A DNA stretch of 63,573 bases, counting the filler, from Reclinomonas americana ATCC 50394 (lineage: Eukaryota), in NCBI GenBank assembly GCA_048213135.1. It is 35 parts of 35 records of this genome, joined end to end, with 100 filler letters (N's around TTAATTAATTAA, not from the genome) between each part and the next. Parts side by side here need not be neighbours in the genome. Positions count along the whole stretch, not along the records: positions 3,797 to 5,593 come from AFZH01025197.1; positions 5,694 to 7,489 come from AFZH01025198.1; positions 7,590 to 9,382 come from AFZH01025199.1; positions 9,483 to 11,274 come from AFZH01025200.1; positions 11,375 to 13,160 come from AFZH01025201.1; positions 13,261 to 15,047 come from AFZH01025202.1; positions 15,148 to 16,934 come from AFZH01025203.1; positions 17,035 to 18,820 come from AFZH01025204.1; 27 more parts are not named here. One strand, given 5' to 3'. Made by a program: the position numbers and the translations under genes. Shown here one piece after another: positions 1 through 63,573 of this stretch. Below the pieces are notes generated by a model. That model searched no databases, had not been told where the DNA came from, and worked only from the letters and a program-made list of their open reading frames with translations. Positions within the stretch are counted from its first letter, which is position 1, and every line of letters starts with the position of its first letter.

Positions 1-1298
1 TTGCGATCGCGCAGTCGGCGCACCAGCAGCGCCATGCTCTCACGCGTGACAGCCGCCTGCCTGGTCAGATTGCTCACCATACCGCGCTTGTCTGCTCGTG
101 TGTGAGAGCAACGCACAGGCTAGAAACAAACCACCGACAGGAGACGCACCCTTGGTGATGGCCGAACTCAACGCGGCGATTGCATTGAAACAGACGAAAT
201 CGTCGTCGTCCTCGATCAGACGCAGCAGCGACTCGATGCCGTTGAAATCCACCACCGCCTGCTGCGCGAGGATCCGACCTGCGTATCTTGCGGTCAGCAC
301 GGTCGAGATCAGTGTCAAAGCAAGAGAGGCATTGCGTGGCGGCGCACCATCCATGATGTGTCCGAGGGCCACCACGGCGTATCCACGAATCGACGGCACG
401 GTGTGCAGGAGGTACGCAACGAGATCGCGGATGACGTTGCATCGTAGTGCCAGCGTAACATTGTCGGGAGTGTCTGCTCAACACCTACATAAGCTGCAGA
501 CGAAAGGGGAGAGACTGCACCGACCGACAGACCTGCCAAGGCTGCCGCCAGCGCCGACAAGACAGCCGTGAGTTTCACGTCCGTGAGCTTGCGCTGAATG
601 AGGCTGCAGAGGGCACGAAGCGCCTCGGTGCGCGTGCCAACCACACGACGCGCCGCAGGTTCCACTACACACGCAGCGTCGGCAAACAACACCAACATCG
701 CGGACAACTCTCCACGCAACAGCTCATCATGGCCTCCAGCAAGTACGCCGCACACACAACCACATCCATGCTGCCTCCGTCACCATCCTCCTCCTCCAGC
801 AGCCCCGCCACAACACGCATCGTCGCCGAGTGCGTCATGGTCTCTCGACTCGAATCATCGGCGCGCACCAGCGCCGCCAACGCCCACAACACATACGGAC
901 GAACCGCGCTCCACAGCCGCACCTCCAGCATTGTCGACAGCACCTCCAGCACCGCCGCCTTGTCACCCAACTGATCCACCAACTCCTCTGCACTGCGCAT
1001 AAGCAACAACACAACACATAGACACACAAGAAGACGAAAAACAAAGCGCACGTTGCCCCAACGCCGTCGTCAACTGCGACAGTGCCAGTTGCACCTCGGT
1101 CGACGACGCGACAGACGCAGACACAGACGAGAGCAGCAGCTGCACAGCCTCCTGCGCCTCATCCAGTGTCACCCGCGCAGATGACGTCGGCAGGCCTCTC
1201 CGCACCCCAGGCGACGCTGCATATCGCGGTGATCGCGCGCGAAACGCCACTCTTCGTCGCCCTCCACTGAGTGGCGACACAGCACTCGCCGAGCTCAT
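1..1298 (-). CDS. Armadillo/HEAT-like repeat protein, multi-exon, 3'-partial (eukaryote)
   Basis: ORF pieces join through short GT-AG introns (e.g. donor GTGCGC 1051-1046) into Leu/Ala-rich helical repeats (GIESLLRLIEDDDDFVCFNAIAALS). Start codon uncertain. Confidence 0.5.
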
Positions 1299-1701
1299 CA
1301 CTGTGCACACACGAACGAGATATTTGACAGCGAGCTGTTCTGTCCACGTGCTCTTTCTCGCGCGCATGTCATGATTGGCGACTTGCATCTTGGCCCGGTG
1401 GTGGACACCAATGCGGAGGCAAAGTCCGGGCGAGGGCGAGGGCGAGGAGGATCGTTTGCCAGTGCGTTTCCGTACTCGGCCACTGGCAAGCTGGTGGTGA
1501 TGCCGGGCGGTCGCGCGCCCAATCATCAACAAGGTCTCTCGGTCTCCCTCCTGTAGTATGTGTGAGTAGAGTCGCTGATGGGGGCACAGGGTGGAATCGA
1601 GAGGTGTTTGAGTCGTCGACTGCGCACTGGGTGCAGGCATATGTTGCGTTCTTCGTGTCTGTGTTCTCCTCCGTTGGTGTGGACTCTCACTGGTGACACA
1701 T

Positions 1702-1702
<1 letters not shown>

Positions 1703-1777
<75 letters not shown>
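1703..1777. repeat. (CA)n microsatellite at contig end; representative of many (CA)n/(GA)n/(TCC-TCT)n tracts ending eukaryotic contigs
   Basis: Directly visible. Similar tracts at 11173-11228, 13056-13138, 18731-18820, 35215-35274, 38742-38832, 40645-40717, 54852-54939. Confidence 0.97.
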
Positions 1778-1779
<2 letters not shown>

Positions 1780-1798
1780 AGTCGGTACGGTCGGTACG

Positions 1799-1898
1799 NN
1801 NNNNNNNNNNNNNNNNNNNNNNNNNNNNNNNNNNNNNNNNNNTTAATTAATTAANNNNNNNNNNNNNNNNNNNNNNNNNNNNNNNNNNNNNNNNNNNN
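1799..1898. other. Artificial contig-joining spacer N44-TTAATTAATTAA-N44 (first of ~34 identical spacers)
   Basis: The same 100-nt spacer recurs about every 1.9 kb. TTAATTAATTAA gives stops in all six frames. Sequence character changes abruptly across spacers. Confidence 0.98.
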
Positions 1899-2654
1899 CA
1901 CACAGGCACAGCGATCACCGTCATTCTCACTGGCACGACTGAGATCACGGAGTGTGGGGAAAGGAGAAATCGGTAGAACTGTCGGACAGGTGGAAAGAGG
2001 CAAAAACCGATTGCATACCGGCCGCCCTCCTGGTGGGTGTGGGTGCGTGGCGGCGGGTGAGACAGCCGGCTACTATTGATGCAGGAATAGGGGGCGGGAA
2101 TTGGGGGAGGAAAAGAACTCTGCGAGAAATGGAATTGGAGAAAGGGAAGAAAGGAAGCACGAACGGGCGGTGAGCGGTGGAAATCGAAGCAATCCGGCAT
2201 GGCTCCGAATGAAATGCAGCCGAGAAATCCGACAGGGGGATGGGTGGAAGGTGTGAGTGAGATGAATTGCACGATGGAGTCGATGGAGAGAGTGGAGAAG
2301 ATGCACATCATGCGAAACATTCACACACAGACGCATGCAGCAAGCAACGGTGCGGATTCAGCTGAAATGATGGCCATCGATGAAATAACAGGGCGGGAAT
2401 GAGGTCAGATTTGGAAACAAAGGATGAGATCACATGGGCGGAGAGGGGAAGAAGGATTCTGCCAGAGGGAATGCGCAATGCTGATGCCGGTGAGGAGCTG
2501 CAATTGATTGACTGAAGCAATTCCGAATTCAAATAAATCGCAGAGAGAGGGTGAAAGGAGAGGTCAAATCGATCAGTGATTGATGGAGGAGTGGGGATGG
2601 AGAGGTGCGAGAGTGTATTCTTGGAGTGGAATGAGGAAAATAAGAAAGGCACGG

Positions 2655-3125
2655 GTGAGAATTGGGGAAAGGAGATGCGAGAATTGGGGAAAGGAGATGG
2701 AAGGGAGCAAGGATGAGAATTGGGGAAAGGAGATGGGGAGAGAATAGAATGTGGAAACATATTCTTGAAGTGAATGAAAGAATATGGGCAATGCAAGAGG
2801 GGAATGGTGAAATCAATGCAATGACAGAAATAGTTTCATTGTAGAAGGCACAAGGGACGGGTATTTTGAATACAAGAGAAAGAGCTGGGGAGAGAATAGA
2901 ATGTGGAAACATATTCTTGGAGTGAAAGAAAGAATTTGGGCAATGCAAGAGGGGAATGGTGAAATCGATGCAATGACGGGAATAGCTTCAATGAGAGAGA
3001 AAGAAAAGGGGAATAAAAGGCACAAGGATGGGTATTTGAATGCAAGAGACATGTGAATGAATAGGTGGTGTGTTTTAAAAGGGGTTGTATTTGAAAGAAT
3101 CTGGGCAATTCAAGAGGGGAGTGGC
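2655..3125. repeat. Degenerate tandem repeats (~21-nt GAGAATTGGGGAAAGGAGATG x3; ~150-nt unit x2-3)
   Basis: GGGGAGAGAATAGAATGTGGAAACATATTCTTG...GGGCAATGCAAGAGGGGAATGGTGAAATC recurs near 2735 and 2887, with a decayed copy near 3100. Confidence 0.85.
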
Positions 3126-4065
3126 CTATCGAGCGCACTTGTCTCCCTTCAAAAGCCACATGACCCCCTCTTTCCGCATCATCTTTCAAAACAAATAATG
3201 GATTACCTTCAGAAATCAAGTGACATTACTCTTCTGATCAGGGGTTGGGGTATTCTGATGAAAGGAAAGGGCTCTATTCATGAAACACTGCCCAGTGAGC
3301 GCACTTTACACACACAAAACGAGCCAATGGACGCCCTATTTTTCAATCATTGTTTCGAAGGGAAGGAAGGAGAGAAGCATTATTCTTTTCTTCCTTTTTC
3401 TCATTTGAATTGAGAAGAGAGGAGCCGCGTGAAGGAGAGAGAGGGACTTTCTTTTCTCTTTCTTTTCTTTTGAATGGAGAACGGCACATAAAGGAGAAGG
3501 GACTTTCTTTTTTCTTTTTTGAATTGAGAAGAGAGGAGCCGGAGGCGACTCTCTTCTCTTTGAAGGAGAGAGAGAGACTTCTTTTTCTCACTCATCAAGA
3601 AAGAGAAGAAAAACAAACAGTCTCTCTCCTCTCTCATCAAGAAAGAGAAGAAAGACAATCAGTCTCTCTCTCACTCATCAAGAAAGAGAAGAAAGANNNN
3701 NNNNNNNNNNNNNNNNNNNNNNNNNNNNNNNNNNNNNNNNTTAATTAATTAANNNNNNNNNNNNNNNNNNNNNNNNNNNNNNNNNNNNNNNNNNNNACTG
3801 CTTGTTCCACCTCCTCCTCCTCTTCCTCTGCCTCTTCCTCCATGTGGGAAGGTGTGGAGGAGGGGGAGGAGTGTGATCAGAGATAGTGTGTGTTGGGAGT
3901 GCGTGGTTCCTCTCTTTGCGTGTGTGTGTGGCATAGTGCGGCGTAGCGGTCTTGTTTGTCTCCCGGTTGTGTCTGTCGGTGTGCTCTTGTTCAAGCGTGT
4001 GTTGGCAGTACAATCAGTGATGAGCGAAGCTGTTACATTGGTTGGTTGTGGTGCTGTCGCTTGCT

Positions 4066-5562
4066 TTACGGTGGAATGTCGAAGAGTGGTAGTGCGTGTT
4101 CTCGCCATTCGTCGTCGAAGCGGCGCTTGCCGGCCTCGGCTGCACCCTGTCGTAGCCGCGCCAGTCGCTTGTCGCCTTGTTGGCCGCTGAACAGCAGCTC
4201 CTGTGTGTGTGTGTGTGTGGCGATGAGTGAGTGTCATGGCAGCTGTGCACGTGAGGAGAATAGTGGGATGCAGGCAGGTACCAGCAACTGCTCGGCCAGC
4301 TGCTCGGCATCCACAAACGTGAGGCCGTTGACGTCTTCGCGAATGAGCTCGTGGATGCTGTGTGTGTGTGTCAGGAGGTGAGCAGGTAGTGAGTGACTGT
4401 TGGTTGTGTTGGCGGTGTGTGCACGCAACGCCTTGTACTTGAGGGCCAGTGCCGGCAGGCTGGCGCCCATCATGTCCACCACCTTCATCGGCAGATCGAC
4501 GGCGGACGAGCTGGCGTGCAGCGACACAGCCCAGATCGCACGCGCCGAGCAGGCGCGGATAGTCGCCGGCCTCGAGCCACACCATGAGCACCTGCACAGC
4601 GTTCCACTCCATGCGGCGAATCTCGCGCTCGTAGTGCGACTTGAGCGGGCCGCGACCGGTGATAAAGGCCACCAACTGCGGTCCGGCCGCGCCACCCAAG
4701 CCGTCGGAGCTGAGTCGGTGGTCCACCCGCTGCAGTGCCTCCAAATACACGGACAAGTCCTCGTCGGCCGTGTACGACGTGCTGGTGACAATGCAACGAG
4801 GCGGTCGCCGCGCAGCGCCCGACAAACGCTGCAGCAGCTCGTTGGCTTCGAGCTCGGGCAGGCGACCACAAAAGAACTCGGCCGGGCAGTCGCGCACCAC
4901 CACCGGCTCCACCTTCAGTCCCCACTGTGCAATCATATCCTGCCGCATCGCCTCCGACACGCACATGCGATCGTCGGCCAGGCGGCCGCCAAAGGTGACC
5001 TCCAGCACCGTTGCCAGGCGCACCACCCAGTGTTTCTGAAGAAAAAAACCAAACAAACTCGGTAATGAGCACAACGCGGAGTCGACAGCTAGTGGCCAAA
5101 GGTATTCGTACTTTGGAGCGGAAGCGCATGGCCAGCATCGAATGCGTGTAGTTGTGCCAGTCGACGACCAATCGCGCACCGCGCAGCCGCGACACGACAT
5201 AGGCAACCATGACGTAGGGAATGGCCGGTGGATTCTGCACAACAACAACGCGCAGGATCAGACCAGCACAACACTCCCCCTGGTCCCTTGGCGACGACAA
5301 CGCACTTGCACGAGGATAAAGTCGGGCTTGTGGGCGACAAAGAGCAGCACGAGAAGCGCCGAGATCACATGCAACACAATCCGAACCGGCGCCAGCAGCA
5401 GAAACAGGAGACGCGCAAACCACGACTTGTCCTCGCTCTCCGCTGCCTGATCGCCACCAGGCTTGCCACTGCGACGCCCAGGCACCAGCCACGCGCCAAT
5501 ATCCGGCAGAGTCACCAGACGGATGTGCTCGTGTGATGCCACGCGTTCGTGAGGAGCAGGTC
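4066..5562 (-). CDS. ALG1: Chitobiosyldiphosphodolichol beta-1,4-mannosyltransferase, 5'-partial, 5 exons, one apparent frameshift near 4530
   Basis: Motifs VQNPPAIP, VDWHNY, VTSTSYTADED, ITGRGPLK, WLEAGDYPRLLGACDL, SLHASSSAVDLPMKVVDM, IHELIREDVNGLTF. Stop TAA at 4066-4068. Confidence 0.93.
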
Positions 5563-5730
5563 CTGTGAATGTTGGTGTGTGTGTGTGAGAGAGNNNNNNN
5601 NNNNNNNNNNNNNNNNNNNNNNNNNNNNNNNNNNNNNTTAATTAATTAANNNNNNNNNNNNNNNNNNNNNNNNNNNNNNNNNNNNNNNNNNNNTATCAAT
5701 CCGGATGCGGCCTCCAAAGGAGGACACGCT

Positions 5731-6357
5731 ATGCCGATCGAACATCAGCAACGTGACGAGCGTCCCGCCTGGAACGCGGGTCGCCTTATCGGGCCCAAGC
5801 CGCCGCTGAAACCTCGTCATATTTGGGCGATCCGAACGCGACTGCAGCATGATCAGCGCGTACGAGACCTCGCCATGTTCAATCTGGCGATCGACAGCAA
5901 GTTGCGAGGCTGCGATCTCGTTCGCTTGCGGATCAGCGATGTCGTGCTGGGCGGCACGGTCAGACTGCGGACCTCGATCATCCAGCAGAAGACAGGTCGG
6001 CCAGTGCCCTTCGAGCTGACCGACCCGACGCGGGAGGCCTTGACCGCTTGGCTCAGGCGTCGACCATCCGGCGATGCTGACTGGCTCTTTCCTAGCCGGA
6101 GCCATAAAGGCGATCACGTCACCACCCGCCAATATGGGCGCCTGCTCGACGACTGGGTTTCGCTGATCGGGCTCGACCCCGCTCTGTATGGGACCCATAG
6201 CCTGAGACGGACCAAAGTCGCGCTGATCTATAAGCGGACCGGCAACTTGCGAGCATGCCAGCTCCTGCTCGGCCATTCGAAGTTGGAGAGCACGGTCAGA
6301 TACCTCGGCATCGAGGTCGACGACGCCTTGATTCTCTCTGAACAGACCGACCTTTGA
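5731..6357 (+). CDS. Short tyrosine recombinase/phage integrase family protein (catalytic domain only), bacterial
   Basis: 208 aa with R (KLRGCD), K (QQKT), HxxR (HSLRR), H (LGH) and Y (VRYLG). Shine-Dalgarno AAGGAGG just upstream. Confidence 0.93.
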   Translation: MPIEHQQRDERPAWNAGRLIGPKPPLKPRHIWAIRTRLQHDQRVRDLAMFNLAIDSKLRGCDLVRLRISDVVLGGTVRLRTSIIQQKTGRPVPFELTDPTREALTAWLRRRPSGDADWLFPSRSHKGDHVTTRQYGRLLDDWVSLIGLDPALYGTHSLRRTKVALIYKRTGNLRACQLLLGHSKLESTVRYLGIEVDDALILSEQTDL

Positions 6358-6581
6358 AGAGGCGCCTGGCGGCAGGGCTCACGCAGCCGCTGGGCGCGCC
6401 TTCGTGCTAAACGAGCCCGTTGGAGTGAATCTGCTTGAGCAACAGATCCGTCGTGACAGCGGCGCGGCGACTGGATTCCGGCGCAATGCCGAGCAATTCC
6501 GCACTACCTTTCGATGCACTAAATTCTTTCGTGAAACTGGGGCCGGCCGGCGCGCCGAGGACAGCAAGGAGAGAGCTTCCG

Positions 6582-7031
6582 ATGCTCAATTTGATCCTGC
6601 TTCTCGCGTTGGTCGCATCGGTATCCGTTGTGATTGCTGTGCTCGTCGTCCGCTCCTTTCCGAGTGGGTCCGAAGTCCGCCGTCGTTTGGGCGCACTGTC
6701 GTTCATGATCATACCCTGGGGTCTTATGATCCTCTCGGGCCCTTTCATGATCGACCATCATGCGGCCGGCACGGAAATCCGCGGATGGATGATAACCGGC
6801 CAGTTCACGTCCATGGCGCTTCTTTGTGGAATTGCGGCAATCGGCATCGTTCGGGCGCGGGGTGCGAGGCGGTTCGCATCGGTGATCGGCGGCGCCAATA
6901 TCATCCTGGTCTTCCTGTTGGTCTGCGTCAGCGTCACGATCATCGAGCCCGGTTCCGAGCAAGGCCCGACGGCAATCAGAGAACAGAGCGCCGTCCACTC
7001 ACAGCAGCCGGAGCCGATCCGAAGGCCATAG
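6582..7031 (+). CDS. Hypothetical membrane protein (~4 TM), bacterial
   Basis: AAGGAG upstream of ATG 6582; four hydrophobic segments in MLNLILLL...PIRRP. Confidence 0.6.
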   Translation: MLNLILLLALVASVSVVIAVLVVRSFPSGSEVRRRLGALSFMIIPWGLMILSGPFMIDHHAAGTEIRGWMITGQFTSMALLCGIAAIGIVRARGARRFASVIGGANIILVFLLVCVSVTIIEPGSEQGPTAIREQSAVHSQQPEPIRRP

Positions 7032-7147
7032 CGCACAGGGTCATGATCGATCGCGCACGGCAGGATGCCGATCGCAATGCGATGCAATCGGCATCAATTG
7101 CCTGGGCCGGCACCGGCACGGCATGCTGGCCGCTCAAGGAGGCGGCG

Positions 7148-7489
7148 ATGAGCGTTTGGAGTGATTGGCTCGACAGGTTGCATCCCATCGTCCAACGCCT
7201 TCGGCAACCGAGGCCGACGGGCATGCCGGCGCCGGACCTTTACCCACCGGAGCCATACGATCCACCCCTCGGGCCGGACATCATCGCGCTCGCCTCCGTT
7301 CTCGATTGGCGATCGTCGGGCTTGCAGGCTGCTCTGCGCGGCGAGGATTGGCCCGAGGCGCCGGCTTCGTTCGGGGCGCTCCATGAGCGCGCGGAACGTT
7401 CCGATCGGTTTCGCGAGGCCTGTCAGGAGCATCGTCGGAGCCCCTCGCAGCTTCTCCTCGGCGCGCTGCATATGGTTGCCTTCGGCCGA
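7148..7489 (+). CDS. Hypothetical protein, 3'-partial, bacterial
   Basis: AAGGAGG at 7136-7142 before ATG 7148; frame open to the contig end. Confidence 0.5.
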
Positions 7490-7645
7490 NNNNNNNNNNN
7501 NNNNNNNNNNNNNNNNNNNNNNNNNNNNNNNNNTTAATTAATTAANNNNNNNNNNNNNNNNNNNNNNNNNNNNNNNNNNNNNNNNNNNNTCGTCAGCTTC
7601 CCCCCCTCGCACTCACCACAACACTTCTTCTTCTGTCTCACTCAC

Positions 7646-9320
7646 CGCAGTTCCTTGCTCTTCCAAAAGTCGCGGCCAAACACCTTTCGATGCATGATGA
7701 GAGCGCGCCGCAAATACGTCATCATCATGGGAATGTCGCCCTTGCGTTGGTAAAAGTAGGCCACATTCTCCAGCGCACGGCACCCATTCGGATTCTCCAA
7801 GCCCACCACGTTTTCCATCACCGACAGCGAGTCGAGGAATACTCTGCTCGTGCACGGTGAGATGATGCCTGCAGCACCAGAGAGATAATAATTGACATGC
7901 TTACGCAACGACTCGGCCTGCTCCAAGAACCCGACCTCCTTCAAGAAGAGAGCAAAGTTGCTCTTGTAGAACGCGACTTCTGGGTCCCACTGGCCAATCG
8001 CCACCTCACGGCAGTGAATCGCCTGCGTAAATGCCTCGCGACCCCGGGCCACCAACTGGTCGGTCTCTCCGTGCGTTTGGACCTGTTCCGCCATCACTGT
8101 GCATGAGCAAGCAACACACACAAACACACACAGAAACAAGATATGTGTTGCGGTTATCGCACCTTGCGCCAAATGATGCAACCCATTGTCGCCCGGACCA
8201 TGGCATACAACGGATGTTCGGCTGTGATTACTGACTCCACCACTTGCATCGCCGAGTTGGCCTCCCACTCTGCGCGATCGAAATCCTTCTTGAACTCGGC
8301 CAGCACGTAGGCCAGGTGGCACTTGGCGATGCACAGATCGATCAGTCGAGGTCGCATGGCCTTGGTGACCAGCACCTCATCCGCGCTGCTTCCGTTCGCT
8401 CCCGCCGTGACGCCATCGACCTTTTCACCTGCCGTGCCTTCGTCTGTGGTGGACGTATCTGTGACGGCGCGTGCGTGTGTGAGACCATTTCTTCCTTCCC
8501 ACACGAGTACACACACACATACGCGCACGACGCACGTGTTGGCGACGGTGTGGTGCTTGATGGCGCAGATTTGCTCGAGGCCGCCGTGTCGGCGGTGACC
8601 AAACGTGCCAACATGTCGACCGCTCGCTCCTGTGCCATAGCATTGTGAGCACCACGGGAAGAGATAGGCAAGAACACCAGGAGACGCACCAAGAATGCCA
8701 CTGCCAGCTCCCACTCCTGATTGTACGTGTACAGCCAGCCCAAGCACTTGATGGTGTTGGCATACTGGTGCGAATCGGCGGCACGCGAGTCCTTCAGAAT
8801 CTGCGACGAAGATCATTGGTCACCGAGTCGCGCTCTCACATCTCTCTTTGCATTGCTCACCTCCAGCGCGCGGCCGAGAATGATTTCCAGATCCTTTGCT
8901 GGCACCTGGAGTTGCAGGGTGTAGAACGCAGAGGCCGCAGACGCCGCCAGGTCGCGACCCTCCGGCGTCTTATCGTCGCGCAAGTAGGCCACCAGAGTCT
9001 GCGAGAGAGGTGCAGGATGAGTGGACCGAATGCCGCGGCTGAATGACAGCGGGCCTTACCTGATAGTGCAACTCGTCGGCGGCGTATGCGTCGAGCACCG
9101 AGCCCTCCAGATTGCCCTCGCCCAGCACGTGGAACTGCTCTAGTTTTCGCAGTCTCCTCATCCAGTAGCTCATGACACGGAAGCGGATTTCGCCTTCGTT
9201 CTGAGCCGTCACAGGCCGCAACATTATGCGCACATTCTCGCGTGTGTGATACAACTCGGTGGCATCCTCAAAGTCCAACAGCACCAGCGCCACCAGGATG
9301 CCCAGTGAGCGTTGCAGATC
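7646..9320 (-). CDS. TPR-repeat protein (kinesin-light-chain/NPHP3-like repeats), internal multi-exon fragment
   Basis: Spliced frames give TPR-like units (LGWLYTYNQEWELAVAFL; HPLYAMVRATMGCI; ALENVAYFYQRKGD..YLRRALIMHRKVFG). Confidence 0.65.
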
Positions 9321-9525
9321 CTGCGAGTTACATGAGAGAAATGCCAGCGATAAGAGCAACGAGTGCACACATGCGCGTCGCANNNNNNNNNNNNNNNNNN
9401 NNNNNNNNNNNNNNNNNNNNNNNNNNTTAATTAATTAANNNNNNNNNNNNNNNNNNNNNNNNNNNNNNNNNNNNNNNNNNNNACGTACGTACGACGACGA
9501 CGAACGAACGAACGACGACGACGAC

Positions 9526-9565
<40 letters not shown>

Positions 9566-9572
9566 GGCGCAC

Positions 9573-11167
9573 CAACACTGTATAATGCCCGTGCGACGCC
9601 AGAATGTGCAGCACAGTTCGCTTTTGTGTGTCGACGCGCGTCAAAGCGTGAGGACTCTCTTTGAGGAGGTCCAGCAGGATTTCCGGATGCTTGCATGACG
9701 CCGTCATGTGCAACGGCGTCCGACCGCGTCCGTCCGGCAGCTAATCATCACAAGGGCAGTCAGCATAAGCACGTGCAGCGCGGTGATTACAAAGACACAC
9801 ACCTCCAGCGACTCGGGCCACCATCGCAAGATGGACACCAGCATGTCGATGGAGCGAGCCGAGGCAGTCGCCTTGTGCATCACTGTCTGGTGACCCACAT
9901 CGGTTGCCTGCAACAACTGTGGCCTCTGTTCGTACAACCACGTCAACCTGCACGACGGGAATGAACAACAACATGCGCACAGGAAACGCAAACAGAAGCA
10001 CGGTCAACGCAACACTGGCAGGTGGCCCCACGAAGCCGCAATGTGGAACGCCGTCCGCCCCTTCTTGTCGCGCGCCTCGACCAGCTCAGGCCGGTGGCGC
10101 ACAAGCGCCTTGCACGCCTCCAAGTGACCCCAAGACTGCAGGTGAAAGTTCACTCGTCAGGGGGAGAGAGACGGAGAGGAAAAAAAAAAGAGTGATTGAC
10201 ACGCAACAGCAGCATGATGAAGGTGCGAGCGACCATGCTCGTCCCTCAAGTCCGCTTGCTCTGGATAGTGGGTGAGAAGCATCTCGACCACGTTTGTACT
10301 GTGCTCGATGTGAGCGACACCATACGCACGGTCGGGGGGAAGGAGAGGAGATAACAGTCACACGCACCGACCCCAGCACGCGGCAGTGGACAGTGGAATG
10401 CGACCACTCTCATCCTTCGTCAGCAGCAGCGACGGGAACCGCTGTGCCAGTGATTCCACCATCTCTGCGTTGCCCCAGCTGGCCGCCACTGCCAGCACCG
10501 ACTGATCCTTGCCGTCCATCAAATCTACCAGGTTCGGTTGCGAGTCCAGAATAGCATCAACGACCTGGAACAACAAAAAAAACATGAGACAACAACGATG
10601 GTGGTGTGGTGGCAGTGCACAGCAGAAACCCACCGCCATGCGGTTGTGTGCAGCAGCCCAGTGTAATGGCGTCTGCAAGAGATTGGCATCGCGTTGCAAC
10701 AGGAGCTCCTTGCGGTAGTGGATGAGGCGCCGTGTCATGGCAGGATGTCCGCGTTCGGCCAGCCAATGCAACGGTGTCACCTTGTCCTTGCTCTTCTCGC
10801 AGTACGTCAGATCGTTCTTGCACTCCAGCAGCAGATCAACAAAGAACGGTCGGTCCTGCTTCAGCTCGGACCAGTGCGAGAAGCACTGTCCGGCCTCCGG
10901 GAAGAGATTGAGCCACTTGACGAGCGCCGTGCTGCGATCATCCATGGCGGCACCCTCGACTGGCGCCCACTCGGCACAGCGCGCAAGCAGGCGGGAGACA
11001 CGCGAGTAGCGCGCACCGGCCTCCTTCGGGGCGTGCACCGCAAACACCGAGTACAGTCCGAGAGGGAGCAGCATCTTGACCACGGTGTTGGTGGTCTGTG
11101 GACCCAAGGCCGCCGCAACATTCTGACTTGAAAACATGAACGAGCACGCATGGAACAGCAGTTCCGG
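9573..11167 (-). CDS. Ankyrin-repeat protein, internal multi-exon fragment
   Basis: TPLHWLAERGH, QTPLHWAAAHN, RTAFHIAASWGH, RTVLHILASHGH joined by short GT-AG introns. Confidence 0.88.
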
Positions 11168-11171
11168 CTGC

Positions 11172-11230
<59 letters not shown>

Positions 11231-11521
11231 CAGAGAGAAGAACTAACAAACAAACGTAGGTACGGACGGAACGGNNNNNNNNNNNNNNNNNNNNNNNNNN
11301 NNNNNNNNNNNNNNNNNNTTAATTAATTAANNNNNNNNNNNNNNNNNNNNNNNNNNNNNNNNNNNNNNNNNNNNATCTCTTCTTCTTCCTCTTCCTCTTC
11401 CTCTTCCTCTTCCTCTTCCTCTTCCTCTTCCTCTTCCTCTTCCTCTTCCTCTTCCTCTTCCTCCTCCTCCTTCTTCTTCTTCTTATTCTTGTTCTTGTAA
11501 TGAAGCATCACAGTGCCTCAC

Positions 11522-13025
11522 CCGTGGTGATGGTGAACGCCTTGTCGAAAAACAGCGCCGGCATTCCATTGTCCGTCGACCGGATCGTCACCGCCAGCGG
11601 GCTGCTCGCCTGACCCGCCGCCGCAATCACCAGCGACTGCCCGCTGATCGAAAACACCCCGCTGTTGGCGCCTCCGACAATCGAGTACGTAAACGACTGG
11701 CCCGCATTCGCGTCCGTCGTCTGCAGCACACACACGACTTGATTCGCCACCGACGGCGACACATACGTCGTCGACGAGCAGGTGATGTCGGTCGGAGCCA
11801 CATTGGTGGCGGCGGTGAACGACACAGTGGCACCGTTGATGGTGCTGGGTGTGGAGGTGACGCCGACGGCGCGATAGTAGTACGTCCAGTTGCTCGCCAA
11901 TCCAGTCAACGAGGCGGTGATGGAGGTGGCCAGAGAGCCAGCGGCGGTGGCGGGTGCGGCCGACACCGATTGAGATGCAAGGGAGAGGCGACGGACGGTG
12001 TGCGCACCGAAGTCGGCTACCAACACCGATGCCGTCGAGGCATCGAAAGCGAGTTGGGTGACCGAGTTGAAGCGTGCAGTGGTCAGAGCGCTGCCATTGG
12101 CTGATCCGTTCACGCCCGCCGCGCCAGCAATGGTGCTCACTGACGAGTCTGACACTCGGAATTGCCGCACGGTGTTATTGGCATTCTACGGATAATCCGC
12201 ACGCAGTCAGTACTGAAAGCGAAACACGGCTGGGGGGAGAGAGCAGGGGGAGACACTCAACATCGGAAATGTAGATGACGCTGTTTCCAGCATCGTATGC
12301 CAGTCCAATTGGATTGTAGAAGCGCGCAGCCGTTCCTGCTGATCAGTCAGCACGAATGAAAAGGATCACACTGGGGTTGCACGGTGGACTCACCGGTGGC
12401 ATCGGTCGATCCAGATGCACCGCTCGTCGAACCCGCCACCGTCGTCACCGTCATCGCCACTGTGTCAATGGATCGAATGGAGTTGTTCGCACGGTCGGCT
12501 GCACTCACGCACATGCACACAAGCAGAAGGCACACATGAGAATGGGAGGAATGAGCAACTCAGTGCTCACAGCACTCACCAACATAAAGCTTGGTGCCGA
12601 CGAGAAGCACGCCATTCGGACCACCGAATCGCGCCGTTCCCGCACACGCACCATCGGCGGTGCCACTCATGCCCGCAGAGCCACAAAATGTCGTCACCGC
12701 ACCAGCATAGGTCACTCGCCGAATGGTTTTGCTCATATACTCGCCGACATACACCACTTGGTTCGTGGCATCCACCGCCACTCCCACAGGCTGATTGAAG
12801 GAGGCGGCTGAACCCGTGCCATTGGCACTTCCCGACGCTCCGTTTCCCGCCAGTGTGGTGACCACGGCCGCGGAGGTGACAGCACGCACAGCGTGGTTGG
12901 GCAACTGTGGGAGAGAGATGCACAGAGTCAGCAGAATGCATCAGGAGCGTGATTATACATGCCATTCACTCACATCGGCGACATACATCGTTCCCGTGGT
13001 TTGGTCGATGGCCAGATTGGCAAGG
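11522..13025 (-). CDS. NHL-repeat + FN3-like + cadherin-like domain protein, internal multi-exon fragment
   Basis: NHL units (VTTLAGNGASGSANGTGSAASFNQPVGVAVD), then LTGLASNWTYYYRAVG, then NVAPTDI...TTDANAGQSFTYSIVGG...FSISG...TIRSTDNG...FDKAFTI. At least 4 GT-AG introns. Confidence 0.8.
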
Positions 13026-13051
13026 CTATGAGCAAGTGAGTGAGTGTGAGG

Positions 13052-13140
<89 letters not shown>

Positions 13141-13342
13141 GTACGACGACGTACGTACGTNNNNNNNNNNNNNNNNNNNNNNNNNNNNNNNNNNNNNNNN
13201 NNNNTTAATTAATTAANNNNNNNNNNNNNNNNNNNNNNNNNNNNNNNNNNNNNNNNNNNNCTACACCTGGTTCGTCCTCTACGGCCACGCCTGGCTCATC
13301 GGCCCGAGCCTGCGACATGGCCTTGACGCGTATCTCTGACCG

Positions 13343-13735
13343 ATGGATCGCCCCGCCATGTCCGCTCTCGCCGAGTCTGCCAGTTTGATCGCTCGCATCT
13401 CCAATGTCCTGACCGAGATCGACCTCAGCTGTGAGTGCCGAAGCCGGGTTCGCGACGCGATCGCCCGCTTCGAGACGCTTGAGGACACCCGCCAAGCCCA
13501 TCATGCGCTGGCCCAAGCCCGTAACCACCGGCACCGTATCGGCGCACTCATGGCACTGCTCGCCGACCTCGAAGAGATCGGCTGGAACGAAGCCGATTCC
13601 TCGATTTACCTGGAACTGTCCGATCTTTTCGAGGACATCGCCACCGCGGCACGCGAGGGGGCGGCGGCGACGCGCCAGCTCGATCGTCGGACGCTGCTGC
13701 GTCGAAAGTGCGCAGAGCAACCCTCTGTCGAATGA
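13343..13735 (+). CDS. Hypothetical protein (helical, 130 aa), bacterial
   Basis: Intronless GC3-rich ORF upstream of the hsdR fragment; no recognised family. Confidence 0.55.
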   Translation: MDRPAMSALAESASLIARISNVLTEIDLSCECRSRVRDAIARFETLEDTRQAHHALAQARNHRHRIGALMALLADLEEIGWNEADSSIYLELSDLFEDIATAAREGAAATRQLDRRTLLRRKCAEQPSVE

Positions 13736-13850
13736 TGAGGCGTTCGGCGGGATGCCTTGCCTCTGGTCGGCGACCCGCAGTGCCGTGAGCTACTCCGGAT
13801 GACCAGCCTTGATCTTCTCAAAGCGGCATCTACACGCGTAGATTGCCTCC

Positions 13851-14288
13851 ATGAACGAGTCGGCATTTCACCCGGAGGATGTGGCGCGGTCTGCGATCGA
13901 CCGTCGGCTGGCGCTTTGCGGCTGGGTGGTCCAGTCCCGTGCGGACATGAATCTCGGCGCCGGCTTGGGTGTTGCGATCCGCGAATTCCAGACGGCGTCC
14001 GGTCCCGTCGACTACGCGCTCTTCGTCGGCCGGCGCCTTTGCGGCGCCATCGAGGCGAAGTCGGCGGGCGTGACCCTCTCGGGCTTCTCCGACCAGGCCG
14101 CGCGCTACATCGCCGACCTCCCGCGAAACCTCATGCGCGAGGAAGGCCAGGTGCGGTTCGAATACGTGGGTTCGGGCAGCGAAACCCTGTTCCGCGACCA
14201 CGCTGATACGAACCCGGCCTCTCGCAGCATCTTCTCCTTCCGCTCCATGTCCCGTTCGCTGCGGGCGTACCCGAAACAGCGGGGATAG
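13851..14288 (+). pseudogene. hsdR: Type I restriction enzyme R subunit N-terminal nuclease region, truncated (EcoEI/EcoAI-like)
   Basis: PE..AR..ID..L...GW.VQ, GVAIREF, PVDYALFV, IEAK, Q..RY, ETLFRD..D..P.SR.IFSF match the HsdR N-terminus from recall. Similarity ends near 14240 and no DEAD helicase follows. Confidence 0.82.
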
Positions 14289-15148
14289 TTGGCATCTATT
14301 TATCTCCACGCAGAACATTTCGCGACACGCCGAGACGTTGGGCAATCTTGGCCGAGCCCTTGCCCCTGCTGGTCGCGGCAAGGAGACACATGGCGGCTAG
14401 CACCACTCCAAGATGAGCGTTCTGTCACGAGGTTCGGCAGGCGCTCGCTGGGATACACGATGTCGCTGAAGGTCGTGTCGGGGGTCGACAGCGCGTGATG
14501 CAAATCGAGGTTCCGACCTTGCTAGAACGGTCGGCCAAGGCCCACAATCGCCTCCTCCGCAGGGCGGCGAGCCGGCCAGCAATCTCACCTGTGATGGTTG
14601 CGCATCTTGCGAGATTGAAGGGCGTCCCGCTGACACAGCATGATCCCGATCTACCACCTTGAAGGCGATGTCTCTCCGCAGGGCACTGGTCGGCACGCCT
14701 AGTGCTTCGACGACGGCGACCTCACAGCCATCCAGGCTCGCCCTCCTCAGACGCCGCCGAAACGACGGCCAAGCCAGAATATTTGTAGTTGAGACACCGC
14801 AATATCCCTTGCAGCTTTGTGTCGAAGGCAGCAGCGTCAGCCCATACGCTACCTCACGAGGCGACAGAGCGACGCGTGGCGGGAAGGTCGCGCTCGAGCA
14901 CAGCTGCCAGGCACACCTTCCAATGACGCCCTGCATAGCCCTCAGCCGAGGCGAGAGGGGGCTCTTGGGCGCGGCCCTTGTCATATCGTTCCGCCCAGCC
15001 TGATGCACGCGCGTCAGCCGATCACGACGGTAGGCCTTCCCAGCGATNNNNNNNNNNNNNNNNNNNNNNNNNNNNNNNNNNNNNNNNNNNNTTAATTAAT
15101 TAANNNNNNNNNNNNNNNNNNNNNNNNNNNNNNNNNNNNNNNNNNNNA

Positions 15149-16486
15149 ATACGACTGTGGTCACTGGCGAGTGGAGAAGAAATTAGACGGTTCGCGGGGC
15201 ACACAGGAAAGGTGTTTTGTGTTGCCGTGAGCCCCGATGGCCAGCAAATTGTTAGCGGGAGTGGGGACAAGACTGTGCGAGTGTGGTCGGTGGCAAGTGG
15301 AGAACAGGTGCGACGAATGGAGGGACACACTGACTGGGTGGTGTCAGTCGCCATCAGCGCCGACTGTCAGCAAATTGTGAGTGGCAGCTTTGACAAGACA
15401 ATTCGAGTGTGGTCTGCGGCAAGTGGAGAGGCTGTACGGCGCTCTGGAGGGCACACTGGATGGGTATTTGCCGTGGCAGTCACTCCCGACGGTAGCCATA
15501 TTGTGAGTGGAAGCGATGACAAGACCATACGGGTGTGGTCCGTGGCGAGTGGAGAAGAAGTGCGACGGTTTGAGGGACACACTCGAAGAGTGGTGAATGT
15601 CGTTGTCACTCCCGATGGTCAGCATATTGTAAGCGGAAGTAGCGATCACACCGTGCGAACGTGGTCGCTTACGCATGGAATACAAGAGTTCTTGTTGGAC
15701 GGACACACAGGCGAAGTGTGGGCTGTTACAGTCACGCCAGATGGTCGGCACGTCATCAGTGGCAGTGGTGACAAAACAGTTCGTGTGTGGCTGCTGGCGA
15801 GTGGAGAGGAAGTACATAGGTTTCAGGGACACGCCGGAGAGGTGATGGCTGTCGCCGTCACGTTTGACGGTCAGCGCATTATTAGTGGGAGCTGGGATCA
15901 CTCCGTGCTCGTGTGGTCATTGGCAAGTGGAGAGGTATTGCAGCGGTTGGAGGGTCACGCTGGGCCAGTGTGGTCTGTCGCCATTACTTTGGATGGGCAG
16001 CACATTGTCACTGGCAGTGTTGACGAGACGGTACGAGTGTGGTCTGCGGTGACTGGTAATGAGTTGCAACGAATGGAGGGCCACACTGCGTGGGTGATGT
16101 CTGCAGTCGTCACTCCGAATGGCGAGCTCATCGTGAGCGGCAGTGAAGACGAAACTGTTCGGGTGTGGTCGCTGACAAACGGAGAAGAAGTGCGACTGCT
16201 GAAGGGGCACTCCGGTTCCGTGGAGTGTGTTACTGTTGCGGGTGATGGTCGGCACATTGTTAGTGGGAGCACGGACAAAACAGTACGCGTGTGGTCTATT
16301 GCGAGCGGTGTGGATCTTCGACGCTGCTTCGAGGCTGACGAATCTGGCGTCGTCTCCGCGGCGGAGCTGACCATCAAAGTGGCAGACAAGCAGTCTCTTG
16401 CTCACCAGCGACATCACGGAGGATACAACCTTGAGCGTATCTACGGATCGTTCCTGCCTGATTTTGAAGGCGTCTTGTATGAATGA
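15149..16486 (+). CDS. WD40-repeat protein, 5'-partial, intronless in this segment
   Basis: Nine regular 42-aa GH...VSGS.D.TVRVW repeats with a 126-nt period, then a unique tail and stop. Confidence 0.93.
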   Translation: MRLWSLASGEEIRRFAGHTGKVFCVAVSPDGQQIVSGSGDKTVRVWSVASGEQVRRMEGHTDWVVSVAISADCQQIVSGSFDKTIRVWSAASGEAVRRSGGHTGWVFAVAVTPDGSHIVSGSDDKTIRVWSVASGEEVRRFEGHTRRVVNVVVTPDGQHIVSGSSDHTVRTWSLTHGIQEFLLDGHTGEVWAVTVTPDGRHVISGSGDKTVRVWLLASGEEVHRFQGHAGEVMAVAVTFDGQRIISGSWDHSVLVWSLASGEVLQRLEGHAGPVWSVAITLDGQHIVTGSVDETVRVWSAVTGNELQRMEGHTAWVMSAVVTPNGELIVSGSEDETVRVWSLTNGEEVRLLKGHSGSVECVTVAGDGRHIVSGSTDKTVRVWSIASGVDLRRCFEADESGVVSAAELTIKVADKQSLAHQRHHGGYNLERIYGSFLPDFEGVLYE

Positions 16487-17077
16487 ATGCGGGGGAATCA
16501 GGAGTGAGTGGTGTGTTCTCGGCCAGCAGAAGTAACGCAGTCCTTTTCCTGTGGCACCTTCACATAACGCAAGACAGAGGTAAATTGAAGCAAGCCCGTT
16601 GCCGATGAAAGTCGACACAGGCATGTGCTGCAAGCATGTGTTCTTCTTGACTACACAGCGACAGTCCAGCGTTTCCGCCGAGACATGCCGAGCGAAGGAA
16701 CACTGTCAGCGAAGAAACTGTCTGCAGAAAGTGAGAATAAACTCGCCTTCGCTGTGGCCACCCGCTTACCACACCAAGTGAATGTCGACGTAAGTGAGAG
16801 TCAAAACCCAGCGCAGAGCACAGGAGCGCGCTGGTGCTTGACGAAAACAGCGGCATGCGTCCTGCATGACACGACCAACTCTCGCACGCCACGAGAGTGA
16901 GTGCCGTGTCGACAAGTTGACTGTGAGTGAGTGANNNNNNNNNNNNNNNNNNNNNNNNNNNNNNNNNNNNNNNNNNNNTTAATTAATTAANNNNNNNNNN
17001 NNNNNNNNNNNNNNNNNNNNNNNNNNNNNNNNNNATTCGAATTCAGAACACAACACCAGTGGTGGACCAGGGGGGCC

Positions 17078-18293
17078 TCAACGCCGCTTGCAGATGGACG
17101 GCTTGGCCAGCGGGCCGCGATACATGTCGCACACGTGCTGCACGAGATCGTCGGGCTTGGGGCTCTGGCAGTTGGAGGTGCCCCATACGCACCACAGCCT
17201 GCATCGCACGCACACACACACAACATGAGATACGTACTGGGGAGGCATGCAAGAAGGGCACAGCGTCGCAACTCATTGTTGACGGTAATGGTGGCGCTCC
17301 AGTCCCACCCCTGGCTCTGCGTCCATGCGGCACTACGTGCAAGCAGGCCACCGCCCTGCGGACCATACGCGCACGTCGCTATCTCATCCCTGTGCATGCA
17401 CGCGCGATGAGACACTCCAACAAACTCATTTCCCTGCGACCAAGTGCACGCAACGGGGACAGTCCCACTTCAGCCGCGCATTGCAAGACGGCCGGCGGGA
17501 ACTTCTTCGGCAGATCCTCCTCAGGCATCGGATCACGAGCATCGCTGACACACTGCATAAAGGTGAAGTAGGCGCCGAGCAGCGCATTGTTGGGCACCGA
17601 CAGCAGGCGATTCTGCACACAAATCTCCAGCAAATCGCCCACGACATCAATGGTGCCACTGAAAGCAAGTGAGCAGCCGGCGGGCAAGACAGGCAGGCAG
17701 CGCATATACACATACCCATCACTCCAGAATCCATAAGGCGCAGTGGCGTTTTGCCTATTCAAAACAAAACGTGATTGCTGCTGTATGAGTACGGATTCCA
17801 AAATCCCTCGTGTGATTGCTGCTGCTGGTGGTCAGGCCACACTCACCGAGCCATGTAATCCGAGCGGTAGATCATAATGGGCGCAAGTGCAGTGGCCATG
17901 GGGAAGAACTCCAGAGTAAAGTTGCTGCATAATAACATAATGGATGCTGTCGTCATCACACGAGCGGATAGTGAGAGCACATGGCGTGCGTTGGTTACCT
18001 CCATGCCGTGCAGATGCTCATCATAAAGGCATCCACTGTGTGTGTGTGTGTGTGAGTGGAGAGTGAGAGTGTGAGAAGACCGAGACACACACTTGACTGT
18101 GTGTTTTTTTGCACTCACCAACAACGCGCGGATCGTCGGCGAATGGACGTGACTTGTGGTGGTGGTGGTTGCGGCCTTCCTCCTCCACTAATGCGCCACC
18201 ACGCAGGAGAGATGAGTGGTCAGTCACATCGAGTGTGGCGGCCAGTGTGGCGAGCAGACACAGTGCGAGAAGCAGCAGGTGAATGCGCATCAT
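17078..18293 (-). CDS. Secreted GILT-like (thioredoxin-fold thiol reductase-like) protein, multi-exon, apparently complete
   Basis: Signal peptide MMRIHLLLL...; spliced VVVDAFMMSIC..., GDLLEICV, FMQCV, IATCAYGPQGGGLL..S...T, ATITVNNELWCV follow the fungal/protist GILT pattern from recall. Confidence 0.55.
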
Positions 18294-18470
18294 GATGTTT
18301 GGTGAGGAAGTGCGTGTGTAAGAGTCTTGGGAGTGAGCACGGATGGCGACGAGCGCGCCCGTGAGCGAAAAGACACGAGTGGATTTTCGTTCGTCGACTC
18401 ATGTGTTCATCATCATCATCAAGAAGGGTGGTCGAGAGGGACCCCCACCCAGTGTGTGGTGAAAGTGGGA

Positions 18471-18653
18471 TTACTTCTTCGAGTCGTCAGTGGATGGCTG
18501 CGATCCGGGGACCCATGTCTCGGCGCGCTGCTTGGCCCAGCCGTAGGCGCGCACGTTGGGGCGCAGGAAGTGTCCCGCGGGCAGATATCGGTCGTCGGTG
18601 CCCGACTGGTTGCCGGTGTGTGCCTCCTTGAAGAAGGGCTCCATCGGGGGTTT
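18471..18653 (-). CDS. Terminal exon, possibly NADH:ubiquinone oxidoreductase subunit A12 (B17.2) C-terminus
   Basis: After a pyrimidine tract and TAG acceptor: KPPMEPFFKEAHTGNQSGTDDRYLPAGH...AETWVPG...stop, resembling the NDUFA12 H.xN.SGT...Y...W.P pattern. Confidence 0.5.
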   Translation of the reverse strand, partial: KPPMEPFFKEAHTGNQSGTDDRYLPAGHFLRPNVRAYGWAKQRAETWVPGSQPSTDDSKK

Positions 18654-18727
18654 CTAGGGGGGAGAGGAGGAGGAATGAGGGGAAGGGATGGGGGGGAGAG
18701 GGGGGAGAGAGAGGGGGGAAAAGGGGA

Positions 18728-18820
<93 letters not shown>

Positions 18821-18920
18821 NNNNNNNNNNNNNNNNNNNNNNNNNNNNNNNNNNNNNNNNNNNNTTAATTAATTAANNNNNNNNNNNNNNNNNNNNNNNN
18901 NNNNNNNNNNNNNNNNNNNN

Positions 18921-19650
18921 CCCTGCCCAGCAAGCACTGCCGTTGCCGCCACTGCAGCCTCTCGCGCCGATCTCTGCGGCTGCGGAGGTGGAGGTGGACG
19001 CGGTCTCTCCTGCTCACTACTTCGCATGCGTGCCAACTGCGCTCGGGTCAACGGCAGCGGTGGTGACACGTACTCGTCCACATTGAGCACCTCCAGTGCC
19101 GGTCGTTGCGGGGGTCGCGGTGGGGGTGCGCGCGAAGGCAGCACAATCACTGCTGGCTCAATGATCTGCACTGCGGCAGAGGACGACGACGAGGAGGAGG
19201 ACGAGGAGGAGGAGGGAGACGAGTCGACCAGACTGATCACTGATGACGAGGACGAGGATGCGGGTCGAATCGGCGGTGATGAGGACAGATCAATGACCTC
19301 GTGTGGTGGCGATGACACCAAGTCAATGACTTCCACTGTGGTGCATGCAAGAGTGAGTGAGCGAACAGAGAGTGCAGAGAAGGAGGAAGACGAGGAGAGC
19401 GCGCGCAACAATGTTGTTGTTGTTGTTGTTGTCGCATAGCGGCGGTTGTGGTGCTCGTGGTCGATGTCGACTTGGAGGATCGTCTGCTGCTGCTGGCCGC
19501 CATGCTGTGTGCACAAACACAGATGTCGCGTGTGAGCACCATCATCAACAGAGAGAGAGAGACAGAGGTCCACAAGCAACGAGAGCGAGACCTTTTCACA
19601 GGCGACTGCGACATGACCACATCATCATCAATGACAAGCACGCGGCTCAT
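18921..19650 (-). CDS. Low-complexity protein with multiple SUMO-interacting-like motifs, 3'-partial
   Basis: VLVIDDD, EVIDLVSS, EVIDLSSS, VISLVDS, EVLNVDE in Ser-rich linkers; introns inferred. Confidence 0.5.
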
Positions 19651-20807
19651 GCGGAGAGCGAGGAAAGGAGCAAAGTCAAAGTTGTCAGAGAGTGAGACCG
19701 CACGAGAGAAACACGCCGCTCAATGCGGGCGAAAACGACAATGCGCGACGTCGGGACACGCAGTTAAAATTGTATACAAAAATTAAAAACCACACACTGT
19801 GGTGATGAATGGCAGATGCATAAAGGGGACAAGGCAGAGAAGAAGCTTGTGGTGCCGTTGCAGCTCATCAGTGCCGAGTGGTCTCACAGACAACGCAAAA
19901 CGTCGTAACAAAACACTTCATTCACCACATTCCAATAATGCGATAAACGCCCACAAATCCCTTGCCGACAATGACCTTGGCACACCAACAATATACAAAC
20001 ACATAATTACTTCTCCAACAGTCATCTTCCCTTTCAGGAGGCAAAGCCAATCAAACGCGTGTTGGCCTCAAAAGGATTTCGTGGCGCAAATGGTGTCAGC
20101 GGCCTACGTAGACGCTGAACTCGTTGAAGCTGGGTGCTGCAGTAGCGACGCAAGGGTTCTAATTGCCCTGAGGCTGCGGCGCAGCTGCTGCGGGTGGGAG
20201 ATTGTTTGCTTGGTTCATTTTATAATTACTGCGTTTGTCTTGCACCGATAAGACTCTTTCACTCACCCGCACAATCCGAGCGCAGGAATGGTTATTACGC
20301 GTTTCGTATTAGTAGACACAGTGTGCGCGCGAGTGAGCAGTGGTGTGCGGCCTGTCGACGTTACGGACATATTCGATGGACAGTACAATCGTGCTCGCTG
20401 CCGAAAAAGCGCGCGAAGAGGGCCGAAGAGAACGCACGGCAAATGAGCGCAGAGGAGCAGCTGCCGTTGCGTTCCTCTCTCTATGTCTCTGGTGGATAGG
20501 CGCAGCAGGCGGCAGAGAGTGTATGAGAGTGGCAGTGCGCGCGCGAAAAAAGATATTCCTGTCAGTGAGATTCTGTGCGAAAAAAAGCACTGAGAAAACA
20601 CGGCGTGCGTGTCTGTGTGTGTGCCGTGACACGTGGCACATGATACGCAGTGAGCAATGCGTGTGTGTGCACGCGTGTGTGGCGCAGAGAGCACGAGAGT
20701 GAAGACNNNNNNNNNNNNNNNNNNNNNNNNNNNNNNNNNNNNNNNNNNNNTTAATTAATTAANNNNNNNNNNNNNNNNNNNNNNNNNNNNNNNNNNNNNN
20801 NNNNNNC

Positions 20808-22592
20808 GCTGTCGCCTTCTCGCCCGATGGCGAATTCTTTGCCAGTGCCTCCGACGACCAAACGATGCGCGTGTGGTCGCGCGTCTCCGCCACCCAGTTG
20901 CAAGTTTTCGAGGGCCACACCGACGTCGTCACGTATGTTGCGTTCTCCGCCGACGGTCTGCTGCTGGCCACGGCGTCGGTCGACTCCACCGTCCGTATCT
21001 GGTCACGTGAAACCGGCGGCTGCACCCGACTGTACAACTACGAGAACGATTCAGACAGATTTGTTCCGTTCGGGATCACATTTTCTCCGTGTACACGGCA
21101 GGTGGCATTCGGTGCACGCGATCATTGTGTGCGTGTGCTGCAAGTCGACGACATGTCCACGGATGAGCCAGTTATCAAATTCGAGGCGCCGACGTCGGCC
21201 GGCGATGCCATGTGCGTCGCGTATGAGCCGAACGGCGGCCGTTTGCTGGCCACTGGGTACGACGACTGCAAGATTCGGCTGTGGTCGCTGGACGAGTCGG
21301 CTACGGAACCTGTTCGCATGTTTGAAGGGCATACAGCGTACCTTCGCAGCCTGGACTTTTCGCGAAACGGCACATTGCTCGTGTCGGGAAGCACGGATTC
21401 CACTGTCAGGTTGTGGAATGTGGTGACTGGCGAACAGCTGCACGTGTTTGAGGGACACACAGACGCTGTCACATCGGTCCGTCTCTCCTACGACAGCACC
21501 GTCATCATGTCGTCGTCGACCGATTCCACCGCGCGCATGTGGTCACGCGTCAAGGGCACCCTCCTGGAAGAGCTGCGCGGTCACAACCAAGGTCTGTGGA
21601 GTGCGGACTTGTCTCCGGGTGGTAACAGTGTGGTGACAGCGTCGGCCGACAACTCACTCCGTGTGTGGTATCGCTCACCGATTCCGTATTCGAATCGCGT
21701 CACTGGTCACCTGGATTGCATCACGTGTATCGCAGTTCCTGACGACATGTCCTTTTCAGTCAGTGGTGCAGCCGACGGCGCCGTTCTGGTGCATGACTGT
21801 GCGTCTGCTCTCTTGAAAGCTGTTGCCACGGACCACAGGCTATCTGTGAACGGCGTTGCTGTGGTGCCCGACGGGCAGTGGTTCGTGAGTTGTTCCGATG
21901 ACATGACGGTCCGGCGGTGGTTGCAGGACGGCACAGCGCGGGAGGTGCTGCGTGGACATGAAGCACCGGTGCTCTGCGTGGCTGTGTCTCGCGACGGCAC
22001 CATGATTGCCAGTGGTTCGTGGGACAACACTGTTCATGTGTGGATGGTTGAGGTTGGTGAGGAGGAGGAGCCGCTCAAGTTCGTTCTCGACAGCCATGAT
22101 GGCGCTGTGTACGCTGTGGCATTCTCCTTTACCGGCGACTTGCTGGTGACCGGCTCTGCCGACCGCAGCGTTGGCGTGTGGGATACACAGTCCGGGCGAC
22201 TGCTGCAGCGGTTCTGTGGTCACACGCAACGGGTTACAAGTGTGGCCATGACCGTAGATGCCGACCATGTGATCAGTGGCGCCCTTGACGATACGGTGCG
22301 TGTGTGGTGCTGCAGTTCACGCAGTCAGGTGCAGCAGTTCTCGGCTGCGCCGTCGGGCGGTGTGCACGCGCTGGCCCTGTGTGACGACGACAACACCGTT
22401 GTAAGTGGCAGTGGTGACGGCGTTGTCCGGCTGTGGTCGCGCACCACCGGTGTACTCACGCAAGAGTTTACTGGCCACACACAGCCGGTGACCGCGGTCG
22501 CCACTCGATCCGGTCGCTTGATCTCGGTCTCTCGCGACAAGACCATGCGCTCGTCGATTCTGGTCTGCGGCCAGGAGACCAAGCAGATATCT
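20808..22592 (+). CDS. WD40-repeat protein (about 13-14 repeats), partial at both ends, intronless
   Basis: Contig-spanning open frame with repeated GH...S.D.TVR.W units. Confidence 0.93.
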
Positions 22593-22744
22593 NNNNNNNN
22601 NNNNNNNNNNNNNNNNNNNNNNNNNNNNNNNNNNNNTTAATTAATTAANNNNNNNNNNNNNNNNNNNNNNNNNNNNNNNNNNNNNNNNNNNNGTACGTAC
22701 GTACGTACGTTCGTACGTACGTACGTCGTCGTCGTGTCGTCGTC

Positions 22745-22809
<65 letters not shown>

Positions 22810-23797
22810 TTCCAATTCCCCGCACCCTTCTCCCCTCCCTTTCTTTCTTTCTTTCTCTCATTCACTCTCTTCACCTGTGCTTCACTCGCCTTGTACATCC
22901 CCACCATATGGACGCTGCCCTGCTCTTCTGTGCCTCCATCTGCCGACATCCTCTCCGTGTGTTCCCCTCTCAGTCTCGTTCTTGTCATCTTCGCAAGAGT
23001 GTTGTTATCACACACAGCTGCCATCCTATCATCCTCGCTGTTCTGTCTTCTCCTCCGTTCTCCGCGCATTCAGCTTTGTGGTATTTGTACTCTATCCTTG
23101 TTCTCTCGCATTGTATGCTCCCCTCCTCCTCCCTTGCCTCTGCCTGTCGCCGTTGCCTTGCTCTTCTGTGCCTTCCTCTCCGTGAGTTCACCTCTCAGTC
23201 TCGTTCTGCCATTCGTGCAAGTTTGTTGCCTGTTTGCGTGTCTCATTGTTGTGTTCCCTTATCTCTCCAACTACCTTTGCACGTATCATTCTCCGCGCAT
23301 TCAGTCTCGTTCAGCTTTGTGGTGTTTCGCACTCCATCGTTGCTCTCTCTCGCATTGTGTGCTCCCCTCCTCCTCCCCTGCGTCTGCCTGTCGCCGTTTG
23401 GACGCTGTTCTGCTCCGGTTTGCTTGTCTCTGTTTGGCAATTCCTTCATAGCTTCATTGCCAGAATGATCGTTGCTCGTCCTCTGCATTCCCTGCTGTTG
23501 CTGTCATCCTTCGCTTCCCCCAGTGTGCGTGTCTCTGCGCCGTGTTCCTCACACCTCGAGCGTCTGTGCGTGCATCCTTCTTCCTCTGCATTCCGTGCTG
23601 CTACTGTCATCGCACGTGCATCCTTCGCTTCCCCCATGTGTTCCTCCCACCTCGAGCGTCTGTGCGTGCATCCTTCACTCCGCCCTCATTCCAGTATCTG
23701 CTTTCTGCATGTCTCTGCGCCGTGTTTGAGGCTCATGTTCCACTCTTCTATGTTCATTTGATCCCTCATCTCCTCACCTCCCCACCCCCTGCACAGG

Positions 23798-23904
23798 CCA
23801 AGCGCTTCCTGATCGACGCCGCCCTGCCGCTCGGCTTCGGCATTGGCCTCATCAAGTGGGCCAACCACAGTCACCACCACCACATTGTCGAGCAGCGCCC
23901 ATGA
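23798..23904 (+). CDS. Short terminal exon, possibly cytochrome bc1 subunit 8 (QCR8)-like
   Basis: CTCAC...CACAG acceptor, then GC3-rich KRFLIDAALPLGFGIGLIKWANHSHHHHIVEQRP-stop (one TM helix, then W). Family is a guess. Confidence 0.35.
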
Positions 23905-24394
23905 CGCTACACAGAAGACGACGACGACGACTAGACGTTGGCAGAACAACAAATGAAACGTCGCGAGTGTCCTTCCAATCAATCTTCATTCATTGTGTGT
24001 CTCTGTCTGTGTGACGAAGAACATGCACATTGTGTCATTACAGTGGCGCGCGCGAGAACGACGAGCATGTGGAGGAGAGAGCAGTGGTGGTGCTGCTGCT
24101 GCGAGAATGCGTGTGCTCATTGTCAGTCTTGCACTTCTTCTCGCACTCGCATCACACTCGGTCGTGGCTGATATCACTATTGTTGCGTCGAGTTGTGTGT
24201 GTGAGAGAGAGAGAGAGAGAGGAGTGTGTGTGTGAGAGAGAAGGAGTGTGTGCATTGTGTGAATGACGTATATGTTGTTGATCGTGACCGGTTGTGTGTG
24301 CGCGCGCGCAGTGCTCGACCTCAAAGGCTCTCTTCCGCATTGACTCTTTGTCTGTGGCTCCAAGTCCTCCGCTGCGTAATAAGGTGAGGTCTCG

Positions 24395-24469
<75 letters not shown>

Positions 24470-24569
24470 NNNNNNNNNNNNNNNNNNNNNNNNNNNNNNN
24501 NNNNNNNNNNNNNTTAATTAATTAANNNNNNNNNNNNNNNNNNNNNNNNNNNNNNNNNNNNNNNNNNNN

Positions 24570-25828
24570 CGCATCGCGGACAGCCGCCGCAACACACACG
24601 CGCTCCATCTCCTCCAGTGCGGCAGCTGCCGCACCGTCGAATCCCGCTGCTGCTGACGTATTACCTCACGCTCGCTACCGCACGTCGCCCTCGTCAACAC
24701 TGGCCTCTGCCTCTGTTGTTGCTGCTGCTGCGCCGTCCAGTGGTAGCGATTTCGGTGGCGCGGCGGCACGACCGTACTCGAGCTTCTTTGCCCGCGATGG
24801 TGCGTTTGGGAACTCGGGTGGATCGGCCTCGTCGCGAGATCCGGACCGCGCCTCCCCGCCGTCGGCCATGCACTCGCCACCGATGCACTCGCCGTACGAT
24901 CTCGACGCGCAAGCTCACGCCGCTGACTTGTCCGGTCAGCTGCTGGCCGAGGAGAGACCGCTCTCGGTTGGCAAACCCCATCAGCCGGTGGCACCGTCGT
25001 CACCACCGCCACTGCCGCGCACGTCGCCAGTGCACGCCTGGCGAGAGACCAGCGACAAGACGTCGATGTATGCGTCGCCACCCGACAGTTCGAGGAGCGA
25101 CATGCTGAGTGCGCGCGACAAGAATGACTTGCCGTCGGAGAGGTGTGGAGCAGTGTGCTGTCTTGTTGAGCGCGCGCAGGCGTGATGCTCAGTACTCGTT
25201 GTGCGTGCAGAGATCGGTACAGCGCGCGCAATTCACCACCGCCAGTGGACGAGAGTGAGTGGAGAAGGCGAGTCGACTCGGCCACCAAGATGCTCGGTCG
25301 TCAGCCGGTGAGTGCATGGAAGCAGTCAGAGAATAGCGAGTGCGATGCTGACCGCGAGCGTGTGACAGTCGGCGGCCGACCAGGCACGGTTACCGCGAAA
25401 TGGGGTGAGCCAGTGCAACACTCTTGACTCGTGTCTGTGCGTGAGTGTGCTCATGGTCTCGTCGTCTGCAGGCGCTGTCGGGCCCCTCCTCCACCATCAC
25501 TACCGCCGCCGCATCCGGCAGTGGACCGGCCGTGGACTCGTCCCTGGATTCATTTGGCGGCTCACTGCGTGCGACCGATATGGCCAGCGAGTTCCAGCAG
25601 CAAATGGTACAGGGTGCGCTGGAGGACACGCTGTCGTCGTTCCGCTTGGCCGTGCACGACGACATTCAGAACATGCACATGGAGATGCTGCGGTGCTTCC
25701 ACGAGCACCAAATGGAGACGGCGACGCTGATTGGACGACTGGTGGAGCGCATCGATCCGCTTCTCGCAGAGATCAAGGAACTCAGGCAGGAGAACACACA
25801 ACTCAAGCACCACTTTGCCAATCTGTGA
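24570..25828 (+). CDS. NEDD1: NEDD1/GCP-WD C-terminal region, multi-exon, 5'-partial
   Basis: QQMVQGALEDTLSSFRLAVHDDIQNMHMEMLRCFHEHQ...LLAEIKELRQENTQLKHHF matches the NEDD1 gamma-tubulin-binding tail from recall. Confidence 0.8.
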
Positions 25829-25952
25829 GAGTGTGGCGCTCTGTTTCCCGCATACATGTTTGTTTTCCTTTTACACAAGCCCGCACACAAAAATCAGATA
25901 ATGTAGCACTCACTTACTCACTAACACGTCATCTTGTGGTGGGATCGCCGCC

Positions 25953-26334
25953 TCAACGAGCTGCCGCAGTGGTCGCAGCTAGTTGTCGCTCCTTGGTCTT
26001 GATCGCATCCGACGATCTCGTCACCTGCTCCGCCAACGCCTCGAGCTCGCGCAACAAGCCCTCCACGTGCTCATCCAGCGTCGTCACCAACGGCTGCACA
26101 ATCGTGTCCATCACCGCATTCACCGCCGCACTACAGACGTGTGCGCGCACACAGGTGGGTGGGTGCGGAGAGATGGAAGAGAAGAAGAGTGCAGACGCCA
26201 CGCAACGTCTCGCCAAATCCCGGTCGATCGCCGTCAAAGGTGGCGGAGAGCGCCTGGAACTCGTCATACTCGGTGACCGACGACTTGGTGAGATTGCTGA
26301 TCCGAACGCGCACTGAATCCAGAATGCCACTGCT
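25953..26334 (-). CDS. Hypothetical coiled-coil protein, last two exons
   Basis: Intron 26131-26206 joins ...RPGFGET to AAVNAVMDTIV...TTAAAR-stop. Confidence 0.5.
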
Positions 26335-26479
26335 TATAGGGAAAGGAGAGGAGANNNNNNNNNNNNNNNNNNNNNNNNNNNNNNNNNNNNNNNNNNNNTT
26401 AATTAATTAANNNNNNNNNNNNNNNNNNNNNNNNNNNNNNNNNNNNNNNNNNNNCTCACGTGTATTCGCTTGTGTGCAG

Positions 26480-28238
26480 GCCGAGGCGGCAGGCAACGCC
26501 GATGGTGGTGCGTCGTCAAGCACGACCACGGCCGCCGCATCCGCCGACGGAGCGGAGGGCGGAGCAGAGCCGGATCAGAAGCGTCGAAAAGTGGAGCGTT
26601 GCGTGAGAAGATGGGAAGGAGAACCTTTGCGCGCCGCTCTACCTCACACGCTGTCGGCGCAGCGGAAAAGGCGAAACCCAAGTACCCGATGGCGGACCAT
26701 CTGCTGGAGCACGAGGGGGAGCACGCGGACGGCAACTGGCCGCAACCCGTGCAAGAGTTCATTGTGGCCGATCATGCGGTCAGCGACATGCTCATGGTGT
26801 GGGACTTTTGTCAGACATTCGGGTGCGTGCTGGTGATGCTGCTCGCTTTCTGTGCCAAGTAGGCGAGTCACTCACTCACTCATCGTCGGTCCGACGTGAA
26901 CAGCGACCCGATCAAGTTGTCGCCGTTCAGTCTGAACATGTTTGAGGAGGTGCTGTCGCTGCCACCGGTCAATCGTCCCGAGAATCCCGCCGTGTACTCG
27001 TGTTTCGTGAACATACGGCGCGCCAGTGTTGTTTGTTCTTCATGTCGTCATGGCTCACACATCGGTGCAGATATCTCCGACGACGACGTGTCGGCTGCTC
27101 GCACAGCTGGCACGGAGAGCGCAGCAGCGGATTCTGCACCCGCTGCTAATGGTGGTGGTGGTAGCAGTGGTCACGATGAAGCTGCACAGGCGACTCGCAA
27201 GGCGGATGCCAGGTTGCGCGCGCGCCGACAGAAGCTGAAGGAGCGCAAGTTGCGTGCACCTCGACAAGGAGGTTGTCCATTGACCTCTGCTTGACAACGT
27301 GAATGTGTTGCAGGGCGGCGGAGGCTCGCAAGGCAGCCGCACAGGCCAAGAAGAAGGCACAGGAAGCGAGTCGACCGAAGGTTGAGTGATATGAATCGTG
27401 GGTGTCTTGAATTGTTGATGCTGACTGCACGCGGTAAACAACAGCGGAGCGGACGCAGCAGCAAGAACCAGCAAGACGATGTGCGACGCAGCAGTCGTCA
27501 ACGAGGACAGCGAACGCGCTACACCGAAGTGTCGTCGGAATCGGAGGAGCAGTCGTTCCAGTACGATGGTGCGACGAGAGATGCATGTGAGACAATGATC
27601 TGTTGGCTGTCGGTCTCACGTTGTTGCTGTTGTTGTTGCGCACGATGCAGAGGACTCCAGCGAGGATGAATTCCAGCCGGAGAAGCCACCGCGCGAGGCA
27701 ATTCGCGACTTTCGTTATGAACAGGCGTCGTCTGGCGAATCGAGTGATCTGTTTAGCGACGGCGACGAGGAAGATAAAGTGATGGAGGATGTGGAGGACG
27801 AAGAGTTGCGAACCTCTGCGTTACCTTCCATGTGCCTCCCTGTGTGTCTCATCTGTCGATCAGTGCTTTCCCGGTGGTGTTCAAGGAGAAGACACTGTCG
27901 GTCGACGTACGGCGCAGTTCACGCACTGCCACTCGAGCATCCGCTAAAGCAGTGGCCGCGGCGGCGGCAAATAGCGAAATGTTTGTTCCGCGGTACTCGA
28001 CACGTCGTCGTACGGCGCTCGAGGACGATGATTCGGGAAGTGCGAGTGCCGATGCCGACACGGACGGGATGCAAGTCGACGGAGACGATGCCAGCGACGA
28101 TGAGGAGAAGGATGAGGACCTGGAGGACGAAGACGACGGCGGTGACATGGACATGGACGAGGATGACGACGACCTCGGCAGTGATTTCGACAACGATTCA
28201 GATGTGGTTGCGTGTGACGAGGGCTTGTTCTTGTTCGT
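26480..28238 (+). CDS. DDT-domain chromatin protein fragment with acidic region, multi-exon
   Basis: KYPMADHL...WPQP...VSDMLMVWDFCQTFG/DPIKLSPFSLNMFEEVL resembles a DDT domain; Asp/Glu-rich region follows. Confidence 0.65.
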
Positions 28239-28483
28239 NNNNNNNNNNNNNNNNNNNNNNNNNNNNNNNNNNNNNNNNNNNNTTAATTAATTAANNNNNN
28301 NNNNNNNNNNNNNNNNNNNNNNNNNNNNNNNNNNNNNNGCGCAGCAACACACAGAGATCACTCACCGCGCAGCATGATAAATTCCTGTCAAGATTCGCAC
28401 AACGACACCACAAGAGAGTGAGAGAAGAGTGCGCAAGAGAGTCAGTCAATAGACACACACTCACACACTCTTTCACACACTCT

Positions 28484-28514
<31 letters not shown>

Positions 28515-29526
28515 GCCACACGCAAAAGCGCCAGGCGATCTCCACCACAATGCGCGCAATCTCGGCGTTATCCACCAGCGGCGCAATGAAAAACGATTGT
28601 GGGCCGTACAGGCGGACCCGCGCCGTCTCCGACAAACGAGCCAAGTCAAGCGAGAACATTGTGTTCTGTGTCGAGGAGCAAACGCAAGAGAGAGCGGAGG
28701 TGCGCTGAAAACAAACTCGCGAACTTACACAATCGGAAATGTCCTCTCCTTCAACTTCGAGGTCGCGTCGTTAATGCCGTGGCAAACACTGCACCTCAGT
28801 GCCAGGGTTAATGTGTTGGTCGGAGGGTGGGCGACCGCGGAACACTTGAATCGCACTCCCGGTGTGTTCGCTTCGGCAAGTGTAAATACCGGTCGCGATC
28901 GGTGTCCTGCGCGCTTTTGTGGCAGCGACCAATCGAGCAGCTGCTGCGCTCGATGTGCAGGAAGCAAGCGGCGGCCTTGATAGTCGGATATGCGCTCATC
29001 TCGTCTTCAGCCGAGCGTGCTCGTTTCAGCAAGTGTAAATACCGGAGCTGTGCATTTGTGATGGCGACCAATCGAGCAGCAGCTTCTGTACTGGACGAGT
29101 AGCCAGTCAATGGATCGCTTGGTAGTCAGGTCCAGGCTTGCTCAGTGAGAAAAAAAGCGATTTTCCATCGCGATCTCCTCGAGCGACCTGGCTGACCTCA
29201 CAATCGACTGTGCTTTTGGAGAAACCGAGGATCGTTGTTGCGGTGGGCGGCGCACCGCCGCCGTGTCGATGGCGGACTCGAAAGCACAGCCACGGCGCTG
29301 GATGTCACGAGGTAGAAGAGACAGAAAGCAGCAAGGGAAATCGCCTCTCAAGGACCGAACGGGAGACGACACAGATGCATCGCCTGCATGCAATTGGTCG
29401 GAGGCAAGGACTTACGCATGTACGTGCCTCGTGGTTTACTGACATCAATGAGGCAATGGTCACCATCGCGGCGCGGCAGCTGCAATAGCAACAGCAGGCT
29501 GCCATGAATCCCGTCGTTACCTCTTC

Positions 29527-30122
29527 TCAGTGCGTCTTCTTCTTCTTGCCACTCTGATCTCCCGGACTTGGCGGCAATTCCAGGCCGCTGGTGTACGGTG
29601 CCGGCGGGCCATCCGCTGCGCAATCACCCAAGACAACAACGTGAGCCATACGCACACACAAAGAAAGGTGCTGGCGCTGCACGCAACGAGGAGTGCCAGA
29701 GAACGAGCCGGCGTTGCGCGGAAGCGCATCGCCCGGATGCTGGCGCTTGGGAGTGACAGAAGCCAGCGTGCTGCGAGCTCTGCGAGTAGACAGTTGTCAG
29801 TGAAGAGCGCACATGTGAGCAATCACGAGCGACGAACCGAATGGTGCGCTTGAGGATTTTGTGGTAGTGGGCGAACCTGTGAGGCAAGTGGTCAGGAGCA
29901 CGATCCCTCTCTCCCTCCCTCACCCACCCACCCTCCAACTTCCGCCTTCAAACAAACACGCACCAGTAGATATTGAGCAGGTAGAAGAAGAACATCGGCA
30001 CATACAGCATCCAGTGCGACAGCTTGTCCACGTGGCCAAACCAGCCGACGTTGAACAGCTTGAACATGACATAAAGGTGCAGCACAAAGCGCGTGACAGC
30101 GAACGACACGTACTGCATGGCC
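29527..30122 (-). CDS. ER membrane protein, TLC (TRAM/LAG1/CLN8)-like C-terminus, 5'-partial
   Basis: SFAVTRF...FFFYLLNIYWF..; three introns lead to a C-terminal KKKKTH-stop (KKxx ER-retrieval motif). Confidence 0.55.
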
Positions 30123-30222
30123 NNNNNNNNNNNNNNNNNNNNNNNNNNNNNNNNNNNNNNNNNNNNTTAATTAATTAANNNNNNNNNNNNNNNNNNNNNN
30201 NNNNNNNNNNNNNNNNNNNNNN

Positions 30223-31027
30223 CCACGGTGGCGAGCACGTCGGGCGTGATCGAGATGCGGTCGATGTCACCGGCCTGGAACGCGAGCACCGACGCCTGCG
30301 GATCCTTGTAGATCTTGAGCTCCACACCGTCGAGTTCGATCTCGTCGGCGTTCCAGTAGTCGGGGTTCTTCACGAAGCTGATGCTCTGGCCGACCTCGTA
30401 GTCCTCGAGCAGGAACTGCCCTGCGCCGACCGGCTCGTCGAGCCATGTGCCGGGCTCGTAGTCGGCGGGCAGGATGCCGGTGTTGTTGCCGGCGAGCAGG
30501 CGGGGGAAGTCCGAGAACGGGCGGGCGAGCGTGAAGGCGACCGAGCCGTCGCCGGCATCCGATACCGCGTCGAGGATGCCGGTGAACGCGCTCTTCGCCG
30601 GGGACACGCTGTCCTCTCCGATGATCGCCTCGAACGTCGCCGCGACGTCGGCGGCGGTGACCGGGGAGCCGTCGTTGAACTGGGCGCCGTCCCGGAGGGT
30701 GAAGGTCCAGGTCAGCCCGTCCTCGGATGCCGACCACTCGGTGGCGAGACGGGGCAGCGCCTCGCCGTCGGCCGTGAAGCTGACGAGCTGCTCGGTGACG
30801 AGTCCCGCGATCAGCTGCGCGTCGCTGTCGGCGACCGTCAGCGGGTCGATCTCTGCTCCGGGCTCGGTGATGCCGATGCGGTAGACCGCTTCGGCCGACC
30901 CGTCGGTGTCGTCACCGGATGCCGTGGTGGTCGCGCATCCCGTGAGCGCCAGCAGGGTCGCGCTGACGGCGGCCGCCGAGACGAGCGTTCGCCGACGGCG
31001 GGCGGGGTGGGAGGTGAGAAGGGTCAT
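30223..31027 (-). CDS. ABC transporter substrate-binding lipoprotein, family 5 (peptide/nickel type), 3'-partial, actinobacterial
   Basis: Signal peptide with lipobox LTGC; PRLATEWSASEDGLTWTFTLRDGAQFNDGSPVTAADV; PVGAGQF; KNPDYW; GAGG RBS. Confidence 0.92.
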
Positions 31028-31061
31028 GTGCGGTGTCCTCGGTTCGGGTGCGGGCGTCGCG

Positions 31062-31347
31062 TCAGCGCGGCAGGAGCTCGGCGGCATCCACCTGGACGCG
31101 CTCGGAGTAGAAGGCGACGTACCCGGCGATGGTCTGCAGGTAGTCGAACGGGCTCGGGTAGGACCAGGCGACGTCGGTGCCGGGCTCGGTCCCGAGCGCC
31201 CAGTAGTCGTCGGCGTCGCCCTTGACGGGGCAGTGCGTGCGCGATGCGGTCGGCTGCAGCAGATCCCAGTTCACGTCCTCACGGGGCAGGTAGAAGCGGT
31301 CGGCGTGATCCGTCTCGTGCAGCACGATGGCGCGCGTCGAGTCCGCG
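31062..31347 (-). CDS. DUF427 family protein, 5'-partial
   Basis: LHET....FYLPREDV, THCPVKGDA.YW, DVAWSYP.P, IAGYVAFY are the DUF427 signature. Confidence 0.88.
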
Positions 31348-33519
31348 NNNNNNNNNNNNNNNNNNNNNNNNNNNNNNNNNNNNNNNNNNNNTTAATTAAT
31401 TAANNNNNNNNNNNNNNNNNNNNNNNNNNNNNNNNNNNNNNNNNNNNGGCGATCAAGCAGAAGGTCGGCGCAGCGATCAGGCCAAGGTTGAGCTGGTGGT
31501 GCTCCCTGTGACCTCGATTGGCACGGCATCGGCCTTGGTGTCGACTGGCCTCCGTCGTCTCGGCGTGCGCAACGTCCGACAGTGCATCTCTCGCCTTTGC
31601 ACGACAGGCTTACGTACAAGTTACTCGACAACAACAACAACAACTTTACTAATCCAAACAGCAAAAAGCAGCATGATGATCACCATCAATCTTCCCAAAC
31701 GTCGCGTTCTTGCCGTCAACATGGTGGAGGTGATAGCTGAAAAGTACCTGCACACGCATCACAAGTACGGTGAGTGTGGGCTGCACCCAACGACAAACGA
31801 TCACGCTCCCGCTCACAAACCATCGATCATTCCAATGACCACACGCGACTGCTCACGGTTTGCAAAGGCAGCCGTGAGAGCCTCAGCACGGCCATCCTTT
31901 GCATTCGCCAATATGTTGGCGCCGATGGAGAAGGAAGAATGTACGCTGCGTCAAGCAGGTTAAACACACTTTGGCATCCTCGACTCCGGTGCGCTGCAAA
32001 AACTGCTTGAATTCATCAAGAGTGCGGTAAGCAGCGGCACCAGCAACGAGGCACTCATTGCTGATTCTGCTGGTGATACTGGAGAGGGCCGAGTTGATTC
32101 TCGACGCAATCTGCACGATGCAGTTGATCGGCTTACTTTACGCGCACACACAAGACGGAGGGAGTGTATGTGCGTGTGTCTATGGGAGAGAGAGAAAGAG
32201 AGAGAGAGAGACAGAGAAAACGACGTCCAAGCAGCGTACCTTCCCGGCAACCTCCTTCGCCCCGTCATAAGTCTCTACAATAGCCCTATACTTTGACAGC
32301 CTGGGCGTGTTCATCACAGTTTCCTGGATGAGGTCGGGGTCCTTCTTGTGCCAGCGTCCGAGTGTCGCAAAGTCACCACTGTCAAGGCTGCGGCGGATTG
32401 AAAAGCGCGCCACGTCGGCAATGGGGTTCTGTGCCGCGATGTAGTGAGAGCGTGGTCCACACGATGAGCAGCAATCGGCATCAATCGAACGACACAAACC
32501 ACTGCCTTGCTGTCCAGCGTGGCAACCGTCTCACATGCTGCGTGCCGCATCGCCTCAATGTCCTCGCCCATCTTGGTAATCTTGTTCACAATCACGTTTG
32601 TGGTCTTGGTCAACTGGGTCTGCTCCGTGACCACCGACGCCAACAGCTTGGTTGCGTCTGCCAGCTGTTTGACAATTTGTGCGTTGACTACTATCAGTAC
32701 TTCGGTGCGGTTCTTCTCCTTGCAGTGGCCCTCCTCGGTAAACAGGCCAAGGGCACGAATATCGTCACTGTCCGTAGGGACGCCGGCATTGCACAGGTAC
32801 TGCGACATGGATCGCCTCTTGAAGGGCAGCTGCGAGCCATCGTTGTCTTCGAAGCCGTGGGCTCCTCGCTTGCGAGCAGACACAGGCATGTGGGGACCTA
32901 AACCACCGCCACCCACAATGGCGTTCCTGGGACTCATCTCACCTGTAATGAAGAGGCGCAGGAGTCTTAAAAGCGTTCGACAACGTTACCCAACTGCAAA
33001 CGACGCACGCAACTGCTTAGGAGCTTCCGCCTGAGCTGGAGCGCAGAGCAGCCGGCAAGAATGGCGCCGCTGCCGTGGCCTCGGGGATGGAGTCACTGTT
33101 TTCATCATCATACCGCAAGCTCATGATGATGAATCGAGTACGCGCTGCGGTACATTAGTACACTGCTCGAACGTGAGCAGCCCTTCTCTACACATGTTTC
33201 CCTCCTCATCTGACGTCTCCTCTCCATCTNNNNNNNNNNNNNNNNNNNNNNNNNNNNNNNNNNNNNNNNNNNNTTAATTAATTAANNNNNNNNNNNNNNN
33301 NNNNNNNNNNNNNNNNNNNNNNNNNNNNNAGGTCCTCCTTCTCAGCTCTTCTCCTTCTCTCGTGTGCGTGTGGGTGCACCTTGCGTGTGTGCTTGCCTTG
33401 CGCGATGCCGAGATCGTTGTTTCGTCGTCGTCGTCGCCGGCGATGAGAGAAAGCGCGCGAAAACCGGACGTCGTCTTCGTGCACGACAACTGCTCTTGCC
33501 ACAAAGACTCTTGTTGGCG

Positions 33520-34799
33520 ATGCAGTCACGCGCACTGGCCGTTGCGTGCGTGCTTCTGATCCGGGTGCTGGTGGCGCACGATCATGCCGTGCTGCATGCG
33601 CATGCTGCGGGTGTGGGGTATCGCGATCGTGCGGTCGATGCCTGGATCGGAGCCACGACGGTGAACGAGGTCGCTGCTCGTGGGACCAACTCGACAACGC
33701 CAACGACAACACCGGTGAGTGTACTTTTTTTGGGGGCGATTGGTACTTACCTCATCCGACCACATCACGACACAGGCGGCCACGACGACGTGCGTGGTGG
33801 CCACTGGCGGCACGATGCCGGCCAGTGGACTCTGTGCTGGTCCTTCGGAGCGTGCACGAGTGCGCATTGCGGCGGCGGAGAGCAGCAACCGCGGGTGTGC
33901 ACGCGATCGGGTGCCCTTTGAGCGCGATGGCTTGGCGTCGGACTTGCGGGTGCGTGGGTGGCGAAACGACATCCATCCGCGCTGTCTCTCATATTATTCT
34001 TCTCGTAGTGCGGTGTGTGCATCCCGGGCACGAGTGGCGTGGAGGACTCGGGTCGTGTGTGTGGCATCAACGATTACTGCACCGATATCGGCGAGTGCCA
34101 GAGTGCGCTGTCGTCGCCGCTGTTCGGCCAGTCGTGCCCCTACGAGCAAGGTCCACACACTTGCACACAGCATGCATGGTGCCTGTACTCACTTCTGCTC
34201 CCCATGTAGGCTTCGACACGAGCTCCGGCTGGTGCGGCCCGGGTCTGCGCTGCATTCAGCATCGGTGTGTGCTGTGCGTCGAGGGCACGGCCGATGCTGT
34301 CGACGGCCGCATGTGCATCGGTGGCCAGTGGACCTACAATCGCTGGCTGACCGTGTCGAGCGATCCTGTCAGCATGTTCCTCATCCTCAACTTTGCGATG
34401 GTCGGCGTGCACGTCTTGTGGACCGTCGTCACCGATGTCGTTCGGTGCTGCCGCTTGCGACGACTGCGACGGTCGCCAGCCTCGGCATCGGGCGGCGTCA
34501 CGTTCGATCGAGGCGCGCTGGACAAGGCACCCAGTCGGCGACGTCTGATCGACAGCAAGATCGCGGCGGGTGATCGAGACGACGATGGCGATGAGAAGCC
34601 GGAGGAGGACATGGAGCCGCACATATTCCGACTGCCACGCAATCCGGAGCCTCACCGCAAGGCCACGACGGGGCACTCGAACAAGAAGAGGAAGAAGAAG
34701 AACCTGCGGTCCGCTACTGCCGTCGCCGTGGCGGCCTCCCGCTCACCTCCCGCCAGTCCAGATCTCGAGTCTGGTCGGCGCCTGGCTCGACAGGCGTGA
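33520..34799 (+). CDS. Cys-rich single-pass membrane protein, multi-exon
   Basis: N-terminal signal-like segment, Cys-rich ectodomain (CGINDYCTDIGEC...CPY..WCGPGLRCIQHRCVLC), TM helix and basic tail. Confidence 0.6.
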
Positions 34800-35209
34800 C
34801 AAGGCAAGGCAGCAAAGGGGGGAGGAGGAGGAGTGTAGATATGGTTCGCGTTTCACTGGATTGACAGGTATCACAGCAAAGGAGAAAGCATGCACTCCAC
34901 CACCGCCAGCAATTCAGCGACAGCAGAGACACAAGCAACCCCCTCCGAGTGGCGCTTGACAAGCAGAACTACACAGGCTTAGTTGTCCTCATCATCGTTG
35001 GCTTCCTCAGCAGCGGGAGCGCCGCGCTTGGCAGTGCTGTGCATGGGGAAAGGAGAGCGAGGTTAGATTGCCATCCGAAAGAAATCACACTGGGAATGAT
35101 GCATGCATNNNNNNNNNNNNNNNNNNNNNNNNNNNNNNNNNNNNNNNNNNNNTTAATTAATTAANNNNNNNNNNNNNNNNNNNNNNNNNNNNNNNNNNNN
35201 NNNNNNNNC

Positions 35210-35277
<68 letters not shown>

Positions 35278-35294
35278 TGTGTGCGTCACGCAAC

Positions 35295-35761
35295 GTCACA
35301 GCCAGGGCCGGGTCAAACTCGCGCAAGTCATTGATGCTGAACACGAAGCGATTGCGTTCACGTTCAATCATCTCCTCCAATCGTCCGTCGTTGCTCTTGC
35401 CCGCCGTGAACTGTGCACGCACAGAGAGAGTGAGAGGAGTGTGAGAAAGAGAAGAGAGAAGAGAGCAGAGAGAAGAGAGAAGAGAGAGGAGAGAGAGAGA
35501 GAGTGCATTCATCGCTCATCGACGACGCACATCGTGAGTGCGACACACACAGACGCACATTTGCGAAACAACAACAACAACCACAGCGACGCGGAAAACC
35601 CAAAGAGCGAGAGGAAGAGGCAAAAGAGGACGACACAAAGTGGCCATTTCTCCCTCTTTCCTCCTGTCACACTCGCACGGTACCTCTGCATCGAGAAACT
35701 CGCGGAACTTGGCCTTGAAGCTCAAGAACTGCTCGTTCTCGCGTTGCCCGCCCGCGTCCAT
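35295..35761 (-). CDS. MCM3: DNA replication licensing factor MCM3, first two exons
   Basis: MDAGG..FKAKFREFLDAE / ...RLEEMIERERNRFVFSINDLREFDPALA matches the MCM3 N-terminus from recall; intron 35411-35683. Confidence 0.7.
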
Positions 35762-35841
35762 GTCGACTTGCGAGGCCTTGCGATATAATCCACCAGCCCA
35801 CGCCAGTCGACGGAACACACACGCCGTTGTGAGCTGTGAGA

Positions 35842-48317: not shown

Positions 48318-50012
48318 GCGCGGTCTCTGCTGCCGACACGCCACCACCGCCGCCACCATCGACACGATTGGCGAACAGTCGCGATCCCCGCAGCGTGGTG
48401 CTTGAACTCCCAGCAGCATACAACGCACCGCCCCACAACTGTGCCCGACCACCACTCAGTGTGCTACTCACGTGTCAAACCACGTCCCCAGTCCCTGCGT
48501 GGTCACATGTCCATCGGAGGTGGCCGCCAAGTTCCTCTGGAACTGGATTGTGGACGATGTAACGTAGGCTGATTGTGAGACGTATATGCCGCCTCCGGCC
48601 AGCGTGGCATTGTTGGCAAACATGGTGCAGTTGGCAAGAGTGATCAATGACAGGCCATCAGCGTACACGCCGCCACCATCTGCCGTCGCCTGATTGTTGC
48701 TGATAGACGTGTCCGTCAGCGTATGATTGCTGTTCTGATCGGTGAACATGCCACTACCGAATGGGGCAAAGTTGCCGACGATGAAGGCAAGACGAGGACA
48801 GCAGGTCGGCAAAGAAGCCACCACCAAAGTGAAACGCCTTGTTGTTCTGCACACTGGAACTACCCGACAAGGCAAGAAAGGCGCTGGCGGTAAGAAATAC
48901 GTCGCCACCGCTAAAGGCCTGATTGCCGTCCACAACCGATTGCGATTGAATCTGCAAGTGCACTTGTTCGGCACGCACTGCGATGCCGCCACCATACAGT
49001 GCAAAGTTGCTGGAGACTGTGGCGTTGCTGATTGTGGCTGTGGTGGCCACCTCATTCAGCAATACTCCACCGCCATAGCCGCTTGGCGATAAGTTGGAAG
49101 TGACGAAAGAGTCCACGATCTTGCAGCCTTGTCCACTCATGGCCACACCACCGCCACCAGTATAACGGGCGACGTTTCTTGTAACTTGAGAACCAGCGAG
49201 GAGAGACTGCGTTCCCACCAGCGCACCGCCACCAGTAACGAGCTCGCCAGACACTGAGTTGCTTGAGATGAAACAGCCAGTGGCCGAGCTCGACGCGTCG
49301 AGCAGCATCGCACCGCCTCCGTGAGAGCGACCAGCAATGACGAGCGGCACCGACGATTGCACGGAGTTGCCAGTCAAGGTTGACGAGGAAACCGCGGCGC
49401 CGTCGACGGCGAGCAGCGCACCGCCACCGCAGAAGCTGCCGGAGGAAAATAGTGCATTTCCAGCACCAGCATCCTCCACGCGGTTGTCGACAAACTGAGA
49501 CCCGGAGAGTGATGATGGCGATTTCACCAGCAGCACGGCACCGCCGCCGTTGTGGTTGCTGCCTTGCCCGTTGAGGGTGTTGCTAAGGCCGCCCACACCG
49601 TCACCGAGAGATCGGTTGCCTATGAATGTGCAATCGGTAACATTGAATGCGCCCTGAGAGCGAAGAAATGAATGGTGAGTGAGTGGATTGGTGAAGGGTG
49701 AAGCGAAACTGGTGCAACTGTCGATGTCGACGGTGCCGCTCCACCACCGTTGAAACCGCCAAAGGAGGCACCAATTGTGCTGTTGAAGCCACCAGCTCCG
49801 TTGTGCGACGATGTGTTGTTGAGAAATCGCGACTGGCTGAGCGCCTGCAAAGTGGGGGTGAGAGACTCTGCAACGGAGGACGCACTCGATGACAAGTGAG
49901 CGAACCAGCGCGGATGCAGAGTTTGGGGCAAAGAAGACCAGCAGAGCGCCTCCACCGGAGAATGTTGAAAGGCTGCTTCCCGATGAAGTGTTCCCGCTGC
50001 CTCCATTGCCTA
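48318..50012 (-). CDS. Pmp-like (GGA[ILV]/FxxN) parallel beta-helix repeat protein, internal fragment with introns and apparent frameshifts
   Basis: Many GGGA(V/L)L, F..N and N.A..GGGIY repeats; two intron-like interruptions near 49650-49720 and 49850-49890. Confidence 0.75.
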
Positions 50013-50242
50013 TGTCAAAGATGAGCAGAAGTACAGGGTAATGCTTTACGTGCATGATGAGAGTGAGGATCACCATTGCCNNNNNNNNNNNNNNNNNNNN
50101 NNNNNNNNNNNNNNNNNNNNNNNNTTAATTAATTAANNNNNNNNNNNNNNNNNNNNNNNNNNNNNNNNNNNNNNNNNNNNTCCTTCCCACTCTCTCTTTC
50201 TGTGTGCGCTCACCCTCTCTCTCTCTCTCTCTTTCCTCTCAG

Positions 50243-51234
50243 AGTTGGCAGAGCGAGTGCGACGCGGCGAGGCTCCCCCTCCCGAGTACGTCAACAACCC
50301 GGAATTGCTCAATCTGCTCATTGGCGGCGACTTTGCACGCATGCGTGAGGATCTGCGCACAGCACTCAAGGTCGACTCGACGCCCACAGAGGAGCAAGTT
50401 GCGTATATGTGTGTGTGCATGTGTGGAGGAGAATGGGGGGGGGGGGGGGGGGTCGGTGGTGGGGGTCGACTGATGATGACGTGTTCCGACACAGCGATTG
50501 GCGGCGTTGGAGGACTTGGAGATGCGCGTGGAGCAGGTCGACAACGCGAATGACTTTCCCAAGGTGCGTTCATTGTGTATGTTTCTTCATTGTTGCTTGG
50601 TGCTCACTTTTGGTGCGCAGCTGGACGGCATTGCTCAAATGATCCGATTGCTGGAGGCGGCCGACGAGGACGATGAGATCAAGGCCGCTGCTGCGCGTGT
50701 GCTCTCCACGGCGGCGCAAAACAATCCCGACTTTTCACTGCAGGTGAGTGGCGCGCCACTCGTGTTTTGTCGGCGTGACAAAAGCACTGACGATCGATGT
50801 GTGTTAGGCCATTGATGCGCAGGCGTTGGATGCGTTGGCCTCGCTGCTCGCCGTGTCGGAGTCGTCGGAGACCATCTTGGCGGCGCTGGGGGCGTTTACG
50901 TGCATATCGCAGGGCACGCCGGCGGGTGATCAAGTGGCTCGTCGACTGCACTCTCGCTACTTTTTGCGACTGGCCGAGTGTGCGCGCCGGTGGCCGCGTG
51001 TCGCCGCCAAGTTGGCCTACAGCATGCAGGCGCACATGATGAATGACGACGGTGTGCTGCCGGAGGTGCTGTGTGAGGCCGGCACGCTAGGACGCCTGGC
51101 GGCGGTGTTGGTCGGTGCCGGCGAATTGGATGCAACGCTGACCGAGCGGTTCGTGCTTCTGGTGCTGTGGATGTTGCGACGTGGTGGTGCGGGCGTGACG
51201 GCATTGGTGGCCAGCGAGTGCGGCGACGTTTTGC
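50243..51234 (+). CDS. Hsp70 nucleotide-exchange factor, Fes1/HspBP1/SIL1 family, internal multi-exon fragment
   Basis: ALEDLEMRVEQVDNANDF.K/LDGI..., AARVLSTAAQNNP. Confidence 0.85.
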
Positions 51235-51390
51235 NNNNNNNNNNNNNNNNNNNNNNNNNNNNNNNNNNNNNNNNNNNNTTAATTAATTAANNNNNNNNNN
51301 NNNNNNNNNNNNNNNNNNNNNNNNNNNNNNNNNNGCGTCCCTCTGCAAGTATACGAGCATCTCACAGTCGCTGCATCGTTGCGCTTGTAG

Positions 51391-51774
51391 GCGCCAGAGT
51401 CGCAGCCGAATCCGCTGGAGAAGCGTGAGGAGCGCAAGTGCAAGTGGCATTTCGCTTCTGATGTGTGGAGTGCCGGCATCGTGACTGCCGAGGCAATTCT
51501 TGGCCGCCGAATTCGCGATATGGATATTGACGACGATGCGTGCTTCAGGAACAGCTGTCGCATGCGAAAGTGGCTGCTGGGGCGACTGCGGGAGCATACG
51601 CGCCGGATGTCATCATCGTCACAGCAGACCCAGTGGCAACGCCGTCGACTCAACGAAGCTGTCGACTTGGTGAGGCAGCTCTTGACGGTGGATCCGAAGC
51701 GGCGTCCGACGGCAGCCAAGGCGCTGGGGCATCGGTTCTTCGCCTTTGCAGTGGATCCAAATGGCTGCCAGTGA
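51391..51774 (+). CDS. Ser/Thr protein kinase, terminal exon (subdomains VIII-XI)
   Basis: After the TAG acceptor at 51390: APE..., SDVWSAG, DLVRQLLTVDPKRRPTAAKALGHRFF. Confidence 0.85.
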   Translation, partial: APESQPNPLEKREERKCKWHFASDVWSAGIVTAEAILGRRIRDMDIDDDACFRNSCRMRKWLLGRLREHTRRMSSSSQQTQWQRRRLNEAVDLVRQLLTVDPKRRPTAAKALGHRFFAFAVDPNGCQ

Positions 51775-51975
51775 GTTTTGCGGGCACAGCATTCACTTGC
51801 AATCAAGAGTGTAAACGACCATGATGACCACACATTCGTATGACCATCACTTAAAGGCCATGCATCTGGGCCATCACCTCGTCAGACTGTATGATGCACA
51901 GACGGAAGAAAACAACCAGAAACACAGTCCGACAACAGCCACGACCAAATGATCTCCGCCAACTACGTACGCCCT

Positions 51976-53094
51976 TTATAAGTCGGAGAAGAAATTGCTC
52001 TTCACGCTCGACCAGTTCTTTTGCGGCCGTCGCCGTGCCGCCGAGTCGTCATCGTGCGATGACGAAGCTGCAGCTGCGGCTGCGTCTACCTGTACTGCTG
52101 ATCCGTCGTCACCACCAGATTCTCCTCCCGCAAACGCGTCGGCTCCCGAAGCCGAGGCGGGCTCATCACCACTGGCCTCCGCAGCTGCTGCTGCCGAGGC
52201 CTCTGCCGAAGCATACACGTCCGTAATGTCCCAGAAGCGCACCGTGCGGTCGTGCGAAGCACTCGCGACCCACTGTCGGTCGTGTGACAGCGCCAGTGCC
52301 TCCACGGGAAACTCGTTGTGCTCACCGGCAATGCCAAGCACTCGATTCGGGAAGAGCGAGACCACTCTGCATGTGCTCATGAGTACGTGCGTGTATGCGT
52401 GTGCGCACCAAGAGGTGTGAGCCAGCGACCTACCTTATCAAACCATCGCTGCAGCCTGTGCACAAGTAGCGGTCCGTGAGTGCCACCATGGCGTCCACAG
52501 AGCCAGGATGTCCCTGCATTTGATCGATTGGCAGGCCCCACTCGTTCCAGCGGAATATGTACAGATTGCCACTTTGCGACGAGCACACGACATTGCTGCC
52601 GGCCTGCGACAACAACAAGAGTCGGTTACTCGCACACACCGCTCACGACGCGGCACACAAACCGATGCCAACTCGATGGACAGGAAGTCGTCGTCGGATG
52701 AGTGTGAGCCGTTGATGAAGCGCTGCGTTTTGAGATCGTACGCGGTCAGACAGCCGTCGCCACTCGAGCTGATCGCCACGCATGAGGTGCAACAAAGAGA
52801 AAAAAACAGAGGTGCGCAGCGAAGCACGCACCACACCAACACTCCTTCTTCTGGATTGTACCGCAAGCCAGAGACGTAGTCGCCGTTCTGTTTGAATCGC
52901 ATGGCATACCCGCTCTGCATCCCCGCCGTGCGTGGATCAATCAACAGCCAAGGGAGCACGACGAAAGCAGTGGGGGAAAAGACTGCCTACCTGCCGCATG
53001 TCCCACACTTTGATCTCGCCTCGATCGTCACCCGAGGCCACCGCAAAGTCCTCGCAGAACTCCAGCACATTGACTGCCTCCTTGTGTGCTTTGC
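51976..53094 (-). CDS. WDR55: WD repeat protein 55 (Jip5-like), 5'-partial, multi-exon
   Basis: SGDGCL, GHPGSVDAM, CTGCSDGLIR/VVSLFPNRVLG..GEH.EFPVE.L..SHD..W.ASASHD, acidic linker, terminal NFFSDL. Confidence 0.85.
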
Positions 53095-53236
53095 NNNNNN
53101 NNNNNNNNNNNNNNNNNNNNNNNNNNNNNNNNNNNNNNTTAATTAATTAANNNNNNNNNNNNNNNNNNNNNNNNNNNNNNNNNNNNNNNNNNNNGATTTC
53201 AATGTCCTGTACGTGCACTCACAATCAGCATCACTC

Positions 53237-54491
53237 ATGTTTGACGAGCCAAAGCCCCTGGGGTTCTCCTTTGAGAACTGCAAGCGCAATGCGCTGTTGG
53301 CCTCACGCGGCATTGTCGTGGGCGCTGGCAGTGGCAGCGGCAGTGCCACTGGCCCTGTCATGCGCAAGACCGGCACCACCATTGTCGGTGTCATCTACAA
53401 GGTGAACACAGCAGCAGCAGCGAGGCACAGAGGAGAAGAGGAAGGAAGGAGGGAGGCAGAAGAGGGAAAGGGCGCGCGCGCGTGTGTGTGTGAGATGGCG
53501 CGCAAATTGGGTTTACACGCACAGAGAGAGACAACACCGCCACTTGCATGAACACACACGCACGCACTTGTTGTCTCAGTGCACTCGCACGGCTTGCTCA
53601 TGTCGCCTTGCGTGTGCATGGCAACACACAAAAGTTGTCTCCTGTGTGTGAATTTGATCATTTGTGTCTTTCACATGCTCTCTCTCGCTCACCCACTCTG
53701 TCACTCACTCACGCACAGGATGGCGTCGTGCTTGGAGCCGACACGCGCGCCACGGAGGGCCCCATTGTGGCCGACAAGAACTGCAAGAAGATCCACTATT
53801 TGGCGCCCAACATCTACTGCTGCGGCGCCGGCACGGCCGCCGACACGGAGAACACCACCGACTTGATCTCGTCGCAGCTGACGTTGCACCGACTGACCAC
53901 CAACAAGGAGTCACGCGTGTCCACGGCCTGCACGCTGCTCAAGCGCATGCTGTTCAACTACCAGGGGCACGTCAGTGCGGCGCTGGTGCTCGGCGGTGTC
54001 GATGTCAAGGGACCGCACTTGTACTCGATTCACCCGCACGGCTCGGTGGATGCGTTGCCGTACGTGACCATGGGCTCGGGCTCGTTGGCGGCCATGGCGG
54101 TCTTCGAGGCCGGCTACAGGATGGATATGGCGGAGCAGGAGGCGATTGACTTGGTGCACCAGGCCATTAGCTCCGGCATCTTCAACGATCTCGGCTCCGG
54201 CTCCAATGTCGACGTCTGCGTCATCACCAAGGTCGGTGTTGGGAGACAGCTCTCGCACGTGCAATGAGAGTGCTCATTGTCTGTGTTTTCGCGATGCAGG
54301 GCGACGTCAAGTACCTGCGTGGGTACGACAAGCCGAACGGCGACCAGGTGCACGTGCCACGCATTGGCAACTACGTGTACCCGCGCGGTGCGACGCCAGT
54401 GTTGACAAAGAGGACGGAGTCGGTGCGGCCGCCCATCCCTGCGGGCATGGCGCTGGAAGTAGAGGATGGTCCAGCACCGATGGACTTGTGA
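53237..54491 (+). CDS. PSMB7: 20S proteasome subunit beta-2 (PSMB7/Pup1); exons 53237-53401, 53719-54231, 54300-54491
   Basis: [10 protein letters not shown] propeptide, KTG/TTIVG catalytic Thr, [50 protein letters not shown]. Confidence 0.97.
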
Positions 54492-54849
54492 GGGAGAGAG
54501 TGAGAGAGAGAGAATGGGGAAGGGGATCTGCTGTCGTGATGCTGTTATCGTTGTTGTTGTTGGCGAAGAGAGACGGGAGAGTGTGAACGCAATGAACGTC
54601 GGGACGGAAGCAAGTTGTCATTTGTTTGTGTTTGCATGCTCGGGGAGAGCGACGAGGGTTTTGCGTTTGATGACGAGCTCTTTGGTGGCGGTAGCAGCGG
54701 CAGCACACAGCGTCCTCAGTTGCGTCGAGAAACGGCGGAGGGAGAGAGACACTGAGACTCACACGCAACTGCATGCAGCGGCGAACTGCCAGTGCCCCAT
54801 GCAGCTCCCTACACAGCGGTGACGGTGGCGCCCGAGGTTCGCGCATGCA

Positions 54850-54940
<91 letters not shown>

Positions 54941-55051
54941 GTCGTCCGTCCNNNNNNNNNNNNNNNNNNNNNNNNNNNNNNNNNNNNNNNNNNNNTTAAT
55001 TAATTAANNNNNNNNNNNNNNNNNNNNNNNNNNNNNNNNNNNNNNNNNNNN

Positions 55052-56694
55052 GCCGCCTCTCTGGCCGCCAGCTTGTGGCCGTACACTGGCGTGTCGATTG
55101 CGCCACCGTTGCCGCTGAAAATACTGTGACCATCCAGAGAATCACTCATCTCCCGCGCCAGCCAGCCGTCTTCGACGCACGGTGCGGTCGAGTCGGTTGG
55201 ACTCAACGGTTCTAGCTTGGCAAAGTGCGACAGCTTGTTGCGCACCGGCGGCGGCAACTGCGACGCAGATCGCCCTCCGTGGCCACCACCACTCGTCATT
55301 CGCTTCTCGCTCGCCAAACGACCAATCATCGCCAGCTGAGCAGCGGTGGGCGACAGCACCACCGACGACAGAGGCGACATTGACGAGGAGGAAGGTGACA
55401 CGGCCGTGGCGGGAGGCGGCGAGGTGACAGAGCCTGCGATTGACGACGTTGGCGATATCGGTTGCATGGAGCGTCCGCGATTGCGCATCACTCGCTCCTC
55501 CGCGCTCTGACCCAACAGCTGCAGTGCGTGTTTCACGCTTCCTGTGCCCCCCGCAGTGTCGTCGTACAGTGGTGCGCTGACGGGTTTCACCACAGTCGAC
55601 CACGTCATCGGTTGTAGCAGGTGCACCGTGGCCGCGGAGCGCGCGCCACCGCTCACAGTCGACGAGGAGGCGGCGTACGACGAGGATGCGTTCGTAAACG
55701 ACGATGATGCAGGCCGGCGACCCGACAGCATTGCCGATGAGTAGCCAGACAGAGAGCTGCGTGCCGAGTTCCCGCTGCTGCCGTGAACGCAAGCACAACC
55801 AATCCGTAACATGAGCATTTGCGGAATACACCACCACGCGCTTCTGGCACCTTGACGCAACTCACGAGCCGATATCCGCGCCGGCTCTGCACGCACTGAC
55901 GGCGGTCGCCAGTCGGCGGCCGTCTCGAGCGGAGCCAGCGGCGACTGCACAGGTGCGTACAGGAGCTGACCTGGGGGCGGCGCCCCCACCGACCGCAAAA
56001 CGTCATGGTGGCGCTCCACAAACGGACGCAACAAGCCGCCACTGGGCGGACGCGGTGGCAGCCACGACATTGTGCGACCGTCTCTGTCATACACACACAC
56101 ACACACCAACAGCATCATCAGCACCGTGGGCACGCCGCGACACGTCGAGTCGTGAACATTGCGCAACTCTTGCGACGCCGGTGCTGCATGTTGAGGAGGC
56201 GCCTGGTCTTCACCAGCACTCCGTTCTTGCTCGGCGGCTGTGGGCGTCGGACCGCGCCGTCGCAAGAAGCGCGCGTACGACGGCCGCACAGACACCGCTC
56301 CACCAGCAGCACCACTTGCACTGGAGGTGGAGCCAGAGCGCGGACGAATCGGACTAACACTCGCCTTTTGATGGTGATGCCGATGAGGCGTGCGACTCTG
56401 CACCGCACTGCCCGCACGCTCCAACGGCGGCGGCATCGACACGGCAGAGCGCGAGGCCAGTGGCGACGTCACGACTAACAGATCCTCTTCATCGGCCACC
56501 TGCGCGAACGAGGAAGGGTCAGCGCACACGAACATCTTGTTGTGTAGTAAGGTTCCACAAACCGGGTTCGACGAGGACACCAGAACGTCTTTTGGTCTGC
56601 GGTCGCGCGTTGCTCGCGGATGCACAAATGCCACTGGCGCGGCGGTGGCGGGCGGCGTCGACGATGATGTTGGTGTTGTTCGATATGTTCTCAT
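55052..56694 (-). CDS. Ser/Pro-rich low-complexity hypothetical protein, 3'-partial
   Basis: Long open frame with likely in-frame introns (e.g. 56084-56167); no recognised domain. Confidence 0.5.
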
Positions 56695-56752
56695 CTGCGC
56701 ATCTCACAATCACCACCGGGAATATGCACACTCTCACACACACACATTCACG

Positions 56753-56784
<32 letters not shown>

Positions 56785-56909
56785 GCATGTGTGTGCACGT
56801 GTGTGTGTCNNNNNNNNNNNNNNNNNNNNNNNNNNNNNNNNNNNNNNNNNNNNTTAATTAATTAANNNNNNNNNNNNNNNNNNNNNNNNNNNNNNNNNNN
56901 NNNNNNNNN

Positions 56910-57427
56910 ATGGTGTGCGGGGTGAATCGCTGGGGCGACTGCGCGAAGTACTCGTCCACCTTGTCGGCGGCCATTCCGGAGAGCAGCGCCTTGCCGAGGC
57001 CCGTGGCGTGCAGGGGCCCGGTGCGACCGGCCATGGCGAACGACTTGGGGGCGAGCGCTCCCTCGAAGTTGCAGAGGTAGGTGAAGGAGAAGCCGCTGAG
57101 CTCGGCGACGTTCACGCCGATCTCGATCTTCCGGGCGAGGTTCTGCGCGATCTGCCGCGATGCGCGGAAGATCGGCGACCCGTTCAGGGCGATCGTGCCG
57201 AGCGAGACCGCCGCGGGTCCGAGGCGGTAGAGGCCCGTGCGGCCGTCCTGGATCACGAACTTCATTCGATCGAGGGCGGACATCATGCGCGAGACCGTGG
57301 ACTGGCCGAGTCCGGTGAGAGTGCACAGCTCCGAGACCCTCAGTTCACCCGACTCCTCGGTGAAGCAGGCGAGCAAGGACATCGCCCGTTCGACGGTCTG
57401 GGTGCCGCCCACCGATTCCGATGCCAT
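56910..57427 (-). CDS. IclR family transcriptional regulator, 3'-partial, actinobacterial
   Basis: QTVERAMSLL..F, GLGQSTVSRMM HTH, YRLGP, PLHATGLGKALL; GGAGGAG RBS. Confidence 0.93.
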
Positions 57428-57535
57428 CGTGACTCCTCCTCCATACGGTCGCCGCTCTGCGACGCTGCGGCTCGTCACCGCTGCCAGTCATCCTAATGAG
57501 AGAAATGGCGGCGAGCAACACAAATGTGGGTGTCT

Positions 57536-57571
57536 TATGCATTTTGTGGATTTCGCATCCGCAATGTGGTT
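57536..57571. promoter_or_regulatory. AT-richer divergent promoter region with imperfect palindrome ATCCGCAATGTGGTT, possible IclR operator
   Basis: Lies between the divergent iclR and permease genes; operator role is inference. Confidence 0.3.
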
Positions 57572-57655
57572 GACTGGCGGCACGTCGACGTCGACGACTG
57601 TGACGACGACGCGCAGGGCCCCGTCCGGGGTCGTCCCTACTGGAAAGCGACTGCA

Positions 57656-58588
57656 ATGCAACAAGCCATCCTCGAGCGGCCCGCGAAGAGCGAGCAGGTC
57701 GAGCCACGTTCCGGGCGGCGCTCCACGCTGGGCGCGAAGGACCGCACCTTCGGTTTCATGATCGCACTTCCCGCGGTCCTCCTGTTCCTCGTGATCGCGA
57801 TCTTCCCCCTCGTGTCGAGCATCGGCACCAGCCTCTACGATCAGTCCCTGCTGCGCCCGGAGCGCACATTCGTGGGGCTGGGCAACTACGCCGCGATCTG
57901 GGACGAGTTCTTCGCCCGCCTCGGCACGACGCTGGTCTTCGCCTCGCTGTCCACCGTCTTCCCGCTCGTGCTCGGCGTCGCCCTCGCATTGCTGCTCAAT
58001 GCACGCCTGCGCGGGCGGAACATCCTGCGCGGCGCCCTGATGCTGCCGTGGCTGCTCCCCGGCGTCGTCGTCTCCTTCCTCTGGGCGTGGATCTTCAACG
58101 ACAGCTACGGCGTCGTCAACCACGTGCTCGCGATCCTCGGGATGCCGGAGGTCAGCATGCTCGGCAACCCGGTCGGTGCGATGGCCGCGGTGGTCATCGC
58201 CAAGACCTGGCACTCGTTCCCCTGGATCATGGTCGTCGCACTCGCCGTGCTCCAGACGCTGCCGAGCGAGCAGATCGAGGCGGCCACGATCGACGGTGCG
58301 ACACGTGCGCAGCGCTTCCGGTACATCTCCCTGCCGCACATCGCCGGCCCGGTCACCCTCGTCGCGGTCCTCGAGTTCATCTACAACTTCGGCAACTTCG
58401 ACACGATCTTCGTCATGACCGGGGGTGGCCCTGGCAACTCGACCACGACACTCGCGGTCAGCCTCTACCACCTGGCCTTCGGCAGCTACGAGCTCGGGAA
58501 GGCCTCCGCGATGGGCGCCCTCTGGCTCGTCCTCCTCGCCATCATCTCGAGCGGCTACCTGCTCCTCAACCGACGACTGGAGAAGTGA
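57656..58588 (+). CDS. Carbohydrate ABC transporter permease (MalF-like)
   Basis: FVGLGNY, LPWLLP.VV, EAATIDGA...QRFRYISLP (EAA motif), MTGGGPG. Confidence 0.95.
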   Translation: MQQAILERPAKSEQVEPRSGRRSTLGAKDRTFGFMIALPAVLLFLVIAIFPLVSSIGTSLYDQSLLRPERTFVGLGNYAAIWDEFFARLGTTLVFASLSTVFPLVLGVALALLLNARLRGRNILRGALMLPWLLPGVVVSFLWAWIFNDSYGVVNHVLAILGMPEVSMLGNPVGAMAAVVIAKTWHSFPWIMVVALAVLQTLPSEQIEAATIDGATRAQRFRYISLPHIAGPVTLVAVLEFIYNFGNFDTIFVMTGGGPGNSTTTLAVSLYHLAFGSYELGKASAMGALWLVLLAIISSGYLLLNRRLEK

Positions 58589-58665
58589 TGCGCCGTTCCC
58601 GCGACATCGGTGAGTCGATCATCCGCCCCCACCTGTCCATCCCCGGGCGCGTCCTGCTCCTGCTG
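58588..58665 (+). CDS. Start of the next gene, probably the second ABC permease (TGATG overlap), 3'-partial
   Basis: Its ATG overlaps the upstream stop; typical operon order. Confidence 0.6.
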
Positions 58666-58765
58666 NNNNNNNNNNNNNNNNNNNNNNNNNNNNNNNNNNN
58701 NNNNNNNNNTTAATTAATTAANNNNNNNNNNNNNNNNNNNNNNNNNNNNNNNNNNNNNNNNNNNN

Positions 58766-59827
58766 CGCCGTCGACTCGTCATGTCCACTGGTGGCGCACA
58801 CAAGATTCGGCTGCTGCTCCGCCACGTACTCCATCATCCGCCCTCCGCCCTCCACCGAGTGCCGGAAGCAAGTGCCAACGCTCGTGCTGCGCAGCGTCAG
58901 CTGCTCCGGATCCCGGCGCACCAACTCGGCTACTGCCGCAAGCCGTCCGAGCCCACAAGCCATGTGGATGGGAGCGACGCCGCGGCGGTCGGTGGTGTGC
59001 ACGCGCAACATTTCCGGGAACCGGTCGGCCAGCTCGCACACCAGCTCCAGGCAGTCGCCAGTGACGGCAGCGTGCAGCGCAGTGAGGTTTTCGGCTGACC
59101 GCAGCTCCAGCACGTGCGGACACTCACGCAGGAGCCACCGCACCACGTCCGTCTTGCCATAGTTGACAGCGATCTGCGCGGGTGGCATGCTGCACTCGTT
59201 GCCAATGTCCAACAGCGTCGGGTCCGCACGAAACAGCGCCTGTGCCACGGCCAGCGTCGAATGTGCCATGGCCACGTGCATCACCGAGCGCCCATCCTCT
59301 TGAATGGTCGACAGAAGCGCCGGGCATTGCGCCACCAGCCACTCGACCAGCTCCACGCTCGACGAATGCGCCGCCGCATGCAGCAACGTCTGCCCATCAC
59401 TGACCGTATGCTCCACCGACACCCACTGCGGCCGCACCTCCGCCAACCGCCTCGCCACCTCCAACTGACCGCAAAAGCACGCGACATGCATCACCGACGC
59501 GCCTCCGCTCGCCATTCGCACCTCCAACAACGACTCCGCATGCTCACGCAACAGCCACTCCACCACCTCCAACTGCCCCGCCATCGCCGCCACATGCAAC
59601 ACCGTGTGCCTCTGCGCGCTCTCATCGCGCATCAACACCGCCTCCGGCCGCTGCGCCACCAACCACTGCAGCAGCGGCAAGTGACCGCGTTTTGCACACA
59701 CATGCGTCAGAGGCGACGAGGCCGAGGCGCGGATGGCAAACACGTCGCATTCCAGGGCAGCTTCCTGCAACTGCGCGAGGTCGCCAGAGAGAGCGGCACT
59801 CACCGCGCGCTCTTCTGCAGCGGCCAT
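58766..59827 (-). CDS. Ankyrin-repeat protein, 3'-partial, intronless in this segment
   Basis: About 9 repeats: HTVLHVAAMAGQLEVVEWL, SVMHVACFCGQLEV, TLLHAAA, TALHAAV, APIHMACGLG. Confidence 0.9.
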
Positions 59828-60016
59828 CCGGACAAACAGGATTGTTCACGCGTTGTGCGAGAAAAGACGAACTTGTCCGCGCAGTTGCCAGGGACAGCAA
59901 GCCAACGAGAGTCCACGTGTGCACAACACCAGAACAAAAGGCCGCGAAGACGACGACGGGGTAGAGCAGTCAACGAAATCCATTGATTGTGTGTGATTGT
60001 CTTTTATTTGTTTGTA

Positions 60017-60480
60017 ATGAGTGGCTCAGAGTCCTCGTCGCCACCTGCTGCTCTCGGTGGCAGTGGTGGTGATGTTGGCGGGTCTCCGTCCTCTGCGTCC
60101 TCTCCATCGGCGTCTTCTGTGGTGCTGGAACCGGCGATGGATGTGGTCGCGCGTCGTCTCATGCGCTTTTGTGCGAAGAATGGCGTGGAGGTGTTGAACG
60201 CAGGTAGAGAGACAAGACAGGGAGGGAGGGAGGGAGGGAGAGAGTGTGTATGTGTGTGAGAGAGAGAGAGCATTGCGTGTGCGTCTTGTGTGTGATGATT
60301 GCGCTGTTGTGATCCGTTATATATGTGTGTGCGCGCCAACTCCACACACTCACGCTCTGCCTATGTGCAGCGGATGTGGAGTACGCGACACACATGCACG
60401 TGGTGCAACTGGACCAGGAGAGCAAGGCGCGCGCCAAGGCTTCCTCGTACAAGCAGATCCCCAGGTTTTTTCGCAAAAAG
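60017..60480 (+). CDS. First exons of a possible PP2A B'' gamma (PPP2R3C/TON2)-like protein
   Basis: Spliced ...SSYKQIPRFFRK resembles the YK.IPRFY motif; only a short match. Confidence 0.4.
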
Positions 60481-60647
60481 GTCACTCTCCCTCTTTCTCG
60501 CACACACACTTTTCCTCTCTCNNNNNNNNNNNNNNNNNNNNNNNNNNNNNNNNNNNNNNNNNNNNTTAATTAATTAANNNNNNNNNNNNNNNNNNNNNNN
60601 NNNNNNNNNNNNNNNNNNNNNCGTGTGTGTGTGTGTGTGCGTGACTG

Positions 60648-60684
<37 letters not shown>

Positions 60685-60945
60685 GCGCACACACACATGA
60701 GATGCACATGCGGAGTATTGCAATCATCAATCATGCATGCACACACATGCAACCTCACCCCTCTCTCTCACACACACACTCACTCGCCCTCCTCTCCACC
60801 ATCACACACAGAGAGAGCACGAGACAAGAGCACACAAGTCACCTTCCCTCACACCACGCGACATGCCAAACACACACACGCACGCACGCACTCCATCTCC
60901 CTCTCTCCAGCGAGTTGACTTGTGGGCATGCCACACACACTCACC

Positions 60946-61399
60946 AGCCGCCAACACAACATGGACCAGCAGCGCCGGGATTGCATCGAGTCGCCACTTG
61001 ATGTCGCGTTTGCTCAGCAAATGTGCCGTGTTTGACAATGAGGAGGAAGAGGAAGAAGGCGAGTCGGACGACGATGCAGAGTGCTTCCAGTCGCGAATGG
61101 GGTACGAGTGGCGACCAGAGGAGCTCATTCGCGCTCCTCTTATCTCCTGACAGACGGATAGGACGGAAGAATGAGTTGTCCTGCGGAAGTGAGACCTTTG
61201 CCAAGTAAAGGTTGCCAGGAAAGAGGGCCCACAGGGTTCCAACTTGGCGAATGATGCCGTACGAGGTCAACACTGCCACTTGTCGAGCTTTCTGCTGTGC
61301 AATAGTCGGAAGAACTTGCAACTTCAGCTTCGTGCACAACGTGCTGGGGTGCATGAGATAAAACGGGCGAGAGAAGCACAACAGCTGATCCACGTCCAT
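60946..61399 (-). CDS. Hypothetical protein, first exons
   Basis: ATG at 61399, an intron near 61148-61195 and donor GTGAG near 60945 give a continuous frame; weak support. Confidence 0.3.
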
Positions 61400-61712
61400 A
61401 GTACCTCCGCCGTGTCACTACTCGGTCATCAGTTTGACGATCAGATCTCCTGTTGCCTTCCTCCCTCTCTGCTGAGGCATTAGACTCACAATCTCTCTCT
61501 ACCCCCTCCTCTCTCTCTCTATGTGTGTGTGTGTGTCTGTCTGTGTATCTGTCTGTCTGTCTGTCTGTCTGTCTGACTGTGGATCAGTCTTGTCTCCCTG
61601 TCTCGCACTCTGCATCACACATCAACGGCATCCCTCGACCCTTGACTGCTTCACAAATCTCCACGTCAACATGATCAAACAAGCAACTCATCCCGTTTGA
61701 TCGTCATTCCAT

Positions 61713-62237
61713 TCACTTGTTCGCCTCACTGACCTCTACGCACACCGGCGTCTCAAACGACTTGCCATGCATCCACTCCAGATCCTCACCGTCGTAAGTC
61801 AACGCAGGCGCAATCTCAAAAGTGTCTGTGACAGCAACAGCCAACTTAAGGGGAAGAGGATTAAAGTGCATCAGGAAGAGAAATGCAGGTTCACCTTGTC
61901 CACGCACGCTTCCACCGGCGCATTCGGCCCACCGACGATGCAGTGCGCTCAAGTGCTGGCGGCACGTGGTGGGATTGTCGGCCGGCTGGCTGTCGTTGTT
62001 CTTCAGAGGCGAGAACTCCTCCTCGCGTGACACCTCCAGGGTGAGGAACTTGGCAGGTGCGCACGACTCGAACACGTCAAAGATGAACTGCTCAAACTTG
62101 ATGCCCTGCGATGCGGCAAGTCAGCACAGTTCAGCTTCCGGAGTGCGCAAATAAGGGACGCAACATTCTCACGCGGCGGATCGACTCGGTGGCCCGACTC
62201 GTCAATGTACGGGATCTTCTTGCGCGCAATGTGGAAC
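61713..62237 (-). CDS. UAP1: UDP-N-acetylglucosamine pyrophosphorylase, last three exons
   Basis: FHIARKKIPY, N/GIKFEQFIFDVF, EVSREEEFSPLKN, EIAPALTYDGEDLE. Confidence 0.95.
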
Positions 62238-62524
62238 CTGAGGAGGAGAAGAGTGAGCGTCCACAAATCCCATCTCTGATTCAGAGCAAAAGAACAATAC
62301 TAATTTTCAAAGCAGCTAAGGGGGAAGACGGAAGGGGGAAGACGGAAAAGGGAAGAGGAAGACGGAAGGGGGAGACNNNNNNNNNNNNNNNNNNNNNNNN
62401 NNNNNNNNNNNNNNNNNNNNTTAATTAATTAANNNNNNNNNNNNNNNNNNNNNNNNNNNNNNNNNNNNNNNNNNNNCCCGTCCGAACAGCCCGACGAGAC
62501 GGATGCCGGGCAGCCGGAGAACCG

Positions 62525-63573
62525 CTAGTCGCAGGCGGTGATCCGCCAGAGGCTGGCGTCGCCCTCGCGCGCCACCTCGGTGAATCCGGGCTGTCCGTCG
62601 AACTCGGTCATCCCCGGCATCAGGTACTCACCGGGCCCCGTGCCCCCGATGCCGAAGTCGAGGACGTACTCGGGTGCCCCGTAGGCGGCGAGAGCTTCGC
62701 AGACCGCGGGGTCGTCCCCGGCATCGCGGAGACCGACCGCGAGCGTGTCCCATGCCTGTGATTGCGGCGGCGACCACGTGCGCGGGATGATGTCGCGGTC
62801 CCCGAGCACGTACGCGAAGGCGGCGCCGGTCGAGGGGTTCGCGATGATCACGGCGTCCTCGGGGATCAGATCGGGGAGCTCGCGCAGGAGCGCGTACTCG
62901 TCGGTCGAGAGGTAGCTGTCCGCGTCCATCGCGTAGCGGGACTGCTCGTCCGTCTCGGCGGCGACGCGCAGCAGGATGACCGGTGCGATGATCACGCCGA
63001 CGATGCCCGCCATGGCGATCACGGCCATCGCGATGACCGTCAGCGGAGTGCGGGCGAGCACGCTGACGTCCGACCACCGGCGGGCGACGAAGCGGACGAC
63101 CGCGGCGAGCCCGATGGCTGCGAGAGGCACCACGATCAGCGGGACGATGGCCGCGAGGCGGAACGAGTCGCCGTACCACGGCCCCGTCAGCACGCGCTTG
63201 ATCACGGGAAGGTCCGTGGCCACGCTGATCACGTAGAGCACCGAGATGCCTGCCCAGGCGACGACCAGCCAGCGCAGGCGCGGCGCGCGCACGGCGATCA
63301 CGAGGCCGACGATCAGCAGCGCGCTCATCCCCCATGCGGGCGGGAGCAGCGAGTGGCTGTTCAGGATGACATCGACCAGCGCCCCCCGGAATCCCCCGGT
63401 ACGAGCGCCAGAGCACGTGACCGGCGAGATACGCCAGCGCGAGCCAGACGACCGCGACCGCCGCCCAACCGCCGACGAGCACCACCAGCGACCGGCGACG
63501 GAAGAGCCGATCGCTCGTCCGGTAGCGGAGCAGGACCGTCCCCGTGAGCCACAGCATCACCAGCACGCCCCAG
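62525..63573 (-). CDS. Actinobacterial polytopic membrane protein (DUF6541-like), 5'-partial, frameshift at 63382-63387
   Basis: TM helices, LTGPWYGDSFRLAA, LSTDEYALL, IIANPSTGAAFAY, VCEAL...G..YVLDFG. Family name from recall. Confidence 0.75.

Follow-up and report, generated by a model that had tools for sequence, protein, structure and literature searches.

GTTGCG(T) as a probable second 5' splice-site class in short introns of Reclinomonas americana

The stretch of DNA analysed here (the window, 63,573 nucleotides from Reclinomonas americana ATCC 50394, GenBank assembly GCA_048213135.1) consists of 35 short contigs of intron-rich protist DNA strung together. It is made up of small unplaced contigs of one eukaryote, and about 4 of the 35 contigs are bacterial-like. 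The commonest donor word is G/GTGCGTG, the slash marking the exon-intron boundary. An earlier note on this DNA had described a second, recurrent donor, GTTGCG, and a check against the sequence confirmed the positions and strands of all 14 sites that it cited. As a plain word, GTTGCG is present at 67 sites versus 57.7 +/- 8.7 expected, which is no overall enrichment.

Donors could be fixed by protein homology, Pfam profile continuity or ankyrin-repeat spacing at 16 junctions. Four of them, about a quarter, are GTTGCGT donors, preceded by T, C, T and T, and these are the only GTTGCGT junctions fixed to the residue:

4358..4429, minus strand: intron of an ALG1-like gene, C/GTTGCGT...CAG, 72 nt; homologue gap
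9948..10013, minus strand: intron of an ankyrin-repeat gene, T/GTTGCGT, 66 nt; repeat spacing and ab initio run
10136..10207, minus strand: intron of the same ankyrin gene, T/GTTGCGT, 72 nt, newly found; repeat spacing
62106..62164, minus strand: intron of the UAP1 gene, T/GTTGCGT, 59 nt; tblastn of UAP1 homologues

The ALG1 intron is in frame and stop-free. A 24-residue gap falls exactly over it in all five homologues inspected, and the join KYK-A-IHELI is colinear with the homologues. Use of an alternative in-frame GT 9 nt upstream would remove three conserved residues. In the ankyrin gene, the motif A[AS][SC]WG assumes its exact 34-residue spacing only once the 9948..10013 intron is removed (in the spliced product, the junction is at residue 314.7). 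The second ankyrin junction, at residue 274.0, lies within an AASWG motif and keeps the same spacing, and a search for an in-frame alternative GT found none. Among the homologues listed for UAP1, exon matches stop at 62165 and restart at 62105, and the downstream match begins within the conserved NGIK motif, at GIK.

The remaining 12 fixed donors follow G in ten cases and A in two. They include the following introns, which serve for comparison:

47684..47744, minus strand: UAP1, G/GTTTCGT; join colinear with homologues
47419..47482, minus strand: UAP1, G/GTTCATT; join colinear with homologues
52604..52662, minus strand: WDR55, G/GTTTGTG; continuity of the Pfam PF24796 profile (positions 187 to 188-190 over the junction)
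10299..10367, minus strand: ankyrin gene, G/GTGCGTG, the unshifted form of the word; repeat spacing of 34 residues kept, junction at residue 243.7
5235..5305, minus strand: ALG1, A/GTGCGTT, unshifted and preceded by a base other than G; join ...FILVQ/NPPAIP colinear with homologues

The earlier note had listed 12 firm GTTGCG cases. Three of these (ALG1, the ankyrin intron at 9948..10013 and UAP1) are now fixed to the residue. Five others are supported by open frames and by an independent ab initio run that found each of them, with sensible peptides in frame on both sides. The last four are less secure: one has a competing GT, one lies at a contig end and two have splice signals alone. These nine, and two further donor-like sites that the same source had called probable, are as follows:

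17199..17272, minus strand: candidate intron of a GILT-like gene, A/GTTGCGA, 74 nt; donor-blind scan and ab initio run; open frames of 65 and 39 codons, sensible peptide
17390..17454, minus strand: candidate intron of a GILT-like gene, C/GTTGCGT, 65 nt; ab initio run; open frames of 125 and 118 codons
26131..26206, minus strand: candidate intron, C/GTTGCGT, 76 nt; ab initio run; flank codon scores 10.2 and 11.3
27805..27863, plus strand: candidate intron of a DDT-domain gene, A/GTTGCGA, 59 nt; ab initio run; open frames of 68 and 124 codons
44100..44166, plus strand: candidate intron of an MPP6-like gene (named in the earlier note; no Pfam match for the gene here), T/GTTGCGT, 67 nt; ab initio run; open frames of 189 and 48 codons
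50398..50494, plus strand: intron of a Fes1-like gene with an ambiguous donor, A/GTTGCGT, 97 nt; donor-blind scan; the ab initio run joined the same acceptor to an in-frame GT lying 15 nt downstream; Pfam Fes1 match in the downstream exon only
42727..42802, minus strand: candidate intron at a contig end, GH99a, T/GTTGCGT, 76 nt; upstream exon ends ...FYYAWYGN, and the contig stops just 5 codons (PENDG) after the intron
29616..29687, minus strand: candidate intron, TLC, C/GTTGCGT, 72 nt; splice signals only (donor, CTCAC branch-like motif, CAG); poor flanking frames, region modelled differently by the ab initio run
43190..43248, minus strand: candidate intron, GH99b, T/GTTGCGG, 59 nt, perhaps in the 5' leader; splice signals only (donor, CTCAT, CAG); downstream exon starts with Met, upstream frame not protein-like
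35289..35294, minus strand: donor-like C/GTTGCGT in an MCM N-terminal exon (matching Pfam MCM_N); intron cut by the contig end, the site at 35294 running into a CA repeat and then the linker
56162..56167, minus strand: putative donor-like A/GTTGCGC, from sequence only; with 56084 tried as the acceptor for 56167, both flanks have long open frames, and the ab initio run did not choose the site

Further candidate GTTGCG introns were newly found:

665..720, minus strand: Arm-repeat gene, T/GTTGCGT, 56 nt; ab initio run; open frames of 116 and 115 codons
7844..7909, minus strand: TPR gene, C/GTTGCGT, 66 nt; ab initio run; flank scores 6.5 and 9.5
26598..26662, plus strand: C/GTTGCGT, 65 nt; donor-blind scan and ab initio run
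27249..27313, plus strand: A/GTTGCGT, 65 nt; donor-blind scan and ab initio run; donor competes with G/GTTGCGC at 27213
32943..33013, minus strand: weak candidate, A/GTTGCGT, 71 nt; ab initio run only; negative upstream flank score
37594..37660, plus strand: C/GTTGCGT, 67 nt; donor-blind scan and ab initio run; open frames of 152 and 151 codons
39544..39612, minus strand: TMEM185-like gene, T/GTTGCGT, 69 nt; donor-blind scan and ab initio run
39019..39097, minus strand: ambiguous candidate in the same TMEM185-like gene, T/GTTGCGC, 79 nt; donor-blind scan; ab initio run picked a GT 21 nt downstream
45448..45524, minus strand: T/GTTGCGT, 77 nt; ab initio run; flank scores 9.7 and 6.9
55775..55861, minus strand: A/GTTGCGT, 87 nt; ab initio run; long open frames, weak codon score

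The ab initio catalogue, from which several of the counts given here are drawn, is unreliable, as decoy dinucleotides yielded 100-145 'introns' versus 114 with the real signals. There are other lines of evidence for GTTGCG as a donor. In a donor-blind scan, which used no donor information, every hexamer was tried as an intron start, and the 3,574 hexamers found at five or more sites were ranked. GTTGCG ranked first, with 9 of 64 sites passing versus 2,060 of 104,954 positions (a 2% background; p 4.5e-6, Bonferroni 0.016). A test free of any codon model asked for a branch-like motif and a YAG ending 52-100 nt downstream; 21 of 61 GTTGCG sites had both, versus a background of 16.3% (p 4.4e-4), and for the reverse complement the figure was 12 of 65. 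By the base at +7, the same test gave 15/30 for GTTGCGT and 6/31 for GTTGCG[A/C/G]. Among the fixed junctions, GTTGCGT accounts for 4 of 16, versus only 64 of 7,024 GT sites that carry the word (binomial 1.1e-5).

All 22 GTTGCG candidate introns are 56-97 nt long and end in YAG, and 17 of them carry a branch-like YT[C/G/A]AY motif, versus 10 of 11 verified other introns. A repeat family as the source of these introns is ruled out; they are ordinary short GT-AG introns. A pyrosequencing overcall of the TT was also rejected, on the internal evidence of the donor pattern, because a read error could not track the last base of the exon or keep to intron starts. From their sequences, GTTGCG(T) appears to be a genuine and abundant second class of 5' splice site, a conclusion we hold with high confidence, and the class is assigned to ordinary short GT-AG (U2-type) introns.

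The exon base before the donor was also compared. Among verified donors, G at -1 occurs in none of the 4 GTTGCGT cases versus 10 of the 12 others (Fisher 0.008), and none of the 22 candidate donors follows G. The corresponding ab initio counts, 0/18 for GTTGCG versus 23/34 for GT[GA][CA]G (8.8e-7), are partly circular, since the donor model includes exon bases. The claim that GTTGCG never follows an exonic G holds among the verified donors, but when set against the local background it reaches only marginal significance (0.049), because few GTTGCG sites of any kind in these contigs have a G before them (7 of 66). There are also two possible exceptions:

27213..27218, plus strand: G/GTTGCGC; passes the donor-blind scan; in frame with the donor at 27249 and sharing its acceptor
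28207..28212, plus strand: G/GTTGCGT within a coding chain; contig ends 32 nt later, and the ab initio model reads the site as coding

Donors after G are indeed diverse, the verified ones beginning GTGAAC (twice), GTAGGC, GTAGGT, GTGCGT (twice), GTACCT, GTTTCG, GTTCAT and GTTTGT. The earlier caution that the rule is not absolute is borne out by A/GTGCGT at 5305 and A/GTACGA at 5111, both supported by homology. Six of the eight phase-0 GTTGCG donors follow AAT, GAT or ATT codons, whose amino acids have no synonym ending in G; in the other phases, -1 is the first or second codon base. GTTGCG seems to serve exons whose last base is not G, and often could not be G given the coding sequence.

Judged by its letters, GTTGCG(T) is G/GTGCGTG displaced one base into the intron, as H/GT-T-GCGTG. 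In the ab initio set, the GTTGCG class has T at +7 in 16/18 and G at +8 in 11/18, which mirrors the T at +6 (21/34) and G at +7 (21/34) of the GT[GA][CA]G class. The extra base needs to be T, as GTTGCG passed the donor-blind scan at 9/64 sites versus 3/169 for GT[A/C/G]GCG (p 6e-4). The proposal of a distinct second donor class is accordingly upheld: on the intron side its pattern matches that of the common donor after a one-base displacement, and the extra base is specifically T.

The most likely mechanism, with roughly even chances of being correct, is that the same U1 snRNP reads GTTGCG(T) in a register shifted by +1. The intron's own first G would take the usual place of the exon-final G: +1 G would pair with U1 C9, +2 U would stay unpaired, +3 U would pair with U1 A7, and GCGU at +4 to +7 would stand in for +3 to +6. 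Cleavage would remain before the first GU. This register would need T at +3, the position that lies opposite U1 A7 after the shift. The exon bases show no such displacement: -1 of the GTTGCG class is T 7, C 6 and A 5, the common class has A 10, T 11, G 7 and C 6 at -2 (ab initio set), and these counts weigh against the shifted register. The UAP1 donor G/GTTTCGT at 47744 looks like an extra-base donor after G and also counts against the proposed explanation.

Nearest-neighbour duplex energies, leaving out pseudouridines and proteins, were calculated for two published U1 5' ends. With the textbook end, H/GUUGCGUG, H/GUGCGUG and G/GUGCGUG gave -0.6, -2.3 and -8.9 kcal/mol; with the ACGUAC variant, reportedly that of Mastigamoeba, the values were -5.3, -8.2 and -14.8 kcal/mol in the same order. 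The extra U brings no energy gain with either end, so the shift alone does not explain the preference for non-G exons, and the suggestion that it compensates for the missing -1 G is not supported as stated. The earlier note had also suggested variant U1 or U6 snRNAs as readers of the donor; a search for snRNAs within the window found none. Taken as a whole, donor class and shifted register together, the statement could about equally well prove right or wrong on the sequence evidence.

Shifted and bulged U1 registers have been proven in human cells, and the human test substrate for the shifted register likewise had no G at -1 (PMC4856993). Off-register donors are a rarity in humans, whereas in these contigs they are seemingly routine.

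From the sequence, GTTGCG(T) very probably defines a second class of 5' splice site in Reclinomonas americana, perhaps of the sort read in a non-canonical U1 register and then at an unprecedented frequency. What is new here is a set of tests that are blind to the donor, the specificity for T, a calculation of duplex energies, a caveat concerning the local background, and verified donors of the form G|GTT, in which the base before the bar is the last base of the exon (position -1). A check of the sequence found all of the GTTGCG sites cited in the earlier note at their reported positions.

The window does not represent a single locus. It joins 35 short, separate contigs in order of decreasing size, of which 32 measure 1,755-1,798 bp and the other three 1,054-1,125 bp. 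None contains a complete gene, and GA, GT, CA or ACGT microsatellites form many of their ends. The linkers between contigs (e.g., 1799-1898 and 3697-3796) consist of 44 N, TTAATTAATTAA and another 44 N. Comparing the window with itself revealed no duplicate contigs. Some four of the contigs resemble bacterial DNA (30223-31347, 56910-58665, 62477-63573 and 5694-7489), with Pfam matches to SBP_bac_5 (a solute-binding protein) and DUF427, to IclR and an ABC permease, to DUF6541 and to phage integrase. Their third-position GC is 0.87-0.95, except in the contig with the phage integrase domain (5695-6354), where it is lower, 0.72. The first three contigs probably entered the assembly as bacterial contamination, and the one with the phage integrase domain may have done so; all four were excluded from every count. 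The remaining contigs are those of an intron-rich eukaryote, with 53-61% GC, introns mostly of 56-97 nt and best protein matches only about 81% identical. The values for Mastigamoeba in the available text of PMC8136499, 60.7% GC and a mean intron of 137 bp, do not obviously fit these figures. One eukaryote-like contig carries a long open frame (48471-50079, minus strand) with right-handed beta-helix and Chlamydia PMP-type repeats (Pfam Beta_helix and Chlam_PMP).

By simple count, GTTGCG is not in excess (67 sites versus 57.7 +/- 8.7 in shuffles). Because the earlier claim concerned position, position was tested without any donor information. In the first test, each position of the eukaryotic contigs, on either strand, was taken as a possible intron start. 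It passed when the branch-like motif YT[C/G/A]AY and a YAG followed at a distance of 45-130 nt, when the two flanks were open and scored positively for codons, and when the read-through was broken. Against a background of 2,060 passing positions out of 104,954 (2.0%), GTTGCG ranked first among the 3,574 hexamers that occur at five sites or more (9/64 pass, p 4.5e-6, Bonferroni 0.016), and GTGCGT was second (8/87). The inserted base is T only, as GT[A/C/G]GCG passes the same blind scan at 3 of 169 sites versus 9 of 64 (p 6e-4). The second test used no codon model and asked for a branch-like motif and a YAG ending 52-100 nt downstream. Here GTTGCG passed at 21 of 61 sites versus a background of 16.3% (p 4.4e-4), while its reverse complement passed at 12 of 65; divided by the seventh base, the counts were 15/30 for GTTGCGT and 6/31 for GTTGCG[A/C/G]. 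In the third test, a self-training gene finder seeded with GT and AG alone ended with GTTGCG as its commonest donor (18 of 114). Decoy dinucleotides gave this finder 100-145 'introns' versus the 114 from real signals, so its catalogue has a high false rate and was kept as a source of leads and position counts only. Additionally, codon scoring of the flanks alone did not separate GT-AG from decoy dinucleotides.

Independent evidence was obtained from homologues of three genes, which were fetched and aligned to the window, as well as from Pfam profile positions and repeat spacing.

Junctions placed by homologues, Pfam profile positions or repeat spacing
62164-62106, minus strand: UAP1 intron, donor T|GTTGCGT; the upstream homologue match stops at 62165 and the next starts at GIK in the conserved motif NGIK
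47744, 47482 and 61894: other verified UAP1 donors, G|GTTTCGT, G|GTTCATT and G|GTGAACC, from the homologue alignment
ALG1, minus strand: the intron cited in the earlier note, 72 nt, in frame and stop-free; a 24-residue gap lies exactly there in all five homologues inspected, and the join is colinear
5305, 5111 and 4281: other verified ALG1 donors, A|GTGCGTT, A|GTACGAA and G|GTACCTG, from homologues
53402-53718, plus strand: first intron of proteasome beta-2, unusually long at 317 nt, donor G|GTGAACA
54232-54299, plus strand: second intron of proteasome beta-2; homology fits G|GTCGGT (54232) or T|GTTGGGA (54238) alike
52662, minus strand: WDR55 donor G|GTTTGTG, with a further donor G|GTAGGTC; Pfam profile positions are continuous from exon to exon
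WDR55: donors G|GTAGGCA and G|GTGCGTG, fixed by arithmetic from Pfam profile continuity
10367, 10207 and 10013: ankyrin gene, three introns with donors G|GTGCGTG, T|GTTGCGT and T|GTTGCGT; A[AS][SC]WG spacing is exactly 34 residues across all three

The ankyrin donor at 10207 is an addition to the earlier list. At the ALG1 intron, the sole in-frame alternative GT would remove three conserved residues. Overall, the 16 fixed donors include four GTTGCGT, three of them after T and one after C, and twelve others, which follow G in ten cases and A in two. As the word occurs at 64 of 7,024 GT sites, the binomial probability of four in 16 is 1.1e-5. An intron placed one base further on (TT...AGN, with the G left in the exon) was considered and rejected; the product at ALG1, UAP1 and 10013 would be identical or synonymous, and at 10207 AASWG would become AAAWG. 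Searches with single exons yielded little: most had no Pfam match, the TMEM185-like exon matched no protein in a representative protein library, and the MCM and GH99-like exons gave only low-complexity matches in the PDB. Two irregularities of the assembly were observed in these genes. The UAP1 gene is split on the minus strand over two contigs, 46452-48217 with homologue residues about 126-342 and 60622-62376 with residues about 352-495, which are probably genomic neighbours. The frame of ALG1 shifts by one base near 4526-4530, on the minus strand, between ...LLGACDLG and VSLHASSS... and without intron signals, most likely from a one-base indel error in the assembly.

The 12 firm cases of the earlier note are of unequal standing. 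Three of them, in ALG1, the ankyrin gene and UAP1, are fixed. The candidate donors at 17272, 17454, 26206, 27805 and 44100 have good open frames and were also chosen in the ab initio run. The Fes1 donor (50398) is rivalled by an in-frame GT 15 nt downstream, and only five codons of the contig lie beyond the GH99 intron with its donor at 42802. The TLC donor (29687) and the GH99 donor at 43248 were placed from splice signals alone, with flanks that read poorly. Scans yielded ten candidates beyond the earlier list, giving 22 candidate introns and two partial sites. Their features are those of U2-type GT-AG spliceosomal introns. All 22 start with GT and end with YAG, and 17 contain YT[C/G/A]AY with its A 7-27 nt from the 3' end; the same pattern match finds this motif in 10 of the 11 other introns that are verified. 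Removal of the intron restores protein colinearity in four of the 22 (ALG1, UAP1 and the two ankyrin introns), and the other 18 are candidates, some with open frames.

The earlier note also stated that GTTGCG donors never follow an exonic G. None of the 22 candidates does so, but the rule is marginal against the local background, and two sites may depart from it. A G at -1 is present in none of the four verified GTTGCGT donors versus 10 of the 12 other verified donors (Fisher 0.008). In the ab initio set the corresponding counts are 0/18 and 23/34 (8.8e-7), a comparison that is partly circular because the model sees exon bases. Only seven of the 66 GTTGCG sites in the counted contigs follow G, however, and against that background the p value for the absence of G is 0.049. 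Moreover, the G|GTTGCG sites at 27213 and 28207 are both possible donors and thus possible exceptions; a count has been proposed in which GGTTGCGT sites are set beside G|GTTGCGT donors in transcribed DNA. The further statement that the rule is not absolute holds, since unshifted donors after non-G exons exist (A|GTGCGT and A|GTACGA). T at +3 is likewise found after an exon-final G in the verified donors G|GTTTCGT (47744), G|GTTCATT (47482) and G|GTTTGTG (52662), which indicates that T at +3 is tolerated generally in R. americana. The first of these may be an extra-base donor after G. Coding constraints may contribute to the exon preference. The codons AAT, GAT or ATT precede six of the eight phase-0 GTTGCG donors (62164, 44100, 42802, 39612, 39097 and 45524), numbers too small for a test. 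As the amino acids that they encode, Asn, Asp and Ile, have no G-ending synonymous codon, the class may mark exon ends that are unable to offer G and may lie where the protein sequence leaves no room for that base. In the other phases, position -1 is the first or second codon base.

The GTTGCG introns are the same as the other introns in size, branch-like motif and YAG end, and the class is distinguished by the shape of its donor. Aligned on the intron side, it is the common word (G|GTGCGTG, of the GT[GA][CA]G donors) displaced by one base towards the intron. Counted over the ab initio set, the GTTGCG class has T at +7 in 16/18 and G at +8 in 11/18, and the GT[GA][CA]G class has T at +6 in 21/34 and G at +7 in 21/34. 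We infer that U1 binds these donors in a register shifted by +1, in which the +1 G would pair with C9, the +3 U with A7, and GCGU as usual. Such a register would account for the T at +3, the conservation of +5 to +8 and the indifference to an exon-final G. A G at U1 position 5, found in the variant U1 end given for Mastigamoeba in the available text of 10.1101/2022.06.08.495308, would be the partner of the C that the two donor classes conserve.

Calculated duplex energies of donors with two U1 ends, the textbook end and the ACGUAC variant reported for Mastigamoeba, either of which may differ from that of R. americana (H, non-G; pseudouridine and proteins are outside the model)
H|GUUGCGUG: textbook end -0.6 kcal/mol, ACGUAC variant -5.3 kcal/mol
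H|GUGCGUG: textbook end -2.3 kcal/mol, ACGUAC variant -8.2 kcal/mol
G|GUGCGUG: textbook end -8.9 kcal/mol, ACGUAC variant -14.8 kcal/mol

With both U1 ends, H|GUUGCGUG is weaker than the unshifted H|GUGCGUG, and the extra U is never a calculated gain. The calculated energies thus lend no support to the proposal that the shift compensates for the lack of a -1 G, and they do not account for the preference. An extra U that brings no calculated gain does leave room for a lineage-specific RNA or protein.

One such possibility is that a lineage-specific snRNA reads the class, either a U1 whose 5' end has changed or an additional, U1-like RNA, complementary to GUUGCGU; two pairing codes would then exist. 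A donor of seven nearly invariant intronic bases that asks nothing of the exon is what would be expected of a full-length duplex, and the extra U is energetically favoured by neither published U1 end. However, one RNA with two registers is a simpler account of the one-base relation between the donor words, and we know of no precedent for an altered C8 in U1, the base that pairs with the invariant +1 G. Co-evolved U1 ends have precedent in Entamoeba and Mastigamoeba, but U1 ends are standard in Thecamonas and Mamiellales despite GYGCGY-type donors, according to the available text of the same study (10.1101/2022.06.08.495308). In the window, no Rfam family was matched at the gathering threshold and no snRNA at E <= 1, so the window itself is silent on this point. 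Taken together, this explanation seems unlikely. We are more doubtful still of a dedicated snRNA (a retuned U1, a second U1-like RNA or one derived from U2) complementary to GUUGCGU that serves the class as one of two parallel donor codes. If true, the major spliceosome would possess two interchangeable readers of the 5' splice site, chosen by the last base of the exon. At 3569-3689, on the minus strand, there is a weak H/ACA snoRNA-like match to SNORA17 (27.2 bits versus a gathering score of 29, E 0.39).

A bulged register, in which U1 would pair with the +1 G and +2 U canonically, one U of +2/+3 would bulge and GCGU would pair as usual, also leads to T at +3 and conserved +5 to +8. The UU at +2/+3, present by definition, is exactly the context of the human 'bulge +2/+3' scheme, for which 68 sites were predicted and 54 retained after curation (PMC4856993, Table 3). 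The restriction of the extra base to T fits because a U beside a U can bulge at either place, and among the duplexes calculated for G|GUUGCGUG the best is bulged or looped (-5.9 or -11.0 kcal/mol). This register nonetheless predicts help from an exon-final G, which would pair with C9 and should be favoured, and that base is found in none of the four verified donors and none of the 22 candidates. When it is missing, the calculated duplex is very weak (-0.6 kcal/mol). We consider a bulge improbable.

It is very unlikely that the sites are not real donors, GTTGCG having merely been picked among several GTs during by-eye or self-training gene modelling. Most candidate junctions do have one to four further in-frame GT sites within 60 nt, decoy signals gave as many 'introns' in the self-training finder, and no more than four of the 22 candidates are checked to the residue. 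On the other side, the donor-blind hexamer scan and the codon-free test single out GTTGCG, in the sense orientation only, and at the four junctions fixed by homology or repeat spacing the alternatives would delete conserved residues or do not exist. Descent of these introns from a mobile intron-generating element, or introner, whose fixed 5' end and insertion-site preference would produce a constant donor and a non-G exon base, is an equally remote prospect. Introner families occur in several protists, and a constant start of seven to eight bases in about a fifth of the introns, all uniformly short, would fit one. When the 22 introns were compared after removal of their first 9 bases, however, only low-complexity matches of 8-11 bases were found (67 hits, E <= 1), the lowest E among ten inspected intron-to-intron matches being 0.013. 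The introns share no sequence past the donor and are thus not a repeat family, and their branch-like motif, 3' end and length are as in other introns. Finally, a homopolymer overcall that turns GTGCG donors into GTTGCG is barely credible, even in an assembly with indel errors (as at ALG1) and microsatellite contig ends, because a single T overcalled as two is uncommon, an overcall would be blind to the preceding exon base (0/4 versus 10/12 with -1 G) and would not be restricted to intron starts with a branch-like signal downstream, and unshifted GTGCGT donors stand in the same genes. A pattern scan of metagenome contigs for the same sites, allowing T or TT, gave no match; relatives of the UAP1 exon in metagenomes are all <=56% identical and so are of no use for intron conservation.

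Off-register recognition of the intron start has been seen at a small fraction of human sites and in engineered minigenes, and a fixed off-register word in a fifth to a quarter of introns, chosen by the last base of the exon, would constitute a natural test system. Such an organism could help to answer how U1, U6 and U5 set the cut site when the pairing register moves, and how coding constraints at the exon end shape intron signals. In practical terms, a gene finder whose training donors resemble GTRAGT will overlook the GTTGCGT introns in the R. americana genome or put them in the wrong place.

A full-text literature search of limited coverage found no description of a GTTGCG/GUUGCG donor class, but several known systems share some of its properties. 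U12-type introns, with the donor RTATCCTT and a TCCTTAAC-like branch site, also possess a rigid intronic donor word and do not require an exon-final G. The GTTGCG introns were rejected as members of this type, as their donor is GTTGCGT rather than RTATCCTT and their branch-like motifs (CTCAY/CTGAY) and 3' ends match those of the other introns in the window. In its proposed register, the class resembles the human +1-shifted sites, in which all U1 pairs are moved by one position (Roca and Krainer, 2009, via Tan et al., 2016, PMC4856993). In those sites too, the consensus lies one base deeper in the intron, and the shifted test substrate ACA/GUCAAGUAUA lacks a -1 G and is cleaved at the first GU. 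Both shifted and bulged registers have been proven in human cells, but the validated non-canonical registers together comprise about 1.5% of human sites in the available text of that study, versus four of 16 verified donors here. In addition, the word in R. americana, known from sequence, is almost fixed (GUUGCGU), with U at +3. The human bulge +2/+3 sites likewise have UU at +2/+3 followed by a normal downstream consensus; they number 68 predicted or 54 curated (PMC4856993, Table 3), whereas the class described here appears to be routine and is without an exon-final G in 22 candidates. Lineages with transformed donors provide a further parallel. The Entamoeba donor GUUUGU, which pairs with the U1 end AACAAAC, shares the U at +3, and the donor GUGCGC of Mastigamoeba balamuthi, which pairs with ACGUAC, resembles those of Thecamonas and Mamiellales and the common donor of R. 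americana in being of the GUGCG type with C at +4 (Roy and Bowser, 10.1101/2022.06.08.495308). A one-base displacement is not described in the available text of that work, and in these lineages a single shifted consensus serves nearly all introns, whereas R. americana appears to divide its donors into two classes according to the last base of the exon.
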